Of a stretch of 64,000 bases of DNA, positions 1-64,000 are shown in pieces. Positions within the stretch are counted from its first letter, which is position 1, and each line of letters opens with the position of its first letter. The notes under the pieces were generated by a model, which worked only from the letters and a program-made list of their open reading frames with translations, made no database searches and was not told the origin of the DNA. The translations under genes were made by a program, and so were the position numbers. This stretch comes from a virus (Duplodnaviria > Heunggongvirae > Uroviricota > Caudoviricetes). The DNA is taken from IMG/VR virus record IMGVR_UViG_2721755676_000001; one strand, given 5' to 3'.

Positions 1-162
1 AAAGTCGGCGGGCGTCTTGTAGCAGTATTGCCGGGCACTGCGCCAATACTGGACTGGATGACGATGGATAATTACGTTTATGCCAGAGGGAAGTCGTTTA
101 CCAACGAGTTTGAAGACACAGGGATCACAGTCAGCGTATACGTTTTCAAACGCGTTAAATGA
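1..162 (+). CDS. hypothetical protein, C-terminal fragment (5' end outside window)
   Basis: Frame 1 is open from window start to TGA at 160-162; no recognisable motif. Confidence 0.25.
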   Translation, partial: KVGGRLVAVLPGTAPILDWMTMDNYVYARGKSFTNEFEDTGITVSVYVFKRVK

Positions 163-182
163 TAGGTAAATGCTTACTTAAT
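160..182 (+). promoter_or_regulatory. class II palindromic promoter-proximal element (TGATAGGTAA...CTTACTTAAT)
   Basis: Shares the 10-mer TGATAGGTAA with copies near 47806 and 57273; lies about 40 nt upstream of the start at 224. Confidence 0.4.
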
Positions 183-223
183 TTATGTAAGAATGTAGTT
201 ACTAAACGATAAGAGAAAAACAC

Positions 224-928
224 ATGAGCAACCTCCAGTTAGAGCATTTTAACGTCACAGGCCATTCCGATTTTCCTTTCAAGTTTACATTGAAAGGTTA
301 TGCAGAGGATGCGGTAGGCCAGATCATTATTGATAAAGGCATCGTTAAGTTTGAGGGGAATTTTGATGAATCCGCGAAAACATTCATAGACTTCGTTGCC
401 AAACGTTGGAGCGAGCAATGGAAAGACCTGGAAAAGCGCGCTAGTGAGTTTGATCGGTTCATGGATGCAATGGATACAGCAAAAGAGGCTCTTGCTGCCG
501 GGACTCCGTTAGATCTGGAGTCACTTTTCAACGGAGAAGTGGCCTCTGCGATGTTCGCCACCATGTTCGCGGGTGAGTTCGTCCGCAGCGGTGCCAAAAA
601 CTACCTTGAGCTGGATTACAACGTCCCTGCAATTGGCGATTTCGTCGTTACCATCCAACGCAAAGAAGGTAAGACGCCAGGTGAACGCGTCGCAGAGCTT
701 GAGGCCGTTGTGGATCAGCGTAACGGAGAGTGTGACCGTTTGATCAACGAGCTTCATGCACTTCGGGAAGAAAGAATATGCGCGGGTAGCAATACACGTA
801 ATGCAGCGGATATCTACTTCCAGTTAGTTGAGGAATGCCAGATTCCACCAGGCGGCTCTCTTGTCGATTACGTCAGACATTTAATGACGGAAGTTAACTC
901 CAGCCATAAAGATGGTGAGGTGCGCTGA
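224..928 (+). CDS. hypothetical protein (234 aa)
   Basis: Long ORF with ATG start preceded by a class II element; the 15-mer GAAAAACACATGAGC at its start recurs at 55195-55209. No recognisable domain. Confidence 0.55.
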   Translation: MSNLQLEHFNVTGHSDFPFKFTLKGYAEDAVGQIIIDKGIVKFEGNFDESAKTFIDFVAKRWSEQWKDLEKRASEFDRFMDAMDTAKEALAAGTPLDLESLFNGEVASAMFATMFAGEFVRSGAKNYLELDYNVPAIGDFVVTIQRKEGKTPGERVAELEAVVDQRNGECDRLINELHALREERICAGSNTRNAADIYFQLVEECQIPPGGSLVDYVRHLMTEVNSSHKDGEVR

Positions 929-1308
929 TGTTTGGCATTGATGCACAGCGTATAGCAGCTTTTGCAAAAAGCCCTCTTGATAATCCCTTGTCTCGTAGTG
1001 AGCAAATGGCGCTGGCAAGGCTTTTTCTTCACATTCAAAAACAGGCAGACATTTTCAATAACATGCCTAATCAACCTATTCTGGATGGTCACATCCAGAT
1101 GGTCATTAACAGTCATGAGAAAGGCTGGGCTGCAATCGTCCCCTGCACAATTACATACAAGTTGGCGAAAGAGGTTCAAGAGTTTCGTAAAGCCAGTGTC
1201 GAATCGGAGTCTACCAAAGCCGCAATAAACACTCTTATTCGCATGGGGTTCACATGGAACGGTGGAGCCTACTGGCAAGCACCTCACCCCATTTTATCCG
1301 GCAATTAG
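928..1308 (+). CDS. hypothetical protein (126 aa)
   Basis: ATGA stop-start overlap with the preceding gene; weak hairpin GGCCA..TGGCC downstream (about 1341-1357). Confidence 0.5.
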   Translation: MFGIDAQRIAAFAKSPLDNPLSRSEQMALARLFLHIQKQADIFNNMPNQPILDGHIQMVINSHEKGWAAIVPCTITYKLAKEVQEFRKASVESESTKAAINTLIRMGFTWNGGAYWQAPHPILSGN

Positions 1309-1363
1309 ACGCTACAAATCCTTCGGCATGAATAAATAAAGGCCATAAGTTGTGGCCTTAAAT

Positions 1364-1416
1364 AAATTGTTTTCTATCTTTTCTTATTTGTGAAAATAAC
1401 CACAACTAGAAAACAA
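1364..1416 (+). promoter_or_regulatory. class I promoter/operator unit
   Basis: TTGTTTTCT half-site, TGtGAAAAT extended -10-like (1389-1397), AGAAAACAA half-site 10 nt downstream; same architecture and near-identical sequence to units at 4982-5046 and 8915-8955. Confidence 0.45.
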
Positions 1417-1427
1417 CGGAGTTAAGA

Positions 1428-1475
1428 ATGTCTAGTATTTCCGAAGCTCATATGTTCGCCGCTGGCGCTCGGTGA
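1428..1475 (+). other. 15-codon micro-ORF (MSSISEAHMFAAGAR) between class I promoter and terminator
   Basis: ATG with GGAG 7 nt upstream; stops after 15 codons; may be a short transcript or remnant of a truncated early gene. Confidence 0.25.
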
Positions 1476-1572
1476 TGCTGCCAACTTACTGATTTAGTGT
1501 ATGATGGTGTTTTTGAGGTGCTCCAGTGGCTTCTGTTTCTATCAGCTGTCCCTCCTGTTCAGCTACTGACGG

Positions 1573-1605
1573 GGTGGTGCGTAACGGCAAAAGCACCACC
1601 TTTTT
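1573..1605 (+). terminator. intrinsic terminator, plus-strand only (GGTGGTGC..GCACCACC + TTTTT)
   Basis: 8-bp GC-rich stem followed by T5; ends 1 nt before the mrp stop codon. Confidence 0.55.
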
Positions 1606-1606
1606 A

Positions 1607-2707
1607 TCACACTGCGCGGAATGCGATTTCGCCAGGTATTACTTCACCTTGCCAATACATTTGGGCAGCAACGCGATCTGCGAGGTCACGATAAATAGCC
1701 GTAAATTCACTATCTGGACGACTAATAACGGTTGGTGTTCCGTTATCCAGATCTTCACGAAGAGAGATATGAAGTGGCATTTGGCCTAACAACTGCGTGT
1801 TGTATTTCTCGGCCAGTTTCTGTGCGCCACCGGTGCCAAAAATTGGCTCGTGATGACCGCAGTTACTGCAAATATGCACACTCATGTTTTCAACGATACC
1901 CAGTACCGGCACTTCGACTTTTTCGAACATCACAATGCCTTTCTTCGCATCGATCAGCGCGATGTCTTGCGGCGTAGTTACCACAACCGCACCAGTTACA
2001 GGAATGTTCTGCGCCAGCGTCAATTGAATATCACCAGTGCCCGGTGGCATATCGAGAACGAGATAGTCCAGATCAGGCCACAGTGTTTCCTGCAACATCT
2101 GCATCAGCGCCTTGCTGGCCATCGGTCCACGCCACACCATTGCATTGTCGTCGGTGACCAGATAACCAATAGAGTTGGTTGCCAGGCCATGAGACATGAT
2201 AGGTGCCATGTGAGTACCGTCCGGTGAGGTTGGACGTTGGTTTTCCGCGCCCAGCATGGTTGGAATTGATGGACCATAGATATCGGCATCCAAAATACCA
2301 ACTTTCGCACCTTCAGCAGCCAACGCCAGTGCCAGGTTTACCGCCGTGGAGGATTTACCCACGCCGCCCTTGCCTGAGCTGACGGCGATAATGTTCTTAA
2401 CGCCATTAATGCCTGGTTGGTTTTTGACGCGCTTAAGCGTGGCAATGTTGTACGACAGCTTCCAGTCAATAGCCTTTGCGCCAGTGATACGGAGCAGATC
2501 ACCACTACATTGCTCTTTCAGGTCTTCAAAAGGCTTATTCCACACGAAAGGCATGATTAGTTCGACATGCAGTGTGTCATCCATCAACGCAACATGGTGT
2601 AACGCTTTAAGCGTAGTCAGGTTGTGTTTCAGGGTTGGGTGCTGAAAATTAGCCAGCGTACCGGCTACCATTGCTCTCAGGGCATCCGGCGATTTGGACT
2701 CGCTCAT
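1607..2707 (-). CDS. apbC: iron-sulfur cluster carrier ATPase Mrp/ApbC
   Basis: 366 aa; P-loop [11 protein letters not shown]-terminal CSNCGHH; near-identical to enterobacterial Mrp as recalled. Confidence 0.95.
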
Positions 2708-2864
2708 CCCGTCTCCTTTATTTTAATTTGCGCAATTGTCGCCTTGTAGTGTACTCCAGCTACGACATTTAATCATTTATGAGAAATGCTGTTATCACAT
2801 GGCAGACATAAGGCCATTTTGTTACTATCAAGCCCCTTTTCACTACAAAGAAGTAATGCCTACT

Positions 2865-4898
2865 ATGACCCAAGTCGCGAAGAAAATTCTGGTGACGTGC
2901 GCGCTGCCGTACGCTAACGGCTCAATCCACCTCGGCCATATGCTGGAGCACATCCAGGCTGATGTCTGGGTTCGTTACCAGCGAATGCGCGGCCACGAGG
3001 TTAATTTCATCTGTGCCGACGATGCCCACGGTACGCCAATCATGCTGAAAGCACAGCAGCTTGGTATCACACCGGAACAGATGATTGGCGAAATGAGTCA
3101 GGAACATCAGACTGATTTCGCAGGCTTTAACATCAGCTATGACAACTATCACTCGACGCACAGCGAAGAGAACCGTCAGTTGTCCGAGCTTATCTATACT
3201 CGCCTGAAAGAGAACGGTTTTATTAAAAACCGCACCATCTCTCAGCTGTACGACCCGGAAAAAGGCATGTTCCTGCCGGACCGTTTTGTAAAAGGCACAT
3301 GCCCGAAATGTAAAGCGCCGGATCAATACGGCGATAACTGTGAAGTCTGCGGCGCGACATACAGCCCGACGGAACTGATCGAGCCGAAATCAGTGGTTTC
3401 TGGCGCTACACCGGTAATGCGTGATTCCGAACACTTCTTCTTTGATCTGCCTTCTTTCAGCGAAATGTTGCAGGCATGGACCCGCAGCGGTGCGTTGCAG
3501 GAGCAGGTGGCAAACAAAATGCAGGAGTGGTTTGAATCTGGCCTGCAACAGTGGGATATCTCCCGTGACGCACCTTACTTCGGTTTTGAAATTCCGAACG
3601 CACCGGGCAAATACTTCTACGTCTGGCTGGACGCGCCGATTGGCTACATGGGTTCCTTCAAGAATCTGTGCGACAAACGCGGCGACACTACCAGCTTCGA
3701 CGAATACTGGAAGAAAGACTCCACCGCCGAGCTGTACCACTTCATCGGCAAAGATATCGTTTACTTCCACAGCCTGTTCTGGCCTGCCATGCTGGAAGGC
3801 AGCAACTTCCGCAAGCCGACCAACCTGTTTGTTCACGGCTATGTGACGGTGAACGGCGCGAAGATGTCCAAGTCTCGCGGCACCTTTATTAAAGCCAGCA
3901 CCTGGCTGAATCATTTTGACGCCGACAGCCTGCGTTACTACTACACTGCGAAACTCTCTTCGCGCATTGATGATATCGATCTCAACCTGGAAGATTTCGT
4001 TCAGCGTGTGAATGCCGATATCGTTAACAAAGTGGTTAACCTGGCCTCCCGTAATGCAGGCTTTATCAACAAGCGTTTTGACGGCGTGCTGGCAAGCGAA
4101 CTGGCTGACCCGCAACTGTACAAAACCTTTACTGATGCCGCTGAAGTGATTGGCGAAGCATGGGAAAGCCGCGAATTTGGCAAAGCTATCCGTGAAATCA
4201 TGGCACTGGCTGACCTGGCTAACCGCTATGTTGATGAACAGGCTCCGTGGGTGGTGGCAAAGCAGGAAGGACGCGATGCCGATCTGCAGGCGATTTGCTC
4301 TATGGGCATTAACCTGTTCCGCGTGCTGATGACGTACCTGAAACCGGTACTGCCGAAACTGACTGAACGTGCAGAAGCATTCCTGAATACAGAACTGACC
4401 TGGGATGGTATCCAGCAACCGCTGCTGGGCCATAAAGTGAATCCGTTCAAGGCACTGTATAACCGCATCGATATGAAGCAGGTTGAAGCACTGGTGGAAG
4501 CATCCAAAGAAGAAGTGAAAGCCACAGCCGCACCGGTAACTGGCCCACTGGCTGACGACCCGATTCAGGAAACTATCACCTTTGACGACTTCGCCAAAGT
4601 TGACCTGCGCGTGGCGCTGATTGAAAACGCAGAGTTTGTAGAAGGTTCTGACAAACTGCTTCGCCTGACGCTGGATCTCGGTGGTGAAAAGCGTAATGTC
4701 TTCTCAGGCATCCGTTCCGCTTATCCAGATCCACAGGCACTGATTGGTCGTCACACCATTATGGTGGCTAACCTGGCACCACGTAAAATGCGCTTCGGTA
4801 TCTCTGAAGGCATGGTGATGGCTGCTGGCCCCGGCGGGAAAGATATCTTCCTGTTAAGCCCGGATGCTGGTGCTAAACCTGGCCACCAGGTTAAGTAA
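2865..4898 (+). CDS. metG: methionyl-tRNA synthetase
   Basis: 677 aa from the ATG at 2865 ([29 protein letters not shown] motif, KMSKS, zinc knuckle CPKC..C..C, C-terminal tRNA-binding domain); divergent from mrp as in E. coli-type chromosomes. Confidence 0.95.
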
Positions 4899-4920
4899 TT
4901 AAACAACCTCTCTTCGCAAT

Positions 4921-4946
4921 GCCCGGCAACACGCCGGGCATTTTCA
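4921..4946 (+). terminator. intrinsic terminator downstream of metG
   Basis: GCCCGGC aacac GCCGGGC followed by ATTTTCAT. Confidence 0.7.
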
Positions 4947-4981
4947 TATAGACACAACCCCTTCTGACTTTAACAAACTCT

Positions 4982-5046
4982 AAAACAATTTGTTTTCTAC
5001 CTTTTGTTGATTGAGATAATAAGTCATATAAGAAAACAAATTGTTT
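4982..5046 (+). promoter_or_regulatory. class I promoter/operator unit (two palindromes flanking an extended -10)
   Basis: AAAACAATTTGTTTT (4982-4996), tTGaGATAAT (5011-5020), AGAAAACAAATTGTTT (5031-5046) directly before SD AGGAG. Confidence 0.5.
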
Positions 5047-5051
5047 AGGAG

Positions 5052-5300
5052 ATGAAGATGTTTGGAACAGCAAAAGAAATCATCGAGAAACTGAAAAACT
5101 ATCCAGAAGACGAACCCTTACTCATGGTTATGTGGCACAAAGAAGATATTGCTGAAGTAAGGACAGATCTCACTGATGAACAATGCGTACAGGTGATGCA
5201 AAAAATCAGACAATGCCATAACGCTGATGTCGGCGTTAATTGGGAGGTTATATCAACTACGGCGAATGAGTTGTTTCCGAACGGGGTGGTAAAATGCTGA
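5052..5300 (+). CDS. hypothetical small protein (82 aa; start may be the ATG at 5058)
   Basis: ORF immediately downstream of a class I unit and SD. Confidence 0.5.
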   Translation: MKMFGTAKEIIEKLKNYPEDEPLLMVMWHKEDIAEVRTDLTDEQCVQVMQKIRQCHNADVGVNWEVISTTANELFPNGVVKC

Positions 5301-5594
5301 AACTCACCAAATTGTATAAGACGACAGTTAGTAGCCCTACCCTCGTTACACAGCATGACTCTGAGTGTCTACCAAATATCTGTTTCGAGCACCATACAAT
5401 CTCGGACTCAATTGGGTACAGAAACGGAGTATGGGGGAGTCAGGGGAGGGAAGAAAAGCTGCGTGATTACGGTGTCACATAGCAAACCATCAAGAACATT
5501 CGAAAGGTGCTCGATGTAGGATTTGATGCGGTACAATTCCACCCTGACGCTGAAATAGACGATGGTCTGGAAAATTGGAAATTGTGAGGGATAA

Positions 5595-5993
5595 ATGAAA
5601 TATGCACCATTGGCACTAATATTTTTTGTGCTTTCTGCTAATGCCACGCCAGTTGAAGAGCCTAACACTATCGTGTACCCACGATGCATGAAAATAGATC
5701 CGGAAACACACAAGCAATTACCTGGTTACAATATTGTTATGGATATAGGGAATAAATTTAAAATCGTTTCCCCAAATGGGAATTCGGTGATATCCATCTC
5801 GCTTGCCCAAAGTGAAAAAGATAGGAACATGTTCGACGCCTCAGTCGGCGATGTTTACTTCTCTCGTTACCATGTTCAACCTGATGGGAACTTTCTATAC
5901 TCAGCCTGGAGTGAAAAGGCGAAAGTTACAGTGCTGTGTAATGGTAAAAGCGGTGAGCGGCATTACGTTGACCCTATTCATTTCGAGAACTGA
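5595..5993 (+). CDS. hypothetical secreted protein (132 aa)
   Basis: N-terminal signal-peptide-like segment MKYAPLALIFFVLSANA; SD GAGGGA upstream. Confidence 0.55.
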   Translation: MKYAPLALIFFVLSANATPVEEPNTIVYPRCMKIDPETHKQLPGYNIVMDIGNKFKIVSPNGNSVISISLAQSEKDRNMFDASVGDVYFSRYHVQPDGNFLYSAWSEKAKVTVLCNGKSGERHYVDPIHFEN

Positions 5994-6122
5994 CTACACA
6001 AGTAAACAAATCAATCAGTTGATAATGGCGGTCACAATTTGATTCTTTTCTATAAGAATCCGTTGATCGCCACTACTCTTCTTCCATACCCGCAATCACA
6101 TCCTTAAATATCAATAAGTTAT

Positions 6123-6150
6123 AGTTGTTTATACAATCAAGAAAACAACT
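6123..6150 (+). promoter_or_regulatory. class I-type unit with split palindrome around a TACAAT -10-like hexamer
   Basis: AGTTGTTT-aTACAAT-ca-AGAAAACAACT. Confidence 0.35.
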
Positions 6151-6860
6151 GAATAACAGATCAACGAAACATCAACGCTTTCACCCGATTTGGTCTAAAA
6201 AATTGACGTTTTCACACATCACTGCTTATACCCGTAACTCTACGCAGCAGACAGCGCCACAGCGTCCAATTTTCACCACAGACGACCCAACACACTACCA
6301 ACAAAAACACACGCTCAAAATCGCTCCCGTTGCGTTACACAACCATATAAACAACTTATTTTCAGGCATAACAAAACAACTAAATAACACAAATGCCATT
6401 TCCAAAAACAACCAACCTCTTTATGGCAGGCTACCGAAAAGACCCACCTCTTCTCCCCAGGCTACCGGACAACCAACCTAACTTTCACAGGCAATCCGAA
6501 AACATTCATACGCGCGATACCCACGACACGCCATTCCCCAAACAGCGAAGAACACCAGAATCACTGAAACCCCAACGAAGCCTGTAACCGCAAGGTTTCT
6601 CTCAATCCCAAAAGACACGAAACACAACAATCACGGGAAATGCCATTACCCAATACACGAATAACTACAAAAGCCCTTCACGCACTCCAGACAAACAACT
6701 CAAACACAATAACGAAAGGAATCGCCCACCTGCCATTACTCCATACACGGAGAAGAACAATCACCAAAACGACGAGAACACCCCATAGAAGAACCACCGC
6801 AAAACGAACGAAACCACATACACCGACAGAGAGAACAACACACCCAATTCACCAACAGAA
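6150..6860. other. A+C-rich (G/T-depleted) non-coding tract with degenerate internal repeats
   Basis: A+C about 75% on the plus strand (45% A, 32% C in 6601-6660); repeated TGCCATTnCnCnATACACG (6642, 6731); ORFs here are low-complexity artefacts. Confidence 0.6.
6416..6510. repeat. three tandem ~31-bp repeats with core CAGGCTACCG
   Basis: Cores at about 6427, 6458, 6488; homologous array at 9549-9650. Confidence 0.6.
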
Positions 6861-6976
6861 ATAGTTGCCGTATAGAACATTCTGGAAGGAGTGAGCATTA
6901 ACGCCTATAGAGAGGTTGAGACAGATAAAACACAACATGTATAGCGAAGAAGCCAGGTATGTATAAGTGGGGAGGG

Positions 6977-7000
6977 AAGGAGGGGTGTCGCCTCCTTTTT
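6977..7000 (+). terminator. possible intrinsic terminator (AAGGAGG..CCTCCTT + TTT)
   Basis: 7-bp stem with 7-nt loop and short T-run; would end a transcript from the 6130 promoter. Confidence 0.35.
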
Positions 7001-7063
7001 CGTATTTATTCAACTCCTGATTTTATCCCCCGTAACACCCCTACGGTCAGCCTTCGGTCCATA

Positions 7064-7198
7064 CAGGGAAAAGGTTGCATCCCGCTACAGAAACGGCTGG
7101 GTTGCCTTCGGGGAACGGCTGGAGGTTTTCAGGGAAACGGTCGAGTTGCCTGTGTGGATTTCGGGAAAAGGCTCGATGCCGGTTCAGGAACGGCGGCG
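7064..7198. repeat. six direct repeats of GGGAAACGGCT-like core, 21-32 bp period (iteron-like)
   Basis: Copies at 7064, 7088, 7109, 7130, 7162, 7185; related array at 10247-10326. Confidence 0.65.
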
Positions 7199-7507
7199 TA
7201 CCGGCATAGCGAGAGGGAGAGTTGCGGCTACCCACCTGTAATGTGCGGGAAGAAGAGAGGCGCTCACGTAGGCGGACTTACTTACCGCTGGATTCCCTCT
7301 GAATGCCCAGCTACAGCGTAATTGTGCCAGACAGCCAACGGGTCACAATCGATTTCAGTAGGTTTTTGGGGAGAGGATTACTCTGCCACCAGCCACTTTC
7401 GGCCACTAAATCAGAATAATGTAAAAAGTGTACTCGGTACTGAACCTGAAAACTCACTGCCAAAACCACATTCACCGGAATAAAATCCTTTTTCGCCTGT
7501 GCGTTAT

Positions 7508-7542
7508 TGCGATAATAACACCATCAAGAAAACATGTTGTTT
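7508..7542 (+). promoter_or_regulatory. class I promoter/operator unit
   Basis: tTGcGATAAT (7507-7516), 10 nt spacer, AGAAAACATGTTGTTT (7527-7542), then SD AAGGA. Confidence 0.45.
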
Positions 7543-7554
7543 AAGGATTGCTTT

Positions 7555-7884
7555 ATGTTTACAAATATCGACATCAACCAAATCAAGAAATTAACTCAAA
7601 AAGAGTTTGATCAGTTTTATGAGTTAGAAGGTTGGTCTTCCACTCTGATCAATTCAAGATGGGTGCTGGAACTGATGACTCGTGATGACGCACCTGCTTT
7701 GATGATCAGCGACATGGGTGAAGATGCTGACTTTATGGATATGAGCGAATTTTGTGTGGACACATACAACCGCAGCCAGAAGTACTACTTCACATGCGAT
7801 GGCGAAAATGACGTGATTTCTAAGGTCTATCTTCACCTCGTCCAGCATTGGGACGTTCAGGAGTTTCTTGAAGTATTCGAGTAA
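7555..7884 (+). CDS. hypothetical acidic protein (109 aa)
   Basis: ATG at 7555 downstream of operator and SD; the listed 7534 start lies inside the operator. Confidence 0.5.
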   Translation: MFTNIDINQIKKLTQKEFDQFYELEGWSSTLINSRWVLELMTRDDAPALMISDMGEDADFMDMSEFCVDTYNRSQKYYFTCDGENDVISKVYLHLVQHWDVQEFLEVFE

Positions 7885-7990
7885 CCCCAACCAAAGCCAG
7901 CATTGCTGGCTTAATTTCTCTATAGCCGCAGGGAAGAACCTGCATATCGCTCATGCGCCTGATCAATATGCTTTGTAGCCGTTTTCTTAC

Positions 7991-8026
7991 TGGTATTATT
8001 TACGCCATTGAGAAAACAAGTTGTTT
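7991..8026 (+). promoter_or_regulatory. class I promoter/operator unit
   Basis: TGgTATTAT -10-like, then AGAAAACAAGTTGTTT (8011-8026), SD GGAG. Confidence 0.4.
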
Positions 8027-8037
8027 ACGGAGTTGTG

Positions 8038-8349
8038 ATGAAAAAATCATTGGTTCTTGGTCTGGACAAAGACCAGAAGAGAAAAGAGAAGCCTGCGCTG
8101 GTTGCTCAATTAACTTTGCTGGACATCGTTGCCAATGGGACCTCTATTCGTCTGTTCCGTGAAACAGCGGTGTCTTTCGATAAAAACACCTTTACTCGTT
8201 ATGTAATGAATGTTCGTCGCCAGCGTGGAAAAGGCTGGGTGGCATTTCAAAGAATGTGGCCGGAACATCAGCTCGAACTGGCTTTGATGGAAGTTAACCG
8301 CGTGGCCCAGCAAGAGATTCAGAGAGCATCAGTGATGGCAATAGCCTGA
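8038..8349 (+). CDS. hypothetical protein (103 aa)
   Basis: ATG at 8038 after operator and SD. Confidence 0.5.
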   Translation: MKKSLVLGLDKDQKRKEKPALVAQLTLLDIVANGTSIRLFRETAVSFDKNTFTRYVMNVRRQRGKGWVAFQRMWPEHQLELALMEVNRVAQQEIQRASVMAIA

Positions 8350-8383
8350 TAATGTGCAAGTGGTAATTAGTCGACCGTACGAC

Positions 8384-8413
8384 AGCCCCGCCATCCTTAC
8401 GGGGCTTTTTTTG
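8384..8413 (+). terminator. intrinsic terminator
   Basis: AGCCCCG..CGGGGCT followed by T7. Confidence 0.7.
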
Positions 8414-8476
8414 TATTGTAAGTACATACTTACGATCATAGAATAGAAAAATAACCAATACACTACGGAGAGTGAA

Positions 8477-8872
8477 ATGACCGTTAAACGCGAAAAACTG
8501 ACAGTTGATGTTTACTATGCCTCTGAAACCGCCGAAGGTAAGAATGTGGCAAAAATCACCGTTGTTACGTACAACACCGAAACTGGTGCCGAAGTCCAGG
8601 CCAGTACGATCGTGCGTAAAGGTGATGCCTCCGGCGGCGAGTACGCGACTCAATACCAGTCCATTCTCGATGCAACTAACCCGCTGCTGCTGAAAATCGA
8701 GAACTACTTCCGCCAGGTTGATGAAGAGGTGTTTGAAACCATGATGAATATGGTTAACACCGTATTCGCCTCCAGCCTGAATACCAACACCACCTGGATT
8801 GGCCAGTATGGTCTGCGCATTACCTCCGGCATTCCTGCTGACACCTTAATCCCTGAAAGCGTATTCGCTTAA
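8477..8872 (+). CDS. hypothetical protein (131 aa)
   Basis: SD GGAGAG; class II palindrome GTAAGTAcaTACTTAC upstream (about 8420-8436). Confidence 0.5.
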   Translation: MTVKREKLTVDVYYASETAEGKNVAKITVVTYNTETGAEVQASTIVRKGDASGGEYATQYQSILDATNPLLLKIENYFRQVDEEVFETMMNMVNTVFASSLNTNTTWIGQYGLRITSGIPADTLIPESVFA

Positions 8873-8881
8873 TCCTCTTTG

Positions 8882-8909
8882 AATGGCGCGTAAACCGCGC
8901 CATTTTCTT
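8882..8909 (+). terminator. intrinsic terminator
   Basis: AATGGCGCG taaac CGCGCCATT followed by TTTCTT. Confidence 0.7.
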
Positions 8910-8914
8910 ATGCC

Positions 8915-8955
8915 CGATAACAATTTGTTTTCTGCCTTATCTGATTTGTGAAAAT
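8915..8955 (+). promoter_or_regulatory. class I promoter/operator unit
   Basis: AACAATTTGTTTTCT plus TGtGAAAAT; near-identical to the unit at 1364-1397. Confidence 0.45.
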
Positions 8956-8989
8956 GATTTCACTGAAGCAACTTAATAAGGAAACCATC

Positions 8990-9364
8990 ATGGGGCTTGA
9001 TATCTACATCGAGACGCAGCCAAAAAACGATCTGAATAACGAGGCATCCAGAAAGCAGGTTGCTTACTTCCGTAAGTTCAATGCGCTCGTTGGGTGGATG
9101 GAGCGCAACGTAGGTGAAGTCGAAAATTGTGAGCTTTTAGAATTAACGATGAATGACATTTGTCTTCTGAAAGCTCATTTGATGCACATAAACGAAAGCA
9201 ATTGCGAAGAGTACTTGCCTACTCGGGAAGGTTTTTTCTTCGGCAGTCAGGAGTACGACGAAGGTTACTGGCATGACGTGGATAAGCTGAAAAAACTTGT
9301 GGAAGACCTGATCAGGAACCACGACTTTCACAATAACAGACTGACCTTCTGCGCCTGGTGGTAA
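8990..9364 (+). CDS. hypothetical protein (124 aa from internal ATG)
   Basis: ATG at 8990 with SD AAGGAAA; upstream in-frame starts overlap the -10 element. Confidence 0.5.
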   Translation: MGLDIYIETQPKNDLNNEASRKQVAYFRKFNALVGWMERNVGEVENCELLELTMNDICLLKAHLMHINESNCEEYLPTREGFFFGSQEYDEGYWHDVDKLKKLVEDLIRNHDFHNNRLTFCAWW

Positions 9365-9366
9365 AT

Positions 9367-9510
9367 ATGGGCGATTTCAAGAAACGCCTGAAGGAAAGAG
9401 CCGAGATGATCAGAAAGCAAAACGCCTCTTCTGTCATCAGATACGCAAGGCAGTTTAGTCGCAACAACAAATCAGTTGAGGAAAAGATCCTTAGCGTAAT
9501 CGGTCGATAA
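9367..9510 (+). CDS. hypothetical small basic protein (47 aa)
   Basis: ATG 2 nt after the preceding stop; not in the supplied ORF track (below length cut-off). Confidence 0.3.
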   Translation: MGDFKKRLKERAEMIRKQNASSVIRYARQFSRNNKSVEEKILSVIGR

Positions 9511-9548
9511 TTATTAAGGCCATCAGCATTGGTGGTCTTAAATGACCA

Positions 9549-9650
9549 TCCTGTTTCCCTCAGGCTAATAACACCAACCTCTTACCTCCAGGCAACCGAC
9601 AAACCCACCTGTTCCCTTCCGGCTACCGCAACTTTCCACTTTGACGCCTT
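9549..9650. repeat. three tandem ~32-bp repeats (CCTgTTnCCnTCAGGCTAnC core)
   Basis: Homologous to the array at 6416-6510. Confidence 0.55.
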
Positions 9651-9661
9651 ATTCGTACAAC

Positions 9662-9693
9662 GATAATTAACACCAACAAGAAAACAATTTGTT
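9662..9693 (+). promoter_or_regulatory. class I promoter/operator unit
   Basis: GATAAT, about 10 nt spacer, AAGAAAACAATTTGTT, SD AAGGA. Confidence 0.4.
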
Positions 9694-9714
9694 ATTTACG
9701 ATAAGGAATTAATC

Positions 9715-10197
9715 ATGAATTTTATCGCTACTGTAAACGCACCCGCACATGGCAATATCGCTGTAACGTTCTCTGACATTGAAAAACGAGTACTTGGTGC
9801 ATGGCGCGACAATGAGACGGTAGAACTGTCAGCACAAGAAAAATGCATTATTGCACGCGACATCATTGGCAATCGTCGTTACTCGCGGGTATTTGAGAAA
9901 GCATATGTGGTAAATTCTGGATTCGGAACGTTCGTCTTTCCGGTGCGCTCCGGGCGATTCTGCCAGTCCAAGCTGATTGAGTTCGCTACGCAGATTTCTG
10001 TCTGGATTAAAACTCAATCGTCGTTCAAATTTTCCGACGATGAAGCAGTATCGCAGGGGATGCGAATCGCCAACAATGCAATTAAATGCAAAAACATTAC
10101 GTATACCGCTGGCGTTGATACATGGAAACTGTTTTGCGCTAACTTTATGCTGAATGTATACACAAGCAACCGCATCCACATCCTTGATGGCGTGTAA
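9715..10197 (+). CDS. hypothetical protein (160 aa) flanked by repeat arrays
   Basis: ORF with SD; no recognisable domain. Confidence 0.5.
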   Translation: MNFIATVNAPAHGNIAVTFSDIEKRVLGAWRDNETVELSAQEKCIIARDIIGNRRYSRVFEKAYVVNSGFGTFVFPVRSGRFCQSKLIEFATQISVWIKTQSSFKFSDDEAVSQGMRIANNAIKCKNITYTAGVDTWKLFCANFMLNVYTSNRIHILDGV

Positions 10198-10206
10198 CTG
10201 AGAAGA

Positions 10207-10229
10207 GGGCCAGAAACGGCCCTTTCTCT
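10207..10229 (+). terminator. intrinsic terminator
   Basis: GGGCC agaaac GGCCC followed by TTTCTCT. Confidence 0.65.
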
Positions 10230-10246
10230 ATAGCCACCAGCTGCCG

Positions 10247-10326
10247 CAGGGAAATTTTCAGAAACGGCGAGGAACGTATTCATGAGCCGACGGGGAACGG
10301 CCAGGATTTTTTCGGGAAACGGCTGC
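10247..10326. repeat. direct repeats of GGRAAACGGC core (4 copies)
   Basis: Copies at about 10210, 10259, 10291, 10313; ATCAC/GTGAT-rich segment follows at about 10440-10500. Confidence 0.55.
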
Positions 10327-10731
10327 ATTCGCCTTTGTGTAGAAAAAACATCGGGAAGCTGGTGGAATCCAACCAGCGGTTGTCGGACAGGTGAGTGGGG
10401 AAAATTATGATGACTTTCGTCACCTGAGACATCCAGATTTCTTTCGTAGCATAATCACATACGTGATTAAGTGGTGTGATTATGTGAAAAATCACGCGCA
10501 CATAATACGCGAGCGGATACGGAACAAAACAAAATGCCGATCCGCGCCGACAAATAAACGCAGATCATAAAGCAAGACTAAAAGCCAATGATTAACTATG
10601 CGCTATAACGCGTTTTAAGCGCGTTAATGTGTTAAGTAATGGGTATGTACTGGCAAGGATATAAAAGCGCGTCTATGGCGTTATTTTGGCGCTTATTTTT
10701 ATGTTGTTGGAGTGAGTTAAAGACAATAAAA

Positions 10732-10803
10732 AACGCGCCATCAATGGCGCGTTATTGTGGAAGTATTGGAAACGAAAAAAGCGCCCATAGTGGGCGCTCG
10801 ATT
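10732..10803 (-). terminator. tandem intrinsic terminators for the minus-strand operon
   Basis: Minus-strand hairpins AGCGCCCACTATGGGCGCT + T7 (10780-10798) and AACGCGCCATTGATGGCGCGTT + T6 (10732-10753). Confidence 0.6.
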
Positions 10804-11034
10804 TTATTTATGTAAACTGATTTCAAATCCCATTTCTACAAACGCTTTTAACATTAAAAATATATCAGCGTCGTTCACGTCTACTTTTTTTCGCTCCTGG
10901 TCGCTCAATAAGTCAATTTTGCGCGTCGTTTCATCTATAAGCTCGACTGCGCGCCCAGCGTAACCAGCGATCCCAGCGATGCGACTAACATAATATTCAT
11001 TATGGACGTTAACGCCAGCGATAAGAACAAACAT
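10804..11034 (-). CDS. hypothetical protein (76 aa), AT-rich
   Basis: ORF ending directly at the terminator; low GC relative to flanks. Confidence 0.45.
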   Translation of the reverse strand: MFVLIAGVNVHNEYYVSRIAGIAGYAGRAVELIDETTRKIDLLSDQERKKVDVNDADIFLMLKAFVEMGFEISLHK

Positions 11035-11054
11035 GATTAAGCTCCTTAAAAAAA

Positions 11055-11258
11055 TTAAATAGAATTTTGAAGTTTTCCGATTAATGCGCTTAAGCGTAAG
11101 TATTCACGTTTGCGCTTGCAATCTCGCTTGCTGTTAAGCAAATCAGAAAACGTAAAATTTAACTGGTCGCGTTGCGCGATCAAATCATCGATTAATTCTA
11201 GTTTATAAGCGCGATACTTTGCGCGATATTCCGCGCGGATCTTGTCATAGCTGACCAT
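11055..11258 (-). CDS. hypothetical coiled-coil protein (67 aa from second ATG)
   Basis: ATG at 11258 has SD AAGGAG; the longer 11303 start would place a hairpin inside the first codons. Confidence 0.4.
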   Translation of the reverse strand: MVSYDKIRAEYRAKYRAYKLELIDDLIAQRDQLNFTFSDLLNSKRDCKRKREYLRLSALIGKLQNSI

Positions 11259-11275
11259 TTTCAAAGCTCCTTTAA

Positions 11276-11294
11276 AGCGCCCATAGTGGGCGCT
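11276..11294. repeat. hairpin repeat AGCGCCCA-TAG-TGGGCGCT (second copy of the 10780-10798 hairpin)
   Basis: Identical 19-nt hairpin between two minus-strand genes. Confidence 0.5.
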
Positions 11295-11306
11295 TGATTC
11301 CATTAA

Positions 11307-11957
11307 TTACGCTTTGAAAGCATCAGCCAAATAATTGTAGAAATCATTCTTGATAAAGCGATATTGCTGTGTACCAGCTTTTGCGCTTCCCATTCCTTTG
11401 ACTTTCTCAACAAGTCCAAGACGTTCGCAAAGATTGATCAACTGGTTGGCTTGAGTATAGCCAGCGTCCAATTTAATTTCACACGCTTTTTTAGCTTCAT
11501 TCATTAAATCGAAAACAGCGCCATTGGTGAACGTGTCGATCTCGTCGTTAATCATATCGATTAAAGCGAATACACGAGATCCAGACATATCAGCGATGGA
11601 ATAAACGCATTTGCCAGATTTAATTGATTTAACCAGATAAACCAGTTTTTCCAGAGAATAACTATTAGTCATTGCATCACGGAAAAATACTTCTGGCGCT
11701 TGTTTGCTTGCTTTAATCGCATAGTAGAAAACAGAGCATAATTTTTCGTCTTCTACAGCGTTTACGACGTTGTTGATGAAGTAAGCAAGTTTAGTGGTAG
11801 CAGCTTGCATATTTGCTTTGTCTGCTTTGGTGTGCGTACCATTTTTATAATGTTCATTATATGTTTGAGTTGCCAGATCTGCTTTTTCGCGCAGTTCATC
11901 GGATACAATGGAAGCAGCTTCAACGATGGATTTTTTAGAAATGATAATGTTAGCCAT
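11307..11957 (-). CDS. hypothetical protein (216 aa), AT-rich
   Basis: Long ORF; C-terminal region (LINLCERLGLVEKV) is winged-helix-like; no firm family call. Confidence 0.5.
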   Translation of the reverse strand: MANIIISKKSIVEAASIVSDELREKADLATQTYNEHYKNGTHTKADKANMQAATTKLAYFINNVVNAVEDEKLCSVFYYAIKASKQAPEVFFRDAMTNSYSLEKLVYLVKSIKSGKCVYSIADMSGSRVFALIDMINDEIDTFTNGAVFDLMNEAKKACEIKLDAGYTQANQLINLCERLGLVEKVKGMGSAKAGTQQYRFIKNDFYNYLADAFKA

Positions 11958-12254
11958 GATTTTATTCCTTAGTATAAATATTAAAATTTAACTCAAGAAA
12001 GAAAGTGTTTTGCACTCGTTCCTGATGCGTTCAATTATCGACACGCGAAAAAAGATTGCAAGTGTTTTTTTAAGTTTTTTTGCAGGGATGAAAGTCCTAG
12101 AAATAAAAGCTAGATCGTCGAAGGTGTTCCCTAAATAAATAATAAATTCCGGCTTTTGACCTTATATATTTATACGGGGGAGAATTGAATGAGTGTTAAA
12201 CGAATGGCATGTAAAATAATAACCGGACTTAGCCGGTTATTACCCTTATAGAAA

Positions 12255-12773
12255 TTAAAACGGAAGGATTCGTTCAACCCAATCGAAGAAAATAAGTATT
12301 TTTCTACCGTCTTCCAACTTAAGTGTGACTAGACAGGCGTCAACGCCATCTGACGTTCCCTCAATTTCGCGACCGTCTGCCATGTAGACCCTTATAGATT
12401 TGCCGTTTTGGTAAGCCTGACGACATATCTTAAAAAAGTCACGACGTGATGGCTGATTAACCATCTGTTCATTGTTTAGCGTTAGTCGACCTGTGAATGA
12501 AGTGTCAACCTCTTCTATGCCCGACTCAATTGTGCTAATGCGCTCAAGAGGGAGCCTTATACGATTTGTGTTGCTAAGCGGATCTGGTGTGAGGTTCAGC
12601 TTATTTCTTGCGCTCAATAGCCCGTAGACATACATGCAAAATACTTGGCCGTCTTCGAGAGTGACTCTTACAGGAAATTTTGCACTCCGCCAGAAGAGCA
12701 AGGTGCGCTCAGCATGTTCGTAGTCTCGCGGCCAGACTTCAGCCGGTATGCCGTAGGTGATGTCTTTAACCAT
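12255..12773 (-). CDS. hypothetical protein (172 aa), AT-rich
   Basis: Isolated minus-strand ORF with downstream hairpin AACCGG..CCGGTT. Confidence 0.5.
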   Translation of the reverse strand: MVKDITYGIPAEVWPRDYEHAERTLLFWRSAKFPVRVTLEDGQVFCMYVYGLLSARNKLNLTPDPLSNTNRIRLPLERISTIESGIEEVDTSFTGRLTLNNEQMVNQPSRRDFFKICRQAYQNGKSIRVYMADGREIEGTSDGVDACLVTLKLEDGRKILIFFDWVERILPF

Positions 12774-12875
12774 AGTCTACCTTTTTAAGTCTTTTTTGGT
12801 CATTATATACATCTCTATGATGCGTAGACAGACTAACCGTACATTCCACCAAAAATTGATTATGGAATAAGTTTC

Positions 12876-13676
12876 ATGAAGAATGGGGTGAATAAAAAAT
12901 ACTCATTAGCATTGTTAATAGCGGCTTTACTATTAACAGGTTGTGATTCTGATGAAGAGCGAGCCATAAATCTAGTTGAAAAGGATATTCGCTCTACACT
13001 GCTAGATCCTGATGCTGGTCGGTTCACGAATATGCGAGCTATTCAGTTAGGTGAAAATAGCTATTCATATATGGTGTGTGGAGAGGTGAATGGCAAAAAC
13101 GTCTTGAACGCCTATACAGGTGCGACCGCATTCAATGCACACATCTTTGATGTTCGTGAACGTAACCCGATTGTATTCGTTACAATGGATAAAAGTACCA
13201 ACTCGGCAAGAGAACGATTACGTTTTGAACGCCAAAATCTAGCATGTAAAGAAAATGGTGTGAAACTTTATCTGGAAAACGAATCTAAAATCAGGAAGGA
13301 AAAAGAGAAAATAGATGATTTAAAAAAAACTCCATTAGGTCAGGCTGTGTTTGATGCTGCAAGTGATTCTACATATGTGAGTAGAGAGTTGGGCGAATCG
13401 AGAGGTGTTAGTGAAGTGTATGCAAGAGAAAATGATAAATATGCTCTTGTTAGCGTCACCAATTATGACACTCCTGACTTTTACAAATTTAGGAAAAAAG
13501 ACAACGGTGAATTAGAACCTGTTAGAGGGCTGTCTTATACCGGCTATCCATTCGCAGTTGCGCTGTGTCATTCTGAACAAACAGATTATGACAAATGCAT
13601 AACAGAAGAAGAAATCAGGTTGCTTCGAGACGAAAAGAATAAGCTCGACGATTTTGTCGTACCACCAGAAGAATAA
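12876..13676 (+). CDS. putative lipoprotein (266 aa)
   Basis: Signal peptide with lipobox LLTGC; terminator-like 12-bp-stem hairpin downstream (about 13735-13775). Confidence 0.6.
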   Translation: MKNGVNKKYSLALLIAALLLTGCDSDEERAINLVEKDIRSTLLDPDAGRFTNMRAIQLGENSYSYMVCGEVNGKNVLNAYTGATAFNAHIFDVRERNPIVFVTMDKSTNSARERLRFERQNLACKENGVKLYLENESKIRKEKEKIDDLKKTPLGQAVFDAASDSTYVSRELGESRGVSEVYARENDKYALVSVTNYDTPDFYKFRKKDNGELEPVRGLSYTGYPFAVALCHSEQTDYDKCITEEEIRLLRDEKNKLDDFVVPPEE

Positions 13677-14061
13677 CATATACAAAATATTTAATTGCTG
13701 TAAAATTTAATCGTTCAGACATAGGGAAAGCCCGACGCCCTCGACAAATCTTTTTGGTATTGTCGAGGGCGTGTTTCAGATATGCATCCTATTGAACTCT
13801 TCAGATTTATAGGTAGATAGCGTTAATTGGCGTTTTTGTTCTTCTCTTTTTTGTTAATTTCATCACATGCAATATCATCTACTATATTTCTTAGGTCACA
13901 CGTTTTTATAAATTGTCGCATATATCCTCCGAATTTCTTCGGAGGCGAAGCCTACAAATATCATTCAGCCTATCAAGATCTTTTTTCAGCCGAAGGTATA
14001 TACATTCAAAAATGTGATGAGTGTCACATGCAGGTGCTCTCATACACCTGCATGTAGACTA

Positions 14062-14628
14062 TTAATCATTCAATAATCTATATTTTCTTTTGATTAAATC
14101 TTCACCTTTTTTGGTGAACACAAAACCAAATTGCGATTTTTTGTTCAGCCTAAGGACTCTGTTATCCAACGCATCGGTTGATGGAATCAATGTTTGATCA
14201 TCTATCCAATTAAGTAGCGTAAGAAAGTTCAGCAGCCTCAACGTTGTTGTGCGAAGCTCTTTCGATATATTTTCAATGCTGGCAATTCGTCTTTCTTTTT
14301 TCTCAGGTGGTACAGATAATTGTTCTTGAGGTTTCGTGGGTAGATAATCAATTTCGTTTGCTGAATCGAATGATATGTGTGGCGTAATTTTGCTAAAAAA
14401 GCCTTTCGCTGACTCACTTGATAATAAACCAGACCTATTCATATCGTTTGTTATTCTGTACAGGAGTGGACTGTGTTTCATTTCAGGATAACGTTGATAA
14501 AAGTTAAGCAATTCAAAAGCAGCATTAGCACCAACAAGAAAATCAGAAGGATCGCTGACTTTCCAGAAAGAATGATTTTTCTTAGCGCCAGTGGTGTCAA
14601 CAAATGATAATTCTTTTAACCAACTCAT
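14062..14628 (-). CDS. hypothetical protein (188 aa from ATG with SD), AT-rich
   Basis: ATG at 14628 preceded by AAGGAG; last gene of the helicase operon. Confidence 0.45.
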   Translation of the reverse strand: MSWLKELSFVDTTGAKKNHSFWKVSDPSDFLVGANAAFELLNFYQRYPEMKHSPLLYRITNDMNRSGLLSSESAKGFFSKITPHISFDSANEIDYLPTKPQEQLSVPPEKKERRIASIENISKELRTTTLRLLNFLTLLNWIDDQTLIPSTDALDNRVLRLNKKSQFGFVFTKKGEDLIKRKYRLLND

Positions 14629-14693
14629 GATGTGCTCCTTTCTAACAAGTGAGCACATCATAGAATTAGTAGATAGGGGGTAAATATGAAATG

Positions 14694-14972
14694 TTACGGC
14701 AACCTGCTCAGTATTTCCTCTAGATCTTTTTTTGTCATATTGGAGTTCTCATAGATGCGCATGATTTTCTCACGCGTCTTAGCGGAAACCCCAACGGCAG
14801 ATGTGACTTTGTCAAATTCAGCCATAGTCATCGTCTCCAGAATGGCATTGATAACTTCAGCCTTAGACATCTTGATTTTTTTCTCTTTGAGTTTTATTTG
14901 AAATTTTCCAAGTTTTTCATTGGCCTTATCAGACAATGCCACTTGGCAATAAGTTGTTTTCTTTTCGCTCAT
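14694..14972 (-). CDS. small putative ribbon-helix-helix DNA-binding protein (92 aa)
   Basis: N-terminal beta-strand-helix pattern (TYCQVALSDKANEKLGKF); 3-nt gap to the helicase stop. Confidence 0.45.
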   Translation of the reverse strand: MSEKKTTYCQVALSDKANEKLGKFQIKLKEKKIKMSKAEVINAILETMTMAEFDKVTSAVGVSAKTREKIMRIYENSNMTKKDLEEILSRLP

Positions 14973-14974
14973 AA

Positions 14975-16534
14975 CTAATCTCGTTTCAGAACTCCAAAAT
15001 CGAATGCGCCATCAACAGGCAATACACCTTCTGCAAAGCCAGGTGTGGTGTCGATGATGTGTTTTCGCTCATAAGAGTGAGACAACAGGTATTTGTTGCT
15101 AATGTCAATGAAATCAGTGATAAAACACACGTTTGCCTGATTCTTCTTGGCTCGTAACCCACGACCGACACGTTGTCTCATTTCAACTTCTGCTTTCCCA
15201 CCACCAGCAAGAATGACCGCACCAACGCTTGGCACATCAACACCGACATCCAGAATAGTCGAGCCTATTAAAACATCTATGTCGCCAGACGCTAAACTGT
15301 TCAGCTTTGCTTGCCTTGTCGACTGGTTCGATTCCCCATAAATGAAGTCAACTCTAAGGCCGGACTCTTTCATCATTTCCATCAGGATTTGCCCGTGGCG
15401 TTTAAGACGAACCAGAGTCATACAATTGAGAGAATGTTGCTTATAGAGCAATGCTTCGCGAACAATGGCCTCATTACGTCCCAAATTATACACGATCCCC
15501 AACTGATAAGCCTTTTGGTAGGCAGTGCTCATACCTACTCTAAAATTGAGGTGTTTGTTGGCAAGTTCTGCCTTGATTCTGGCCTCGTCCGGCTTGTAGG
15601 CAACTTTATGATAAAGGAAGTATGGCTTTGCCAGAATGCCTCTATCAATCAGGTACTTTTCCGTGACTTTTATTTCAATTCGCCCGGCCACTGCCATCAG
15701 ACGCATGTTGGCTTCCGTAGAATCCTTCATGAACGGCGTTGCCGTAAGCGCCAGGCGATAGTCTGCGTTCGCACATAATCTGGCAATGTCATAGAAATTA
15801 GAGCCTGAAGACTCATGCGCCTCTTCCAGAATAAGAAGAGAGACACTTGAAAGGAAGCGTTTCACCAAGTCCCGACGTTTGAGGTGGTAGCTCTTCTTAT
15901 CTGGAGTTGCATCGCGTGGTGGTTCTTCAAGGAAACTTGCCAGAGTTTGAACTGTAGCGACGTTGATATGTCGTGATACCTGGAACTCACCCGAGCCAAT
16001 GACTCCAACCTTTTGGTCTTTTAACCACGGTTCGCCATTTTCAGCGCGGTAGTCGATGGATCTCTGGAAGTTTTCGGCCATCTGAAACATCAGAACAGAG
16101 CGGGTTGTTAAAAATAATGTCATTCGACCGATACGTGCAGCTGCTTTGCAGGCAACATTAGATTTCCCGCCACCAGTAGCGATCTGCGCAATCATCATTC
16201 CCTCTCGAACCAGTGTTTCCACAGTCTGATCCTGATATGCATAATCAGGATTGTATGGGAATGGGTTGACCGCCGGATTTGGCTTTCCAAGCGCCGGAGC
16301 TTTGTCTTTGCGGATATGAACACATTTGATGCCCGTCTTGTTCAAGTTCGCCGCTACAGGCTTGGCAAAGCCAGCAGGGAACGAGTTTTTACTCCAGTTG
16401 AACATCGTGCTTGTGCCCTTCCAGTCGCCAGTCTCGACTTCGTAGCTCAACATCTGTTGCACCAGTTGCTTTACCTTGTCATCTGCGCCAGAAATAAGTG
16501 CATTTACTGCGTTAGATACAATCCGAACAGTCAT
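14975..16534 (-). CDS. superfamily 2 DEAD/DEAH-box helicase (ResIII-like)
   Basis: Motif I ATGGGKS, motif II LILEEAHE, motif III TATP, motif VI QRVGRGLR. Confidence 0.8.
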   Translation of the reverse strand: MTVRIVSNAVNALISGADDKVKQLVQQMLSYEVETGDWKGTSTMFNWSKNSFPAGFAKPVAANLNKTGIKCVHIRKDKAPALGKPNPAVNPFPYNPDYAYQDQTVETLVREGMMIAQIATGGGKSNVACKAAARIGRMTLFLTTRSVLMFQMAENFQRSIDYRAENGEPWLKDQKVGVIGSGEFQVSRHINVATVQTLASFLEEPPRDATPDKKSYHLKRRDLVKRFLSSVSLLILEEAHESSGSNFYDIARLCANADYRLALTATPFMKDSTEANMRLMAVAGRIEIKVTEKYLIDRGILAKPYFLYHKVAYKPDEARIKAELANKHLNFRVGMSTAYQKAYQLGIVYNLGRNEAIVREALLYKQHSLNCMTLVRLKRHGQILMEMMKESGLRVDFIYGESNQSTRQAKLNSLASGDIDVLIGSTILDVGVDVPSVGAVILAGGGKAEVEMRQRVGRGLRAKKNQANVCFITDFIDISNKYLLSHSYERKHIIDTTPGFAEGVLPVDGAFDFGVLKRD

Positions 16535-16616
16535 AAACCTCTTTCCTTAGTGCCTTTTGTATGTTATTTGGCTATTATAATAAGTAAGTGATTACTTAAT
16601 GGATTGTAGCAATAAA

Positions 16617-17297
16617 ATGGATGTAAAAATCACGATTTTGCAGGTTGATGTTGCCAACCTTCGCCCGAATACCTGGAACACCAATTCGGTTGGTGCGCAG
16701 AATTTCGAAAAACTGAAAGGTTCTATCGAAAAATTGGGCTTTTTTAAGCCAATTTTGGCTCGTGAACTTGAAGATGGATTTTTTGAAATCCTCGGCGGCG
16801 AACATCGCTGGCGTGCTGCTATTGAGCAAGGGATTTCAACGGTTCCGGTGCTTTCTGTGGGCAAAATTAGCGATGTCGTAGCTAAACAGATGTCACTGGT
16901 GGACAACGAGCGATACGGTGAAGACGACCAAATCGCATTGCAACGCTTCATTGAAGAAATTCAGTCAGAACTTGACTATCAACTGTCTGAAATCGCTCCG
17001 TATGACGACGAAATCTCGATGGTTTTAGCAAAAGAGGCGGCAATCGACCTTGAAGCACTGGAGGCGTTGTCTCGTGGTAGTGATGAGCCTGTCGATACCG
17101 ACAAACGAGAGAAAACCGAACGTGTGGGTGCGGAACATCAGACCATGCGCTTCAAAGTAACTTTCGATGCGTCAGATCGTGTTGCAGAAACCATAAAAAA
17201 CATCATCAAAGAGCAGGCTATTAACACCGGTAATGAAATGGAGAACGCTGGTGAGGCTCTGGTGTGGCTGGTCGACTACTACAAGGAGCGTATGTAA
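16617..17297 (+). CDS. ParB/Srx-fold (ParB-like nuclease domain) protein 1
   Basis: GGEHRWRAA matches the ParB box II GERRxRAA pattern; class II palindrome TAAGTAAGTGATTACTTA overlaps the alternative 16599 start. Confidence 0.65.
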   Translation: MDVKITILQVDVANLRPNTWNTNSVGAQNFEKLKGSIEKLGFFKPILARELEDGFFEILGGEHRWRAAIEQGISTVPVLSVGKISDVVAKQMSLVDNERYGEDDQIALQRFIEEIQSELDYQLSEIAPYDDEISMVLAKEAAIDLEALEALSRGSDEPVDTDKREKTERVGAEHQTMRFKVTFDASDRVAETIKNIIKEQAINTGNEMENAGEALVWLVDYYKERM

Positions 17298-17965
17298 TGA
17301 CCAAAAAGTTTGAAATCGTATATCGCGACCCGGCAGATCTTATTCCCTATGAGATGAATGCCAAAAAGCATGATGAACAGCAGATCCGAGATCTAGCTGC
17401 AGCCATTAAAAAGCGCGGATTTGACCAGCCAATTACGGTCGATAAGAACGACGTAATTATTACTGGCCACGGCCGCCGTGAGGCTGCAATTTTTGCTGGA
17501 CTTGAGCGCGTACCGGTTATTGTTCGCGATGATCTCAGTGATGACGAGGTTCGTGCGAAGCGCCTTGAAGATAACCGACTTGCCAGCATTGATTACGATG
17601 CAATTAAGCTACAGAAAGAGCTTGAGTCGCTTGTTCTGGACGATATCGAGGTTTTCGGCTTTGAAGAGCGTGAGTTGAATGTTCTCGTTGGCAGTATGAC
17701 AGAAGAAATGGACACCGACTCGCTAGTTATCGATCTTGGCGAAGAAACTAAACGACAGAAGGATGAACACACCGAGATCAGTCGTGAAGTTGCAGCGGAA
17801 GAAGTACGTGTTGTCGACGTATTGGGCTTTAAAACGCTCCCTGCTGGCTCTGCCATTGTTGTTGGTGATTTGCTTGCCCACATGGAAGAAATGACGGGAG
17901 AAAGCGGGGTAGACGCATTTGTGGCATATGCGGAGAAGATCTCTTCCGGGGAGATGGCTGCATGA
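17297..17965 (+). CDS. ParB/Srx-fold (ParB-like nuclease domain) protein 2
   Basis: GHGRREAA motif in the N-terminal domain; TAATG stop-start overlap with the preceding gene. Confidence 0.65.
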   Translation: MTKKFEIVYRDPADLIPYEMNAKKHDEQQIRDLAAAIKKRGFDQPITVDKNDVIITGHGRREAAIFAGLERVPVIVRDDLSDDEVRAKRLEDNRLASIDYDAIKLQKELESLVLDDIEVFGFEERELNVLVGSMTEEMDTDSLVIDLGEETKRQKDEHTEISREVAAEEVRVVDVLGFKTLPAGSAIVVGDLLAHMEEMTGESGVDAFVAYAEKISSGEMAA

Positions 17966-18627
17966 GCAAATACATCATCAAAGTATCGTTTCAGACACGC
18001 GTAAATAAAACCACTCGCACGTTGGAAATCGCTGAGTCGTTCGGGCTTGGCCTGGACGAAAAAGAGTGGACGCTTTACGACAATCTGGAGCTGGAAGTGA
18101 AGCAGGGCGATGTGGTGTACATCACCGGCCAATCCGGTTCCGGCAAATCCGTTGTGCTGCGCGAGTTGCAACGACAGATGAAGGATGAAGGGCTGTCTGT
18201 AGCCTCCATCGATGATTTTACCTTCGATAATGAGGTTAACGTCATCGATCAGTTGGGCAAAACGACCAGTGATGCGCTTGGGTTGTTATCTATGGCTGGT
18301 CTGAACGATGCATATCTGTTTGTTCGCAAGCCTTCTGAAATGTCAGACGGCCAGAAATATCGTCTCAAGATTGCCAAACTGATTGAGTCAGGCGCTAAAG
18401 TATGGGCTGCTGACGAGTTCGGCGCTGTTCTCGACCGTGTAACCGCTCAGGTTGTGGCGTCTAACCTCCAGCGTGCCGCTCGAAAGGTTGGTGCGACGGT
18501 AATGGTGGCGACGACTCACGAAGACCTGAAGAACGCGCTGCGCCCGGATATGCAGATCACCAAGCACTACAAAGAACGCGTGAAGGTGGAATATCACAAT
18601 GGTAGTCATGATGAGGTCCATTCATGA
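17962..18627 (+). CDS. minimal ABC-type ATPase (221 aa, no transporter partner)
   Basis: Walker A GQSGSGKS, signature SDGQ, Walker B VWAADE, H-loop TTHE; ATGA overlap with the preceding gene. Confidence 0.7.
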   Translation: MSKYIIKVSFQTRVNKTTRTLEIAESFGLGLDEKEWTLYDNLELEVKQGDVVYITGQSGSGKSVVLRELQRQMKDEGLSVASIDDFTFDNEVNVIDQLGKTTSDALGLLSMAGLNDAYLFVRKPSEMSDGQKYRLKIAKLIESGAKVWAADEFGAVLDRVTAQVVASNLQRAARKVGATVMVATTHEDLKNALRPDMQITKHYKERVKVEYHNGSHDEVHS

Positions 18628-19514
18628 CGGACATCATCATTAAACGCTACCGCCCTGAAGAGTTCCCGCGTCATCTGGACTTTCTGGAGCGAATGACTGT
18701 TACAAAGGGAACTGTAGAGGACTGGCACGCTCTTAAGTCGCTTCACTACAAAACAGACGGCAAACCTTTCGCGCCAACTTACTATCGCTGCGAACTTGAT
18801 GACCGTCTGGTGGGCGTCGTGGTTATGGCTTACCCGAAACTACTGCTGGCACCTCGCCACCGCATGTTTCCTAAGTTGAAACCAACCACTAATACCACCG
18901 TGGCTAACCAGTACTGGGGTCGGTACGTGAATAACAACTTTGCGGTGATCAGTCGCTCAGTTGTGGATACTCAGTATCGTGGCGTAGGCGTCTCTTATCG
19001 AATGATTAACCTGGTTAGCAGGATGCATGACCGGCCAATCATTGAGATCCAGTCCTCGATGAGCAAATACAATCCCTTCGCCATGAAAGCAGGGTTTAAG
19101 TTCATCCGCCCTGAGCGACCGAAGAGCTATGAAAGTGCACTGCGTGTATTCCAGCGCCATTTCCGTTCCGACCCGGGTGATAACGAGGCGATCGTCAAAG
19201 AGTTGTTCGCAATGAGCGAGTCTCGTCGTCGCCGTGCACTGCGTGATCTGGTGGCGGACTACCACAAGAACAGTTCCCTGGCAAAAGCTGGGCGGAATCG
19301 TGGCACGACGATTCAGGACATTGCCGACAGTCTGGTGGACGAGGCCAGCATTGTGAAGCTGCTCAAGGACATTCACAATCTGAGCTTTACGTCTCCGTTG
19401 TATGGTGTGTATCGAAACCCTGACTTTGGTCGTCGACTGCCTGACACGCTGCCACTGCTGGCATTCGACAAACAACCTTTGGATAAACCGTTAGAAATTG
19501 CTTTGCCGGCATAA
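18624..19514 (+). CDS. GNAT-like acetyltransferase-fold protein (296 aa)
   Basis: QYRGVG fits GNAT motif A (Q/R-x-x-G-x-G/A); start overlaps the upstream stop. Domain call is inference. Confidence 0.45.
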   Translation: MTDIIIKRYRPEEFPRHLDFLERMTVTKGTVEDWHALKSLHYKTDGKPFAPTYYRCELDDRLVGVVVMAYPKLLLAPRHRMFPKLKPTTNTTVANQYWGRYVNNNFAVISRSVVDTQYRGVGVSYRMINLVSRMHDRPIIEIQSSMSKYNPFAMKAGFKFIRPERPKSYESALRVFQRHFRSDPGDNEAIVKELFAMSESRRRRALRDLVADYHKNSSLAKAGRNRGTTIQDIADSLVDEASIVKLLKDIHNLSFTSPLYGVYRNPDFGRRLPDTLPLLAFDKQPLDKPLEIALPA

Positions 19515-19523
19515 GGATTTGCC

Positions 19524-19790
19524 ATGACGTTAACCGATAAACAAAAGGACATCATCAAAACGCTCAATCTCGGTTATGAGCGAGGTCATCTACTTGACCT
19601 GGACGAATTGCTTGAAGTTTTGCCGTACAAGACAACCAAGCAAAGTATCCAGTTCTCAATTCGCGCTCTGATAAAAAAGGGGCTGGTGGAGAAAGGGCAT
19701 ACGCGCCAACGCAGTGACAATCGCTATCACCGCCGAACTCTTGGGTTAACCACTTTAGGTCGAGCCAAAGCGAAGTTACTGGTGATGTAA
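19524..19790 (+). CDS. small winged-helix DNA-binding protein (88 aa)
   Basis: Helix-turn-wing pattern (IRALIKKGLVEK), basic C-terminus. Confidence 0.4.
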   Translation: MTLTDKQKDIIKTLNLGYERGHLLDLDELLEVLPYKTTKQSIQFSIRALIKKGLVEKGHTRQRSDNRYHRRTLGLTTLGRAKAKLLVM

Positions 19791-19814
19791 TCGGTCTGGG
19801 AGCTTATTTAAAGA

Positions 19815-19869
19815 CCTGCTTCTGTATATATAAATAATAAGTAACTTATTAAATATATACGGAAGCAGG
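19815..19869. repeat. 55-bp near-perfect palindrome (copy A)
   Basis: CCTGCTTCTGTATATATAAATAATAAGT|AACTTATTAAATATATACGGAAGCAGG; second copy at 52829-52881; outer inverted repeat GGTCTGG/CCAGACC. Confidence 0.7.
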
Positions 19870-19905
19870 CTTCGTAAGACATGCCAGACCTAATTAAACA
19901 CCCCA

Positions 19906-19947
19906 GAAAACAAGTTGGTTAGCAGATGCAGTAAACAAGTTGTTTTA
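19906..19947 (+). promoter_or_regulatory. two class I operator palindromes upstream of terS
   Basis: AGAAAACAAGTTGGTT and TAAACAAGTTGTTTTA, followed by hairpin AGAGCGC..GCGCTCT and SD. Confidence 0.45.
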
Positions 19948-19985
19948 GAGCGCATGGACGCGCTCTGTGTGTTTTAGAGGGATCT

Positions 19986-20618
19986 ATGACGGTCGAAAAA
20001 GACGAGGTAAAAACTCGCCTGACACCAGCGGAGTGGGCCGAAGCTGAAGCCAAATGGACGTCAGGCGAATATACACTCTCAAAGCTGGAGGAAGAGTACG
20101 GCATTCGTCGTGAAACACTCTCCAGACATTTCAAAAAGCGAGGATTAGAGAAAGGCGCGGACTCTGTTGGGAAGATGGTTCGTGAGTCTCTTAAATCTGA
20201 CGCAGAGCTTCGCGCTAAAGCCCGTGCGGAAAAGATAGAAGAACGTCGTACACGTTATGACGGCTGGGCGTATGCGTTGGGGCAGATGGTGATGGTCGAA
20301 GTCACTACGGCCAAACGTGAGGGTAAGCCTTTAGGGGCGATTGAGGATTCTCTCAAGAGCTTACAGAGAGCCAGTAATACCCTTGCAAAATGCTTTGAAG
20401 TTTCGTCCAAAGCATTGGGCATGGATCATGCGGAAAATGACGAGGAAGAAATTCCGAACCTGGTATTTGGTGAGCTTACGCCTTCCCAGGTGGCGAAATT
20501 ACGTCAGGAAGACGACGAGCCTGAAATCATCGATGACGAATTGCTTGAGACGTTGGAAGAAGAAGCTCTAAGCGAATTTGATGCGACAGATGATGGAAGT
20601 GAAGGGGAGGACGAATAA
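19986..20618 (+). CDS. terminase small subunit (putative)
   Basis: 210 aa, helical N-terminus, very acidic C-terminus, directly upstream of and overlapping the large-subunit gene. Confidence 0.6.
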   Translation: MTVEKDEVKTRLTPAEWAEAEAKWTSGEYTLSKLEEEYGIRRETLSRHFKKRGLEKGADSVGKMVRESLKSDAELRAKARAEKIEERRTRYDGWAYALGQMVMVEVTTAKREGKPLGAIEDSLKSLQRASNTLAKCFEVSSKALGMDHAENDEEEIPNLVFGELTPSQVAKLRQEDDEPEIIDDELLETLEEEALSEFDATDDGSEGEDE

Positions 20619-21874
20619 TGGCAATCCCGTCCTCGCTCAGTCTTGTGCAACTGCATTCTGGACAGATGAAAGTCTTCCAGTCTCCGCATCGATTTAAAGT
20701 TGTTTGTGCTGGTCGACGCTGGGGAAAATCCCGGTTGTCGATCTCCACTATTATTCGTGCGGCGGCAAAGGAAAAAAAGCAAAGGGTCTGGTATGTCGCT
20801 CCTACTTACCAGATGGCTCGCCAGATTTTGTGGGACGATCTACAGGAAGTTCTGCCTCGTAAGTGGGTTAGGAAAAAGAACGACACCACGATGACAATCG
20901 TGTTGAAGAACGGTTCGGAGATCGCCCTCAAAGGTGCTGATAAGCCTGACACTCTGCGCGGCGTAGCGTTGCATTTTGTAGTGCTTGATGAATTTCAGGA
21001 TATGAAGGCTGACACCTGGTACAAGGTGTTACGACCTACTCTTTCATCGACACGCGGCGGTGCACTGATCATTGGTACGCCAAAAGGCTTCTCGGAATTT
21101 CACAAACTGTGGACTATAGGCCAGAACGTAGAGCTGCAAAGAAAGGGACAGTGGAAGAGCTGGCAGTTTGTAACTGCCGATTCTCCGTTTGTGCCTACGG
21201 CGGAAATTGAAGCTGCTAAGAACGATATGGACCCGAAATCGTTCGCTCAGGAGTACCTGGCGAGCTTTGAGAACATGTCCGGGCGCGTTTACTACCCGTT
21301 CGATCGTAACGTGCATGTAAAACTGCTTCAGTTCAACCCTCGGTTGCCTATATGGGTAGGGCAGGACTTCAACATTGACCCGATGTCTTCCGTAATTTTG
21401 CAACCTCAGCCAAATGGTGAGCTATGGGCAATTGATGAATTGGTGCTCTTTTCCTCTAACACGGCAGAAGTTTGTGATGAGCTTGAGAGACGCTTCTGGC
21501 GCTGGAAATCACAGGTAACGGTATTTCCAGATCCGGCAGGTGCTTATCGCCAACATGCTCGTGGGGAGTCTGACGTAGACATATTCAAAGAGAAGGGATT
21601 CTTACGTGTCGATTATTCGAAAAAGCACCCGCCAATTGCGGATCGTGTTAATGCTGTTAACCGAATGCTGATGTCCGCATCTGGAGATATCCGGCTGTAT
21701 ATCGATCCGAAGTGCAAGCATTTGATTGATTCACTGGAAAAAGTCATCTACAAGCCTGGAACACGAGATATGGATAAGACAGGTGGCATTGAGCATAGTG
21801 CAGACGCATTGGGCTATCCAGTACATCGTAGGTATCCAGTCAAAAACCGTGTTATTCTTGGTGGTTCTCGATAG
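20618..21874 (+). CDS. terminase large subunit
   Basis: Walker A CAGRRWGKS, Walker B VVLDEFQD, C-terminal nuclease-like acidic residues. Confidence 0.85.
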   Translation: MAIPSSLSLVQLHSGQMKVFQSPHRFKVVCAGRRWGKSRLSISTIIRAAAKEKKQRVWYVAPTYQMARQILWDDLQEVLPRKWVRKKNDTTMTIVLKNGSEIALKGADKPDTLRGVALHFVVLDEFQDMKADTWYKVLRPTLSSTRGGALIIGTPKGFSEFHKLWTIGQNVELQRKGQWKSWQFVTADSPFVPTAEIEAAKNDMDPKSFAQEYLASFENMSGRVYYPFDRNVHVKLLQFNPRLPIWVGQDFNIDPMSSVILQPQPNGELWAIDELVLFSSNTAEVCDELERRFWRWKSQVTVFPDPAGAYRQHARGESDVDIFKEKGFLRVDYSKKHPPIADRVNAVNRMLMSASGDIRLYIDPKCKHLIDSLEKVIYKPGTRDMDKTGGIEHSADALGYPVHRRYPVKNRVILGGSR

Positions 21875-21900
21875 GTAAGTAATTATCTAAGGTTATTCAA

Positions 21901-23475
21901 ATGGAATTGAACGACAAACAAATTAAGGATCTGGTGGCGCGACGCCACCCGGAATACGAAAAGAAAAAAGAACATTGGGACTTCCTCGCCAGCACTTACG
22001 CTGGCGGGCGTGGTTGGTTTACAGACAATATCTTTCGTTACTTTAAAGAGGGAGATCAGGAGTTTAAGGAGCGTGTTGAGCGTGCCTATCGCTTCAACCA
22101 CACTCGTGAGGTGGTAAACCTCATCAACAAATATCTCTTTAAAGAAGACATTCATAGAAATATCGAAGAGGCACCAGAGCAGATCCGCAATTTCTGGAAA
22201 CGTGCGACTCGCCAGAATGCCTCTATTGACTCATTTATGGCCGCCATTGATTTGCAGTCGTCTATTTACGGTCGCATATGGGTTGTTGTCGATAGCACGA
22301 TGAGTGGTGATGTTGAGTCAGTAGCTGACGAGAAAAAGAAAGATGCTCGCGCCTACGCCTACTGGATTTCACCTCAGCAAATGCTGGATGTGGCATGGGA
22401 CGACGACGGGAATATGTTATGGGCGTTAATTGTGGAAGTCGCTCGCGATGACGCAGACCCTTTTACTTCTACAGGTCAGGAATACCAACGTTATCGTCTG
22501 TGGACACAAAACGAGTGGTATCTGTTCCGTGAGGAAGTGAAGAAGGGGGCTGGTGGAGCAGGTCGTCGTCAGGCAAAAGTTATTTTAGAGGACAGCGGTG
22601 AGCATAATCTCGGCGTAGTTCCTGTGTTTCCTGTTGATTGTATTGGAGAAAGTGAATCACCGTATTTCAGCCCATCGTTGATCGATGATATCGCTTATCT
22701 TGATCGTGCGGTTGCAAACTATCTGTCAAACCTTGATGCCATTATTCAGGATCAGACATTTAGCCAGTTGGCTATACCGGTACAGTCGCTTTTACCTGGT
22801 GATGAAAACCACACTAAAGTGCTTGAAATGGGCACAAAGCGAGTCTTCACCTACGATTCTGAAGGTGGAAACCAGCCGTTTTATCTGTCACCAGACCCGA
22901 AACAAGCTCAGATGATCATCACTACGATTAAGACGGTGATTAACGAAATCTACCATTCAGTTGGTGTAGCTGGTGAGCGAACGAAGCAGGACAACGCACA
23001 GGGAATCGATAATTCATCTGGTGCCGCAAAAATGTATGACTTCCAGCGTGTAAATAGCTTGCTTGTCACAAAAGCAGAGCGTCTGGAAAGGGCTGAACGC
23101 CAAATCATGCTACTGGTTGCGAAATGGATGGGGGTAGATCTGGACGAAGACCACTCTTTAATTGCGTATCCAGAAAGTTTCGATATTCGTGGCCTTACTG
23201 ATGAATTTTCTGTTGCCGAGAAACTGTCATTACTTCAGGCACCGGACTCTGTACGTCGTCACCAGATGGAAATGCTTATTGAGAAGATTTTCCCGAACAT
23301 TACTGAGGCGATGAAAAAGGAATTTGATAAAGATCTCTTGAATTTTCCTCCAAAAAATGATCTAAATACCCTTGAAAATAAGTCAGTACTTACTTATGAT
23401 CGTGGTGCAGCCCAAGAAAGCGGGCAAGATCAACCCCGAGGGAATGGGGACTCATCTACTCAAGAGAACGAGTGA
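21901..23475 (+). CDS. portal protein
   Basis: 524 aa, position after terminase, acidic C-terminus; class II element and SD upstream. Confidence 0.7.
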   Translation: MELNDKQIKDLVARRHPEYEKKKEHWDFLASTYAGGRGWFTDNIFRYFKEGDQEFKERVERAYRFNHTREVVNLINKYLFKEDIHRNIEEAPEQIRNFWKRATRQNASIDSFMAAIDLQSSIYGRIWVVVDSTMSGDVESVADEKKKDARAYAYWISPQQMLDVAWDDDGNMLWALIVEVARDDADPFTSTGQEYQRYRLWTQNEWYLFREEVKKGAGGAGRRQAKVILEDSGEHNLGVVPVFPVDCIGESESPYFSPSLIDDIAYLDRAVANYLSNLDAIIQDQTFSQLAIPVQSLLPGDENHTKVLEMGTKRVFTYDSEGGNQPFYLSPDPKQAQMIITTIKTVINEIYHSVGVAGERTKQDNAQGIDNSSGAAKMYDFQRVNSLLVTKAERLERAERQIMLLVAKWMGVDLDEDHSLIAYPESFDIRGLTDEFSVAEKLSLLQAPDSVRRHQMEMLIEKIFPNITEAMKKEFDKDLLNFPPKNDLNTLENKSVLTYDRGAAQESGQDQPRGNGDSSTQENE

Positions 23476-23496
23476 TAAGTAACAAAAGGAATTTTT

Positions 23497-24384
23497 ATGA
23501 ATCTGTGGCAAATGCTTTTGGCCCGTCGTGGTCTGATGGATGTCGCTGAAGCGCATGAGCGTGGAGGCGCTGGCGGTGTAGCTGCTGATAATGAGCAGAG
23601 CACACAAGATCCTGACAAACAGGGTGAACAAAAAGAGCAGCCGAAGGGCGATGACGAATACGCTGGGATGACTCAGGAAGAGTTACTGGCCGAACTTCGT
23701 AAAACCAAGAAAGCTGGTGCTGAACTGCTGAAGGAGAACATGAAGCGCAAAGAGAAAGAGCGCACATTGGCCGATCAGCTTGCTCAGTACGGTGATATCG
23801 ACCCGGCGCGTGCTCGCCAGCTTTTAGAAGCTGAACAGGCCGCAGAAAATGCACGTCGTGAGGCGGAGCAAGCTGAACTGGAGCGTCGTGGTGAGTTCGA
23901 TGCTGTTAAAAAACAGATGATCGAAGCACACCAGGCAGAGCTGGCACAGCGTGACGAACGTTATACAGCACTGGAAAGTGAAAACGCATCACTGAAATCT
24001 CAATTAGTCGAGATGACCGTGGGCGCTTCCTTCAGTAACTCTCTCTTCCTACGTGACAAAGTTCTGATGACCCCGGCAAAAGCCCGCGTGATCTACGGTT
24101 CTCATTTTGAAGTGGGTGAAGACGGTAGCGTAGTGGGTTATGACAAACCGGCAGGTCATAAAGAACGAGCTGTTCTGGTTGACGGTGAAGGTAAGCCGTT
24201 GCCGTTTGAATCCGCGATTGAACGCATTGTGCGGGCAGATCCGGAAGCTGACGCATTGATGCGTAGCGAAGCCAAGCAGGGTGTAGGCTCACATTCCAAA
24301 TCGACCTACACAATATCCCAACCGAAGAACAAGTCGACTATGGATAAGTTGGCCTCCGGTCTGGGGAAAATTGGACTTAAGTAA
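23497..24384 (+). CDS. head scaffolding protein (putative)
   Basis: Glu/Ala/Arg-rich coiled-coil protein between portal and capsid genes. Confidence 0.5.
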   Translation: MNLWQMLLARRGLMDVAEAHERGGAGGVAADNEQSTQDPDKQGEQKEQPKGDDEYAGMTQEELLAELRKTKKAGAELLKENMKRKEKERTLADQLAQYGDIDPARARQLLEAEQAAENARREAEQAELERRGEFDAVKKQMIEAHQAELAQRDERYTALESENASLKSQLVEMTVGASFSNSLFLRDKVLMTPAKARVIYGSHFEVGEDGSVVGYDKPAGHKERAVLVDGEGKPLPFESAIERIVRADPEADALMRSEAKQGVGSHSKSTYTISQPKNKSTMDKLASGLGKIGLK

Positions 24385-24409
24385 CATCTAAATCAAAGGG
24401 AATTGATAG

Positions 24410-25285
24410 ATGCCATTACTGCGTGAAGAAGCTGAAAAGCTGTCTAACAACGAACTTGAACAGGGTGTGATCGAAACTATCATCGATCGCGATGACCTGT
24501 TTGCCATCCTGCCTTTTATGAAAATTAATTCAAAGGCATATCTGTACAACCGTGAAAAAACGCTGAGCGAAGCTACTTTCATTGATGTGAACGACACCAT
24601 CACCGAAGGTGCAGCAACCTTCGAAGAGAAAGTTGCGAAGCTGCGCATTCTGGCTGGCGACGTTGACGTCGACAAATTCCTGGCTACCACTATGGCTGAT
24701 ACCAACAACCAGCTGGCTATCCAGGTTCGTCAGAAAGTCAAAGGTCTGGCTCGTGCCTTCCGTCGCAATCTGATTGTTGGCGACTCCACCACTAACAACA
24801 AAGCCTTCGACGGTATTCCGAAGCTGATGCATGACGATCAGAAGATCGACATCTCCGGCGCATCCATGACTTTCTCTATGTTCGACGAACTGGTCGACGC
24901 AGTTAAAGATCTGGGCGCAGACTGCATCATGATGCGTTCTGAGCATCTTCGCGCATATCGTGCGCTGCTGCGAACTGTAAACGTAGGCCCGTCCGAAATC
25001 ATGATGGAAAACTTCGGTCGACCAATGCTGTGCCATAACGGCGTTCCGTTTATCGTAAACGACTTCATCCCGACCGATGCTGGCAAAGCAAGCATCTACT
25101 GCCTGCATCTGTCAGAAGAGAACGGCGTTACTGGTCTGTATGGCGGCGACAACGCAGGTATCGTTGTTGAAAACATTGGTACTGTACAGAACAAAGACGC
25201 AGTACGTACCCGTGTGAAGTGGTACTGCTCTCTGGCGAATAAGCACGATAAGGCTATCGCTGCACTGACCAATGTAAAAATTTAA
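24410..25285 (+). CDS. major capsid protein
   Basis: 291 aa, position and composition typical of HK97-fold capsid proteins. Confidence 0.75.
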   Translation: MPLLREEAEKLSNNELEQGVIETIIDRDDLFAILPFMKINSKAYLYNREKTLSEATFIDVNDTITEGAATFEEKVAKLRILAGDVDVDKFLATTMADTNNQLAIQVRQKVKGLARAFRRNLIVGDSTTNNKAFDGIPKLMHDDQKIDISGASMTFSMFDELVDAVKDLGADCIMMRSEHLRAYRALLRTVNVGPSEIMMENFGRPMLCHNGVPFIVNDFIPTDAGKASIYCLHLSEENGVTGLYGGDNAGIVVENIGTVQNKDAVRTRVKWYCSLANKHDKAIAALTNVKI

Positions 25286-25319
25286 TCAGTGTGGTAGATA
25301 AGTAATTATCTATGTTTAA

Positions 25320-25345
25320 GGGTGGGCTATACGCCCACCCTTTTT
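25320..25345 (+). terminator. intrinsic terminator after capsid gene
   Basis: GGGTGGGC tatac GCCCACCC followed by T5; class II palindrome AGATAAGTAATTATCT just upstream. Confidence 0.7.
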
Positions 25346-25358
25346 GTAGGAGCAAGAA

Positions 25359-26279
25359 ATGCCAGAACAAAAGATGAAGATTACGGAAGAGGCATTTTCG
25401 GATTTTACGGGGCATATGTGCCGCGCCGGATTTACCAATTCTATCTCCGATGAACCTTTAACCGAGCGGCAACAAAGTCAGCTATCTGCTTGTTTGCAGG
25501 CGGTTCCCTTCTCCCAATCCGTAAACATAACTCCGGCTTCACCATCAGTTTTGGTTGGGAAAACTGTTCAACTTAGTGCAGGTATTAGTATGGGTAAGAG
25601 TGCCAGTTCATTCACCTGGAAGTCAGCCAATGATCAAATTGCAACCGTTAACGGCACTGGATTAGTAACTGGCGTAGCCCCAGGCAAAGTAAAAATTACT
25701 GCAACTGATCAGGAAACCCAGCTTTCCGCTTCAGTGGAAGTCACCGTAAATCCGGTAGCCGTTCAATCCGTAACGGTAACGCCAGAATCAACGTCTGTTG
25801 AGAAAGGGAAATCAGTCAGTCTGAAAGCGAATGTTCAGCCGTCAAATGCGACGAATAAGGCTGTTACCTGGTCTTCCAAAAATGAAGATAAGGCAACGGT
25901 AGACCAGAGCGGGAACGTAACTGGTGTAGAAGTTGGCACTGCGACGATTGAGATCGTTTCCCAAGATGGTAGCAAAAAGGCAACTGCAACGGTGGAAGTA
26001 ACTGCGCCTGTTGTGGCTGTTACAGGCGTCGAAATCGACCCAAATAGCACAACCGTTGAGGCAAACAAAACTGTTCAGCTGACCGCAAATGTCGAGCCGG
26101 CAGGAGCCACAAATAAAACCGTTACTTGGGAATCCAAAAATACCGAGTTTGCAACGGTGGACAGCGAAACCGGTGTTGTAACTGGTGTTGCGGCTGGCAC
26201 TGCCACAATCGAGGTTACTACCCAAGATGGTAGCCACAAAGCGACAGCGACCGTAGAGGTCACTGCCGCACAGGAATAA
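25359..26279 (+). CDS. Ig-like (Big_2-type) domain protein, probable head decoration
   Basis: Three repeats of the pattern VTV.P.S..V..GK.V.L.A.V.P..ATNK.VTW.S...ATVD..G.VTGV..G.ATI. Confidence 0.65.
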   Translation: MPEQKMKITEEAFSDFTGHMCRAGFTNSISDEPLTERQQSQLSACLQAVPFSQSVNITPASPSVLVGKTVQLSAGISMGKSASSFTWKSANDQIATVNGTGLVTGVAPGKVKITATDQETQLSASVEVTVNPVAVQSVTVTPESTSVEKGKSVSLKANVQPSNATNKAVTWSSKNEDKATVDQSGNVTGVEVGTATIEIVSQDGSKKATATVEVTAPVVAVTGVEIDPNSTTVEANKTVQLTANVEPAGATNKTVTWESKNTEFATVDSETGVVTGVAAGTATIEVTTQDGSHKATATVEVTAAQE

Positions 26280-26323
26280 CCGACATTGGGCGGCGAAAGC
26301 CGCCCAAGAGGAGAGAAAGCGTT

Positions 26324-26758
26324 ATGAAACCAGCAAAAATTGTTTTATTAGAACCGCAATTTTCCGGTTATTCGGGAATGCTGTGCGGCGTTCAGTTCGA
26401 GAACGGGGTATCCGTAGCGGAGTTGCCTTTTATCGATCAGCAGAGGATTTGTGCTTCAATGCGAGCGTCAACAGTAGAGGGCAAAAATGTCTCTCCGTCT
26501 GCCGCATACAGTGATCGTGGTGAATTGACAGCAGACCTGATTACCGAGCCAGCAGCGCCTGACATTGTGCCAATGAAACGTGGAACACCAGATGAACCGG
26601 CCAAACAGATCCAGGCTTTCACACGAGAAGAGCTGGAGTCAATTGCAGACAACGAAGGTATTGCCGGTCTACGAATTATTGGTAATCAGGTTGGTGTCAA
26701 AGCGAAAGGAATTGTCGAAATGATTGACGGCATCCTGAAAGCACAAGGCGGTGAGTAA
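26324..26758 (+). CDS. hypothetical head-associated protein
   Basis: ORF in the head module; no motif. Confidence 0.4.
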   Translation: MKPAKIVLLEPQFSGYSGMLCGVQFENGVSVAELPFIDQQRICASMRASTVEGKNVSPSAAYSDRGELTADLITEPAAPDIVPMKRGTPDEPAKQIQAFTREELESIADNEGIAGLRIIGNQVGVKAKGIVEMIDGILKAQGGE

Positions 26759-27591
26759 TGGCGCAGATCGACTCGTATCGTAGCGGTGAAGCTGTTTCCC
26801 TTTCATTTGCCTTCAACGTGCTGGATATCGAATCTGCTACCTACACAGTAAAGGACAGCACCGGGGCTATTCTCGTTGATGGCGAGCCGCTAGAAATTAC
26901 CAGCGGTCAAATGTCGATCCCGGTTGTCGTGTCGGCTGAATATAACCAGCTCTCTGAGAAAGAGCGAGATCTGCGGTACGTCATTGTGAAGGCTGTTGCA
27001 TCGGGTCTGACGCATGAAGAGCGGCAAATGTATGTTCTGCTGAATAGTTTTGAACTGTCGATACCAGAACAGTCGTTTGCAACTGTCGCTGATGCTCAAA
27101 TGCAGGCGATCGATATGCTGAATGGGGACACTTTGCTGTCGGATGGTGAAGGCTTAATGCGCAAGCGTCTCATTGAGGCTACCAGACGAATTAAAACTTT
27201 ACCGTTCTCAATCCGCAAAATTCTACGTATCGACTTTGACCGATACGATCGCTCTCAAAATATGCTGAATGTGTATGACATTCCGTGGGGAGCAGATGGA
27301 GCGTACCGGCATGATTTAGTCGATTGGGAAAAGATGACGCAGGAGAAGTTTGAAGAGTTCCCTGACTACTTCAAAGAAGCGTTGATGCTTGCCGTTGTCA
27401 ACGAAGCGTGTGAGATCGCAAATGGCAATGATGTAGCCGCAGCACGAGAGGATGGCATTTTGTCAGAGTCCATCGGTGAAACAACCAACATGTACCGTAC
27501 CGGTAAAGCTGCAAACGTGCATGTGGCTCGTAGTACCTGGCGCTTGCTGGTCAGTTACATCAACAACCGTATGATTGTTCGCCGTGCGTAA
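26758..27591 (+). CDS. hypothetical head/connector protein
   Basis: Stop-start overlap with the preceding gene. Confidence 0.4.
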   Translation: MAQIDSYRSGEAVSLSFAFNVLDIESATYTVKDSTGAILVDGEPLEITSGQMSIPVVVSAEYNQLSEKERDLRYVIVKAVASGLTHEERQMYVLLNSFELSIPEQSFATVADAQMQAIDMLNGDTLLSDGEGLMRKRLIEATRRIKTLPFSIRKILRIDFDRYDRSQNMLNVYDIPWGADGAYRHDLVDWEKMTQEKFEEFPDYFKEALMLAVVNEACEIANGNDVAAAREDGILSESIGETTNMYRTGKAANVHVARSTWRLLVSYINNRMIVRRA

Positions 27592-27670
27592 CGCCAGTCG
27601 CATTATTTACTTTTGGTCGAAAGGTTTTTTGGCCAGTAATGAGAGCGACCGACAACAACAGGGAGAGAGC

Positions 27671-28015
27671 ATGAATATTTCATGGCAAACAGAAATTGCG
27701 ATATACCGATTTGGCGCAAAGAATGTTTACGGCGAGGCGCAATTGCAATTCGTCAGGAAGACGAATGTCGGCGTGGTTAAGTTCGAACAGAGTAATGAGA
27801 AATCGTCAGTTCGTGCTGATAGCTCTGGTAGTCGTGGTAAGGCGAGCCTGGAACTGTTTGATGCTGTGTTAGTTGTCCCTTTGGAAGCGGCTGTACAACT
27901 TGATGATGTACTGATCCTTGAAGGTCAAAAATTAAAGGTGTCCAGTGTTCATCGCCGCTGGGGGCTACGAGGAAGACCAGGGCATCTTGAAGTGGGGGCG
28001 AATATATGGGTCTGA
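27671..28015 (+). CDS. hypothetical head-tail joining protein
   Basis: ATG at 27671 with SD GGGAGAGAG. Confidence 0.4.
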   Translation: MNISWQTEIAIYRFGAKNVYGEAQLQFVRKTNVGVVKFEQSNEKSSVRADSSGSRGKASLELFDAVLVVPLEAAVQLDDVLILEGQKLKVSSVHRRWGLRGRPGHLEVGANIWV

Positions 28016-28479
28016 AATACGATGCGCATCAGTTCAAACGTGCGGGGAATAGACTCAATAACAGCCAGAAAGCATTTAAGCGATATCTTATTCGGGACAT
28101 GGAAAAGCTGGCGCGTTTGGTTGAGCGTCTCAGCCGTGCAATGGCCCCGCTGGAAACCGGATCTCTGGAGACAGCCATCTTTGCCAGGGTGATTAAAGAA
28201 GGTTATTCAGGGCTGCGCATTGAGCTTTCTGTGTCTGGAGCAAAACCACGTCAGGGGCATCCGGGCGTAGAAGTCGGTGACTATGCTAAGTACATGGAGC
28301 TGGGTAAATACCGACTCGGTTATCTTTCTCGAATGAAGAACGTGACAAACCCACCAATTGCCGGTGTTAAACCTCGTGTTGGGCCACACTTTCTGGAAAG
28401 AGCGGTGGAAATTAGCGAGAAGCAGTTCTCAGAAGCGATTCTTGAGGCTGCCAGAAAAGCCGGTTTTACGAGAGGTTAA
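28006..28479 (+). CDS. hypothetical head-tail joining protein
   Basis: Overlaps the preceding stop; position in the connector region. Confidence 0.4.
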   Translation: MGLKYDAHQFKRAGNRLNNSQKAFKRYLIRDMEKLARLVERLSRAMAPLETGSLETAIFARVIKEGYSGLRIELSVSGAKPRQGHPGVEVGDYAKYMELGKYRLGYLSRMKNVTNPPIAGVKPRVGPHFLERAVEISEKQFSEAILEAARKAGFTRG

Positions 28480-28480
28480 T

Positions 28481-28864
28481 GTGTTTATTGAAGCGTTTGC
28501 AAGTTTGATGCAGAAGGCAAAGATTGGCACGGTCGGGACTGACATTTTCTGTCACTACTTGCCTGCCAATGTGAAATCTGGCGTCCTGCTTATTAACCCA
28601 AATACCGGTATCAGCATCGATCATGAGCTACAGGGCTTTTACCACGAATCATTCACAATAATTGTGCGTGGTTCGTCAATTACTACGACGGTTGAGAAAG
28701 CCAATAAAATCATTGAGATGTTTCCAGTAGAGGAAACGGAATCTGGTGGTGTTTATTTTCGACTGGTACGACCGATGGCGATGCCAATCATTTATCCCAA
28801 AAATGATGGAGCATTAATAGAAGCAGGCATTCCTGTTGAATTTGCTGGCTATTTATTGAATTAG
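28481..28864 (+). CDS. hypothetical tail completion protein (GTG start)
   Basis: GTG 2 nt after the preceding stop with SD GAGAGG; the listed upstream extension overlaps the previous gene. Confidence 0.4.
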   Translation: MFIEAFASLMQKAKIGTVGTDIFCHYLPANVKSGVLLINPNTGISIDHELQGFYHESFTIIVRGSSITTTVEKANKIIEMFPVEETESGGVYFRLVRPMAMPIIYPKNDGALIEAGIPVEFAGYLLN

Positions 28865-28938
28865 GTTAATCGGTAGGTATATACTTACTGTTAGCGCAAT
28901 GAATGCGTAGAATTAACGGAAAAAGGAGTTTTCCATCA

Positions 28939-29685
28939 ATGTCTAATACCCATGTAAAAAACATCAAACTTGGTGCCTGTAAGGTGTCGTTTGGTGGTGT
29001 GGATTTGGGTTACACCAAAGGTGGTGTTCAGGTTGAAATCGCAACCGAAACGCTGAAAGTGACCGTAGACCAGCTGGGCCAGACCACGATCTCCGAGCTG
29101 ATCCAGGGCCGTAACATCACCATTACTGCGCCGCTGGCTGAATCCGTGTTGAAAAACATGGTCGATCTGATGCCAGGTTCCACGCTGAGTTCTGGCGAAG
29201 ATATCGTAACCATCACGTCTGCGCAGGGAGTGAACCTGATCGACGTTGCGAAAGAGTTGGTGCTGACCCCGCAGGATGCGACGGATTATGTTCTGACCAT
29301 CCCTAAAGCAGCAACCGCGGGTAACTTCACCATGACCTACCAGTCTGACGACGTTCGCGTGTTCTCAGTTGAGTTTTCCGCTTACCCGGACGACGCTGGC
29401 GTGTTGGGGAAAATGAGCCTCCCAAAGCCGGTTGAGAGCGTCACGCTGACCCCGTCTTCACCGACCGTAAAAGTGGGCACTAAAGTTCAATTGAGCGCAA
29501 CCTTCACCCCGGCCGATGCAACCAATAAGACTGGCGTGTGGAGCTCTGATGCGACTGATAAAGCGACCGTAGATCAGAACGGACTGGTAACTGGTAAAGC
29601 TGTCGGTTCAGCCAATATCACCTTCACAACTAATGACGGTGCCAAGAAGGCGACCAAAGCCGTCTCTGTAACTGCCGCAAGCTAA
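28939..29685 (+). CDS. major tail protein with C-terminal Ig-like domain
   Basis: ATG at 28939 with SD AAGGAG; C-terminal Big_2-like repeat as in lambda gpV-type tail tubes. Confidence 0.7.
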   Translation: MSNTHVKNIKLGACKVSFGGVDLGYTKGGVQVEIATETLKVTVDQLGQTTISELIQGRNITITAPLAESVLKNMVDLMPGSTLSSGEDIVTITSAQGVNLIDVAKELVLTPQDATDYVLTIPKAATAGNFTMTYQSDDVRVFSVEFSAYPDDAGVLGKMSLPKPVESVTLTPSSPTVKVGTKVQLSATFTPADATNKTGVWSSDATDKATVDQNGLVTGKAVGSANITFTTNDGAKKATKAVSVTAAS

Positions 29686-29746
29686 ATTGTGATAACCCAA
29701 GAGGCCCATGGATGGGCCTCTGTATGAGTTTAAAAGGATTTAAACC

Positions 29747-30064
29747 ATGACCAAATTACTCGATCTCGACTCCATTCTGCCGCCGAAAAAAAGCATCAAA
29801 TTTGGTGGCAAAGAATATCCCATCGTTGAAATGACCGTCGGCCTCTTTGTTTCCATCAAGCAGATGGAAGGCAAAGATCTCATGAACATGACTCCTGTTG
29901 AGCAAGTGACAGCTTATGCAGATCTGGTTCGTAAGGTTATCCCTTCAGTACCTGACGAAGTTCTTGAAAAACTGACTGTTCCGCAACTCCAGCAGATCTT
30001 CACCTTCGCTATGGAAGTGATTGATGAAGAAAACGAAAAAGCGGCTGGCGAAGGGGCAAAGTAA
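29747..30064 (+). CDS. tail assembly chaperone (G-like)
   Basis: Small acidic protein immediately before the tape-measure gene; -1 frame open across its stop. Confidence 0.55.
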   Translation: MTKLLDLDSILPPKKSIKFGGKEYPIVEMTVGLFVSIKQMEGKDLMNMTPVEQVTAYADLVRKVIPSVPDEVLEKLTVPQLQQIFTFAMEVIDEENEKAAGEGAK

Positions 30065-30144
30065 TTTCCCGCGATGAATCCGGGACAAGGACCGTCTCAA
30101 TAGATCTCGGATTCTATTTCAGTCGTGTAGTTGCTCACTACGCC

Positions 30145-30414
30145 GTGTCGCCATTAGAGCTACTGAACGTTCCTCTCACGATGTTCTGGATGCTCAGTCG
30201 CAATATAGACCGTCTGCGTGCGGAAGAGGATGTCCGCAACTTACAAGTCGCTCGTGCGTCCCAGGCGGATGGCGAGGCTGTGAAGGCGTTCATGGAGGGT
30301 TTGCAACTCAGGATTGGAAGACCAGTCGTAACAGATAAAGTCTACGATCCAAGCCAGGATAAGGCAGACCCTGACGCCAAAGAGCAACTGATGCAAATAT
30401 TTGGCAGAGGATGA
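30145..30414 (+). CDS. T-like frame, probable C-terminal part of a G-T frameshift product
   Basis: -1 frame relative to G is open from about 30031 to 30414 and overlaps the tape-measure start. Confidence 0.35.
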   Translation: MSPLELLNVPLTMFWMLSRNIDRLRAEEDVRNLQVARASQADGEAVKAFMEGLQLRIGRPVVTDKVYDPSQDKADPDAKEQLMQIFGRG

Positions 30415-33400
30415 CAAGGGAATGTCACAAAACGTAGAGTTTATCCTGTCGCTGGAAGACAAACAGTTTACAGCGTCAATCGATCGTGCGGGGAAACTGC
30501 TTACTCGATTTGGTGAGCAGGTAACAAAGCCTGCTCAAAAAATCCAAACCTTTGAACGCTCTTTGGGTTCGGTCGCCCGTATCATTGGCGTTCTGGAAAG
30601 CAAGCTCGATTCTACGGCAGATAAACTACAGGATGTAGCTGCCGGTTTTGAGCTTGCTTCAGATGCTACGCGTAAAATGCGTGGCAACATCACCAGCCTC
30701 AATTCTGGTCTTAAAGCCCTGATTGAGCGCGTCGATACGACAACTTCTTCAGTAGATAAACTCACCGCGTCATTACGTAAAGTGCAATCAGAGCTAAATG
30801 ATTTCTCTGATTGGGCGACCTATGCAAGCAAAAGCGCAAGCCGCTTTGGTACGGAGGTCAAAGAAGCCTCTGCGTCCGTGAGTGGCATGAATACGCGCCT
30901 TAATACCACGACGAAGCGACTCAGTAATTGGGGTGTCACAACGAGTCAGGCTGCCGAGGGACTGAAAAAGGTTCGTGAGCAGATGGACGAAGTTATCGGA
31001 CGTCAGCAACTGATTAGCAAGCCGGTACGCGTTCGTACATCTGGAAGTGGCGATGGTGGCAGCGGGCGGCGTAGCGGCTCTGGCCATAGCGATAAAAGTA
31101 ACGAAGGAGGTATGTTCTCTGGCCTTCGTGGCAACATTTTCCTGCTTGGCGAGATCGGAGATGCAGCCAGAACGGTTACTGACATCATGTTTGGGTGGCA
31201 GAAGCCTATTGTTGAAGCTGCGGCCGAAATGGAACGTATGCGGGTGATGCTTCGAGGGTTGAATAAGGAGAAGTCCAACCCGGGCCAGGCTGCCGCTGAT
31301 GATATGAAGTACATCGTAGACATGGCTCAAAATGCGCCGTTCGCGATGCAGGCGTTAACAGATTCCTTCGTGAAGTTTCGTTCTGCTGGCTTAGATCCAA
31401 CCGATGGCTCTCTGAAGGCGCTGGTGGACTCCGTTGCTCGTTTTGGTGGTGATAGTGAGCTGTTGAAACGTGCGGCTGTGGCCGTTCAGCAGATGTCCGG
31501 TAAGGGCGTCGTGTCAATGGAAGAGCTACGTCAGCAATTAGGTGAAGCCGTTCCTAACGCGATGCAGGCAATGGCAGACGCCGCAGGCATCACTATGGGG
31601 GAACTGACTAAAGCCGTTGCCAGCGGTACGGTTGAGGCAAAACAGGCGTTGTCTCTGATGTTTGTTGGTCTGCGTGCGGAGAATGAGAACGCAGCGAAAG
31701 ACATGATGCAAACCTACACAGGTGCGCTGGCGCAACTTCAGACGTCATTCACGTTATTTGCTGATCGGGTTGGTCAGGCCGGATATCTGGATTCTCTATC
31801 GAAGGGGATGAAAGAACTGGCTTCAATCATGAATAGCGCCGAAGGGATTTCGTTTGCCAATTCTTTAGGTTCGGGGTTAACAACGGCAATCGATGGGTTG
31901 CGTCAGCTTGCTCAATGGTTAGCAAAGAACCAAGAGCTGGTAATTAATCTCGGTAAGGTCGTGGCCGCGATGGTTGCGTTCAAACTGATGCGAGCATGGA
32001 TCATGGGGGTAGTTGGCGCTGGGAGCCAGATGGTTAGCACCTTTGCCACGATGGCGACCGCCATACAGACTCCATTTAACCTCGGCGCTACAGCAGTAAC
32101 TCGATTCAATCGTGCGGCACGTATGGGGCTGGCTCCGATCCCCTCTCTTATTTTCGCCATCCGTGGGGCGATTACGGGGCTTAAAGGCGCTTTTGCTGGC
32201 CTGACTGCGTTTATTGCGGCGAATCCGATAGGTTTTGTTTTCACTGCTGCAATGACCGCTGTTGCTGGCTTAATCACGTATATGACCATGCTTCGTAGCG
32301 AAACTTCAAAGGTCGTTGACGAGATTAGGAAAATACCAGAAGCGATGACGGCGGCTAAACGTGCACAGATGGCCGAGTATAAAGCGCGTCTTGAGCAACA
32401 AATCACGCAAAAGGAACAAGAGTTAAAATCTGGCGAAAAGGTGGTTTATGGGCCGGGTATGGCCGGAACTACAGTAAAGATTAATCATGATGAACGTAAG
32501 CGAATAGAAAATGAGCTAAATGAACTTCGTAAGAAACGCGATAAAACCAATGAAACTATTGCCAGAGGGGATTTGGCTGTAGCCAAACGTCTGGCAAAAG
32601 AGACGGCAGAATCCCAGATAGAGAAAATACTCGAAGAGAATAGAGACTTTGCGGCAACGTTCGTGAAAGCTCGTCAGGAGGCTCTGGAGAAAATCCAGAA
32701 AATCAAGGATGACGGTTCACTTTCGGATGACGAAAAGAACAAGCTATTGGCACCGTTACGTGAAACGGTAAACAAAAGCTATCTGGAGCCTGCGCAAAAA
32801 CTGGTTGATTCACTTTCTTCTCGTAAGAATGCGACCGAGAAGCAAATCGCGACTCTTAATGATCAGCTTGAAAAAGCGAAAAAGGAAGGAAATACCGAGC
32901 AGATTCAGAAACTGCAAGGAAGTATTCGTGGCTATCAGGAGCATTTGGAAGTCGTTGCTCAGGAACTGACTCAGGCAGAGTTTAAGAGGGATAACGCGGC
33001 CAAAAGTGGTAATGGCTTAGTGTCAATCAATGGAGATGTTCTGGGGTTAGGTACAACTGATAAAGCTGCTCAGAAGGCGCTGGCGCAATATATGCGAAAC
33101 CAGATGGATTCTGCGACTTATCAGCGTACTTTGCCTGACGGCACTCCGATGATGGACTTCGAAGGTAAGCCGATTATTGGGCCTAAACAACTCAAGACGC
33201 AGCTTAATTTGCAGAAAGCATCCAGCGCCAGCTCTCTGGAGAAAATGAGCGATGAAGAGCGTGCCGCAGCCATTGCTGCACTAACTAAAGCTCGTGAACA
33301 GGATGCAGCAGCTGCCGAGAAAGCAGCCCAACGATCAGCTAACGCCTCGCAGCGTGCGGCCAAGAAGGAACAGGCAGCGCAACAGAAACTGGCAGCCGGA

Positions 33401-34978
33401 TACCAGAAGGCTCTGGACAAAGCCGATCAGCTTATGGGGCAAATGGGTGAAAGCTCTAAGGCTACGGTATCGTTTGATCAGTCTCTTCGCGATACAACGA
33501 AATCGCTGACAGATTTGGCTAATGCGGTTCCTAACGAGTTCATCACTCAAGAGATGATCGACAAGGCGAAAAAACGTCTTGAAGACCTCAAAAATGCGAC
33601 ACCTGAATATCGCGAGATGTTTAATCGCCGCAATGTTGAGCAGATGATCTCCACTTGGGCACCGGAGGCGGATTCCATTATTAGTGCTGGCTATACGCCG
33701 TCTCGCGAAGAGAAAGTTGCTGATTTCGAAGACACCTACAACCGCAATCTCAAAGCGTTGATAGAACTTCGTGATAAGGCGTCTGATCCTAAAGTTGTGG
33801 CGCTTTATACAAAGAAAATCAATCAACTGATTGCTGCTGGCAATACCGCGCTTATTAAAGAGACGGGGACTGCGACGCAGAAGTTGGCACTGGAATACGA
33901 AAACCTGGCAGAGCAGATCGAAAGCACCTGGACTGATTTGTTTAGTGGCTTAACTGATGTCCTGACTGATTTCGTTATTAACGGGAAGATGAGCTTCTCC
34001 AGCCTATCTCAGTCCATTTTGAAAGATATCACCAATATGGTCGTGAAGTCGCAGATCACGCTGCCTCTAATGAACATGTTGGGGATGGGAACCACCGCAG
34101 CTGGTAGTTCACAGAGTGGTAATTTGCTGACCGGGGTTGCTTCCGCCGTTGCCAATCAAGGGGTACGAATGGGCAACACTGTTAACGGCGACAAGTCGGT
34201 AGGAGAAGCCACGAAGGAGACGTCCAGTTCGGTAACTGGATTGGGGCAAACAACACAGCAGACCACCAGCGCAATTGGCACTGCAACAAATGCGATTGGT
34301 AGCTGGGTATCAGGGCTATTTGATAGCACTGAAGCCAAAGATGCCGAGACAAAAGCCGTGAAGGACTCCATCTTCTCGATGCAGAACCTCAGCTCTGTTA
34401 CCGGCGCGCTGTCTGCCGCGTTTGCAATGCTTGGAGCTAATGCTTCCGGCTCTGGTAATAAGTGGTTGAGTTTTGGAGCAACGGTTGCATCTGGTCTTGT
34501 TTCAGCTTGGGCTGGCGGTGGTTTCGACAGCGTGACATCAAGCTCTGCTAAAACCGCAACCAGCAGTGTGGCTGACGGAACTAAAGGCATTCCTGCAATC
34601 CCGAAGTTTGCAAATGGAGGAATATTCGGAAAAGACGGCGTGATCCCGCTCCGTGCATACCAGAAAGGCGGTATTGCTAACTCGCCTCAATTAGCGTTGT
34701 TTGGGGAAGGTTCTATGAATGAGGCGTATGTTCCATTGCCTGATGGCCGAACAATCCCTGTAACGCTCAGTACCGATGGTATGAGTGGAGGCGGAAATGT
34801 TCTTTCTCCTGTATCAATTGAGATCAACGTCCATAGTGACGGTAGCACGACAGAATCCGGCGATACAGAAAGCATATGGAACAATGCCGCTCAACGGATG
34901 AAAGCAATCGCGCTTGAGACTATCGCTCAAGAGAAACGCCCTGGCGGATCACTCAACCCAAACACTCAACGTAACTAA
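30401..34978 (+). CDS. tail tape measure protein
   Basis: 1525 aa, coiled-coil-rich, Gly/Ala/Ser-rich C-terminal region, position in tail module. Confidence 0.85.
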   Translation: MAEDDKGMSQNVEFILSLEDKQFTASIDRAGKLLTRFGEQVTKPAQKIQTFERSLGSVARIIGVLESKLDSTADKLQDVAAGFELASDATRKMRGNITSLNSGLKALIERVDTTTSSVDKLTASLRKVQSELNDFSDWATYASKSASRFGTEVKEASASVSGMNTRLNTTTKRLSNWGVTTSQAAEGLKKVREQMDEVIGRQQLISKPVRVRTSGSGDGGSGRRSGSGHSDKSNEGGMFSGLRGNIFLLGEIGDAARTVTDIMFGWQKPIVEAAAEMERMRVMLRGLNKEKSNPGQAAADDMKYIVDMAQNAPFAMQALTDSFVKFRSAGLDPTDGSLKALVDSVARFGGDSELLKRAAVAVQQMSGKGVVSMEELRQQLGEAVPNAMQAMADAAGITMGELTKAVASGTVEAKQALSLMFVGLRAENENAAKDMMQTYTGALAQLQTSFTLFADRVGQAGYLDSLSKGMKELASIMNSAEGISFANSLGSGLTTAIDGLRQLAQWLAKNQELVINLGKVVAAMVAFKLMRAWIMGVVGAGSQMVSTFATMATAIQTPFNLGATAVTRFNRAARMGLAPIPSLIFAIRGAITGLKGAFAGLTAFIAANPIGFVFTAAMTAVAGLITYMTMLRSETSKVVDEIRKIPEAMTAAKRAQMAEYKARLEQQITQKEQELKSGEKVVYGPGMAGTTVKINHDERKRIENELNELRKKRDKTNETIARGDLAVAKRLAKETAESQIEKILEENRDFAATFVKARQEALEKIQKIKDDGSLSDDEKNKLLAPLRETVNKSYLEPAQKLVDSLSSRKNATEKQIATLNDQLEKAKKEGNTEQIQKLQGSIRGYQEHLEVVAQELTQAEFKRDNAAKSGNGLVSINGDVLGLGTTDKAAQKALAQYMRNQMDSATYQRTLPDGTPMMDFEGKPIIGPKQLKTQLNLQKASSASSLEKMSDEERAAAIAALTKAREQDAAAAEKAAQRSANASQRAAKKEQAAQQKLAAGYQKALDKADQLMGQMGESSKATVSFDQSLRDTTKSLTDLANAVPNEFITQEMIDKAKKRLEDLKNATPEYREMFNRRNVEQMISTWAPEADSIISAGYTPSREEKVADFEDTYNRNLKALIELRDKASDPKVVALYTKKINQLIAAGNTALIKETGTATQKLALEYENLAEQIESTWTDLFSGLTDVLTDFVINGKMSFSSLSQSILKDITNMVVKSQITLPLMNMLGMGTTAAGSSQSGNLLTGVASAVANQGVRMGNTVNGDKSVGEATKETSSSVTGLGQTTQQTTSAIGTATNAIGSWVSGLFDSTEAKDAETKAVKDSIFSMQNLSSVTGALSAAFAMLGANASGSGNKWLSFGATVASGLVSAWAGGGFDSVTSSSAKTATSSVADGTKGIPAIPKFANGGIFGKDGVIPLRAYQKGGIANSPQLALFGEGSMNEAYVPLPDGRTIPVTLSTDGMSGGGNVLSPVSIEINVHSDGSTTESGDTESIWNNAAQRMKAIALETIAQEKRPGGSLNPNTQRN

Positions 34979-35020
34979 CTATCGACTGCCCCGACCGGGG
35001 CAGTCTCACAAGGATGTGAG

Positions 35021-35356
35021 ATGGAAAGACAAACGTTTAATTGGTATCCAGATTACGAATCTGAAAAGAGCGTAAAACCGAATGTAACGGTACTTAATTT
35101 TGGTGATGACTACGAGCAGCGACAGGCTCAAGGTCTTAATCGTATTAAAGAAGAATGGTCGTTAACCTTTACCAGGTCATACAACGAAATTAATGCAATC
35201 GATGATTTCCTGACTGAGCGATCAGGTGTTGAATCGTTCTATTGGGTTAATCCAAGAGGCAAGCAGATTGTAGTTGTATGTGACAGTCATACGGTCAAGC
35301 GATATCAGGGGTACTGTGTCTTAACTGCTACATTCAGACAAGTATTTGAGGCTTAA
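35021..35356 (+). CDS. minor tail protein, lambda gpM homologue
   Basis: 111 aa; conserved FGDDY.QR..GLN and SFYWVNP pattern matches lambda M as recalled. Confidence 0.75.
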   Translation: MERQTFNWYPDYESEKSVKPNVTVLNFGDDYEQRQAQGLNRIKEEWSLTFTRSYNEINAIDDFLTERSGVESFYWVNPRGKQIVVVCDSHTVKRYQGYCVLTATFRQVFEA

Positions 35357-35438
35357 GCATCTGGATAAGTAAGTACTAATTTACTATCATTGTGGCGCTG
35401 ACAGGATGTTAGCGCCTACTTATTTCAAGGATGAAACA

Positions 35439-36137
35439 ATGGGAATTAAAGCTGATATTCAGAGCTTATCTCCCTCTGCACTCATTGAGTTGTTCGTACT
35501 GGATATGTCGAACACAACTTCAGGGGGGAAGCTATTCTTCCACGCCGGAACAAACGAACTGATGCAACCGGTCGTCTGGCAAGGAGTGACATACGAGCCG
35601 TGGCCAATCAAAGCATCAGGCTTTGACAAAACTGGCCAGGGAACGTTGCCACGTCCAAAAATTCAGGTATCGAACTTTGCCGGAACCGTCTCTGCGGAAG
35701 TTCAGGCGAACGACGATCTTGTTGGCTGCCGCATTATTCGCAAGATGACGCTGGCTCGCTTCCTCGATGCCGTTAATTTTAAAGATGGTAATCCAACAGC
35801 AGATCCAAACCAACATTTCCCGGATGAAATGTGGTTTATCGAACAGAAAACGCTCGAAACTCATCAGGTTGTCGAGTTTGAGTTGTCCAGTGTGTTCGAT
35901 TTGATGGGGGTGCAACTGCCGTATCGTCAGATCATTAAAAACACCTGCCCGTGGAAATACCGAGGGCCAGAATGCGGCTATACCGGTCCATATTTCGACA
36001 AAAATAACCAGCAGACGTCTATGTCTGGTGCTGATTACTGCACAAAACGTTATGACGCCTGTAATGCGCGTCGGAATTATTTTGCCAACGGAGTGATCCA
36101 TTTTGGCGGGTTTATTGGAGCTACGCGATATGGGTAA
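35439..36137 (+). CDS. minor tail protein, lambda gpL homologue
   Basis: WQG..Y.P.PI, RFLDAVNF, NTC.W.YRG.ECGY.GP and C-terminal NFGGF motifs match lambda L as recalled. Confidence 0.85.
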   Translation: MGIKADIQSLSPSALIELFVLDMSNTTSGGKLFFHAGTNELMQPVVWQGVTYEPWPIKASGFDKTGQGTLPRPKIQVSNFAGTVSAEVQANDDLVGCRIIRKMTLARFLDAVNFKDGNPTADPNQHFPDEMWFIEQKTLETHQVVEFELSSVFDLMGVQLPYRQIIKNTCPWKYRGPECGYTGPYFDKNNQQTSMSGADYCTKRYDACNARRNYFANGVIHFGGFIGATRYG

Positions 36138-36927
36138 TAAAGCAATCCCTGAGCTTGGCTCTGATGTTATGCAGCAAATCTATCTCTGCGCCATAAATCG
36201 CTACCCTAATGAAGCGTGTGGCTTTCTGGTGAGAACTAATGGCGACAAATATCGCTTTATGGAAGCGCGAAATGTTTCGGAGAACCCGCAGAACACTTTT
36301 GTAATGCACGTTGACGACATTATGGCGGCAGAGGATGCGGGTGATGTTATCGCAATCTGGCATTCACATACTGATGAATCAGCAGAAGCATCTGATGCCG
36401 ATCGTGCAGGCTGTGAAGCGACGGAAGTTCCGTGGATGATTCTGGCTATTCGCAAGAATGTTGAGGGAGATGCCCCTTTCCATTTTAGCGAGATGAATGT
36501 GATCACACCTGATGGTTTCGAAATGCCATACCTGGGTAGACCGTATGTATTTGGCGTATTCGATTGCTGGATGTTGTGTCGGGACTATTTGAAGCGTGAG
36601 TTTAACGTCGAACTAAACCCGAACGCACACCTGCATATTCCATCGTGGTACACCGGCGATAACGACATTCTCGATCAGAACTACCGTAACGAGGGATTGG
36701 TGCGTCTTGCGCCCGGAACAGAGCCTCAACGTGGGGACGTATTCTTTATCCAATACGGAAAAATGCCTGACCACTGTGCGGTTTATATCGGCGATGGAAT
36801 GATTCTTCATCACCAGATCGACCGCCTTAGTTGTCGTGCTTATTACGGCGGGATGTATCAGAAACATACGACGCATCACTTGCGTCACAGAGACTTGCTC
36901 AAGGGAGATGAGACGTGTCTGAGTTAG
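36130..36927 (+). CDS. tail assembly protein K-like (JAMM/MPN + NlpC/P60)
   Basis: JAMM motif H-x-H-x7-S-x2-D (HSHTDESAEASDAD); Cys/His-containing C-terminal peptidase-like domain; ATGGGTAA overlap with L. Confidence 0.85.
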   Translation: MGNKAIPELGSDVMQQIYLCAINRYPNEACGFLVRTNGDKYRFMEARNVSENPQNTFVMHVDDIMAAEDAGDVIAIWHSHTDESAEASDADRAGCEATEVPWMILAIRKNVEGDAPFHFSEMNVITPDGFEMPYLGRPYVFGVFDCWMLCRDYLKREFNVELNPNAHLHIPSWYTGDNDILDQNYRNEGLVRLAPGTEPQRGDVFFIQYGKMPDHCAVYIGDGMILHHQIDRLSCRAYYGGMYQKHTTHHLRHRDLLKGDETCLS

Positions 36928-37508
36928 TTCATGTGCAGCTTGGCGGCCCTATGGCCAAACATTTTGGCCGCCACTGGCATCTAAAGGTGCGCAATACAAA
37001 ACAGGCTCTGGATTTAATTGAGGCCAACAAGCCTGGGTTTAAAGCATGGATGAAGCGCAACATCAAAACCTATGACAGATACCACATCCAGATCACCAAT
37101 AAACAGGGCCACAAGTGGTCTGTGGACGAGAGTGAATATCAGATGATGGGGCAGTCTGACAACATAGCCAAAATCCGCATTACCCCTGTTCCGCGAGGAA
37201 GCGGCGGTTCTGCTTTTGGGTGGTTTCAGACGGTAGTAGGAGCCGCTTTGTTGGTTGTATCGGCGGTAATGATGCCCGCTCTTGCGCCTCTCGGTTTGTC
37301 ACTGATGATGGGCGGTATAGCGCAAATCATATCTCCGCAAGCCACTAACGAAAGTGTGAGGCAGGCGGATAACTCGAACTCTTATTACTTTGATGGACCT
37401 CAAAACACAACAAACCAGGGGAACCCTGTACAGCTTATCTATGGCGAGGAAATTTTAGTTGGCTCACAGGTCGTGAGTTCTTCTATCACCATCGACCAGC
37501 TTATGTAA
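36915..37508 (+). CDS. tail assembly protein I-like
   Basis: GTG start with SD AAGGGA overlapping the K stop; hydrophobic/Gly-rich C-terminus; position between K and J. Confidence 0.6.
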   Translation: MSELVHVQLGGPMAKHFGRHWHLKVRNTKQALDLIEANKPGFKAWMKRNIKTYDRYHIQITNKQGHKWSVDESEYQMMGQSDNIAKIRITPVPRGSGGSAFGWFQTVVGAALLVVSAVMMPALAPLGLSLMMGGIAQIISPQATNESVRQADNSNSYYFDGPQNTTNQGNPVQLIYGEEILVGSQVVSSSITIDQLM

Positions 37509-37519
37509 TCAAGGATTTT

Positions 37520-40500
37520 TTGGACATGGAACAGTTCAAGAAGAAAAAATTACCGCTTCTTATTGCCGGTGCTGGTGGCAAGAAAAGTAAAAGCTCCAGC
37601 CGTACCCCGGTTGAAGCTGATGATACTGTCAATTCTCGTGCTATGGCAGCCATCCTCGACCTTCTTGGCGAGGGGGTTATCGGTGGCCTGGTAAATGGCG
37701 CAAAGTCGATCTTCATCGACGATTTACCGATCTTGAATGAAGATGGCTCTTCCAACTTCAGCGGTATTACATGGGATTTTCGTGACGGCTCACAAGACCA
37801 GACGCCAATGGCTGGTTTTGATTTTGTTGAAACGCCTAAGTCCGTAAATATTCAGCTTAAAAAAACACACGACGTTACGGTTTCAATCGATAACGATGAA
37901 GCTGATCGCGTTCGTGTCATCATGAAATTCCCCTCTTTACGTAGCGTTGATAAAAGCTCTGGCGATACAAATGGCACTACGGTGAAGTACAAATTCCAGA
38001 TCGCCAACGCAGACGCAACATTTTCTGATGTAGTGGCAGAAGGTGAGAAAAGCGTTGATATCACGCTAACGGCAAAGAAAACCGGCGTGTATTACCGTAG
38101 CTATGAGCTGAAACTGCCTAAGCCTGGTCGTGCATACAAGGTTAGGGTGATTCGTCTTACAGATGATAATAGTAGCCAGTACCTCTACAACGACACATGG
38201 GTTGATTCCATCGGTGAGATTGTCGACACGCCAATGAACTACCCTAACTCTGCTCTTGTTGGCTTGAAGGTCAATTCAGAGCAGTTTGGTAGCACAATGC
38301 CTTCCCGTTCGTATTTGGTGCGCGGTATCAAAATCCGAGTACCGTCAAACTACAACGAATACACCAATACTTATGTCGGCGTATGGGACGGTACTTTTAA
38401 GCTGTTGTCTTCTTCAAACCCTGCGTGGATTCTCTACGATTTGCTTACCAATACTCGGTATGGTCTTGGGCAATTTGTGTCGGAATCCATGATTGACCTC
38501 GGCCAGCTCTACCAGATTGGTCGATATTGTGACGAGGAGGTCGATGATGGCTTTGGGGGTAAAGAGAAACGTTTTGCAATCAATACGCAGATCACTAGCC
38601 GACAGGATGCATACCGATTAATTCAGGATATTGCCGGTGCATTCCGCGGCATGGTGTTTTGGGCTGGTGGCATGGTTAACATCATGCAGGATAGCCCATC
38701 AGATCCGGTAATGATGTTTACCAACTCCAACGTCAAAGATGGACTGTTTACCTATAAAGGTTCTGCGCGTAAAGATCGCCCATCCGTTGCGCTCGTAACC
38801 TACAACAACAAGGAGGACGGTTATAAGCAAAATATCGAGTACGTTGAAGATCAGGACGCAATGCGCCGTTATGGTGAGCGTAAAACAGAAGTCGTAGCAT
38901 TTGGATGTACAAGCCGAGGCCAGGCTCACCGAGTTGGTTTGTGGCTTTTGTATACCGCCAGAATGGAGTCGGATGTAATTACATTTACTGCCGGCTTAGA
39001 CGCCTCATTTCTGATGCCTGGTGAAACCGTTCTGATTCAGAACAAATATCGTGCAGGTAAACGTAACTCCGGTCGAATTGTGGAGTTTACCAAAAACAGC
39101 ATCACTCTCGATGCGCCTGTGTCGTTAGCTAAAAGCGGCAGCTTTATTCGGATATTGAATCAGGAAGGCAAAATCGTTGAACGCGATGTTCTTGAAACTG
39201 GCGAAAACATAACAAAGGTTACGTTTTCAAAAGCCCTGTCGTCAGCGGAAACGCCTGTTTTGAACGGTGTCTGGACAATTACAGAACCAGATCTCGAACC
39301 TATGCGCGTTCGCATCGTTAACATCGCACAGGGGGAAACGCCGGGTAGCTTTGACATCACCGCTGTTGAGAACAATCCGTCTAAATATGAGGCAATCGAC
39401 AATGGTGCAACGCTGATCCCGCAGAATACGACGGTATTGGACCCAACTTACTCCAAGCCATCTAATCTGCAAATCACTGAAGGGACTTATCTCTCAAGCC
39501 CGGGCAACCTGTCAGTAAAACTGACTGCAACATGGGAAGGGAAGTCTCCAGAGTATTGGATCAGTTGGCGACGTTCTGATGAAAACAATGTATCGAACTG
39601 GCAATCGGCGCGTGTAACCGAAGAGCAATACGAAATCGTTAATGTCGCGGAGAATGGACGCTACGACTTCCAGCTGTATGCGGTTTCATTCAACGGTAAA
39701 AAAACAGAGATTATCAGTACCGTTTATCAGGTGTTGGGCACAATGACACCGCCTGATGCCCCAACGTCATTAACGGCCGTTGGAGACTATCGTAATGTGA
39801 TACTGAATTGGGTTAATCCAGATTCGGTAGACCTTGATCACATTAATGTTTACGCATCCCAGACCAACAATCTGGATACGGCGAAACTGATCGCAGAGTC
39901 TGCAAGCACCACCTTTACACATGCTGGTCTTGGGGATAGCGAAACGTGGTATTACTGGGTTCGAGCATCGAACAAGCGAGGTATGTTAAGCCCTCCGAAC
40001 TCAAACTTGGGTACAGAGGCGACAACTCGCGATGTACTGTCGTTCCTGGCTGGCAAAATTACATCTTCCGAGCTTGGTCAGGCTCTGCTTGAGGACATCA
40101 ACAGCAAAGCCTCTCAAGAAGCAGTTGACGAGTTAAATGAGCATATCAACCAGAGCGTCGAATCTTTAGAGGGGGCGGTAAACGACGTTAAGGAAGATAT
40201 AGCTGAATTAGATAAGCAGTTCAGCGATAACCTCGCGGATTTTGAAATAAAATTCAACGAGCGTAGCGATGCTTTGGAGAACGCACAAACCGAGCTTAAA
40301 GGTGAGGTTTCGGCAACGATTGACAAGGTCAATGAAGCGTTTGAAAAAATTGATGCTACTGATGCTGCAATTGTTGAAATCGAAAACACCGTATCTGAAC
40401 ACGATAAAGCTCTCGCTAATACAGTCGAGGCAATAAAGGCTGCAAGAGATGAAGCGGCGGCTCTTATTGCTAAGGAAAGCGAGGCTCGTGTTGAAGGCGA

Positions 40501-42250
40501 TGCTGCAAACGCTAAACAACTGGAAGTGTTGCAGTCAACGGTAGAGGAAAGCTCCGCTGCCGTTGAAGAAATGAAAAAGACGGTTGCAGAGGTCGATCGT
40601 GCCAGTGCAGAACTGACTACGAACATTGAGGCGTTAGCCAAAACAAATATTGACCTGGCTCTTCGTCAAGATGAAGACCAGCACAAGCAGATGGTCAATA
40701 ACGCGAAGATCGCAACAACACAGAAAACCTTTGCTGATGATATGTCTGCAATGGCCACGAAGGTTGAGGAAATTCGCGTAGAAATTGGCGAAGACATTAA
40801 GGCCAGTATTCTGGAAGAGTCCACCGCTCGTGCCGATGGCGATGAAGCGTTGGCAAAGCGTGTCACTCAGCTGCAATCTAAGTTTGAAGGAGATATCAGC
40901 GCGGCGATTAGTACAGAGCAGGAGGCTCGTACATCTGCCGATGAAGCTCTGACGACACAAATCACTCAGCTTGAGTCGAAAGTAAGCAACGATATCGTCG
41001 CAGCTATTAAGGAAGAGCAAGAAGCCCGAGCAACGGAAGATTCGGCTCTGGCAAGCCAGATCACCCAACTTCAGGCAAAGGTTGATGATGATATTTCTGC
41101 TGCAATACGTAGTGAGCAGGAGGCCCGAGCAAGCGGGGACTCTGCGTTAGCCAAACAAATAAACCAGCTTCAGTCAAAGGTTGACGGTGATATATCCGCT
41201 GCCATCACTCAGGAGCAGGAGGCCAGAGCAAGTGCTGACCAGGCGCTCTCACGAGAAATTAACAGCCTGCGAGCACAAACCGGAACTGATATTGCCGCAG
41301 CGGTTGCTGTAGAGACAAAAGCAAGGACTGATGCCGATAGTGCATTGTCTACCCAGATTACGTCTCTTACAGCAAAAGCTAATGATCTCAAGGCGTCTCT
41401 TGCCAGAGAAACAACGGCTCGTGCAGATGGTGATACCGCTTTAACAAAAGAGGTTTCAAGTTTAAAAGCACAGACAGCGAAAGATATTAGTGCGGCCGTT
41501 GCAGTTGAAACGCAGGCTCGAACTGATGCTGACTCGGCGTTGTCGTCTCAGATCACCAAGCTGACCTCTCAATACAAAGAGGATATTAAAGCGGCTGTAG
41601 CAACCGAAACGAAAACACGTACAGAGCAAGATGCTGCATTGGCGACTCAAATCACAAACTTAGAGTCTCAAACGGCAGCCAACATTTCCGCGGCGGTCAC
41701 AACTGAAACGACAGCGAGAACGCAGGCAGATAATGCTCTGAGTGGGCGAATCGATACTCTGAAAGCAGAGGTGAATGGAAATACCGCGACAATTCAACAG
41801 CAGGCAACAGCTATTGCTGATACCAACAAAAAAGTGTCAACCGCGTGGACGTTGAAAATGGAGACTTCAACGAGCGGAGGGCAGAAGTATGTTGCCGGTA
41901 TTGCGCTTGGTATTGACACCACTGGGCTATCTCAGTTTTTGGTTCAGGCGGACAGGTTTGGTTTGGTCAACTCTGTTAACGGGAAGATCACAACGCCATT
42001 TGTTATCGAAAACAGTATCGCCTATATGAATGGAGCGTATATCAAGGATGGCACAATCACCAATGCAAAAGTAGGCGATCTGCAATCTACCAATTTTGTT
42101 AGCGGTAGATCTGGATGGCGATTCGGCAAAAATGGAACGCTTGAGATCAACGGTAATAGCGGCGGCAATGGGCGATTGGTTATAAATGGTCAGCGGATTG
42201 ACGTTTATGACGATAACAACGTCTTACGAGTAAGAATTGGCCGTCTGTGA
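37520..42250 (+). CDS. central tail fibre / host specificity protein J-like with coiled-coil repeat insertion
   Basis: 1576 aa following M-L-K-I; about 570 aa of heptad-like repeats (DISAAI..EQEARA.ADEAL..QITQL) before the C-terminal domain. Confidence 0.85.
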   Translation: MDMEQFKKKKLPLLIAGAGGKKSKSSSRTPVEADDTVNSRAMAAILDLLGEGVIGGLVNGAKSIFIDDLPILNEDGSSNFSGITWDFRDGSQDQTPMAGFDFVETPKSVNIQLKKTHDVTVSIDNDEADRVRVIMKFPSLRSVDKSSGDTNGTTVKYKFQIANADATFSDVVAEGEKSVDITLTAKKTGVYYRSYELKLPKPGRAYKVRVIRLTDDNSSQYLYNDTWVDSIGEIVDTPMNYPNSALVGLKVNSEQFGSTMPSRSYLVRGIKIRVPSNYNEYTNTYVGVWDGTFKLLSSSNPAWILYDLLTNTRYGLGQFVSESMIDLGQLYQIGRYCDEEVDDGFGGKEKRFAINTQITSRQDAYRLIQDIAGAFRGMVFWAGGMVNIMQDSPSDPVMMFTNSNVKDGLFTYKGSARKDRPSVALVTYNNKEDGYKQNIEYVEDQDAMRRYGERKTEVVAFGCTSRGQAHRVGLWLLYTARMESDVITFTAGLDASFLMPGETVLIQNKYRAGKRNSGRIVEFTKNSITLDAPVSLAKSGSFIRILNQEGKIVERDVLETGENITKVTFSKALSSAETPVLNGVWTITEPDLEPMRVRIVNIAQGETPGSFDITAVENNPSKYEAIDNGATLIPQNTTVLDPTYSKPSNLQITEGTYLSSPGNLSVKLTATWEGKSPEYWISWRRSDENNVSNWQSARVTEEQYEIVNVAENGRYDFQLYAVSFNGKKTEIISTVYQVLGTMTPPDAPTSLTAVGDYRNVILNWVNPDSVDLDHINVYASQTNNLDTAKLIAESASTTFTHAGLGDSETWYYWVRASNKRGMLSPPNSNLGTEATTRDVLSFLAGKITSSELGQALLEDINSKASQEAVDELNEHINQSVESLEGAVNDVKEDIAELDKQFSDNLADFEIKFNERSDALENAQTELKGEVSATIDKVNEAFEKIDATDAAIVEIENTVSEHDKALANTVEAIKAARDEAAALIAKESEARVEGDAANAKQLEVLQSTVEESSAAVEEMKKTVAEVDRASAELTTNIEALAKTNIDLALRQDEDQHKQMVNNAKIATTQKTFADDMSAMATKVEEIRVEIGEDIKASILEESTARADGDEALAKRVTQLQSKFEGDISAAISTEQEARTSADEALTTQITQLESKVSNDIVAAIKEEQEARATEDSALASQITQLQAKVDDDISAAIRSEQEARASGDSALAKQINQLQSKVDGDISAAITQEQEARASADQALSREINSLRAQTGTDIAAAVAVETKARTDADSALSTQITSLTAKANDLKASLARETTARADGDTALTKEVSSLKAQTAKDISAAVAVETQARTDADSALSSQITKLTSQYKEDIKAAVATETKTRTEQDAALATQITNLESQTAANISAAVTTETTARTQADNALSGRIDTLKAEVNGNTATIQQQATAIADTNKKVSTAWTLKMETSTSGGQKYVAGIALGIDTTGLSQFLVQADRFGLVNSVNGKITTPFVIENSIAYMNGAYIKDGTITNAKVGDLQSTNFVSGRSGWRFGKNGTLEINGNSGGNGRLVINGQRIDVYDDNNVLRVRIGRL

Positions 42251-42343
42251 TGGTGGAAAAAAAATTTTATATCGGTAAAAATAGGTAAGTATCTACTTAA
42301 TAGCGGGCAAGGATAGCCCGCCAAATCAAGGAGCATATTCAAC

Positions 42344-45300
42344 ATGTGGTACAGGGAAGGTACTATCACATTTACACAGGGCAGCAATACTCTGGTTGGG
42401 GCAGGGACAGCCTGGAACGTAACAGCTAATGGTGTGTTGCCGGGGATGATCGTCATTGGCCCCGACAATAAGCTGTATGAGATCAAGCGCGTAACCAGTG
42501 ATACGAACATTGTTCTCTCAGAACCTTATACCGGCGAAACTCAGTCTGAAGTTCCGTGCCGAATCATTACGACCTATGAAGGCGACTTAACACAGTTTAG
42601 CGCGCGCTTTACTGCGCTAATGTCGCGTATGTCGGCTGATTCCAAGTCCATACGCAGTTGGTTGACTGCGCTGGATGAGGTGACAATCGAGCGTGAAGAC
42701 GGTACAGAAGTGACCGTTAAGCCGCTAATGCAGATCGCCAACGAGCACAACGAAAACGTTGAGTGGTATAAAAATAACACTGACGCGATTGATGCTGCTG
42801 GCGACAAAGCTCGTGAGGCGGCGGCCAGTGCTGCCGCAGCAGCAAAAAGCGCCAATGCCGCTGGAGAAAAAGCCTCTCAAGCGTCTCAAAGTGCATCCGC
42901 TGCGGCATCCTCACAAAGTGCCGCAAGTGCGAGTGCAACTGCTGCGAAAAAATCTGAAACGAATGCTGCAGCGTCACAAAAATCTGCAGCCACTTCTGCA
43001 TCCACCGCGACCACGAAGGCGTCAGAAGCTGCCACCTCAGCCCGGGATGCGGCGGCCTCAAAAGAGGCAGCGAAATCATCAGAAACGAACGCATCCTCAA
43101 GCGCCAGTAGTGCCGCTTCCTCGGCAACGGCGGCAGGAAATTCCGCGAAGGCGGCAAAAACGTCCGAGACGAACGCCAGGTCTTCTGAAACGGCAGCGGG
43201 ACAGAGCGCCTCAGCTGCGGCAGGCTCAAAAACAGCGGCTGCGTCGTCTGCCAGTGCCGCGTCAACAAGTGCCGGGCAGGCCTCAGCCAGTGCCACCGCC
43301 GCCGGAAAATCGGCAGAAAGTGCCGCATCGTCTGCTTCAACAGCCACAACGAAGGCTGGCGAAGCCACTGAACAGGCCAGCGCAGCAGCGAGGTCTGCTT
43401 CCGCAGCGAAGACATCCGAAACGAACGCGAAAGCGTCGGAAACCAGCGCAGAATCCTCAAAAACGGCTGCCGCATCGTCCGCCAGTTCGGCGGCGTCATC
43501 GGCATCATCGGCGTCTGCTTCAAAAGATGAGGCGACCAGACAGGCGTCAGCAGCGAAGGGCAGCGCCACGACGGCATCCACGAAAGCAACAGAGGCGGCA
43601 GGCAGTGCGACGGCAGCATCTCAGAGCAAAACTGCTGCTGAATCCGCTGCGACTCGTGCGGAAGCTGCTGCTGATCGTGCTGAAGAGATTGCCGGTGCAG
43701 TTGCGATGGAAGACGCAAGCCTTACAACTAAAGGTGTTGTGAAACTTAGCAGTGCTGTCGACAGCACCAGTGAATCGCTGGCCGCAACGCCAAAAGCAGT
43801 TAAAGCAGCCAATGACAATGCGAATAGCAGGGTGCCATCTAACCGAAAAGTTAACGGTAAAGCACTGACTGCGGATATCAAATTAACGCCGAAAGATATT
43901 GGTACTTTAAATTCAGTAACGATGTCTTTCTCTGGCGGGGCAGGGTGGTTCAAACTGGCTACGGTTACCATGCCACAAGCGAGTTCCATCGTTTACATCG
44001 CATTGATTGGTGGCGCTGGTTACAACGTCGGCTCCCCACATCAGGCAGGCATTTCAGAACTGGTTCTACGAGCAGGCAATGGAAACCCCAAAGGGATTAC
44101 AGGTGCTTTGTGGAAGCGTACAGCTGTCGGATTAACGAATTTCGCCTGGATCAACACATCCGGCGATACATATGATATTTACGTTGAGATTGGCAATTAT
44201 GCGACTCGTGTAAATATCCATTGGGATTGTACTGCAAATGCGACAGTTTCTATTTATACCTCGCCAACATATTCAGCGAGTAAGCCTTCCAGCGTTACCG
44301 ATGGTGTTGTTTATACGATGTATAGCACACATCAGAAACCGACGCCGTTAGATATTGGAGCACTGCCAACAACCGGAGGAACAGTTTCAGGTCCGTTGTC
44401 TGTTACAGGTGGATTAACTGGTTCATTGAATGGTAATGCAAGTACAGCCACGAAATTGCAGACGGCAAGATCTATCGGTGGAGTTGTTTTCGACGGTTCT
44501 GCAAATATTAACCTTCCAGGTGTAAACACTACGGGTAATCAGAACACCACTGGTAATGCTGCAACTGCTACAAAACTTCAGACTGCAAGAAAAATATCCG
44601 GTGTTCCATTTGATGGTTCTACTGATATCACTTTAACCGCTGCGCATGTTGCCGCTTTCGCAAGAAGGGCAACAGGGTCATATGCGGATGCTGATGGTGG
44701 CGTGCCGTGGAATGCTGAATCTGGTGCTTACAATGTAACTAGAACAGGCGACAGTTATATTCTTGCCAACTTTTATACCGGTGTAGGTAGTTGCCGGACC
44801 CTGCAGATGAAGGCGCATTACAGAAATGGAGGTCTGTTCTACCGTTCCTCAAGAGATGGCTATGGTTTTGAAAGTGGTTGGGAGCAGGTTTACACGACTG
44901 GATTTATGCCTCAGCCGGCTGATATAAACGCGCCAACCGCTGCCGCTGGATGGTTAAATAGTGGTAACGGAACGGCATTTACGACTGCTCAATTTATAAC
45001 TTGGCTAAATAATCAGGGGGCATTTACAAACAAACATTGGATCGCACGGTGCTCATGGGCTTACGCCAACAATAATTATATAGACGACACTGGTTGCGGT
45101 AGGATCGATCTATCTGGTTCCGTGATTGAGGTGTTTAGTAATAAGGCAACAAGCCACTACACTATTCGTGTTACAACGACAACAACATCGGGTCATGGTG
45201 GTGTTAACAATGCGGAATTTATTTATGTGTACAATGGAAGTGATTATGCACCAGGCTGGCGTCGTTCTTATAACACTAGAAACAAACCAACAGCTTCTGA

Positions 45301-46642
45301 TGTAGGAGCATTATCGCTTTCTGGAGGAGCGTTAACTGGCGGATTAACTGCTGCTGGCGAGATTATTTCAAAATCGGCGAATGGTCTGCGCATTGCCTAC
45401 GGAAACTACGGATTCTTTATCCGAAACGATGGTTCAAGCACATACTTCATGTTGACCGATTCGGGTAACAGCCTGGGAACCTATAATAGTTTAAGGCCGC
45501 TTATCATTAACAATGCCAATGGTGCTGTTAGGATCGGTAATGGACTCAATGTTACTGGCGGCATCAATGGTAGTTTGAACGGTAATGCTTCAACAGCTAC
45601 GAAGTTGCAAACAGCGAGAAACATCAATGGTGTTAAGTTTGATGGTTCAGGCGATATCAACATTAATACATTGGTATCTCGTGGCCGAGTTACGGCGTTA
45701 AGCGGCTCTACTCAAGGCACTGCTGGCATTCAAATGTATGAGGCGTACAACAATAGCTACCCGACCACGTATGGCAACGTATTGCACATGAAAGGTGCGA
45801 GTGCTGCTGGTGAGGGCGAGTTGCTTATTGGCTGGAGTGGTACGAGCGGTGCACATGCGCCAGTTTTCATTCGCTCACGAAGAGATAACACAGGTGCAGC
45901 ATGGTCAGCGTGGGCGCAGGTATATACCGCTAAGGATTCAATCCCTGGTGTGAATACAACTGGTAATCAGAACACTACTGGTAATGCCGCAACCGCCACA
46001 AAATTGCAGACAGCAAGGAAAATTGCTGGTGTGGCGTTTGATGGCTCTGCCGATATAACTTTGACTGCGGCTAACCTTAATGCTTACACGAAAACAGAGG
46101 TAGCAAACCTTCTAAGCTCCTATGCAAGCAGATCATCACTGACAGGCTATAGTGGCAACCTGGATATTGTTGCTGAAACACTGGTTGTCAAATCAGGCGG
46201 TAGTGGAGGGTTTGCTATATGGGATATTGGCACAACTACTAGCGGTGCCAATATGTACATTGATCCAAACCCAGGTATCAATACAGTTTGGCGTTCAACG
46301 TCTTCAAGGCGCTATAAAAAGGATATTGAAACATTACAAGATCGATATGCTGATGAACTTTTGTCATTAAGACCTGTTTGGTATCGTTCAATTTGTCGAG
46401 GTGACCGAAAGGATTGGGGGTATTACGGCCTTATTGCTGAAGAGGTTGGTGAGATTGCCCCGCAATATGTCCATTGGCGTGAACCAACAAATAATGATTC
46501 TCCAGAAGATATTTCCTCAAATGGTATGGTCGCTGAAGGAGTGATGTATGAGCGTTTGGTTGTACCACTCATTCATCATATTCAGCAATTGACCAAAAGG
46601 GTTGAGGAGCTTGAAACGAAGTTAAATTCACCTAAAGAATAA
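42344..46642 (+). CDS. side tail fibre protein with C-terminal intramolecular-chaperone (peptidase S74-like) domain
   Basis: Ala/Ser-rich low-complexity region, three GNASTATKLQTAR..GV.FDGS fibre repeats, C-terminal DIVAE...RRYKKDIE...GLIAEEV segment. Confidence 0.8.
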   Translation: MWYREGTITFTQGSNTLVGAGTAWNVTANGVLPGMIVIGPDNKLYEIKRVTSDTNIVLSEPYTGETQSEVPCRIITTYEGDLTQFSARFTALMSRMSADSKSIRSWLTALDEVTIEREDGTEVTVKPLMQIANEHNENVEWYKNNTDAIDAAGDKAREAAASAAAAAKSANAAGEKASQASQSASAAASSQSAASASATAAKKSETNAAASQKSAATSASTATTKASEAATSARDAAASKEAAKSSETNASSSASSAASSATAAGNSAKAAKTSETNARSSETAAGQSASAAAGSKTAAASSASAASTSAGQASASATAAGKSAESAASSASTATTKAGEATEQASAAARSASAAKTSETNAKASETSAESSKTAAASSASSAASSASSASASKDEATRQASAAKGSATTASTKATEAAGSATAASQSKTAAESAATRAEAAADRAEEIAGAVAMEDASLTTKGVVKLSSAVDSTSESLAATPKAVKAANDNANSRVPSNRKVNGKALTADIKLTPKDIGTLNSVTMSFSGGAGWFKLATVTMPQASSIVYIALIGGAGYNVGSPHQAGISELVLRAGNGNPKGITGALWKRTAVGLTNFAWINTSGDTYDIYVEIGNYATRVNIHWDCTANATVSIYTSPTYSASKPSSVTDGVVYTMYSTHQKPTPLDIGALPTTGGTVSGPLSVTGGLTGSLNGNASTATKLQTARSIGGVVFDGSANINLPGVNTTGNQNTTGNAATATKLQTARKISGVPFDGSTDITLTAAHVAAFARRATGSYADADGGVPWNAESGAYNVTRTGDSYILANFYTGVGSCRTLQMKAHYRNGGLFYRSSRDGYGFESGWEQVYTTGFMPQPADINAPTAAAGWLNSGNGTAFTTAQFITWLNNQGAFTNKHWIARCSWAYANNNYIDDTGCGRIDLSGSVIEVFSNKATSHYTIRVTTTTTSGHGGVNNAEFIYVYNGSDYAPGWRRSYNTRNKPTASDVGALSLSGGALTGGLTAAGEIISKSANGLRIAYGNYGFFIRNDGSSTYFMLTDSGNSLGTYNSLRPLIINNANGAVRIGNGLNVTGGINGSLNGNASTATKLQTARNINGVKFDGSGDININTLVSRGRVTALSGSTQGTAGIQMYEAYNNSYPTTYGNVLHMKGASAAGEGELLIGWSGTSGAHAPVFIRSRRDNTGAAWSAWAQVYTAKDSIPGVNTTGNQNTTGNAATATKLQTARKIAGVAFDGSADITLTAANLNAYTKTEVANLLSSYASRSSLTGYSGNLDIVAETLVVKSGGSGGFAIWDIGTTTSGANMYIDPNPGINTVWRSTSSRRYKKDIETLQDRYADELLSLRPVWYRSICRGDRKDWGYYGLIAEEVGEIAPQYVHWREPTNNDSPEDISSNGMVAEGVMYERLVVPLIHHIQQLTKRVEELETKLNSPKE

Positions 46643-46702
46643 ACAACTTCAATCGGGGCTGGAGCTAAACCAGCCCCTGCTTAAAAGTATAAGGATATAT
46701 TT

Positions 46703-46957
46703 ATGAGCTATGGTGCACAGGTTTGGTCGCCATCAAGACAGGAGATGGTCAATGCGTTGGCCCCTGTTTATTACCTCGATTATTTTACTCCCTCTGGTTC
46801 AGGAAGTAGAACATATGAGGTTGAGGCGGGATTGGGAATCGACTATTACATAATGGACGTAACCAATGGAAAGTACACAAGTCTTACGGTTTCTGGAAAT
46901 ACCATTTCGTGGTCTGGAGCTAGTGGTAATTTAAACATATTGGTTTTTCAAAAATAA
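46703..46957 (+). CDS. hypothetical protein (84 aa)
   Basis: Terminator hairpin GGGGCTGG..CCAGCCCC and SD upstream. Confidence 0.4.
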   Translation: MSYGAQVWSPSRQEMVNALAPVYYLDYFTPSGSGSRTYEVEAGLGIDYYIMDVTNGKYTSLTVSGNTISWSGASGNLNILVFQK

Positions 46958-47565
46958 TGTACGGAAGCAAGATATATCGATCTGACGGGAAGGTCTGGAT
47001 GTCTCCTTCTTTGTCTCCTATCGTTTTTCAGAGAAAGCAGGTTGTTTCTTTGTCCGGCGGGACAGAGTTTAACACCAAAATATCTCCAGATCGTTCACCG
47101 ATTATTTTTGTTGCCTATTCGAAAGCTGTTTCATTAATAGCCAACAGAATAGTGCGTAACAACCAGGTGATTTACAGTTTCGGAGGTCGGGGTAGCGACT
47201 CTAGTGCCACGATATACGTATTTTCGAAAGGTATAGCCAAAAAAGAAACTTGGGGCATGAGTTTTTTCAATGCACAAGGGGGGGAAATCTATAATACGGC
47301 AAATATCCCACTTTCATTTACCTTTCTTAATAATACGGAGTGGAACAGCTCTGGAGGGCATGTTTTTGATTACCCTCCAGCGATAATCCCAACATATGCG
47401 AATGTGTTCGCTGTTCCAGTACCGGGCGGAGCCATGACAATGGTTTATGGATATGCGGCGTATGGAAATACTGTTAGCTCGATATTCGTAAACCAACTTA
47501 ATGGCGGCCATAGTTTTAGCGTAAATGGCAGAGTACCGGTAATAAATAGAAATCTGTATAACTGA
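46957..47565 (+). CDS. hypothetical Gly/Ser-rich protein (202 aa)
   Basis: TAATG overlap with the preceding gene. Confidence 0.4.
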   Translation: MYGSKIYRSDGKVWMSPSLSPIVFQRKQVVSLSGGTEFNTKISPDRSPIIFVAYSKAVSLIANRIVRNNQVIYSFGGRGSDSSATIYVFSKGIAKKETWGMSFFNAQGGEIYNTANIPLSFTFLNNTEWNSSGGHVFDYPPAIIPTYANVFAVPVPGGAMTMVYGYAAYGNTVSSIFVNQLNGGHSFSVNGRVPVINRNLYN

Positions 47566-47572
47566 TGAGTAA

Positions 47573-47806
47573 ATGATGAAAAGATTATTTCTAACAATAG
47601 CTGTTGTTCTCTCTCTTACTGGCTGCCAGAAATTGCCGACACCTATATGTTATGGTGAAGCTATCATTGGTGGACAGGAGACAGTCATACCCATATATGC
47701 TGTTAAAAAAGTGAACGACTATACCTTATACAAAGCGGGTAGCATCTATAACTGGCGATGGGTTGGAGTAGGTGCTTTCTCATCAATCGGTTGCAATGCT
47801 GAATGA
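47573..47806 (+). CDS. small lipoprotein (77 aa), candidate superinfection-exclusion factor
   Basis: Signal peptide with lipobox LTGC, directly downstream of the fibre genes. Confidence 0.6.
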   Translation: MMKRLFLTIAVVLSLTGCQKLPTPICYGEAIIGGQETVIPIYAVKKVNDYTLYKAGSIYNWRWVGVGAFSSIGCNAE

Positions 47807-47875
47807 TAGGTAAGTACACACCTACAACAAAAGGGTGAAATGTGATATAAATCCGCCATCCCGATTTGACTTTTC

Positions 47876-48211
47876 ATGGAGGAAAACATGTCGAACGAGA
47901 TGGCGGGCGTTACAACAGAGCAAGTTGAGCGTATTGCCGCGATCGTTGCTCGGGAGGTTGTTGGCAAATTAGGTAAAGAGCTACGTGAAGAAATTGGCCA
48001 GGAGGTCAATGATCAGCTGAAAACCTACTTTGGTGATATGACCCCGGCGCAACATAGTATTCAACACTCCAATCTGGACAAACTCCTTAACCGGTTAGAT
48101 TCCATCTCAAGTGGGTTCTTTGGCGGCATTGTTTCTAAAATAACGTCGTTCATTATTACCGCACTGCTTTTGGGGTTAGCCGCGTATGGCGTAAAAAGTG
48201 GACTGCAATAA
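47876..48211 (+). CDS. membrane protein with C-terminal TM segment (possible holin)
   Basis: One hydrophobic helix (ITSFIITALLLGLAAYGV) at the C-terminus; immediately precedes the lysin gene. Confidence 0.4.
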   Translation: MEENMSNEMAGVTTEQVERIAAIVAREVVGKLGKELREEIGQEVNDQLKTYFGDMTPAQHSIQHSNLDKLLNRLDSISSGFFGGIVSKITSFIITALLLGLAAYGVKSGLQ

Positions 48212-48224
48212 CAGGAGATCAAGG

Positions 48225-48917
48225 ATGAAGACTCCGAGAGGCATTCGTAATAATAACCCCGGTAATCTTGATAAAGGATCACCGTGGCAAGGTCTGGTTG
48301 CGAATCCAGACGAACCGCGCTTTTGCACGTTTAAAGACCCTGTTTGGGGGATTCGTGCGCTGGCGGTGACTCTAATTACCTACCACGATAAACGTCGCGC
48401 AAAAGACGGCTCAAGTATCGATACCATTCGTGAAGTTATTGAACGCTGGGCACCGCCGAATGAAAACAATACTGACGCCTACATTAATGAGGTGTCTAAA
48501 GCCGTTGGTGTAACCGCAGACATGATCATCGATCTGCATGATTACGACATCCTTCGACCTTTGGTTGAGGCAATCATTCGCCACGAGAATGGCCGAGGCC
48601 CGCTAAAAACGCTGAACACCTGGTATGCGGCAGAAGTTATTGAGGAAGGTCTGCGTCGAGCTGGCGTTGTTAAGCCGGTGAAAACCGTGAAGGCTGTTCC
48701 TGTAACTAAAGAAACCGCAGGCGCAACTGTTACAGCAGGTATTGGTCTGGCGCAGCTGGCCGATGTTATGCCGCAGGTTTCCGCTGCTATGGATAAAGCA
48801 CAAGGTCATATCTCTAGCGGGGATACAGTACGCATCATCTTCGGTATTGCCACTATTGTTGTGGCAGGATTCATTGCCTGGTCGCAGGTAAGAAAACACC
48901 AGAAAGGGATGGTCTAA
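48225..48917 (+). CDS. putative endolysin with C-terminal membrane anchor
   Basis: ATG at 48225 with SD CAGGAG; position in lysis cassette; N-terminal GIRNNNPGNL-containing domain, C-terminal TM (IIFGIATIVVAGFIAW). Enzymatic class not determined. Confidence 0.45.
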   Translation: MKTPRGIRNNNPGNLDKGSPWQGLVANPDEPRFCTFKDPVWGIRALAVTLITYHDKRRAKDGSSIDTIREVIERWAPPNENNTDAYINEVSKAVGVTADMIIDLHDYDILRPLVEAIIRHENGRGPLKTLNTWYAAEVIEEGLRRAGVVKPVKTVKAVPVTKETAGATVTAGIGLAQLADVMPQVSAAMDKAQGHISSGDTVRIIFGIATIVVAGFIAWSQVRKHQKGMV

Positions 48918-48918
48918 T

Positions 48919-49170
48919 ATGCTAGGCAGCCTGATGACAAAGCTAAAAGTTGCTTTGATTACGCTGGCTGCCGTTCTTTTCGTTCTGGTCGGCGCTTACA
49001 CGATGGGCGGAAATGCGGCGCGACGAGCAATGGAAGAGAAGGCAAAACAGGAAGACAGGAAACGACTTCAAAGCACAGTGGATGTCAAAAATGAAACGGT
49101 TAATGAAGTGCGGCAAAAAGATGCCTCTGGTGTTCATCGCGAGCTGTTTGATAAATGGGTGCGTGATTAA
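48919..49170 (+). CDS. i-spanin (Rz-like)
   Basis: N-terminal TM helix then charged coiled-coil periplasmic region; follows the lysin. Confidence 0.55.
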   Translation: MLGSLMTKLKVALITLAAVLFVLVGAYTMGGNAARRAMEEKAKQEDRKRLQSTVDVKNETVNEVRQKDASGVHRELFDKWVRD

Positions 49171-49318
49171 GACGCAGGCTCCAGGCGTGCTATTCTGCGA
49201 TGCTGCAAATCCTATCTATGTGAGTAGAGAGGATTTTATGACTGAGGAAACGGAGCGACAGTTGCTTATCCACAATACGATAGGTGAAAGGCTGTGTGAG
49301 TGGGGGCACCTGAACTGA
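49091..49318 (+). CDS. o-spanin (Rz1-like lipoprotein), overlapping +1 frame
   Basis: Start inside the i-spanin gene; signal peptide with lipobox FIASC. Confidence 0.5.
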   Translation: MKRLMKCGKKMPLVFIASCLINGCVIKTQAPGVLFCDAANPIYVSREDFMTEETERQLLIHNTIGERLCEWGHLN

Positions 49319-49542
49319 GTCGATGATTGATGAGTGGTCTCAGTTTACCTTTTATCCTAAAGATGGCATCTTCACTCATATACACGCCTGTTCACTCAAG
49401 CTCATGTTGAATCATTTAGTAATTTGATGTAGATTTATTAGGCATCCACGTAAGTGGGCACATACAGGCTACGCATCCTCGTAGCCTTCAACCCCGAGAG
49501 GGGTGCCGCAATGACACTTGTGTTAACGGCTAAGGTGGATAT

Positions 49543-49962
49543 ATGCTAAATTATCATGACAATACGCGTTCTATGCAGACGATCCGCACCAATACTGCGG
49601 TCATCGACAGCTTTCCTATGCGTATTCACAACAGTGAAGACGCAGTAGAAGTGCGACGTATGTTGTGCCGTGAATCAGCTAACCGCCAGCACTTCATCGT
49701 CACTTTTAAGAGCGATGTGGCGCGTGCCGAAAAGATCTCTAATTCTACGTCACTGGTTAAACCGTTGGCCGAGGTTGTCGCTAACGGTAAACGAACCTCT
49801 TTTGTTTTAGATGTTGCTGAACAATATCCTGACTTGAAGTGTTTAGATCGTGATATTTCTTCACGAATCAAACAAGTTGTAGAGTCTTTTATGAAGAAAT
49901 TCTGTAAAATCGATGATATGGAACCATCAACGGCACAGAATACTTCATGGCACCATCTCTAA
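49543..49962 (+). CDS. hypothetical protein (139 aa)
   Basis: ORF after a 220-bp hairpin-rich intergenic region. Confidence 0.45.
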   Translation: MLNYHDNTRSMQTIRTNTAVIDSFPMRIHNSEDAVEVRRMLCRESANRQHFIVTFKSDVARAEKISNSTSLVKPLAEVVANGKRTSFVLDVAEQYPDLKCLDRDISSRIKQVVESFMKKFCKIDDMEPSTAQNTSWHHL

Positions 49963-50720
49963 TTGGTCAGGCGAACAGATTAATCCCTGAAATAGAAGAC
50001 TACAGCAAGGTCTTGTCTGAAATGCCGAGAGCGACGAGAATTATCGCTCTCGGTGAGTTCTATTTTATCTCCCGAGGTTTCGATCTAATTCGATTTACCG
50101 AATACGAGCTTGTTGATTCGGCCTATGAACGCTGTATTGTTGGCGAGTGTCTTGAGTCATGTGATCCTGATTACCAAGAGCAGGAAGTTAAGCGACTCAA
50201 ACGTGCTGGTTACACACCTCTTGAGATAGGAGCAGAAATTGAATCCTACAAGTTGCATGTGGGGCAGCCAGTCCAAACAGTCTTCCGCGTGGCCTACTGC
50301 GAGTTTCCAATCAAGGATAAATCTGGAGTAAAAGTCAGCGCCAAGCAGATTAGAGGGGTTTTTACTCATGCTGATTATATGGGATTAGGCATCGCAAGTT
50401 TTGCTTACCTTTATCTCGTAGATAAGTATCAGTACTTGGTTTGCGATACGTTACAGACGGTAAAAGGCGCAACTCTTTGGGCTGTGAGTATGCGCAAACA
50501 TGGACTGGTCGAAATTTACGATACGAAGAACGAAAATTTTATAGAGGAATTGGGTGAGGATGCCTGTGGCGTAAGTGGTTTTATTCCGTGGGATATCGGT
50601 AAGTCTGACGGAGGCCAGATGCGAAGACGTGAAGAGTGGGGGACTAATAAAATCAATCTCACCCCAGGTGCTTGTACTCATATAGTGAACATTCTGACTA
50701 AACGATCTATGAATCAATAA
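49947..50720 (+). CDS. hypothetical protein (257 aa)
   Basis: Overlaps the preceding gene end; followed by a strong terminator. Confidence 0.45.
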   Translation: MAPSLIGQANRLIPEIEDYSKVLSEMPRATRIIALGEFYFISRGFDLIRFTEYELVDSAYERCIVGECLESCDPDYQEQEVKRLKRAGYTPLEIGAEIESYKLHVGQPVQTVFRVAYCEFPIKDKSGVKVSAKQIRGVFTHADYMGLGIASFAYLYLVDKYQYLVCDTLQTVKGATLWAVSMRKHGLVEIYDTKNENFIEELGEDACGVSGFIPWDIGKSDGGQMRRREEWGTNKINLTPGACTHIVNILTKRSMNQ

Positions 50721-50741
50721 ACCCGCTACGGCGGGTTTTTT
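50721..50741 (+). terminator. intrinsic terminator
   Basis: CCCGC tacg GCGGG followed by T6. Confidence 0.7.
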
Positions 50742-50810
50742 GTTATTAAGCCCCCCCTATGTACCTATCATTAAACCTTTACACCGCAGCCGTAGGCATT
50801 TAGGCTATAT

Positions 50811-50834
50811 CACATATAAGAAAACAAGTTGTTT
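50811..50834 (+). promoter_or_regulatory. class I operator upstream of parA (CATATAAGAAAACAAGTTGTTT)
   Basis: Same TATAAGAAAACAA junction as at 5025-5046. Confidence 0.45.
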
Positions 50835-50869
50835 CAGACGATAATTATATACGCAAAGGGAACTCTCCA

Positions 50870-51538
50870 ATGACCAAGATCTTTGTGGTTGGCGGCACAA
50901 AGGGCGGGCCTGGCAAATCCACCGTTGCCCAGCAAATTGCCGTTTGCCTGAAAGTCAAAAAGAAGAAGAAGGTTTATATTACCGATATAGATATTCAGCG
51001 CACGACAACGAGCTGGTGTGAAGACCGTCGACAGAACGAAGACCTTGAGCTGATTCCTTTTGCATACGTTCAGGATGACATCATTAAGCACCTAAAATCG
51101 CTTCAGGGTAGAGCTGAGTTTGTAGTGGTAGATGCTGGTGGCTTCGACTCCGAAATTCAGCGACAAGCGATGCTGATGGCTGACGTTATCATTATCCCGC
51201 TGCGTCCTAAGCGTCGTGATTTGAAATCTTTACGTGACATCGATCCTATTATCGACAATGTTCGCAATGTAAACGATAAAGTGAAGGTCCGCGCGGTCAT
51301 GAACCAGTGCCCGGCTTTGCCATCACAAGTGTCTCGCATTCTGGCGGCTAAAGAGATTGTTGAGACGTTTGGAATCGAGTCTGCGCCAGTCAATCTATAT
51401 AACCGCAACGTCTATGATGATGCGGAAGAGTCTGGTCGTTCTATCTTTGAAATGACCGGTAGCGAGCGCGACAAAAAGGCGGAAGCCGAGTTTGAAGAAT
51501 TTGTAGATTATCTGTTGAGTCTGGAGGAAGAAGAATAA
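50870..51538 (+). CDS. ParA-family partition ATPase (small, Type Ib-like)
   Basis: Deviant Walker A GGTKGGPGKST; 222 aa with no N-terminal HTH; acidic tail. Confidence 0.85.
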   Translation: MTKIFVVGGTKGGPGKSTVAQQIAVCLKVKKKKKVYITDIDIQRTTTSWCEDRRQNEDLELIPFAYVQDDIIKHLKSLQGRAEFVVVDAGGFDSEIQRQAMLMADVIIIPLRPKRRDLKSLRDIDPIIDNVRNVNDKVKVRAVMNQCPALPSQVSRILAAKEIVETFGIESAPVNLYNRNVYDDAEESGRSIFEMTGSERDKKAEAEFEEFVDYLLSLEEEE

Positions 51539-51897
51539 TGTCCATGAAAATGGGTGACCTAGCAAAGCGCAAAGAGCCTGATGCACCGGCTAAGAACACA
51601 ACTCCTTTGCGCCAACCAGTCAGACCACAGGGACGCCCGACTCGTGGCAAAGAGAAAATTAAAAGCCGCACAATGTCACTGGAGGACGAATACTTCGAAC
51701 TGCTGGAGATGATGAAGTTCATCCCTCGCTTCGAGAAGTTCACTCGTTCTGACGTGATTCGAGCAGCCATTTTCCATCTGGCAGAGAAGTCACCGCAGGA
51801 AATCGAGGACATCGTGAAATTGAATGAGGCGATCACCGCTGCCGATGTCACGATGCGTACCGATGAAATCAAACGAGAGTTGATGAAGAAAGGTTAA
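51538..51897 (+). CDS. putative ribbon-helix-helix centromere-binding partner (ParG-like)
   Basis: ATGA overlap with parA; basic disordered N-terminus and RHH-like KSRTMSLEDEYFELLEMM segment. Confidence 0.55.
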   Translation: MSMKMGDLAKRKEPDAPAKNTTPLRQPVRPQGRPTRGKEKIKSRTMSLEDEYFELLEMMKFIPRFEKFTRSDVIRAAIFHLAEKSPQEIEDIVKLNEAITAADVTMRTDEIKRELMKKG

Positions 51898-51902
51898 AAA
51901 TC

Positions 51903-51933
51903 ATGCATTGGCGCGTACATTGCGCCAATGCAT
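51903..51933 (-). terminator. terminator hairpin (12-bp perfect stem) between convergent genes
   Basis: ATGCATTGGCGC gtacatt GCGCCAATGCAT; T-run only on the minus-strand side. Confidence 0.6.
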
Positions 51934-51949
51934 AACTACAGTGTCAGCT

Positions 51950-52717
51950 TTATGCCGCGCTAACACTATGTTCAGTCCTAACCACCCCAACCTTCACAAA
52001 AGGGCTACCGTAGCTTGGTGGCTTCTTGATTAATTTGCCTACATACAGTTTTCTAATATGCTCATCGGCTATTCTGCCAACAAATTCATAACGTTTTGTG
52101 TCGGGGCCAAGAGCTATATCCCTTGTAAAGTACTGCTGAGAACCGGCTTTGACCCAGCATTCAATCTGATAAACTTCCATTATCAGCCCACCATATGTAG
52201 CGTAGGCATATTTGAGATTCTCGTCTCTTGGAACCTTTGCCCATACGCCACGCGTAGCTTCATATAATGCCAGAGCGGACATTCCTGACTTGTAGGTGCT
52301 GTTTAGCAGGAAGGCAAGACCGGCGTGCTCAGGAGCAATTTCAGTTTCCTCTTGCAGCACTAAGTGATGGTAGGCGTCCAGTGATATTCTGCCCATCATG
52401 GAACCACTTCCTCGTACCTTATTCGTAAGCTCTCCGACCCCCATAAGGTCGATGCATGTCGCCTCAACAAGTTTGGCTGTGGTTTCATCCATACCATGAC
52501 GAAGTATATCTATGCCTAATTTTTTATTAGCCAAAAGTTCTTTGATCCGCATGGATTTGGGAGAGTCATCGGGATACTTGATGTGATCGAGACAACGAGT
52601 CGATTTGCCTTTTCCTATGTAAAACGGTCTTTTCATCTTGTCTTCTGTATCATAGAGACAGTAAACATAGTATTTAGCCTTATCCAATGATCTCGCGTAT
52701 ACCGATAAATCGTCCAT
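51950..52717 (-). CDS. GIY-YIG nuclease-domain protein (255 aa)
   Basis: N-terminal YYVYCLYD...RPFYIGKGK motif; C-terminal ~150 aa of unknown type. Confidence 0.6.
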   Translation of the reverse strand: MDDLSVYARSLDKAKYYVYCLYDTEDKMKRPFYIGKGKSTRCLDHIKYPDDSPKSMRIKELLANKKLGIDILRHGMDETTAKLVEATCIDLMGVGELTNKVRGSGSMMGRISLDAYHHLVLQEETEIAPEHAGLAFLLNSTYKSGMSALALYEATRGVWAKVPRDENLKYAYATYGGLIMEVYQIECWVKAGSQQYFTRDIALGPDTKRYEFVGRIADEHIRKLYVGKLIKKPPSYGSPFVKVGVVRTEHSVSAA

Positions 52718-52828
52718 TATTGCATCTCTTTGCTACTGACTAATGCGTTCTATTTTACACATAAGTTTTTAATCAATTTAACAGGCTCAAAGTGTAGAGC
52801 TTCTGGGCGTCTAAGACGACAAGTTATG

Positions 52829-52881
52829 CCTGCTTCTGTATATAAATAATAAGTAACTTATTAAATATATACGGAAGCAGG
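52829..52881. repeat. 53-bp near-perfect palindrome (copy B)
   Basis: Same sequence as 19815-19869 minus 2 bp; lies in the divergent region before the replication module. Confidence 0.7.
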
Positions 52882-52988
52882 TCTTTTAAAAGACACCACC
52901 AGAACAACTCCCTTCCGTTTCCACTTCCAAAAACTGCCACCAGTCGCTATCATCCGCTCATTGTGATAAGTAAGTAACTACCAACTAG

Positions 52989-53738
52989 GTGAGCCACATG
53001 AGCCAAATCTTTTTCGATACCATCGACAACGACCAGTACGACTTCATGACAGAGTGGAATACCGCTGTTATGGACAAGTGGGTCGCTGAAAACATTGGTT
53101 TGTCGCGCTGTAAAGACGAGGCTGAACTCTTCGAGACGAAGTGGTTTGATTACCGCGACATGCATCCTCTCATGGCCACCTGTCTTTTTACGGAGGCATA
53201 CAAACGTCAGTACTCAAATATCATGCTGACGCACGGTCGCGAACACTTTGAAACAGCTCCGTTCACCACCGGGTTAAAACGCCTGCCTTATCAGGAGTTG
53301 TCGACTGCCAATAAAACGTCGCTATGGAAAGCACGCCAGTTTGCGGATCGCTATTGCTGCTCATACGACTACTTTATCTCCACCGTTCTTTCCGCAGCTG
53401 CACGACGGCTGTGGGACAAGCTGCCGCGCCCACAGCATTTATGGCAGCCAGAACTGATTGAGATATTTGAAGAGAAATTAGCCAGACGCGCAACAACCCG
53501 TCTGGATGACTCTCTGGTTAGCTTTAAGCATATGGGAGACATGCAGTTCAACCCGATTCAGGAAAGCTATTTTGAGTGGATTCTGGAGCGTTTGCGCACC
53601 ATCCCTCGCAGCAAGCGCATACGCGCAATTTTCTCCGCTATCTGGCTAATGGAAATCGTTCCAGAGCGCCTTATTTCCGCCCACTTTCCAGAAGAACTGG
53701 AAGAAGCACGGCGGTTTATTGATCCCCTATCTAATTAA
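52989..53738 (+). CDS. hypothetical replication-associated protein (start GTG 52989 or ATG 52998)
   Basis: First gene of the replication operon; class II element TGATAAGTAAGTAA upstream; no NTP-binding motif. Confidence 0.45.
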   Translation: MSHMSQIFFDTIDNDQYDFMTEWNTAVMDKWVAENIGLSRCKDEAELFETKWFDYRDMHPLMATCLFTEAYKRQYSNIMLTHGREHFETAPFTTGLKRLPYQELSTANKTSLWKARQFADRYCCSYDYFISTVLSAAARRLWDKLPRPQHLWQPELIEIFEEKLARRATTRLDDSLVSFKHMGDMQFNPIQESYFEWILERLRTIPRSKRIRAIFSAIWLMEIVPERLISAHFPEELEEARRFIDPLSN

Positions 53739-53746
53739 CTAATACT

Positions 53747-53762
53747 AGAAAACAATTTGTTT
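53747..53762 (+). promoter_or_regulatory. class I operator (AGAAAACAATTTGTTT) upstream of the helicase gene
   Basis: Perfect palindrome 19 nt before the ATG. Confidence 0.45.
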
Positions 53763-53781
53763 AAAAAACAAAGGAAAGCAC

Positions 53782-55122
53782 ATGACCGAACTTTGCCATA
53801 CAGGACGCGGGCTGTCCGAAGAGTTTGATGAAGATTTCCAGAACAGACTGACGGCATATTTTTGTCGTGATCACGAGTTTCTTACTCGTGCGGGAGATCT
53901 GGTTGTGCCTAGCCAATTTGCCAATGCGGCCAATGCCATATTGGTTAATATGGTTTCGGGCTATTACCGTATGTACAAGAGCGCGCCCTCTTCATCTGCA
54001 ATTCTGGATATGCTTAAGCGTGCGAAACGCGATAAGACTATCCGTGAGGAACTATTCGCCGATGTTGTTGCTGCGTTTAAGCGCATTCTTGCAGAAAAAT
54101 TGTCCGATACCTCGTACATGGTTGACCAGGTATCAACCTTCGCAAAAAGTGTAGCGTTTGATGATGCTCTGATTAAGGCTGCTGAACTGAAAGAGAAAGG
54201 CGACTTTCACGGGGCGATGGCAATCATGGCCAAGGTTCAGCAGATTGGATCGAACGAAGCGACCGGAATCTATGACTACTACACCTCCGCAAGTGAGCGA
54301 TTGAAAGCGCGTGAATATGAGGCTTCAGAGGAGTATGTACCAAACAGTATTACAACTGGACTCCCTCTTCTCGATAGGTTGCTGTACCAAAAAGGCTGGG
54401 CAAAGCGCGAAATGGTGCTCTTCATGGGGTTCGCTAAATCCGGTAAATCGACCGCAATGGGTGAGTTTTCCATAAACGCAACACTTGCTGGCTACAATGT
54501 TCTGTATCTCTCGCTGGAGGTTCACACCACCATTTTATCCGACCGTTTTGATGCAAGATTGTCGGAGACGGAAATGTCCAAGCTGGTGGAACGGCGCGAT
54601 GAGGTTCATCGTAAGTTGGCAGAGTTGGGAGCCACGAAGGGGATTGGTAGTTTGTGGGTGGTTGAGCGTCCGTCAGGAAGTATGTCACCGGCAGATCTGG
54701 ACCGTATGCTTAACAGCATGAAAGCCAATGGCATGGTGCCTGACATGGTTGTTGTCGACTACGCAGATTTGATGCGTGCCAGTTATGATCTTCGTGATGA
54801 TCGCGCCAACATTCGTAGTATCTACACCGATTTACGTGCTCTTTATGACAAGCATAACGTTGCTGGGATCACGGCATCGCAGACAAACCGTGAAGGTGGC
54901 GCGTCAGAAGTTGCCACAATGATGCACGCTGCCGACAACATCGAAAAAGTACGTATTGCTGACCTGGTAATAACGATCAACAAAACCGAAGAAGAAGAAG
55001 CGAAAGGAGAGGCTCGTCTCTACTTTGCTGGTTCACGTAACCAGCAGGGAGGGATCAGCATTCGCGTTAAACAAAACCTCGAACAAATGCGCTTCATTGA
55101 GCGAATCTTAGACGTTACCTAA
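53782..55122 (+). CDS. DnaB-like replicative helicase
   Basis: RecA-type core: Walker A GFAKSGKST, Walker B VVVDYADLM, ITASQTNREG. Confidence 0.8.
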   Translation: MTELCHTGRGLSEEFDEDFQNRLTAYFCRDHEFLTRAGDLVVPSQFANAANAILVNMVSGYYRMYKSAPSSSAILDMLKRAKRDKTIREELFADVVAAFKRILAEKLSDTSYMVDQVSTFAKSVAFDDALIKAAELKEKGDFHGAMAIMAKVQQIGSNEATGIYDYYTSASERLKAREYEASEEYVPNSITTGLPLLDRLLYQKGWAKREMVLFMGFAKSGKSTAMGEFSINATLAGYNVLYLSLEVHTTILSDRFDARLSETEMSKLVERRDEVHRKLAELGATKGIGSLWVVERPSGSMSPADLDRMLNSMKANGMVPDMVVVDYADLMRASYDLRDDRANIRSIYTDLRALYDKHNVAGITASQTNREGGASEVATMMHAADNIEKVRIADLVITINKTEEEEAKGEARLYFAGSRNQQGGISIRVKQNLEQMRFIERILDVT

Positions 55123-55203
55123 AAAATAAGCGTGGAGAACACCTCCACGCTTGATTCATTGGTGAAACAACTTTTCTTTTGCCAAACCACAAAAGAAAAA
55201 CAC

Positions 55204-56385
55204 ATGAGCCTTTATGTTATATCAACATTTAGGTTGGTCACAATATTGCCTGTTAAAAGTGGAATTATCGTGAGCGAGCTGAAAGAGCTAATTACCGAAT
55301 TAGATTTTGAACAATGGTTGGATACTGAAGGTATCGTTTATCGACGTGGAGGCGTGAGTACTCGCGGTCGTGAAGTGAATATCAAGGAGTGTCCGGTATG
55401 TGGCAGCTCCAACTGGAAGGTATATTTCAATCTGACCAGTGGCGTCGGTAAATGCTTCGCTGGTGATCATCCCGAAGAGATTCAGTTCAATAAGCTGGTC
55501 TTCCTCAAGCACTACAGCGGCAAATCACGACGACAGTTCGAGGAATATGTGCAGAACGCCCTTCTTTCCCAGGGGTGGGCACCAAAGAAAGAAGAGCTAG
55601 TGCTTGCAAGCACAGTCGAGTTAGAGGGGCCAGTTGCACTCCCTCGTCATTACGAGCTTCCTATAGATGGCCGTCTTCCAGACTATCTGGTTGAACGAAA
55701 CATATCGCCTGAAATGGCAAAGTATTTTGACCTACGATACTGCGTCGAAGGCAAGTACGCCTATGTAGATCCGTATACAGATCAGGTTAAAGGACAGATA
55801 TTCGATATGCGAATACTGATACCGGTTTACGATCTGGATGGGGTAATGAAGACATTTCAGGGACGAGACATTACCGGTACAGCAGAACGCCGCTACCTCT
55901 TTCCTATGCAACTTCCAGCTTCAGGTAAGTTTCTCTACAACGGCCATAATGCAGTCGGCAAACAGACTGTAGTTGTCTGTGAGGGGGCGTTCGATGTTAT
56001 GGGGGTTAAACGAGCTATTTTTGACGAAGAAACATTACGTGATTACGTGGAACCAATAGGAACGTTCGGGATGCATCTATCTGGTAACACCACTCAGGAT
56101 GCAGAAGATCAGTTAGGCGCGTTCCTGACGCTCAAGGCGCGTGGGTTACGTAATGTGATCATGATGTGGGATAGTGAAAAGCAAGCTATACGCAACACTA
56201 TGGCCGCAGCCAGGCGACTGACCAGTATCGGTCTTAATGTCAAAGTTGCGTGTTTGGGTGAGGAAGGACTCGACCCGGGCGGTGCAACGCCAGAACAAAT
56301 TATCAAAGCCTATTATCGGGCAAAACCGTATACCAAACAGTTGGAGTTGCAAAGCAAGGTTTTGGGCATTAAGGCTCTATCATAA
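55204..56385 (+). CDS. DNA primase (zinc ribbon + Toprim)
   Basis: CPVCGSSNW...C..GDH zinc-binding element and VVCEGAFDVMG Toprim motif; ATG 55204 chosen because the listed 55132 start spans the upstream regulatory motif. Confidence 0.7.
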   Translation: MSLYVISTFRLVTILPVKSGIIVSELKELITELDFEQWLDTEGIVYRRGGVSTRGREVNIKECPVCGSSNWKVYFNLTSGVGKCFAGDHPEEIQFNKLVFLKHYSGKSRRQFEEYVQNALLSQGWAPKKEELVLASTVELEGPVALPRHYELPIDGRLPDYLVERNISPEMAKYFDLRYCVEGKYAYVDPYTDQVKGQIFDMRILIPVYDLDGVMKTFQGRDITGTAERRYLFPMQLPASGKFLYNGHNAVGKQTVVVCEGAFDVMGVKRAIFDEETLRDYVEPIGTFGMHLSGNTTQDAEDQLGAFLTLKARGLRNVIMMWDSEKQAIRNTMAAARRLTSIGLNVKVACLGEEGLDPGGATPEQIIKAYYRAKPYTKQLELQSKVLGIKALS

Positions 56386-56460
56386 CAATCACCTTTAAAA
56401 TAAGTAGATGATTACTTATCTTTCTGTGAGAATACTTTCATCTGTTAGCTAGGAGTTGGT

Positions 56461-57243
56461 ATGAAAGACGAAATTCAGAAATTAGCCTGCGACATCATTG
56501 ATAAAACTGGTTTAGAAATCAGCGAGAGCAATCGGCTAGACATCATTGAAAAAGCCGTAAAAACAGCAATGGATCATATCGCCACTCGTTTGGTCGAGAT
56601 CCCGCTACCGGGGCTACCTTATCTGAAGGTTAAGTTACACGTATGGGGTGAACCTTCTTGTGCACGGCGTTCTGCATTAGTTGTTTTTATTAGCAAAGAA
56701 AACCCGATCAGTCTTAAAGTGCAGGTTGGGGCATGGATGGATGGCAAAGTGATCTACACAAATACCGTTTTTTGTGCGTCAAATGACAGTATTATTGAAG
56801 AGGCTATTCAAGAATCACTTCTAACTATGCATAGCTTATTTTTGCTGGAAGACAAGCAAAACTACGAAGAGTACTTGCGGTCGATAAAAGGTGAGAGAAC
56901 ATTGTCACTTAAAGCCGATTTCGTTACCCCGACAAACCTGTTGGAAGTCTTGCTTAATAAAGGGGCTAATGATGCCGTAAATGTAATCAGAGAGAGTGAG
57001 TATGCGTCTCTTTGCGACATGTGCAAAAGCCAGTTGGATCTGGTGCATATCGTTATTGATGCTGGGAAGGCATGTGATGGCGTAATGGCGGAGTTTGCTG
57101 GGAAGATGGTCAGGATTGCTAACGAATTACCGATGATAGAGCAAGAGGCTAAATCATACGCCACCAATCATGTCACAGAGCTTCTTGTCCCCTATCGCTT
57201 AGAAAGCGATCAGCGCAAGATGATTAGCTGGGGAAGTTGGTAA
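56461..57243 (+). CDS. hypothetical protein (260 aa)
   Basis: Class II palindrome ATAAGTAgatgatTACTTAT upstream. Confidence 0.45.
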   Translation: MKDEIQKLACDIIDKTGLEISESNRLDIIEKAVKTAMDHIATRLVEIPLPGLPYLKVKLHVWGEPSCARRSALVVFISKENPISLKVQVGAWMDGKVIYTNTVFCASNDSIIEEAIQESLLTMHSLFLLEDKQNYEEYLRSIKGERTLSLKADFVTPTNLLEVLLNKGANDAVNVIRESEYASLCDMCKSQLDLVHIVIDAGKACDGVMAEFAGKMVRIANELPMIEQEAKSYATNHVTELLVPYRLESDQRKMISWGSW

Positions 57244-57298
57244 GCTCTCAGTGTGTCGTTTTTTACGCAAATAATGATAGGTAAGCACAAGATTATTT

Positions 57299-57781
57299 TT
57301 GGCGGTAATTGTGAAAGCTGATTTGTCAAAAATCCCCTCTATTTCAGGAAATAATGGTTATTCACTTCGTTGTGAGGAAGTAAAGATAAACGGTGAGTCG
57401 GCATATTGCAGCTACTCCGTTTGCCAGCACACCATTCTTGCCTTCAAAGAAAACCGTCTTCCTCGAACTTCATTCCAGTCGTGCGCAACCGCTATCAAAG
57501 CAGGCAAATGCAAGGCGTTAAAAATGATGGTTGAAGAGATTCGTAAAGGAGAATCTCTGTATTTCGAAGATATGACCGCGCTCATTAAGGAGGTTGAAGA
57601 ACGGAATAAACAAGCCAGAACTTTAAAACGAAAACGTGACAGTGTAACGATTAATAGCATGGTTAAGAAGAGCACCACATCACAAACAGCGATCACTGAC
57701 GTGTATGCGGCGTTGCTTGAAGAAACAACAAAAGAAACACATGAGCAAATCGATCAACATATGGAGGTAAAACAACAATGA
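57299..57781 (+). CDS. hypothetical Cys-rich protein (160 aa; start uncertain, TTG 57299 or GTG 57311)
   Basis: ORF with class II element upstream; overlaps the ligase start. Confidence 0.4.
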   Translation: MAVIVKADLSKIPSISGNNGYSLRCEEVKINGESAYCSYSVCQHTILAFKENRLPRTSFQSCATAIKAGKCKALKMMVEEIRKGESLYFEDMTALIKEVEERNKQARTLKRKRDSVTINSMVKKSTTSQTAITDVYAALLEETTKETHEQIDQHMEVKQQ

Positions 57782-59100
57782 AAAAGTTGATCGCACTTAA
57801 GCATAAGCTGGACGAAATGAAAGCTATGGGAACCAATGCAAAAAAAGAGGCATTGGCCAACATGGATGACTTTGAACAAAGCATGGTTTCATTGATGCTC
57901 AACCCTTTCATCCGTTTTGGGGTAAAGAAATACAAAGTGGCAGAGCCGCTTAGTGAGTCCATCCCAAGTGACGAAAAAGCCATTGATGTACTGAATAAGC
58001 TGGCCTCTCGCGAGCTAACGGGGAACGCAGCAATAGCAGCTGTTGAGTCTATCGTGGCGTCAATGTGCGCCGATGGGCAGGACGTGTTCCGTCGTTTCCT
58101 CTTAAAAGACCCGAAAGCAGGTGTTGGGATTAGCCTATGCAACAAGGTTTTTGAAAATCCCATTCCGAAATTCGAGGTGCAGCTGGCGTCAACGTATAAA
58201 GAAAAAGGCGACAAATACCCCTTCAAGCCAAATCCTAAAGCAAAATGGCCGATGATTGGCAGTCTTAAGCTCGATGGTTTGCGAGTAATTTGCGAGGTTA
58301 TTGTTGACGAGGAAGAGGTTAACTTCCTTTCTCGTACTGGTAATCCAATCACGTCTCTCGATCACCTAAAGCCAGCCATGCTCGAATTAGGCAAACTTTC
58401 AGGCCACAAACACATCTTCTTCGATGGCGAAGGAACTGCCGGTTCATTTAACCAGTCCGTATCTGCATTGCGCAAAAAGAACGTGCAGGCAATTGGCGCT
58501 ATTTATCATATTTTCGACTTCTTCCTACCGGAATGGCGAGCACAGGCTAAATCCAAAGAGTATGCAAAGACAGGTATGAAGCTGAAAGAGCGCCTGGCTA
58601 TGCTGGTGGCGTTGTTCAAAAACGATCGCAGTGAAGGCTACACACAAGACATTCACCTGCATCCGTTCTATATCATCCATAGCCACGAAGACTTCATCGA
58701 ACGCTTCATGAAACGCCTGGACGATAACGAAGAAGGGGAGATGGGCAAAGATCCGAACTCTGTTTACGAGTTTAAACGTACCCGCAGCTGGTGGAAGTTA
58801 AAAGACGAAGATTCAGAAGATGGTGAAATTATCGACTTTGAGCCGGGCGATCCGGACTCTGGTTTTGCCAACACGCTTGGAAAAATTGTTATTCGCCTTG
58901 AAAACGGTGTGATTGTTCGTGCGAGCGGCATTAAGCATAAATATCTGGACGAGATCTGGAACAACAAAGAGAAGTACCGTGGTCGTATTGTCGAGGTTCA
59001 TTGTCACGAGAAAACACCTGATGGCAGCTTACGCCACCCACGACTGAAATGGCCGCGTTGCTTACGCGATACCGAAGATCGAATCGGAGATAAAGAATGA
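57778..59100 (+). CDS. ATP-dependent DNA ligase
   Basis: Adenylation motif I KLDGLR (MIGSLKLDGLRVI); 440 aa. Confidence 0.75.
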   Translation: MKKLIALKHKLDEMKAMGTNAKKEALANMDDFEQSMVSLMLNPFIRFGVKKYKVAEPLSESIPSDEKAIDVLNKLASRELTGNAAIAAVESIVASMCADGQDVFRRFLLKDPKAGVGISLCNKVFENPIPKFEVQLASTYKEKGDKYPFKPNPKAKWPMIGSLKLDGLRVICEVIVDEEEVNFLSRTGNPITSLDHLKPAMLELGKLSGHKHIFFDGEGTAGSFNQSVSALRKKNVQAIGAIYHIFDFFLPEWRAQAKSKEYAKTGMKLKERLAMLVALFKNDRSEGYTQDIHLHPFYIIHSHEDFIERFMKRLDDNEEGEMGKDPNSVYEFKRTRSWWKLKDEDSEDGEIIDFEPGDPDSGFANTLGKIVIRLENGVIVRASGIKHKYLDEIWNNKEKYRGRIVEVHCHEKTPDGSLRHPRLKWPRCLRDTEDRIGDKE

Positions 59101-59312
59101 TCGTATTAAGTAAAAGGGAGAAAGAAACGCTTCATGAAATCAGTAAGTGGCCGGAGTTCCCTGAGTACTGGAAGCCTAAAACGCGAGCTAAGTTAGAGCG
59201 TTTAGGGTTGGTTGCAAACGTTTCTGAAACGTGGTGCTCGGCCAACTACCAGTTAACTGATAAAGGGAAAGTATTGCTACAGCAATTAGTAGAATCAGGA
59301 GTGTTAAAATGA
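59097..59312 (+). CDS. small winged-helix-like protein (71 aa)
   Basis: ATGA overlap with ligase; KLERLGLV pattern. Confidence 0.4.
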   Translation: MIVLSKREKETLHEISKWPEFPEYWKPKTRAKLERLGLVANVSETWCSANYQLTDKGKVLLQQLVESGVLK

Positions 59313-59461
59313 TTCCATACATCTCATTAGCTTTTATGGGTGGCTTCCTTATCGGCTTCGGCATCTGTCGTGATTTAATTAAGCAGGAACTTAAAACCAA
59401 AACACTGTGCATCGGAAAGCGTGTGTATCGGGTAGTTCATGAAACAAAGGTTAGAAAATGA
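59309..59461 (+). CDS. small membrane peptide (50 aa)
   Basis: ATGA-coupled ORF with one hydrophobic helix; below the ORF-track cut-off. Confidence 0.3.
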   Translation: MIPYISLAFMGGFLIGFGICRDLIKQELKTKTLCIGKRVYRVVHETKVRK

Positions 59462-59748
59462 GCAATTTAACTTCTTGGGACTGGTGGTTGGCCACCTATT
59501 TCTTAGCGGCCGGAGTCGCATTCGCCTTTTACGTAGGTCAGTTAGTCGTAAAACTGCTGCTGATTAAATTTGCCAGTCATAAACGTATCGATGATGGTCT
59601 GTGGCGTCTTGGCACCCTGGTGGAAACTCGCTACGGGCAACTTAAGGAGAACGAAACCATTACTATCCAAGCGAAACGGTTCACTGCCACCATCACAAGA
59701 ACACCTAGTCGTAGAGTGGCATTGATCAAAAAAGTCACAACCGAATAA
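59458..59748 (+). CDS. small membrane protein (96 aa)
   Basis: ATGA-coupled; N-terminal TM helix; terminator-like palindrome GATAAGTA..TACTTATC + TTTT downstream. Confidence 0.4.
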   Translation: MSNLTSWDWWLATYFLAAGVAFAFYVGQLVVKLLLIKFASHKRIDDGLWRLGTLVETRYGQLKENETITIQAKRFTATITRTPSRRVALIKKVTTE

Positions 59749-60138
59749 AAACATATTGATAAGTATTTACTTACTTATCTTTTATGTATAAGATGACTTT
59801 GTTTTCGTTGAGACGCGACTGTTTGAACTTAAATACAAGTGCAAACGAAGAAGTCTATCTGGCAGTAGCCTAATAAGCCAAACACCAGCGAGGTCAGTTT
59901 CCAGCCTCGTTACCGAAATGGGACACACTGAGCGAGTGTGATTGCAGAACGCAGGAGGGAACATGAATGTTCCCTCCGATGAAGTAACAGAATGGGCGGT
60001 TGGTATATTTTCAACTCCATATGACTCCCGGATTCTTAGCCACTGACCGCCCATCCTGTTACGTCATTTTGTTCAATTATGTCGTTTATACTGGGTTAAA
60101 AAGCGGCGACGTAGCCCGGCTGGTATGGTTAGCCAGCA

Positions 60139-60260
60139 CACAACGTTGAGGCCATTACATTTTTATCAATTCTAAGGTTCTATTCACAGAGATACCGGCG
60201 AGCGTTGATATGTAACATGTTGGGCAAACATTCAATCGGAGTAGTGGCCTCAACGTTGTG
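60139..60260. repeat. long inverted repeat: 16-bp perfect arms CACAACGTTGAGGCCA / TGGCCTCAACGTTGTG around about 90 nt
   Basis: Perfect complementarity; related arms at 61087-61164. Confidence 0.5.
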
Positions 60261-60526
60261 AAGACAGGATTGTTGTGTAGGTTTAACCACTGTTGCCATT
60301 GGTGCCTGTTTTCACAACAAATGATTCCATACATCACATTGTATAAATTACAAAGTAGGTGCTGTCCTCAGAAACATCATCTACTTAAAGATTTTGCCTT
60401 CTACTATTGAGCGAAGTCGAAAGCGTCTGGCACTAACGAAAAGTGCAAGTAGCGGTGCGTTTCCTGGCAGAAACTAAACCGTTGCGATTGGCACTGTTGA
60501 GTAATAAATACTGGCAGTGCTGAATT

Positions 60527-60601
60527 GATGGTGTAGCTCAGCGGTAGAGCAGTTGGCTGTTAACCAACTGGTCGGTGGTTCGAATCCACCCACCATCGCC
60601 A
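60527..60601 (+). tRNA. tRNA-Asn (anticodon GTT)
   Basis: Canonical cloverleaf with T-loop TTCGAAT and 3' CCA; sequence differs from chromosomal E. coli tRNA-Asn as recalled. Confidence 0.9.
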
Positions 60602-60606
60602 ATTTA

Positions 60607-60693
60607 GGGGAGTTAGTCCGTAGGGGCAGCGGAGTAGACTGTAAATCTACTGTCATGGCGACTCGGGTGGTTCGACTCCATCACTCCCCACCA
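60607..60693 (+). tRNA. tRNA-Tyr (anticodon GTA)
   Basis: Class II tRNA with long variable arm, anticodon loop CTGTAAA, 3' CCA. Confidence 0.85.
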
Positions 60694-60697
60694 AATT

Positions 60698-60773
60698 GCC
60701 GGTTTAGCTCAGTTGGTAGAGCGCCTGCCTTGTAAGCAGGATGTCAGCGGTTCGAGTCCGCTAACCGGCACCA
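60698..60773 (+). tRNA. tRNA-Thr (anticodon TGT)
   Basis: Perfect cloverleaf with anticodon loop CTTGTAA, T-loop TTCGAGT, 3' CCA. Confidence 0.9.
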
Positions 60774-60845
60774 ATACAACGATAAGATCATTACGGTTAA
60801 TCGTCGTTCATGTGCACAATGACTGGTCGAAAGGTAGTGATCTTA

Positions 60846-60995
60846 CCGTTGTGGTGGATTCGCAGACTGATGCGATAGCTTTCTTGGATGTTAGGGAAAT
60901 GCGGCCGCAAATCTTCCCTTTCGCGAGCGGTGATCGTCCGTAGTCCTAATTGGCTGCACCGTATGCCGGAGATTCAGTACCGGCCACCACAACGG
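60846..60995 (+). ncRNA. structured RNA-like element between tRNA-Thr and tRNA-Ser (function unknown)
   Basis: 12-bp closing stem CCGTTGTGGTGG/CCACCACAACGG around internal hairpins; ends 2 nt before tRNA-Ser; no canonical tRNA fold. Confidence 0.3.
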
Positions 60996-60997
60996 CC

Positions 60998-61084
60998 GGA
61001 GAGTAGGGAGCATGGTGCTCAAGCGGTCTTGAAAACCGTCCCATTGCGCAAGCGATGATGGTTCGATTCCATTACTCTCCGCCA
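60998..61084 (+). tRNA. tRNA-Ser (anticodon TGA)
   Basis: Class II tRNA with 3-bp D stem, long variable arm, anticodon loop CTTGAAA, 3' CCA. Confidence 0.85.
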
Positions 61085-61086
61085 GA

Positions 61087-61164
61087 CACAGCGTTGAGCG
61101 GTTTGGCCTTTTAATCACCCAGATTAAGACTCCGCTAACATAAACCAGACCGCTCAACGCTGTG
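61087..61164. repeat. long inverted repeat: 16-bp perfect arms CACAGCGTTGAGCGGT / ACCGCTCAACGCTGTG around 46 nt
   Basis: Starts 2 nt after tRNA-Ser; arms resemble those at 60139-60260. Confidence 0.5.
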
Positions 61165-61241
61165 ATAGACAATTACGGCAGACGTTCTTAACCATAGCTT
61201 GCTAACATCCTAGCAACACTTTTTTCAGCGCAAAATTCAAA

Positions 61242-61260
61242 GGGGCTTCGGCCCCTTTTT
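61242..61260. terminator. bidirectional intrinsic terminator
   Basis: GGGGC ttcg GCCCC with A-run upstream and T5 downstream; abuts the stop of the minus-strand gene at 61262. Confidence 0.65.
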
Positions 61261-61261
61261 G

Positions 61262-62158
61262 TTAATGATTATCTAGGTATGCTATTAACTCATTTTTAAT
61301 GATAAGTGAATATTCTAAAATCTCACCTAGTAAATATTCTGCTTTTTTAAAATGCCAACCCATATAGCCTAATTTTTCTGAAGGTCCTTCTAACAACATT
61401 ATAATATCGCTGTCTTTCTCTTTGGCAATGTATTGTCTTATTTCTATCTCAAAATTATTTCTTGTCTTCCCACTTATTGATGATTCATCCAAAACTTTAG
61501 TTATAAACTTTTCCGTGTCGATGAACTTTCCTGCATTATGCACAATTGTATGTCTTAGCAGCTCAATTAAAGTGATCTCGAAACGATAGTTTTTACCTAT
61601 CTTGTTATTTATTTCTACGTCTCTAAAATTGGGTAACTTTCTTCTAAATACTTTCAGGATTTTTTTTGGTGCTTTATTATTTCTTTTTATCGCATTGTAG
61701 TAGGTTTCCATGTCTCCATTTTGTTCGATCTGAACATTTTTAAATTCACTAGGTTGCCAAAAATGGTCATGAATACTCACTGTATGGGCATATATTTTCT
61801 TAATATAGTCTTCAAACAATTCATATGCTTCGGTTATAACCCATTGATACTGTTTATTTTTTAACACTTCACATAACTTTATCTTCTCTGAAAGATCTGT
61901 TCTAGTATGCCCAATTCCAAATGTTGAACCTGTATATGGATTTGAGCATGTATGGTTTGCTAACGTTGTCCCGCATGTTAATGGGAAAGTATTATTAGCA
62001 TCTAGATTTTGTACGTTTTCAAGTGTATGCTTAAATCGCTTTATGTTGTCTTTCGTTGTAACATTTATATGACCTAACAAGTCACAACGTAAAATTATTT
62101 CATTTCTTAAATCAGTGAATATTTTTTCGACAAAAGAACCTGATGGGTTTTCAATCAT
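61262..62158 (-). CDS. AT-rich hypothetical protein with HEPN-like Rx4H motif (possible abortive-infection-type protein)
   Basis: 298 aa, about 30% GC versus about 50% for flanks; RHTIVH fits R-x4-6-H; stand-alone gene between terminators. Confidence 0.55.
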   Translation of the reverse strand: MIENPSGSFVEKIFTDLRNEIILRCDLLGHINVTTKDNIKRFKHTLENVQNLDANNTFPLTCGTTLANHTCSNPYTGSTFGIGHTRTDLSEKIKLCEVLKNKQYQWVITEAYELFEDYIKKIYAHTVSIHDHFWQPSEFKNVQIEQNGDMETYYNAIKRNNKAPKKILKVFRRKLPNFRDVEINNKIGKNYRFEITLIELLRHTIVHNAGKFIDTEKFITKVLDESSISGKTRNNFEIEIRQYIAKEKDSDIIMLLEGPSEKLGYMGWHFKKAEYLLGEILEYSLIIKNELIAYLDNH

Positions 62159-62333
62159 CTAAACCTCTACGAAAATCTTACCTATAAGACAGTCCTTAAT
62201 GTAATCTGTTTTCTCCACTACTTCAAATTACCTCACAATCTATTGATAGGTGACTACCTACTTACATACAAAGTTGATTTATAGTATAGTCCCTCTGTTG
62301 CGTATTAGTATTTTAAAAGGCATCTGTTAAGTT

Positions 62334-62579
62334 ATGACGATCACTATCTACGGACGAGATAACTGCTCATACTGCAAACGTGCGGTCGAGCTGGCGAAGC
62401 AACTAAAGGGACATGGCTACGGTGATTATAAGTACATCGACATCACCACTGCCGGTATCGATAAGGAAAAACTTAGCGAAATTGTTGGAAAACCGGTAGA
62501 GACTATCCCCCAGGTGCTGATCGATGGCCAGCCGATTGGCGGATACACAGAGATGGCATCTTTCGTAAGTTTCTTATAA
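62334..62579 (+). CDS. glutaredoxin-like redoxin
   Basis: 81 aa thioredoxin-fold protein with CSYC active-site motif near the N-terminus. Confidence 0.7.
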   Translation: MTITIYGRDNCSYCKRAVELAKQLKGHGYGDYKYIDITTAGIDKEKLSEIVGKPVETIPQVLIDGQPIGGYTEMASFVSFL

Positions 62580-62616
62580 GTAAAGGCCACATCTTTGTAT
62601 ATATAGTACATATAAC

Positions 62617-62641
62617 AAAAAAGGCCCATGTGGGCCTTTTT
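62617..62641. terminator. bidirectional intrinsic terminator
   Basis: A6 - GGCCC atgt GGGCC - T5. Confidence 0.65.
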
Positions 62642-62763
62642 CATAACTTCTAGCTAATCACTACAGAGGCTTAAAGACCACTTCACCCTTGCGTTCAGCT
62701 TCAGCTTTAGCAGTCATGAATCGTTTGATCATTTCGACTTTGCTAGCATGGATAGTTTTAAAA

Positions 62764-63318
62764 TCAATCTTCCCTTTGTTTTGGGTAGTGTTGTGTTCGT
62801 ATCGCATAGGAAGCTCCGTCATTTAAATAAGTTAGGCCACGCTCTTGTGTAAATCTCTTCACATATCTCTTGTATGTGGCCATCAGTTCTTCGCGTTCTG
62901 CCGCAAAGAATAAAATCTGTATGCCTTCATTGTCGGCAACTTTGAGCATTAAGTCAACTAAAGTACCGTAAAGGTATTGAAGTTCACCTAAAGTAAGATT
63001 AAAAGACCCTTCGGGTTTGGCAAATACGTTAATTGGCTCTTCCGCTCCAAGAGCAGCATTCTGGAGCTGTTCTTGCTGCCTGTCAAGTTGAATCATGTCC
63101 ACAAAACTAACGACAGATACACACAACCCATAAACATCAGCACCTAACATATTATGCATAGTTTCTGCGGCAACAGGATCTAAAGAAGGAGGGCAAAAGA
63201 CTAAACGGTATCTAGCCTTACGAGCTTCATTGCCAGAGAAAACAAAGTCTATATCTAAATATGACAGATCACCCGGCAATGAAGCCAAACCAGGTGTAAC
63301 CAACTTATGCAAGTGCAT
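62764..63318 (-). CDS. hypothetical protein (184 aa)
   Basis: Minus-strand ORF; a 48-codon ORF with SD overlaps its 3' end (about 62663-62807). Confidence 0.45.
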   Translation of the reverse strand: MHLHKLVTPGLASLPGDLSYLDIDFVFSGNEARKARYRLVFCPPSLDPVAAETMHNMLGADVYGLCVSVVSFVDMIQLDRQQEQLQNAALGAEEPINVFAKPEGSFNLTLGELQYLYGTLVDLMLKVADNEGIQILFFAAEREELMATYKRYVKRFTQERGLTYLNDGASYAIRTQHYPKQRED

Positions 63319-63453
63319 CTGTCTCGAATCCCTCTTTATTAGTATAAGTTGTCTTATTGTACCCTACCAAACGTTTATATGCATTGTTATGTATTATTTT
63401 GATTTTCAATATTACCTCCTAGAACGAAGGGTAGATTTCAAAAAACGCATCCT

Positions 63454-63488
63454 TAATGATTCCATACCTACTATGTATGGAATCATTA
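63454..63488. repeat. 35-bp palindrome with 14-bp perfect arms (TAATGATTCCATAC ctactat GTATGGAATCATTA)
   Basis: About 100 bp upstream of the recombinase-like ORF. Confidence 0.45.
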
Positions 63489-63585
63489 GTGAAAATGAGT
63501 TACTTTTACTCTTGATCCTATAAGAATCTATGCCTAATATACTGTTTACTTATACAGTGAATCGGCGTAACTCGGTGATTGTCAT

Positions 63586-63999
63586 ATGAAAAATAGCTTT
63601 GACAGAGCACGCGCTGCGGAGAACACCTCAAAAGAGGCGATAGAGTATCTCGAAAGAGCATCTCAAATGCAGGCCGTTATGATCTCCCAGGTCAGCAATG
63701 ACATGAGATTCTCGGACGCATTCATGTTATTCACTCGCTTATCTCTGCTGATAACCAGACGTCGGCCAGAGATCGCTGTTCATTGTATTTTGATACATGT
63801 TTTGCCGCACATTGCCGATGTAAAAGTAAGTGACATTAATAGGTTCATGGTGAACCAACTGGTCAACCCACTAATACTGGATGGCAAAATTGTTATGGGC
63901 CGCCGCGTTTTCTCTCTGATGAAGCAGTTCCTTAGCTGGTGCGCCTTCCAGGGGATGATAGACGTGTCACCGTTAAACGATATGTCACTAAACAAAGTT
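63586..63999 (+). CDS. tyrosine recombinase/integrase-like protein, N-terminal part (truncated by window end)
   Basis: Frame open from ATG 63586 to window end; segment VKVSDINRFMVNQLV...GRRVFSLMKQFLSWCAFQGMIDVSPLND resembles the core-binding region of P4-type integrases; catalytic domain not in window. Confidence 0.4.
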   Translation, partial: MKNSFDRARAAENTSKEAIEYLERASQMQAVMISQVSNDMRFSDAFMLFTRLSLLITRRRPEIAVHCILIHVLPHIADVKVSDINRFMVNQLVNPLILDGKIVMGRRVFSLMKQFLSWCAFQGMIDVSPLNDMSLNKV

Positions 64000-64000
64000 G

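Follow-up and report, generated by a model that had tools for sequence, protein, structure and literature searches.

Two families of short direct repeats, A and B, each present at two loci, are under evolutionary constraint as cis-elements of SSU5/pHCM2-type phage-plasmids; the loci themselves are ancient paralogues. The DNA analysed here, a stretch of 64,000 nucleotides referred to as the window, is part of such a phage-plasmid from E. coli, the full length of the element being ~111 kb. Both families are probably arrays on which proteins dock at the DNA level, and not RepA iterons. The relevant features are collected in Table 1.

Table 1. Repeat arrays, associated signals and candidate binding proteins (positions in the window)
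Feature	Position	Strand	Description
Sigma70-type promoter, locus 1	6160..6232	+	TTGACG 6203-6208, 17-nt spacer, TTATAC 6226-6231
A/C-rich, G-poor non-coding tract	6060..6860	+	Skew, composition, no gene called
13-bp palindromic operator AAACAAnTTGTTT	6349..6361	.	One copy within the locus 1 leader
Family A, locus 1	6411..6501	+	Three tandem bipartite units at 6411, 6442, 6472
Family C (GCCATTACCCAATACACGGAGAAGAAC-like)	6529..6760	+	3 copies
G-rich hairpin	6974..7001	+	Terminator-like leader end, from terminator scan
Family B, locus 1	7064..7196	+	Six units, spacing 22, 22, 22, 31, 22
Hairpin	9516..9539	+	End of upstream gene block, read from sequence
Family A, locus 2	9545..9632	+	One degenerate unit and two good units
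Promoter and operator of gene 9715	9641..9694	+	TTGACG, 17-nt spacer, TAATTA; palindromic operator 9682-9694
160-aa gene, phrog_1641	9715..10197	+	Conserved, between A and B arrays
Hairpin after gene 9715	10200..10229	+	Read from sequence; loop carries B-like CAGAAACGG
CCACCAGCTGCCG	10234..10246	+	Includes complement of Chi
Family B, locus 2	10247..10325	+	Three full and two partial units, 11 or 22 bp apart
Four AATCAC[AG] heptads	10453..10496	.	Arranged as two palindromes
Candidate binder, 216 aa	11307..11957	-	N-terminal helical domain, C-terminal winged helix
Candidate binder, FljA homologue	12255..12773	-	Hfq/Sm-like C-terminal domain; Pfam PF03614, E 1e-68
Candidate binder, par operon	50870..51897	+	Type Ib ParA (222 aa) and 119-aa ribbon-helix-helix (ParG-like) partner

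The repeats claimed in a preliminary description of this DNA are real and non-random, and the coordinates given there were accurate to within a few bases. Each family A unit has the form ACCNACCT-N8-CAGGCTACCG and is 30-31 bp long. A scan with a 26-nt degenerate pattern, derived from the observed copies themselves and allowing up to 3 mismatches, gave four matches in the 64 kb (6411, 6442, 9573 and 9603, all on the + strand), compared to 0.00 expected from shuffled sequences. A degenerate third unit is present at each locus (6472-6501 and 9545-9570), and the units are spaced 31 and 30 bp apart in locus 1 and 30 bp apart in locus 2. Family B is CAGGGAAACGGCTGG with the core GRAAMGG, the unit consensus in locus 1 being (T-tract)C(A/G)GGGAAACGGCTGG. 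The core, searched as G[AG]AA[AC]GG, occurs six times at 7068-7193 and four times at 10213-10322, the first of these four inside a hairpin loop; partial sites are found at 10249 and 10272. The six locus 1 repeats described earlier were thus recovered, but with spacings of 22 or 31 bp instead of 21-32 bp. Five pairs of B cores lie 22 bp apart, all within the two loci, when 0.32 were expected. Both families are confined to their four tabulated intervals within the window, and the B arrays, over which no conserved ORF was found, are 52-58% G+C.

Paralogy of the two loci, also proposed earlier, is borne out by cross-locus BLAST matches and by the same order of elements in both, namely three A units, about 0.6 kb of DNA, a hairpin, and four to six B units. 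Both are positioned at the head of a rightward early-gene block. Every relative examined retains both loci in conserved form. Locus 1 sits within a 1.4-kb stretch that is unlabelled by any annotation pipeline and is present in 838 PLSDB plasmids from at least 8 genera; it was detected in 242 of 5426 complete E. coli genomes, plasmid-borne every time and annotated never. The A units form the longest run of invariant columns in the locus 1 alignment, and the distance between their half-sites is 16 in all relatives. For family B, 25 distinct arrays share identical spacing despite pairwise identities down to 60%. The locus 1 spacing is the same in E. coli, Salmonella and Enterobacter while the spacers diverge, and Cronobacter has the same series minus one 22-bp unit; PhiR41_1 and Cronobacter pCS1 are each short of exactly one such unit. 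The cores of both families are retained in Klebsiella p2 and Moellerella, although the flanks there are no longer alignable. Helical phasing is not universal, since A units are 26-27 bp apart in Moellerella (30-31 bp in Enterobacteriaceae) and the B spacing is irregular in Klebsiella p2. Altogether, these are phased and conserved direct repeats of the protein-binding type, as had been suggested.

The leader of locus 1 is A/C-rich and G-poor. Two TCAACG direct repeats (6162 and 6172) precede its promoter and reappear, inverted, in the -35 hexamer. An alignment of 9 relatives from 5 genera shows little or no variation at the -35 and -10 positions, and the promoter is still discernible in Klebsiella p2 and Moellerella; our promoter scan missed it because the final base of the -10 hexamer is C. 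Between the putative start near 6245 and the hairpin, the + strand contains 39% A, 30% C, 16% G and 15% T. This untranslated tract of about 750 nt has a GC skew of -0.35 to -0.47 and an AT skew of +0.14 to +0.57. PGAP called no gene there in 6 relatives, and the lengths of indels in relatives are not multiples of 3. Expression of CYRAN_103 is at the floor in LF82 lysogens, indicating that the tract is silent in lysogeny. Family C, a third repeat family within the tract, reaches about 6-8 matches to its core in some other clades. The stem of the hairpin that ends the leader is preserved through GC/GU/AU changes, with compensatory changes at one pair. The palindromic operator occurs 12 times in the window (0.40 expected), and every copy is intergenic.

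At locus 2, the hypothetical gene reported between the arrays is a real, conserved ORF, and its product has no recognisable DNA-binding fold. Its promoter is a copy of a 55-nt promoter/5'UTR module also found at 7487 and 7971. In the locus 2 alignment, the hairpin before the A array is conserved with changes in the stem, and the stem of the one after the gene is maintained by a C-G to G-C swap between clades. The 13-mer CCACCAGCTGCCG that follows also occurs in the third A unit of the SSU5, pHCM2, Enterobacter, Cronobacter and Klebsiella relatives and thereby flanks the cassette. The GTGAT/ATCAC-rich segment noted earlier contains the four heptads and is situated in a zone of convergent terminators; it is partly conserved, only the core GTGATTATGTGAA being common to other clades.

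The earlier view that no cognate binding protein is identifiable was too pessimistic, as ribbon-helix-helix (RHH), winged-helix, FljA-homologue and two ParB_N candidates were found. What such proteins would do at the arrays can be read in several ways. In one, which we regard as rather unlikely, the loci are transcription boundaries or insulators: the tract would be a long Rho-loading (rut-like) zone stopping read-through from lysogeny-expressed accessory genes into early lytic genes, and a regulator bound to A (by the promoter) and B (after the hairpins) would activate, block or loop the flanked units. This is consistent with a C:G ratio of about 1.6-3.6 across ten consecutive 78-nt windows (roughly 780 nt) with no conserved ORF, and with expression falling from 57 at CYRAN_102 to floor level at CYRAN_103. 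The tract is also the sole strongly negative GC-skew stretch, and the only skew reversal, in the element, and its skew is retained in Moellerella although its sequence is not. Furthermore, the A array of locus 2 stops 8 bp short of the next promoter's -35 hexamer, and B directly follows a conserved hairpin in both loci. However, as the loci are paralogues, their common layout may be inherited and not functional; the A array of locus 1 has no promoter following it, and a Rho-loading zone needs no nearly invariant 26-nt units. The tract resembles rut leaders (lambda tR1) and sponge RNAs (CsrB, CrcZ) in being C-rich, G-poor, unstructured and untranslated with repeated short motifs, but differs from them in its length of about 750 nt with 26-30-nt conserved units and in having no Rfam match.

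It is also improbable that the arrays are a partition centromere made of dispersed parS-like sites for the RHH partner of the type Ib ParA. Lysogens express the par operon (CYRAN_28/29), and no repeat array adjoins it. The partner is clearly an RHH protein, and its DNA-reading strand, KSRTMS, is invariant even between clades only 50% identical, a match to the B core, which does not vary in these clades either. In addition, both loci, together with rep and par, are retained in two defective derivatives of 62 kb and 52 kb from which the virion genes are missing. As in type Ib centromeres (TP228 parH/ParG, pSM19035 omega heptads, pB171 parC1/parC2), a ParA of ~220 aa is paired with an RHH partner, and as in these and the dispersed N15 centromeres, direct repeats lie in non-coding DNA at several loci. 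Against this, the arrays are 45 kb from the par operon, within the early lytic block, and their periodicity is 22-31 bp, whereas 7-11 bp is usual for RHH centromeres. This reading would also leave the A/C-rich tract and the presence of two unrelated motif families without explanation, and the 12-copy palindrome, of which one copy with half-sites 7 bp apart lies directly upstream of parA (50822), competes as a better candidate for the RHH site or centromere.

A role at the RNA level appears quite improbable. The leader (~6240-7000) would here be an unstructured A/C-rich RNA whose family C and family A motifs bind the Hfq-like FljA homologue, acting as a regulated leader or as a protein sponge. 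With 69% A+C, the RNA would be unable to fold on itself. The homologue is full length, its family profile matches the Hfq-like chains 5dy9 and 2qtx (E 0.015-0.017), and its gene is retained in non-flagellate Klebsiella and in Moellerella, so its target is probably within the element itself. FljA binds the fliC mRNA leader, and this leader and family C have ACCCAATAC / CCCAATACGT in common. On the other hand, the k-mers shared with the fliC leader are overall no more than chance would give, and a 12-mer match at 10283 is not conserved. The A array of locus 2 has a hairpin on one side and a promoter on the other, and in both loci B comes after a hairpin with a compensatorily kept stem, which probably places them outside the stable, mature RNA. 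That B keeps its 22-bp register while its spacers diverge points to DNA, no tract transcription was detectable in lysogens, and there was no match to an Rfam family.

It is very improbable that the arrays serve packaging as pac or cos sites recognised by terminase or the ParB_N proteins: bipartite repeat arrays are known at P1 pac, SPP1 pac and lambda cosB, and the gene of the large terminase has two ParB_N genes and a DNA-binding TerS-like gene upstream of it, but the arrays are 10-13 kb from the terminase genes with opposite-strand gene blocks between, and derivatives without terminase retain them. Plasmid RepA iterons or incA-like copy control, the plasmid-origin form of the iteron option raised earlier, can be rejected as almost certainly wrong. 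In near-identical relatives, a Rep_3/'RepB family' initiator is encoded ~27 kb from the arrays, outside the window, with 15 copies of its own, unrelated iteron ACCGCTGACAGCATA and a GATC-rich block flanking it; no A or B motif occurs at the Rep_3 region, and none of its iterons at the arrays. Phasing at 22 bp, as in B, is typical of iterons, and Rep_3 iteron origins (P1 oriR/incA, F oriS/incC, R6K) resemble the arrays in that their direct repeats are asymmetric and keep a 22-bp register, with several clusters per replicon possible. Unlike in those origins, the arrays are not beside the rep gene, their motif is unrelated to the element's RepA iterons, two motif families occur per locus, and neither DnaA boxes nor AT-rich 13-mers or unwinding blocks were found at them.

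Among specific roles, a lytic-phase origin or enhancer, formed by paralogous docking arrays heading the early block, is the most likely, and we favour it tentatively. The large conserved non-coding stretch, the several repeat families, and the conserved, regulated promoter reading inward argue for it, as do the silence of the locus 1 tract in lysogens and the lysogeny-silent winged-helix gene (216 aa) adjoining locus 2. The element also encodes its own DnaB-like, DnaG-like, ligase and UvsW-like proteins, and relatives encode RNase HI as well. P4 ori/crr and SPP1 oriL/oriR likewise comprise two separated loci with the same repeats (two box types per locus in SPP1) in early regions of elements that supply their own helicase and primase, but here no P4 alpha-like or G38P-like initiator and no adjacent AT-rich region was found. 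The origin reading is weakened by arrays with neither DnaA boxes nor an AT-rich unwinding element, by the G+C content of B, by phasing that is not universal, and by the composition of the RNA, which would be C-rich and G-poor where known R-loop primers (ColE1 RNA II, for example) are the reverse. As the virion-less derivatives keep both loci, a role in plasmid maintenance fits at least equally well; and an origin reserved for the lytic phase need not exist, since in N15 a single RepA serves lytic as well as lysogenic replication.

The general statement that A and B are docking arrays acting on DNA is much better supported than the specific lytic-origin role. Family B would be a helically phased array (22 bp being two turns) of asymmetric 9-14-bp sites, several of them after a T-tract, onto which an element-encoded protein would load side by side, and family A a trio of bipartite 26-31-bp sites. 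In the lytic-origin reading, the two families together would nucleate the nucleoprotein complex at an origin used in the lytic phase. Transcription from a regulated promoter that is silent in lysogeny would cross the tract with its unfoldable + strand, and this may open the DNA for the DnaB-like helicase and DnaG-like primase that the element itself encodes. Locus 1 would then be the primary site and locus 2 an auxiliary copy, as in P4 ori/crr or SPP1 oriL/oriR.

The two repeat families noted in the preliminary description, family A (bipartite units of 26-31 bp) and family B (core G[AG]AA[AC]GG), were found at both loci and nowhere else in the 64 kb, and the coordinates first given for them proved correct within a few bases. 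A 26-nt degenerate pattern for family A, built from the observed copies themselves, matches four times (6411, 6442, 9573 and 9603) versus 0.00 expected from shuffles, and each locus has one extra degenerate A unit (6472 in locus 1 and 9545 in locus 2). The B core occurs six times at 7068-7193 in locus 1 with spacings of 22, 22, 22, 31 and 22 bp, an iteron-like register of about 22 bp, and the A units are spaced 26-31 bp apart; locus 2 carries four B cores at 10213-10322 together with two partial sites. Five pairs of B cores stand in the 22-bp register, all within the two loci, versus 0.32 expected. The GTGAT/ATCAC-rich segment reported beyond locus 2 is real and consists of four heptads, but its conservation is partial, with the GTGATTATGTGAA core alone common to other clades. 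The loci had also been called paralogous. By BLAST, the A units of locus 1 match locus 2 of other elements, and in the E. coli clade the sequence past the locus 1 A array resembles a decayed locus 2 promoter, which marks the loci, at the sequence level, as ancient paralogues. As in bipartite phage origins, both separated loci carry the same repeat families.

Features of the two repeat loci, their candidate readers and the surrounding gene content (window coordinates)
Feature	Position	Strand	Description
Locus 1 promoter, sigma70-type, conserved	6203-6231	+	TTGACG-17-TTATAC, flanked by TCAACG repeats
Palindrome AAACAAnTTGTTT, locus 1 copy	6349		110 nt downstream of the locus 1 promoter
A/C-rich tract, locus 1		+	about 750 nt; A 39%, C 30%, G 16%, T 15%
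Family A, three units, locus 1	6411-6501		inside the tract
Family C (GCCATTACCCAATACACGGAGAAGAAC-like; also given as GCCATTACCCAATACACGGAG)			inside the tract; three copies here, up to about 6-8 in other clades
G-rich hairpin, locus 1	6974-7001		stem kept through GC/GU/AU changes, one compensatory pair
Family B, six units, locus 1	7064-7196		after the hairpin at 6974-7001; T-tracts ahead of several cores
Hairpin, locus 2	9516-9539		
Family A, three units, locus 2	9545-9632		8 bp between the end of the array and the -35 hexamer
Promoter of gene 9715	9641-9669		
Palindromic operator, locus 2	9682		
Gene 9715 (160 aa, phrog_1641)	9715-10197	+	after the operator
Hairpin, locus 2	10200-10229		stem preserved by a C-G to G-C swap between clades
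Family B, locus 2	10247-10325		three full and two partial units, after the hairpin at 10200-10229
Copies of AAACAAnTTGTTT	1360, 4983, 5034, 6349, 7530, 8014, 8918, 9682, 19908, 19933, 50822, 53750		
216-aa protein (phrog_1513), conserved	11307-11957	-	predicted helical N-terminal domain and C-terminal winged helix
FljA homologue ("repressor of phase-1 flagellin"), full length	12255-12773	-	Pfam PF03614, E 1e-68; C-terminal Hfq/Sm-like domain
Terminase genes	19986-21874		
Type Ib ParA	50870-51538		NF041546 match, E 2e-33, below the curated 180-bit cut-off; MipZ/AAA_31
RHH partner of ParA	51538-51897 (operon 50870-51897)		119 aa, downstream of ParA; RHH signature
S24 (UmuD/LexA-like) peptidase, ApbC/Mrp, MetRS			accessory genes; peptidase annotated in relatives
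Small-gene block			rightward
UvsW-like helicase			
Two ParB_N genes, terminase, virion module			
DnaB-like helicase, DnaG-like primase, ligase			

The tract of locus 1 stands out in its composition. Its C:G ratio is about 1.6-3.6 over ten consecutive 78-nt windows, it is the sole strongly negative GC-skew stretch (6060-6860) in the reconstructed ~111-kb element, and no GATC occurs from 6160 to 7608. In lysogens of E. coli LF82, CYRAN_103, the ORF annotated over the tract in Cyrano (the pLF82 plasmid of LF82), is at the detection floor, and CYRAN_102 just upstream is expressed (public transcriptome data, PMC9928086, table S1). At locus 2, a 13-mer, CCACCAGCTGCCG, which contains the Chi complement, is found in five other clades at two places, the third A unit and the sequence just past the hairpin of gene 9715, so that the promoter-gene-hairpin cassette is flanked by it.

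The window belongs to a phage-plasmid of E. coli of the SSU5/pHCM2 type. Over the 5-kb region around the loci, identity to Escherichia phages CMS-2020a, Cyrano and PhiR41_1 is 94-97%, and there is partial similarity to phages of Klebsiella and to Salmonella phage SSU5; relatives also encode RNase HI. Several other features of the window were recorded. Among the accessory genes at 1607-4898, one encodes an ApbC/Mrp Fe-S carrier (CYRAN_99) and another a full-length MetRS (CYRAN_100); in LF82 lysogens, expression of the former exceeds background about 9-fold, and that of the latter is near background. A cluster of four tRNA genes (Asn, Tyr, Thr and Ser) lies at 60527-61084. Chi (GCTGGTGG) or its complement occurs at 14 sites in 64 kb versus about 2 expected, approximately the density of the E. 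coli chromosome, and Chi-type positions include 10234-10246 and 10358-10365. A 55-nt module consisting of promoter, 5'UTR and operator precedes successive small early genes (7487-7541, 7971-8025 and 9639-9693), with further copies at about 6100-6160 and, inverted, at 8904-8933; the arrangement is reminiscent of mobile promoter cassettes in T4-type phages. Transcription converges on the region 10430-10800, where several terminator hairpins (GCGCC...GGCGC) stand in tandem, some of them bidirectional, along with a long conserved stem-loop at about 10520-10560; given weak promoter-like sites at 10384-10455, the region might encode a small RNA.

The preliminary description made its reading depend in part on whether the repeats are conserved in related elements, and the arrays are indeed kept across relatives. 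In PLSDB, 838 plasmids, coming from Klebsiella, Escherichia, Enterobacter, Salmonella (including pHCM2), Citrobacter, Cronobacter and Shigella, match the region 6139-7520 with 67-99% identity, and the locus 1 region is present in 242 of 5426 complete E. coli genomes (4.5%), always plasmid-borne and with no annotated feature beneath it. PGAP called no gene in this stretch of about 1.4-2 kb in six relatives, the ORF calls over it conflict among Cyrano, PhiR41_1 and SSU5, and the indels in its alignment are not multiples of three. Coding potential over family B was rejected, as the three open frames merely reflect G-rich sequence and deletions of 22-bp units break any frame; the arrays are non-coding. 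The longest run of invariant columns in the locus 1 alignment is formed by the family A units. The B spacing is identical in E. coli, Salmonella, Enterobacter and, apart from one missing unit, Cronobacter, with divergent spacers, and pairwise identity falls to 60% among the 25 distinct B arrays compared. PhiR41_1 and Cronobacter pCS1 are each short by precisely one 22-bp unit, and in the main Klebsiella clade the array consists of four B units at 22-bp spacing.

The whole design is retained in two deeply divergent relatives, Klebsiella p2 KpPF25, whose Rep cluster is another one, and Moellerella pW18-2-b (Morganellaceae). Each keeps the promoter, the A/C-rich tract, A-like units and the B core GGGAAACGGC, with almost nothing else alignable. 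In Moellerella, the compositional bias of the tract persists although its sequence does not, and the A units are clear (ACCNACCT-N8-CAGG, with a half-site distance constant at 16); the A-like units of Klebsiella p2 are degenerate copies only. Unit spacing differs in this pair, being 27/26 bp for A in Moellerella and irregular for B in Klebsiella p2. Scanning IMG/VR with a two-unit B pattern returned the array in SSU5-like contigs only, the rest being chance matches or unrelated tandem iterons (e.g. in record L121), and scanning GTDB species genomes with a tandem-A pattern returned only Kluyvera, Buttiauxella and chance matches. The arrays are thus confined, in these motif scans, to SSU5-like elements, and the distant syntenic relative Rhizobium phage V1VFA-S has no comparable arrays. 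Two natural defective derivatives of 52 kb and 62 kb (CP057431.1, 39774-41575; CP043255.1) have lost the virion module and kept rep, par and both loci; the 52-kb derivative carries IS100 immediately past the locus 1 B array. A piece of locus 1, 330 bp long (window 6138-6467: promoter, leader and part of A), lies inside large Klebsiella IncHI1B/FIB plasmids of 143-453 kb, where it adjoins a type I R-M system and IS903B (5001-5337 in the records L011 and L012); it is presumably a recombination remnant.

Origin iterons had been named among the array types that such repeats typically represent. For the plasmid (RepA) origin this does not hold, as a relative of 99% identity has its RepB-family (Rep_3) initiator about 27 kb upstream, outside the window, with its own unrelated iterons (15 copies of ACCGCTGACAGCATA) and a GATC-rich block, and no A or B motif occurs in that initiator region. 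The true plasmid origin is at CP057685.1 24541-26294, where the RepB-family initiator has 11 ACCGCTGACAGCATA iterons on one side and four on the other, plus GGATCTATC repeats, a layout resembling P1 oriR/incA. A pac or cos site for terminase is very unlikely, since the arrays lie 10-13 kb upstream of the terminase genes with opposite-strand gene blocks between. The product of gene 9715 was dismissed as the binder, its family being limited to SSU5-likes and its confident model having neither a fold match nor a DNA-binding fold, and tblastn found nothing to indicate that locus 1 is a decayed copy of that gene. Pairing of A with B RNA was rejected as well: same-locus duplex energies are within the shuffle range (z -0.4 to -0.6), and even the strongest pair across loci has a z of only -3.1. 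An RfaH ops-like sequence, CGGTAGCCTG, on the minus strand of the A units matches 8 of 10 specified ops positions but is absent from the Moellerella A units, and it was therefore set aside. A 12-mer, TGAGCCGACGGG, common to the fliC leader is unconserved in other clades and was treated as chance.

Most likely, the repeats are docking arrays that act at the DNA level: a higher-order complex would form on them at two paralogous sites where the early block begins; in this general form we hold the reading with good, though not full, confidence. For family B the evidence favours action at the DNA level, as suggested by: its strict 22-bp register despite spacer divergence; the clean losses of whole units; the T-tracts before several cores; and its position just beyond a hairpin with a maintained stem in both loci. 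The choice between DNA and RNA is less settled for family A, which sits inside a putatively transcribed, unfoldable tract in locus 1 and between hairpin and promoter in locus 2; in the latter, a DNA role would be the more natural one. As to what the complex does, we rank an origin or enhancer first, followed by an insulator, a centromere and an RNA-level function.

A lytic-phase origin or enhancer is possible and is put forward tentatively. The block is large, non-coding and rich in several repeats, a regulated promoter reads into it, it is silent in lysogeny, and helicase, primase and UvsW are encoded by the element itself, as is RNase HI in relatives, with no initiator or origin assigned; the two-locus layout is like those of P4 ori/crr and SPP1 oriL/oriR. 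However, an AT-rich unwinding element is lacking (no 40-mer inside the arrays or directly beside them has at least 77% AT), a transcript would be rich in C, and both loci are kept in the two virion-less derivatives. DnaA boxes with up to one mismatch occur at neither locus, and IHF-like sites are found only upstream of the locus 1 promoter. No initiator family was detected among the scanned ORFs of the window, and the winged-helix protein of 216 aa, which is silent in lysogens, is only a candidate initiator or binder from its predicted structure. A transcription boundary or insulator, in which a Rho-loading tract would be combined with regulator arrays, is rather doubtful; the tract does have a rut-like composition, its excess of C over G running through ten consecutive 78-nt windows (such a leader calls for some 80 nt), with no conserved ORF and 69% A+C. 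The one indirect sign of Rho-dependent 3' ends is the fall of expression to the floor at CYRAN_103.

That the arrays are the centromere of the ParA-RHH system seems unlikely. The element does have a ParA with an RHH partner, which is expressed in lysogens, starts with MGDLAKR, ends in a basic tail and contains the invariant strand KSRTMS and the helix TRSDVIRAAI (its annotation in Cyrano as a RelE/ParE toxin is probably wrong), but the arrays are 45 kb away from the par operon rather than adjacent to it. Within 50500-52100 around that operon there are no repeats, and the 13-bp palindrome AAACAAnTTGTTT alone lies directly upstream of parA; with 7 bp between its half-sites, it would be a better fit for the RHH partner than the arrays are. 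This palindrome occurs 12 times in the window versus 0.40 expected, and all copies are intergenic, between a -10 hexamer and a Shine-Dalgarno sequence, with parA, the DnaB-like helicase gene, a TerS-like gene and early genes among the genes behind them. It looks like the global operator of the element, and the set is comparable to the 12 KorB sites of RK2. The B core is unchanged in a clade whose centromere-binding protein is 50% identical, but the DNA-reading strand of that protein is equally unchanged, so that co-variation says nothing either way. The two ParB_N proteins (16599-17965) are further candidate readers. None of the candidate readers was linked to the arrays by any computational test run.

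An RNA-level function, in which the Hfq-like FljA homologue would read families C and A in the leader, is improbable. The fliC leader is a known ligand of FljA, and it has ACCCAATAC / CCCAATACGT in common with family C; however, overall k-mer sharing with the fliC leader is at chance level, which makes the motif match a lead only. Against PDB, the FljA-family profile matches the Hfq-like chains 5dy9 and 2qtx with E-values of 0.015-0.017, its match to Hfq proper has E 0.64, and by eye the N-terminal half of the homologue resembles a second Sm-like repeat. The homologue is kept at 66% identity in non-flagellate Klebsiella and is recognisable in Moellerella, which suggests that its primary target is probably in the element itself, i.e. 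phage-borne, and not fliC. The Rfam 15 scan of the window at the gathering score returned only tRNAs, and at E up to 5 over 5900-10400 it returned a single weak Trp_leader (19.5 bits, E 2) at 8327-8412, inside coding sequence. In a more specific form, which we regard as a long shot, locus 1 would be the RNA half of a phage RNA-protein switch: an induced, unstructured, A/C-rich leader of ~750 nt with C and A motifs would be read by the tandem Sm/Hfq-like FljA homologue, which would either be titrated by the RNA or control Rho-dependent termination upstream of the early lytic genes, and Salmonella FljA, the flagellar phase regulator, would then be a domesticated copy of the phage protein that recognises a CCCAAUACG-like motif in the fliC leader.

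Phased protein-binding repeats are a well-known kind of element. What is unusual here is the combination of two motif families per locus, two paralogous loci and a strand-asymmetric untranslated tract, together with conservation over two Enterobacterales families and absence from the annotation of a clinically common element. The searchable literature yielded no account of these repeats and none of a lytic origin or centromere for SSU5-type elements. No annotation examined includes the 1.4-kb block, which is conserved across genera and has a unique strand composition and at least four motif families; it is the most obvious place to seek the lytic origin, the centromere and the lysis-lysogeny wiring of SSU5/pHCM2 types. 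These phage-plasmids are common in clinical Enterobacterales and can carry resistance genes. Knowing the identity of the binder would aid plasmid curing, incompatibility typing and control of induction, and it could explain the role of the FljA family outside flagellar phase variation. An RNA-protein switch with the Hfq-like FljA homologue, if true, would be of considerably greater interest.

Follow-up and report, generated by a model that had tools for sequence, protein, structure and literature searches.

A FljA-family gene, a conserved leader hairpin and a variable lipoprotein slot in an SSU5-like phage-plasmid of Escherichia coli

Introduction

Is the AT-rich interval at positions 10804-14972 of a 64,000-nt stretch of viral DNA (hereafter the window) a single piece of acquired cargo, as an earlier note proposed, or a working part of the element that carries it? 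The whole window was identified as an SSU5-like phage-plasmid of E. coli, being 98% identical both to E. coli plasmids of ~110 kb and to the phages PhiR41_1, Cyrano and SSU5. Such elements are very common (~800 plasmids in PLSDB), reside in E. coli, Klebsiella, Enterobacter and Salmonella, have a backbone in common with Yersinia pestis pFra, and spread resistance genes. Control of their lysis-lysogeny decision and of their maintenance is almost uncharacterised, and a "flagellin repressor" label has been carried along on them without explanation. The analysis presented here indicates that the interval is mostly a regulatory and accessory arm of the element, built in three layers, rather than one acquired island, and that the bearer of that label, gene D, may act on the mRNA of its neighbour, gene C.

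Results and Discussion

Composition and boundaries of the interval

GC profiling bore out the reported AT-richness: the interval has a GC content of 38.4%, compared with 46.8% in the remainder of the window, and ranks lowest among 1197 segments of its size. Taken gene by gene, the description holds for the interval as a whole but fails for gene D (GC 0.461). The open reading frames lie where they had been placed (Table 1), with two corrections. Gene B starts at 11258 instead of 11303; a Shine-Dalgarno site precedes this ATG, and the PHROG alignment spans residues 16-82 of the longer frame. What had been taken as one gene at 14062-14972 is in fact two, F and G. The three-gene minus-strand layout of the C-B-A operon stands, each gene being preceded by a Shine-Dalgarno site.

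The interval was also said to be bounded by tandem terminators and repeated hairpins. This is correct for the left edge, where two terminators follow gene A in tandem and the hairpin of the first, GAGCGCCCACTATGGGCGCT, recurs once within the block, but not for the right edge, which has no terminator; there, G abuts the helicase gene and is part of the helicase operon. The internal hairpin copy may serve in attenuation or processing, and may mark a recombination breakpoint.

Table 1. Features of the interval and its left flank, in window coordinates.
Feature	Position	Strand	Description
Second tandem intrinsic terminator of C-B-A operon	10732..10753	-	9-bp stem with 6 GC pairs, then TTTTTATT
First terminator of C-B-A operon	10779..10799	-	Hairpin GAGCGCCCACTATGGGCGCT plus T-run
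Gene A	10804..11034	-	76 aa; phrog_1585; optional cassette
Gene B	11055..11258	-	67 aa; basic, coiled-coil-like; phrog_6145; optional cassette
Second copy of GC-rich hairpin GAGCGCCCACTATGGGCGCT	11276..11296	-	C-B spacer; without T-run
Gene C	11307..11957	-	216 aa; core gene of SSU5-like phage-plasmids
Two-tier hairpin at predicted C-mRNA 5' end	11993..12025	-	Lineage-specific version
C-operon promoter	12034..12061	-	Predicted, sigma-70-type; TTGCAA, 16 nt, GATAAT
Terminator-like hairpin after gene D	12213..12242	-	TAATAACCGG-CTAAGT-CCGGTTATTA-TTTT, read from sequence
Gene D	12255..12773	-	172 aa; FljA family, PF03614
D-E divergent intergenic region	12774..12875	.	96% conserved with relatives
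Gene E	12876..13676	+	266-aa lipoprotein; Asp at +2
Perfect 13-bp inverted repeat	13735..13772	.	12-nt loop; between convergent E and F
Gene F	14062..14628	-	188 aa; phrog_13473; strong Shine-Dalgarno site
Gene G	14694..14972	-	92 aa; phrog_1466; core gene; directly downstream of helicase gene

The C-B-A operon

Gene C occurs in 814 plasmids, with the same genus distribution as gene D. A long helical N-terminal domain is followed by a probable C-terminal winged helix, and the product is probably a winged-helix DNA-binding protein. In the SSU5, Klebsiella and Y. pestis relatives the gene is as AT-rich as in the window (GC 0.39-0.40); its composition is thus an old property and not a mark of recent acquisition.

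Genes A and B come and go: A is missing from SSU5 and the Klebsiella relatives, and B from Cyrano and LR890608. This separate absence argues against the toxin-antitoxin function that had been suggested; the two genes do not form an obligate pair, and a type II system was rejected for want of constant co-occurrence. A Pfam profile search found no toxin or antitoxin domain in either product. The label "CorA/MIT transporter" on phrog_6145, the family of gene B, was set aside as a mis-annotation.

Expression in lysogens is available for Cyrano from RNA-seq, given here as log2(fpkm+5). Transcription is seen for D, E and G (PMC9928086 S1 Table). The C operon is silent, with C and A at 2.3-5.6 and the A homologue, CYRAN_112, at background (PMC9928086); the C-B-A operon is therefore not a moron.

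A near-invariant hairpin in the C leader

The -10 element of the predicted C-operon promoter is kept in all relatives, and in 35 of 35 distinct leaders a hairpin begins 7 nt after it. Its family-wide form, AUCG-AA-AGCR-AACA-YGCU-AA-CGAU, is nearly invariant at 22 of 24 nt even where C and D are ~61% identical, and this canonical motif is found a single time per contig, exclusively in SSU5-like contigs. In the alignment, 93% of cells are paired, compared with 12-39% in slid controls, and compensatory changes are found at two pairs. In three lineages another hairpin takes its place. One of these is that of the window, whose version folds at -10.2 kcal/mol (z -2.4) on the sense strand and at -6.1 (z -0.8) on the antisense strand.

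In this lineage replacement is confined to the C leader (64-66% identical to relatives) and the body of D (67-86%), in a background of 97-100%. One recombinant has N- and C-terminal parts of D like those of the window, but its central part of D and its hairpin are of the common type. The hairpin at the start of the C mRNA, near-invariant in the family yet replaced in this lineage with its divergent FljA-like allele, is a new observation.

The palindrome might instead be a DNA operator, serving C autoregulation or the main repressor, or else a 5' stabiliser, with D acting elsewhere. It does overlap the predicted +1 to +25, a typical operator position, and C has a probable winged helix; moreover, co-variation is absent from most positions of the hairpin, which are invariant, and the hairpin stays constant while D varies. 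However, the AA/AA internal loop is conserved and non-complementary, the arms are spaced by anything from 4 to 15 nt among lineages, and the window's version contains G.U pairs and folds much better as the sense strand. These features fit RNA better than a DNA site bound by a dimer; an RNA structure is thus favoured, and we regard the reading as operator or plain stabiliser as a serious but unlikely alternative.

Gene D belongs to the FljA family

The genes of the block had been described as lacking recognisable domains, which a profile search overturned for D. Its residues 4-169 align to positions 1-170 of the 170-position profile PF03614 (Flag1_repress; E=1.3e-68, 230.5 bits where the cut-off is 24). 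This is the FljA family, whose members repress translation of fliC mRNA. D gave no significant signal of an internal Sm-like duplication. The gene is present in 831 plasmids, including 342 of Klebsiella and 62 Y. pestis pFra, and C, D and G all occur in ~800 plasmids that include these aflagellate Klebsiella and pFra. D is followed by C in 68 of 74 IMG/VR loci, and also in a Klebsiella element in which identity falls to 38% for D and 49% for C. The window's allele is rare, being matched at 99% identity or more in only 27 of the 831 plasmids, and differs strongly from close relatives in its central part.

Full-length membership of this family raises the prospect that D acts just as FljA does, repressing translation of the host fliC mRNA so that lysogens lose their flagella, with the adjacent hairpin unrelated. 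Such a loss could shield them from recognition by TLR5 or from flagellotropic phages. Among the hosts, E. coli and Salmonella have fliC, and in Cyrano lysogens D, an allele only 75% identical to that of the window, is transcribed at 4.2 rising to 8.1, with higher levels in DMEM and macrophages (PMC9928086). Against this stands the core status of D in Klebsiella, a genus without flagella, and in pFra. Flagellin-linked homologues are only 35-38% identical to D; a fljB-fljA-type arrangement was seen in the Salmonella Senftenberg plasmid H76. In the 64-kb window, tblastn with FliC found no flagellin gene and no stretch has significant similarity to the K-12 fliC leader. D does not lie directly downstream of a flagellin gene, and its upstream neighbours are lipoprotein or exported-protein genes. 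We therefore think it rather improbable that fliC is the principal target, although D may have a second, host target in flagellated hosts.

A variable slot for exported proteins

The variable part of the interval is limited to E and F, between D and the helicase-G operon. Among relatives, the content of this slot differs, the exported proteins encoded there belonging to unrelated families. Only 78 plasmids, all from Escherichia, have E and F, compared with ~830 for D; E was found in only 43 of ~830 related plasmids, divergent from D wherever it occurs, and the F family is narrow, restricted to Escherichia plasmids within the collections searched. In some plasmids E and F are 99.6% identical compared with 94% over the wider region, which suggests exchange. 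Distant relatives hold diverged homologues of E (39-54%) and F (27% identity) in the same slot; both genes are thus old residents rather than fresh imports.

That E encodes a lipoprotein was confirmed by its signal (MKNGVNKKYSLALLIAALLLTGC, lipobox LTGC). K2, K7 and K8 are followed by LALLIAALLL and then by LTG-C23; signal peptidase II features are present, and G22 and Cys23 are invariant across eight homologues. Four further cysteines are invariant. The +2 residue, Lys in three distant homologues, is Asp in E and in its E. coli and Salmonella homologues, a putative signal for inner-membrane retention, and E is probably a periplasmic lipoprotein held on that membrane. The predicted fold (pLDDT 82.9) comprises two cystatin/NTF2-like alpha+beta domains with long helices between them.

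Features of a moron are also present, namely atypical composition (GC3 0.31 versus a window mean of 0.48), transcription in lysogens, variability among relatives and a putative promoter of its own. The Cyrano homologue CYRAN_115, 99% identical, stands at 4.8 in stationary LB, below the 5-fold moron cut-off of that study, and at 8.0-9.4 in DMEM and macrophages, while the G homologue CYRAN_117 reaches 6.8-9.9 and is listed as 12-fold above background (PMC9928086). Most likely, E would be an envelope-acting factor of lysogenic conversion or superinfection exclusion. The defence function proposed for the block was not borne out: no PADLOC-DB 2.0 model matched any of the seven genes at E<=0.01, with zero hits for A-E and G and a single chance-level SspC hit for F (E=0.032, 9.9 bits).

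The original view of the whole block as a horizontally acquired moron island for defence, superinfection exclusion or toxin-antitoxin activity draws on the lowest GC in the window, the restricted range and apparent exchange of E and F, and the expression of E in lysogens, but is quite improbable given that C, D and G belong to the core of the whole family, that C is AT-rich in all relatives and silent with A in Cyrano lysogens, that A and B occur independently, that PADLOC matches are lacking, and that homologues of E and F, in the same slot, have diverged together with the element; at most E, and more weakly F, would be cargo of this type.

A proposed lock on the C operon

The reading we prefer, at a little short of an even chance, is that of a D-locked C operon next to a variable slot of exported-protein genes. 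C-B-A is a core operon, with its own predicted sigma-70 promoter and two terminators, that is off in the lysogen. D, encoded immediately upstream of C and transcribed in the lysogen, would bind the two-tier hairpin at the 5' end of the C transcript, acting as FljA does on fliC mRNA. Binding would block translation of C and so shorten the life of its mRNA, so that D would lock, post-transcriptionally, an operon intended for lytic growth or establishment. The slot holds exported-protein genes in every relative, here the lysogen-expressed E together with F.

That D represses the adjacent C operon post-transcriptionally is suggested by sequence comparison, and we put it forward tentatively, as nearly an even proposition. 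The canonical hairpin accompanies D proteins of great diversity (60-100% identity to one another), so that co-variation of D and hairpin is anecdotal, involving one to three lineages; D and the C leader lie less than 300 bp apart, and co-inheritance is expected anyway. The silence of C in lysogens could be purely transcriptional, owing for example to a master repressor or to H-NS on AT-rich DNA, and a 5'-terminal hairpin at the predicted start could merely stabilise the mRNA.

A more far-reaching form of the D lock, which we consider doubtful though possible, is that SSU5-like phage-plasmids recruited a FljA-family RNA-binding protein as a dedicated post-transcriptional switch recognising the 5' hairpin of the C mRNA. 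The C operon, a putative winged-helix regulator with small cassettes, would be needed in lytic development or establishment, and rare matched replacements of protein and hairpin, such as that in the window, would give rise to new specificity ("immunity-like") types. On this reading, FljA-type repressors would make up a broad class of translational repressors specific for hairpins instead of a flagellar curiosity.

The presence of D as a core gene in aflagellate hosts, its pairing with C and the conserved 5' hairpin turn the "flagellin repressor" label into a concrete hypothesis. If it is true, the role known for the FljA family would be widened. Apart from this, the lipoprotein slot offers a more ordinary candidate for superinfection exclusion or lysogenic conversion.

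Comparison with known systems

The window belongs to the same element family as SSU5, pHCM2, pFra (pMT1) and Cyrano, with which it has the gene order ParB-ParB-ABC, helicase-G, slot, D, C in common. It differs in that the slot holds a phrog_20234 lipoprotein and F in place of a phrog_890 lipoprotein, in its rare D allele and replaced C-leader hairpin, and in having both cassettes A and B.

T5 Llp, phi80/N15 Cor, lambda Bor and TP-J34 Ltp are, like E, AT-rich prophage lipoproteins in a variable slot, expressed in the lysogen from their own promoter (putative for E). None of the four matched E in sequence or fold. E differs from them in its two cystatin/NTF2-like domains and, with its +2 Asp and putative inner-membrane retention, from the outer-membrane proteins Cor, Llp and Bor.

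In the immI region of phage P1, the c4 antisense RNA controls the icd-ant antirepressor operon. The proposed lock resembles this region in being a post-transcriptional lock, on a phage-plasmid, of an operon that is off in lysogeny, in the location of the regulator just upstream of its target, and in that allelic variants could set specificity types. The analogy is functional only: a protein would act here instead of an antisense RNA, the sequences are unrelated, and an antirepressor or activator role of C is putative.

The closest counterpart of D itself is FljA of Salmonella, the repressor of phase-1 flagellin, whose mechanism is reportedly detailed in 2006 work by Yamamoto and Kutsukake and by Aldridge et al. 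The two proteins share full-length family membership and a similar size (~170-180 aa), and the proposed action of D on the 5' leader of a single, specific mRNA is modelled on FljA. Unlike FljA, D belongs to the core of a phage-plasmid family whose hosts include aflagellate ones, and its proposed target is not fliC but the adjacent, element-encoded operon.

The FljA-family gene and the element that carries it

The interval 10804-14972 had been described in the earlier note as a cargo island lacking recognisable domains; however, gene D within it encodes a full-length match to Pfam PF03614 ('repressor of phase-1 flagellin', FljA; E=1.3e-68). [quoted passage not shown] Bacteriol. papers of 2006 are said to place its action on the 5′ leader. 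In the literature, no paper was found that connects SSU5-type elements with a flagellin repressor. An internal Sm/Hfq-like duplication in D was considered and rejected, as Pfam gave only hints (E~0.08) and a profile-profile comparison of the halves was not significant.

Because its gene order and sequence identity match those of relatives, the element can be assigned to the SSU5-like phage-plasmids. Non-mobilizable E. coli plasmids of ~110 kb match the interval and its flanks over the full length (98% identity). Identity to the Escherichia phages PhiR41_1 and Cyrano is 93-98%, and Salmonella phage SSU5 shows partial similarity (about 80%). Annotated relatives are arranged alike: one side carries a pair of ParB-like genes with an ABC ATPase gene, next comes a divergent operon with a DEAD-box helicase, and the interval genes follow. 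The element is episomal, not integrated: the lipoprotein gene E and its neighbor F are plasmid-borne in all 86 complete E. coli genomes holding both, and chromosomal in none. Together with the plasmid-borne metG-apbC segment of close relatives, these counts rule out a prophage integrated beside chromosomal metG. The apbC/mrp and metG genes are usually neighbors on the chromosome. Here, the phage-plasmid itself carries both, including a full methionyl-tRNA synthetase gene, in a segment (window 1607-4898) with 99% identity on ~110-kb plasmids; at least 80% of window 1-9500 is held by 112 complete E. coli genomes.

Coordinates of features in the window
Feature	Coordinates	Strand	Length
apbC/mrp	1607-2707	-
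metG	2799-4898	+
Strand-asymmetric stretch	6001-7000
A region	10799-11064
A	10804-11034	-
B region	11052-11263
B	11055-11258	-	67 aa
C	11307-11957	-	216 aa
C-leader hairpin	11993-12025	-
D (FljA family)	12255-12773	-	172 aa
E (lipoprotein)	12876-13676	+	266 aa
E-F spacer	13677-14061		385 nt
Inverted repeat in spacer	13735-13772
F	14062-14628	-	188 aa
G	14694-14972	-	92 aa
Long ORF	42344-46642		1432 aa
GC-rich patch	42700-43750
Most AT-rich long ORF	61262-62158	-	298 aa
Its neighbor	62764-63318

Composition and boundaries of the interval

The compositional observation is real: the interval has a GC content of 0.384 vs 0.468 elsewhere, the lowest among 1197 same-size windows. This holds for the interval as a whole, but not for D (0.461). 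Low GC is no mark of recent acquisition, however, because C is AT-rich (0.39-0.40) also in the SSU5, Klebsiella, and Y. pestis relatives. The ORFs originally drawn were broadly right, except that B starts at 11258 and that 14062-14972 comprises two genes, F and G. Only on its left is the interval closed off by tandem terminators and a repeated hairpin; on the right, G continues the helicase operon. An Rfam search of 9.5-17 kb returned only two sub-threshold matches, both at terminators.

Elsewhere in the window, the most AT-rich long ORF (GC 0.307, GC3 0.26) has no Pfam match, and an ORF beside it is likewise AT-rich. A GC-rich patch (0.58-0.60), where long ORFs of the two strands overlap, lies within the 1432-aa ORF, and a stretch of marked strand asymmetry (GC skew -0.31, AT skew +0.34) contained no detectable tandem repeats.

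Conserved genes and variable cassettes

The idea of a cargo island of unknown genes survives for the lipoprotein slot between D and the helicase-G operon, but not for the remainder, which includes the family-wide C, D, and G. C falls into 102 protein clusters, every one on ~105-112-kb contigs, from many enterobacterial genera. A tblastn search located C in 814 and D in 831 plasmids, and the counts per genus almost coincide (C/D: Klebsiella 346/342, Escherichia 216/228, Enterobacter 91/92, Yersinia 62/62); G is conserved likewise across relatives. D evolves much faster than C, being only 60-80% identical to window D in 735 of the 831 plasmids; for window C, identity is 80-90% in 581 of 814 and at least 95% in 184. 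Several D alleles (100, 84, 77, 75, and 67% identity to window D) occur on near-identical E. coli backbones.

E and F DNA was found in only 78 plasmids, all Escherichia, with both genes present in 43. In Cronobacter and a second distant relative, exactly this slot contains diverged homologues of E, with 54% and 39% identity and oriented divergently from D, as well as an F-like protein (27% identity). In other relatives, the slot is filled by an unrelated lipoprotein of 140-145 aa (phrog_890) or by two proteins, one of 197 aa with a signal peptide and one of 106 aa. E and F are thus alternative cassettes in a slot of long standing. The SSU5 lipoprotein was ruled out as an E homologue, its alignment being limited to the signal peptides. 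The spacer between the convergent E and F contains a perfect 13-bp inverted repeat and two further hairpins; in some relatives, it has received an HNH endonuclease gene or two additional small ORFs.

The lipobox of E is genuine, its Cys being invariant in homologues along with four further Cys residues. The confident predicted structure (pLDDT 82.9) comprises a signal peptide and two helix-plus-four-strand (cystatin/NTF2-like) domains linked by long helices; E may plausibly be an envelope-acting lysogenic-conversion or exclusion factor. Profile and homology searches gave no informative matches for A, B, F, or G. A whole-library HMMER search for remote homologues of F turned up no more than about 10 proteins, all lacking Pfam domains, and PDB profile searches with C and G were uninformative. 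From its sequence pattern alone, G might, at a guess, be a ribbon-helix-helix protein.

A and B are mutually independent cassettes (window 10799-11263): the B region is missing from Cyrano and LR890608, and the A region from SSU5 and the Klebsiella relatives. Their gain-loss breakpoints coincide with a repeated GC hairpin and a repeated Shine-Dalgarno stretch, AAGCTCCTT(A/T)AAA. Independent occurrence and silence in the lysogen rule out a toxin-antitoxin pair, and a PADLOC search of the interval genes likewise found no match to known defence systems.

Expression in Cyrano lysogens

Cyrano is 99% identical to the window here, with the exceptions of D and the C leader. RNA-seq of its lysogens, and the listing of G as a moron 12-fold over background (PMC9928086), show that D, E, and G are transcribed, while the C operon (C-B-A) is essentially off.

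Expression in Cyrano lysogens, replicate means, log2(fpkm+5) (PMC9928086 S1 Table)
Gene	LB	DMEM 1 h	DMEM 6 h	Macrophage 1 h	Macrophage 6 h
A	2.3	3.1	3.5	4.4	4.6
C	2.6	2.8	3.1	3.7	5.6
D	4.2	7.2	7.0	8.1	8.0
E	4.8	8.0	9.2	9.3	8.7
F	3.0	4.1	5.7	5.7	5.9
G	6.8	9.0	9.9	8.9	8.7

The hairpin in the C leader

Compared 150 nt at a time, the window and two close relatives are 97-100% identical over 9.7-17.3 kb apart from two patches: identity falls to 64-66% in the 140 nt directly upstream of C and to 67-86% in the body of D. Among 74 related loci fetched through D, C follows D in 68. A conserved sigma-70 promoter precedes C, and exactly 7 nt past its -10, all 35 distinct sequences carry the two-tier hairpin AUCG-AA-AGCR-AACA-YGCU-AA-CGAU. 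In this canonical form, 22 of 24 positions are nearly invariant, even with C and D proteins only about 61% identical. Pairing is seen in 93% of cells vs 12-39% in slid controls, with compensatory changes at two pairs and a loop-closing pair that is often open. In IMG/VR, the pattern occurs once per contig, on SSU5-like contigs only.

The canonical motif is wholly missing from the window's lineage. Its place there is taken by another two-tier hairpin, which contains two G.U pairs and folds well only on the sense strand (-10.2 kcal/mol, z -2.4, vs -6.1, z -0.8, for the antisense). A third variant is present at locus L025, and a fourth, CGAAACG-15 nt-CGTTTCG, starts 7-8 nt past the -10 GATAAT on K. 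pneumoniae plasmid pL3995-2. Over 3986-5802, this distant SSU5-like lineage retains the arrangement: a helicase gene comes first and is followed by an FljA-like gene (38% identity) and then a C homologue (49% identity), each of the latter two preceded by a small gene. Because the arm spacing varies, the non-complementary AA/AA loop is conserved, and G.U pairs occur, we favor a putative RNA structure over a DNA operator.

Candidate targets of the FljA-family protein

As the simplest alternative to a fliC target, we propose that D would bind the 5′-terminal hairpin of the adjacent C mRNA, which would keep the C operon silent in the lysogen. This tentative model agrees with the synteny and with the expression pattern, and also with the single-site hairpin and its paired replacement with D in the window lineage. 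A recombinant locus (L014), in which the N- and C-terminal parts of D are shared with the window while its central part and hairpin are of the common type, may hint at the same link. However, the D proteins that accompany the canonical hairpin are highly diverse, which makes the co-variation anecdotal; a strict pairing of D allele with hairpin type was looked for and not found, and D and the hairpin are physically closely linked. Possible alternatives are that the C operon is silenced at the level of transcription, that the hairpin is a stabiliser, or that C itself binds it.

Action of D on host fliC, although compatible with binding of the C hairpin, is less likely. Several observations speak against fliC as the main target: plasmids of Klebsiella and Y. 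pestis conserve D, its identity to homologues located beside a flagellin gene is only 35-38%, and the window contains neither a flagellin gene nor a fliC-leader-like sequence (mimic). Hundreds of sequences of the element and its genes already exist, most of the annotations being 'hypothetical'; thus, most of the finding is ordinary. What merits attention is the pairing of an FljA-family gene with a leader hairpin that is highly conserved, a candidate for a new version of a regulator type already known.

Follow-up and report, generated by a model that had tools for sequence, protein, structure and literature searches.

The window, that is, the whole 64,000-nt stretch of DNA analyzed here, covers about 60% of an SSU5-like phage-plasmid and is 99.5% identical to Escherichia phage CMS-2020a; we take the SSU5-like group to include relatives of Yersinia pMT1 and Salmonella pHCM2. 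The genome of about 108 kb is transcribed almost entirely in one direction and consists of three large gene blocks: accessory/ParB-like, structural-lysis-partition and replication-nucleotide. Two copies of a palindrome lie on the + strand of the window, copy A of 55 nt (19815–19869) and copy B of 53 nt (52829–52881), which differ only by one TA unit. Upstream of copy A are the genes for two ParB_N proteins, an ABC-type ATPase, a 296-aa ORF and an 88-aa ORF, the last of which encodes a winged-helix-like product and ends at 19790 with a TAA stop codon (19788–19790). Downstream, 117 nt from copy A, terS starts at 19986 and is followed by terL. Copy B lies beside a minus-strand GIY-YIG gene (start 52717) and precedes a 249-aa ORF (52989) that heads the DnaB/primase block, with the DnaB-like helicase and primase genes behind it. 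A pair of genes encoding ParA (222 aa) and a ribbon-helix-helix (RHH) protein (119 aa) is located upstream of copy B, and directly precedes it in some relatives (L010 and L030). The first-pass annotation had correctly named the neighbors, the ParB-like operon and terS at the first copy, and GIY-YIG and the replication block at the second.

Copy A is predicted to fold into a 17-bp lower stem with one U·G pair, a 3 × 1 internal loop, a 7-bp upper stem and a 3-nt loop, and copy B into a 16-bp lower stem with one U·G pair, a 2 × 2 internal loop, a 7-bp upper stem and a 3-nt loop. The lower stem is AT-rich, perfect over 16–17 bp and clamped by CCTGCTTCC/GGAAGCAGG. Allowing up to three mismatches, the 16-nt arm CCTGCTTCTGTATATA occurs four times in the window (two arms in each of two copies) against 0.29 expected, and none of 100 shuffles contained four or more. 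The palindromes of about 55 bp previously noticed at these two sites are thus confirmed at their exact coordinates and lie far beyond chance. The single-strand fold of the two copies reaches −30 to −34 kcal/mol as RNA (z = −7.3 to −7.8) and −15 to −16.5 kcal/mol as DNA (z = −9 to −9.5), and these predictions bear out the earlier description of a very stable hairpin or cruciform-capable palindrome. The arms had been described as about 27 bp with one G-T mismatch; the single G-T (G·U) pair is present, but the arms are interrupted by the internal loop rather than continuous. The copies rank among the longest single hairpins of the CMS-2020a and SSU5 genomes. A covariance model derived from 33 variants on the sense strand found copy A (84.5 bits on +, 65.3 on −) and copy B (78.5 bits on +, 68.1 on −) and no other site in the window below E = 0.8; this sense-built model scored the + strand 10–19 bits above the − strand. 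At the gathering score of Rfam the element had no match, the matches in the window being three tRNAs only, and its sub-threshold hits (13–21 bits against the 46–211 needed) were to generic long hairpins, mostly eukaryotic miRNA precursor families.

Both copies assigned to module boundaries in the first-pass annotation are real, but the genome contains three in total, the third (copy C) lying beyond the window, about 6 kb to its left in the closest complete genome. The three occupy orthologous junctions, before terS (A), before the DnaB replication block (B) and after a Dam-like methylase gene (C). The viral contigs initially yielded 82 full copies, and relaxed arm matching raised the number to 97; all of them map to these junctions, each intergenic between co-directional genes. 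The proposed check of copy number and position in relatives thus returned the same three junctions throughout the viral-contig copies. Relative to transcription, the asymmetric center (AAATAMTAAGT...) points one way at all three sites, except in L064 and L083, where the core is inverted relative to its flanks.

Every copy of the palindrome forms the core of a larger, imperfect nested inverted repeat of about 100 nt (TCTGG...palindrome...CCAGA). At A, the extended repeat spans 19793–19890 on the + strand (GGTCTGG...CCAGACC). Its left flank (19793–19814) comprises the outer-stem arm GGTCTGG(G) at 19793–19800 and the middle segment GCTTATTTAAAGA; in the right flank (19870–19890), which has no U-tract, CTTCGTAAGAC pairs with that middle segment and the outer arm CCAGACC occupies 19884–19890. 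At B, the repeat spans 52801–52904 on the + strand (TTCTGG...CCAGAA), with the outer-stem arm TTCTGG(G) at 52801–52807 and a spacer in the left flank (52801–52828), and a T-tract, TCTTTT (52882–52887), directly 3′ of the stem in the right flank (52882–52904), followed by AAAAGACACCA and the outer arm CCAGAA (52899–52904). At B and C the T-tract has been inserted asymmetrically, on the 3′ side, with tails reading TCTTTT(T)/CTTTTT. The distance from the upstream stop codon to the start of the extended repeat is 2 nt at copy A of the window and 6 nt at SSU5 site C, and at SSU5 site B the repeat follows the gp37 stop directly; copy B of the window is preceded by a variable slot carrying a minus-strand gene. 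The extended regions are predicted to fold as one long hairpin at all sites, and the outer stems could extend it in silico to about 35–40 pairs. An integron attC site (RYYYAAC...GTTRRRY) was ruled out, given the outer arms GTCTGGG/CCCAGAC and the lack of an Rfam match.

The element is carried by 797 PLSDB plasmids, against 797 records with a TerL of at least 80% identity, so that apparently all such plasmids carry it. Its hosts include E. coli, Klebsiella, Salmonella, Enterobacter, Yersinia, Citrobacter and Cronobacter, and across these it keeps to the three positions, with the polarity mostly unchanged. Among complete E. coli genomes, 259 of 5426 carry it, and 923 of its 925 places there are on plasmids of about 100–240 kb, most of about 100–120 kb; a host repetitive palindrome or MITE (REP/BIME, ERIC) was ruled out on this count. 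The element is also found on Yersinia pestis and Salmonella plasmids, presumably pMT1- and pHCM2-type replicons, and on Klebsiella elements with resistance genes. None of the records carrying it annotates it. Single-arm matches in unrelated phages are chance occurrences. A palindromic repeat without selected function, neutral or selfish and kept alike by gene conversion, would fit its absence from Acinetobacter relatives, its decay in the NZ_CP055187.1 lineage and the scarcity of covarying pairs. However, its apparent presence on all 797 plasmids, at the same positions and mostly in the same polarity across the hosts listed above, and a conservation exceeding that of neighboring coding DNA argue against such a repeat, as does the normal counter-selection of long palindromes in E. 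coli (SbcCD). We therefore regard neutrality as very improbable.

Could the repeats instead serve mainly as recombination linkers or a mobile regulatory cassette, offering homology patches for gene conversion and for module exchange between co-infecting relatives, a role that has been proposed for the PeSL cassettes of T4 and for lambdoid boundary sequences? Homology to several relatives begins exactly at the left edge of copy B, and the slot to its left is hypervariable, holding GIY-YIG here, gp35-37 in SSU5, another gene in NZ_CP055187.1 and nothing in L010 and L030. In L072 and L112, the left flank of site B is of the window type and its right flank of the SSU5 type; A and B have evidently undergone gene conversion, and the two cores inverted relative to their flanks also speak for exchange. 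However, by a crude test the nearest relative switches in 8 of 58 cases across the palindrome against 39 of 235 across neighboring 1-kb boundaries, which is no excess, and the variable slot is restricted to site B. Exchange would be a consequence rather than the selected function, and it leaves the hairpin architecture unexplained; as a primary role we find it highly doubtful.

Sequence comparison revealed that arm identity is 93–95% against about 79% in the flanks, and that the element is more conserved than adjoining coding DNA, the right arm better than the left. Lineage-specific stem extensions stay complementary (AGAG/CTCT, TTTATAG/CTATGAAA and CTTATT/AATAAG), two outer-stem pairs have changes on both sides, so that the outer stems show some compensatory change, and stem pair 9 appears as C-G, U-G and U-A. 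Counted by wobble compatibility, the mismatches at sites A and B favor the sense strand 17:2. Among site C variants, sense- and antisense-compatible mismatches stand at 8:8, and the SSU5-type site C folds better in antisense than in sense. Few pairs covary in a collection whose method required one arm to be exact, and independent mutational events are few. The arm sequence seems to be conserved beyond what pairing alone demands.

Such conservation bears on a role at the DNA level, in which a protein of the phage-plasmid would recognize the palindrome, either in duplex form or extruded as a cruciform, and the site would act as a dispersed centromere or as an operator/insulator. Candidates for this protein are TerS, the ParB_N proteins, the 88-aa winged-helix-like product and the RHH protein encoded beside ParA. 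Apart from the arms being more conserved than the flanks, the better-conserved right arm persists alone at site C of NZ_CP055187.1, where the left arm is gone. Copies are also homogenized within a genome, A and B of CMS-2020a being equal over 55 nt whereas those of SSU5 differ. Copy B lies downstream of ParA and RHH, directly so in L010 and L030, copy A lies behind the operon with two ParB_N proteins, and TATATA-rich centers favor cruciform extrusion. On the other hand, the element does not resemble known parS/sopC sites: the chromosomal parS consensus was not found with up to three mismatches, nor were P1 boxA/boxB or sopC-like motifs seen by inspection of the 55 nt. RHH centromere proteins of type Ib as a rule recognize iterated short repeats that mostly lie upstream of parA, and the GC-rich half-sites, 46 bp apart, are atypical for a dimer site. 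Polarity, placement after stop codons and complementary lineage-specific extensions are likewise unexpected for a plain duplex site. In the lineage with the degenerated palindrome, the RHH protein retains 53% identity, which says nothing either way about a centromere role. Taken together, protein recognition of the DNA is rather unlikely; the dispersed centromere named in the first-pass annotation is neither upheld nor rejected. We consider decidedly unlikely its fuller version, in which three co-oriented, cruciform-prone palindromes would be dispersed centromere/insulator sites recognized by the ParA-associated RHH protein, by a ParB_N protein or by the 88-aa winged-helix-like product; through them the 108-kb episome would be segregated and, as long as it is maintained as a plasmid, its lytic modules would be shielded. 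If true, it would represent an N15-like link between segregation and lysis-lysogeny control, through a new type of site in about 800 sequenced enterobacterial plasmids, including pMT1-/pHCM2-type replicons.

The first-pass annotation had named four possible functions and preferred none, among them a packaging site and an origin-associated element. In favor of a packaging initiation site (pac/cos) or a lytic replication origin, copy A lies just upstream of terS, the SSU5 record is linearized inside copy A, copy B precedes the replication genes, and the core of the element is AT-rich and easily melted. However, identical copies stand at three sites, two of them unrelated to packaging, and pac/cos sites are normally unique. 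The IMG/VR contig L056 ends inside a copy, and at sites A and B further contigs stop no more than about 200 nt from one; because other contigs break in or near the copies, the start of the SSU5 record looks like an assembly break as well, and such breaks at a repeated palindrome point to assembly artefacts. The PhiR41_1 and CMS-2020a records are circular with arbitrary starts. Neither a GC-skew inflection nor DnaA boxes, iterons or GATC clusters were found in the sequence. Packaging and origin roles were thus not upheld, and we hold them to be extremely improbable. A protelomerase target (telRL) was ruled out, given three copies, the circularity of the closest records and no protelomerase in the SSU5 annotation.

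With regard to transcription, the stem-loop lies just 3′ of a gene on the transcribed strand at copy A and at SSU5 site B. Plain intrinsic, possibly bidirectional, terminators would account for intergenic placement right after stop codons, the GC-rich stem base and the T-rich tails at B and C. The tail of copy B, TCTTTTAAAAG, has an nT of 3.64, that of copy A, CTTCGTAAGAC, one of 2.49, too low for a U-tract; the site means are 2.75 (A), 3.92 (B) and 3.03 (C), compared with 4.45 for the canonical terminator at 50719. A d'Aubenton-Carafa-type score, approximate since modern energies were used, gave d = −23.0 for copy A and −0.7 for copy B of the window, against +18.5 for a canonical control of the same genome. 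Copy B is near the threshold in sense only (−35.5 in antisense), and sites A and C average −21 and −24, equal on both strands. Since the antisense scores are equally poor, the element is not a bidirectional terminator. Of that earlier suggestion, the TCTTTT tail and borderline sense score of copy B stand, but copy A has no U-tract, and copy A and both antisense orientations score far below the control. Most lineages have no U-tract at A, and a simple consensus terminator scan of the window called neither copy, although the genome has short canonical terminators elsewhere (GC hairpin plus T-run, 50719–50738). Nor would terminators need near-identity at three sites or nesting in a 100-nt inverted repeat. 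Terminators and nothing more are therefore quite improbable.

We tentatively favor, at a little under an even chance, a model in which the palindromes are cis-acting punctuation at the transcript level, an RNA hairpin insulating three co-directional modules. The three copies lie at the 3′ ends of the three large gene blocks, and each, once transcribed, would form a hairpin of about 24 bp directly behind the last stop codon that may block 3′ exonucleases. Where a U-tract follows (copies B and C), transcription would be ended or weakened by leaky termination. The hairpin may also be long and regular enough to serve as a substrate for host RNase III. In read-through RNA, the outer arms TCTGG...CCAGA would also pair and lengthen the duplex, as in lambda tI/sib, and cleavage would detach the downstream block from the message ahead of it. 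The outcome would be insulation, such that plasmid-state genes (the ParA/RHH partition pair and the ParB-like operon) do not read into the lytic replication and packaging genes. Given that the host element is a temperate phage-plasmid, the presumed role is to insulate lysogenic from lytic expression. The analysis itself establishes the sequence, the number of copies, their conserved positions and polarity, the predicted structure and a degree of compensatory change; we infer that RNA rather than DNA is the active form, and infer likewise insulation, termination and cleavage by RNase III.

The RNase III of E. coli acts on duplexes from about 20 bp upward, with precedents in the T7 intercistronic sites and lambda sib, and the predicted fold offers at least about 20 bp of near-continuous dsRNA (16–17 bp, an internal loop and 7 bp). 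Gene orientation and conserved polarity are compatible with a predicted sense-oriented RNase III site in the transcript. We count for the RNA model the three conserved junctions, the placement after stop codons, the shared polarity, the complementary stem extensions and the wobble bias at A and B. Further points for it are the rank among the longest hairpins, the one-hairpin folds of the extended regions, the asymmetric T-tract, the sense-only score of copy B and, in a diverged relative, a site A that retains the clamp and has gained a long T-rich tail. Against it we count the poor terminator scores at A and C, the balanced mismatches at site C, the better antisense fold of SSU5-type C, the excess conservation of the arms, and the few covarying pairs and independent mutational events. 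In NZ_CP055187.1, a separate canonical terminator precedes site B; together with the lone right arm at site C, this is more readily reconciled with a sequence motif, or with decay, than with a hairpin that is obligatory.

In summary, the hairpin element at three block junctions of SSU5-like phage-plasmids is undescribed and widespread but probably an ordinary form of regulatory punctuation. These phage-plasmids are common in clinical Enterobacteriaceae, and an element at exactly three module junctions would be an easily mutated handle on how about 70 kb of lytic genes are silenced beside maintenance genes expressed from the same strand. It also accounts for recurrent assembly breaks, flags a cargo-insertion slot and supplies a typing signature for the group (CCTGCTTCYGTATATA...TATACGGAAGCAGG). 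Should it be merely a terminator or processing hairpin, the result would be an ordinary one.

Several known systems resemble the element in part. T4-type phages reportedly carry promoter-early stem-loops (PeSL) as mobile regulatory cassettes; in both cases a repeated stem-loop unit sits at gene boundaries and adjoins a hyperplastic slot (here left of B), and copies exchange sequence. However, here the positions are three and fixed rather than many, an associated promoter is a feature of PeSL, and the crude test showed no excess of mosaic breakpoints. N15 is said to possess a dispersed centromere of four sopC-like inverted repeats, and it is likewise a phage-plasmid with several identical palindromes among phage genes, one next to partition genes. 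Its sites are short SopB boxes (about 16 bp), whereas the present one is a 55-nt AT-rich palindrome with polarity and stem extensions, a putative site beside a ParA plus RHH partition system. The telRL sites of N15, PY54 and phiKO2 are also palindromes of about 56 bp on enterobacterial phage-plasmids, but SSU5-like prophages are circular plasmids with three copies instead of one, and the sequences are unrelated.

The element shares with intrinsic terminators a stem-loop that closely follows a stop codon and whose base is GC-rich, as well as, behind copy B, TCTTTT. In contrast, its mostly A-T stem has about three times the length of a usual one, a U-tract is missing from copy A, the discriminant is negative, and the element occurs in three near-identical copies, each nested in an inverted repeat of 100 nt. 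The RNase III sites of T7 (R0.3...R18.5) are, like the present copies, long hairpins with an internal loop that are related in sequence among themselves, all in sense, at gene-block boundaries of a co-directional genome, and lambda tI/sib shares an inner hairpin (here with a U-tract at B and C) nested in outer arms that pair only in read-through RNA. Neither has sequence homology to the present element, which has three copies only and whose cleavage is putative; the perfect, AT-rich lower stem of 16–17 bp is a feature of its own.

The palindrome was present at both places named in the first-pass annotation, 19815-19869 (copy A, 55 nt) and 52829-52881 (copy B, 53 nt). Its arm motif occurs four times in the window versus 0.29 expected by chance, and by predicted folding the cores are extreme outliers, with z between -7.3 and -9.5. 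When the window was scanned with a covariance model derived from 33 variants, copies A and B alone were matched. In the predicted core hairpin, the lower stem of 16-17 bp, CCUGCUUCUGUAUAUA(U)/(A)UAUAUACGGAAGCAGG, includes a single U.G pair; above it, a small internal loop leads into an upper stem of 7 bp (AAUAAGU/ACUUAUU), capped by a loop of 3 nt. Thus, the stable near-palindrome with one G-T mismatch proposed in that annotation was borne out, whereas its continuous 27-bp arm was not, since the internal loop splits the stem. The hairpins were searched for by an RNAfold sliding scan; an inverted-repeat finder without bulges misses the palindromes.

Alignment of oriented copies together with their flanks revealed that the core is nested in an inverted repeat of about 100 nt, with a plan common to three orthologous junctions: before terS (site A), before the DnaB replication block (site B) and after the Dam-like methylase gene (site C). 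The plan reads (G)TCTGGG(AG), 12-20 nt, the palindrome, a T-tract at sites B and C, another 10-25 nt, and (CT)CCCAGA(C). This extended element spans 19793-19890 at copy A and 52801-52904 at copy B. The outer arm starts 2 nt past a stop codon at site A of the window, 6 nt past one at site C of Salmonella phage SSU5, and directly 3' of the gp37 stop at site B of SSU5. RNAfold predicted the entire extended region as one long hairpin at all sites and in all lineages. The segments linking the outer arm to the core are lineage-specific yet complementary (AGAG/CTCT, TTTATAG/CTATGAAA and CTTATT/AATAAG). One lineage has AACTG/CAGTT in place of GGTCTGG/CCAGACC, so that in two of the pairs both partners have changed. 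Within the core, pair 9 occurs as C-G, U-G and U-A variants, and pairs 7 and 16 show one double change each. Because lineage-specific segments remain complementary and the stems carry double changes, these sequences argue that pairing itself is under selection, with the independent events being few and one arm being exact by the rule of copy collection, which demanded one exact arm.

The window was identified by megablast (19000-24000) and blastn (52400-53400) as part of an SSU5-like phage-plasmid, with an identity of 99.5% to Escherichia phage CMS-2020a (CP053388.1, circular, 107,648 bp), 96% to PhiR41_1, ~82% to SSU5 and ~79% to Klebsiella relatives. In CMS-2020a, the closest complete genome, the copies number exactly three and are spaced by 30-45 kb; the one outside the window falls ~6.3 kb to the left of its start. 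SSU5 has three as well: one spans the record ends before terS, another (33458) precedes gp38/DnaB, and the last (78303) follows the gp88 methyltransferase. The two copies of the first-pass annotation were therefore an understatement, while its placement of the element at module boundaries was correct. A one-arm scan of IMG/VR yielded 120 loci, 82 of them with the full palindrome, or 97 when arm matching is relaxed; mapped by their flanks, all of these copies fall at junctions A, B and C. At the other loci, where a single arm matched, either the second arm is mutated or the match occurred by chance in an unrelated phage. The element was found on 797 PLSDB plasmids (Klebsiella 313, Escherichia 236, Enterobacter 91, Yersinia 62, Salmonella 49, Citrobacter 25, and others), equal to the number with a TerL at least 80% identical to that of the window. 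Among complete E. coli genomes, it was found in 259 of 5426, and 923 of its 925 places are on plasmids. Given its location on plasmids and the matching TerL count, the element is specific to one lineage, the SSU5-like replicons of enterobacteria, rather than being a repeat of the host.

More distant relatives differ in this arrangement. In a Klebsiella plasmid (NZ_CP055187.1, TerL 90%), site A keeps its clamp in degenerate form, enclosing a loop of 25 nt, and has gained a long T-rich tail; a separate canonical terminator precedes site B, itself degenerate, and at site C the right arm alone remains. In a metagenome-assembled contig (TerL 90%), the CCTGCTTCC/GGAAGCAGG clamp is kept and encloses another AT-rich sequence. 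The AT-rich hairpins found before terS in Morganella and Xenorhabdus (82%) are different ones with other GC clamps, the clamp motif occurring once per genome, and at 60-65% relatives show ~70 nt of AT-rich DNA enclosed by a GC inverted repeat. A search of Acinetobacter pABTJ2 for a three-copy hairpin family found no equivalent. These hairpins in distant relatives indicate that a hairpin before terS is probably old, and that the triplicated 55-nt palindrome itself belongs to the enterobacterial clade. Separately, a Photobacterium contig (L130) opens with AT-rich palindromic sequence (1-28) before terS; the resemblance there was weak and not significant.

Nearly all genes near both copies are on the + strand. 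Copy A is preceded by genes for two ParB_N proteins, an ABC-type ATPase, a 296-aa ORF and an 88-aa ORF, and followed by terS and terL. Copy B is preceded by ParA, a ribbon-helix-helix protein and an opposite-strand GIY-YIG gene, and followed by a 249-aa ORF, a DnaB-like helicase and a primase. Comparison of the window genes with SSU5, Cyrano and Klebsiella annotations confirmed the neighbors assigned at first pass. At 50870-51897, a small ParA (222 aa; MipZ/CbiA/ParA matches) and then a protein of 119 aa whose segment KSRTMSLEDEY...SDVIRAAI is ribbon-helix-helix-like are encoded, a predicted type Ib ParA/ParG-like partition pair. The free-standing GIY-YIG (LEM-3-like) endonuclease gene (51950-52717, minus strand) occupies a hypervariable slot between this pair and copy B, where other relatives have different genes, or none.

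These neighbors had led to the proposals of a packaging site, an origin-associated element and a dispersed centromere. In favor of packaging, the SSU5 GenBank record was opened inside copy A (L003 3262-3299 plus L001 1-18). However, an IMG/VR contig (L056) likewise ends inside a copy, others end within ~200 nt of copies at A and B, other records are circular with arbitrary starts, and the ends of the PhiR41_1 record are arbitrary. A repeated palindrome is a classic place of assembly break, and the element appears to break short-read assemblies; the packaging proposal was thus not upheld. Nor was that of an origin: GC skew is flat across both sites with no inflection, and no origin motifs were found. 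A centromere is plausible by analogy with N15 and from the nearby ParA/ribbon-helix-helix pair, but the palindrome has no similarity to known centromere sites, including chromosomal parS, and its co-variation with the ribbon-helix-helix, 88-aa and TerS proteins spoke neither for nor against this reading. As a recombination linker, the element would fit the hypervariable cargo slot adjoining copy B, the homology to several relatives that starts at the left edge of copy B, and the homogenization of copies A and B in the E. coli lineage. Against this, a state-change mosaic test showed no overall enrichment of breakpoints at the palindromes; an identity-difference mosaic test was significant but confounded by the divergence pattern of its two references.

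Candidates among known repeats (telRL, attC, REP/ERIC/MITE and chromosomal parS) were ruled out on defining features. Rfam gave no family for the palindrome at gathering or permissive thresholds, none of the 925 places in complete E. coli genomes bears an annotated feature, and the element is not described in the literature searched, which covered SSU5, pHCM2, pMT1 and the main phage-plasmid papers, exclusive of subscription papers on pMT1, pHCM2 and phage D6. We thus report an undescribed nested element of ~100 nt, present in three copies and conserved across ~800 replicons.

Several further repeats were observed in the window. A 13-bp palindromic motif, (AG)AAAACAANTTGTTT, often with conserved sequence upstream, lies in many intergenic regions (1358-1389, 4965-5050 with two inverted copies, 7512-7546, 7996-8030, 9664-9693, 19930-19950, 50804-50838 and 53732-53766); it is a candidate dispersed operator/promoter element and could be the true target of a phage regulator. 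Just 5' of many start codons is an ATAAGTA-N5-6-TACTTAT-like motif (158-185, 16576-16599, 23378-23397, 35365-35384, 47802-47824, 52967-52985, 56400-56423, 59755-59782 and 62242-62264), which the palindrome center (AATAAGTAACTTATT) resembles and to which a recurring TAAGCGCTTA motif of Acinetobacter relatives is analogous. Two 20-bp inverted-repeat pairs sharing CACARCGTTGAG (60139-60260 and 61087-61164; 95% complementary, 82 and 38 nt between arms) flank a cluster of three tRNA genes (60527-60770), just 5' of a 298-aa minus-strand ORF, and may be origin or operator structures. In-frame repeats occur in structural genes at 44432-46094 and 25917-26266, with four copies of a 79-nt unit in a 1432-aa tail-fiber ORF and two 89-nt units in an Ig-domain protein.

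Evidence on the level of action leans towards an orientation-dependent role in the transcript. The asymmetric center keeps a constant polarity relative to flanking genes, with two loci (L064 and L083) as the only exceptions, and a sense-built covariance model scored 10-19 bits higher on the + strand. Of the mismatches at sites A and B, 17 are G.U-compatible in sense and two in antisense, these events not being independent; at site C the counts are 8 and 8, one spurious regex match slightly inflating the non-Watson-Crick categories, and SSU5-type site C folds better as antisense. Sites B and C carry the T-tract as an asymmetric insertion 3' of the palindrome. Arm identity is 93-95% versus ~79% in the surrounding coding DNA, the right arm being above the left. 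A sequence-specific reader of the palindrome arm is also conceivable.

The discriminant (d) of d'Aubenton-Carafa type was used to score termination. Copy B scored -0.7 in sense and -35.5 in antisense and copy A -23.0, with site means of -21 (A), -4.5 (B) and -24 (C), versus +18.5 for a canonical terminator elsewhere in this genome, at 50719-50738. A consensus promoter/terminator scan of the window called neither copy. Of the proposed bidirectional terminator, then, borderline sense activity at copy B is what the scores would allow: by discriminant and scan, the element is predicted not to be bidirectional and, at A and C, not to be a canonical intrinsic terminator. Between copy A and terS (19910-19977) are two AAACAAGTTG motifs, then a short hairpin (19946-19967, TAGAGCGCATGGACGCGCTCTG) and a T-run (TGTGTTTTAG) ending just 5' of the terS ribosome-binding site; three relatives (L132, L134 and L136; TerL identity 58-65%) have a canonical GC hairpin plus T7-8 terminator at this position, which suggests a conserved leader terminator with antitermination-type control of the late operon. 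Among minus-strand genes, GC hairpin plus T-run units (AAAGCGCCCATAGTGGGCGCT...) at 10778-10811 and 11274-11307, 88% identical and 496 bp apart, form a second, conventional repeated family of predicted terminator-like units.

E. coli RNase III cleaves regular duplexes of the kind predicted here, and the ~24-bp duplex, lengthened by the outer arms, is a putative substrate. Given the poor terminator scores, this RNase III-type duplex and the nested design, we tentatively consider hairpin punctuation of the transcript, insulating gene blocks, as the most likely mechanism. The three sites would part the accessory/ParB-like, structural-lysis-ParA and replication-nucleotide blocks; plasmid-state maintenance genes lie directly 5' of lytic genes on the same strand. 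Punctuating long phage transcripts with a hairpin, the most likely function, would be of an ordinary kind; the form of the element is unusual. This design resembles lambda tI/sib, in that a hairpin and U-tract would be nested inside arms found only in read-through RNA.
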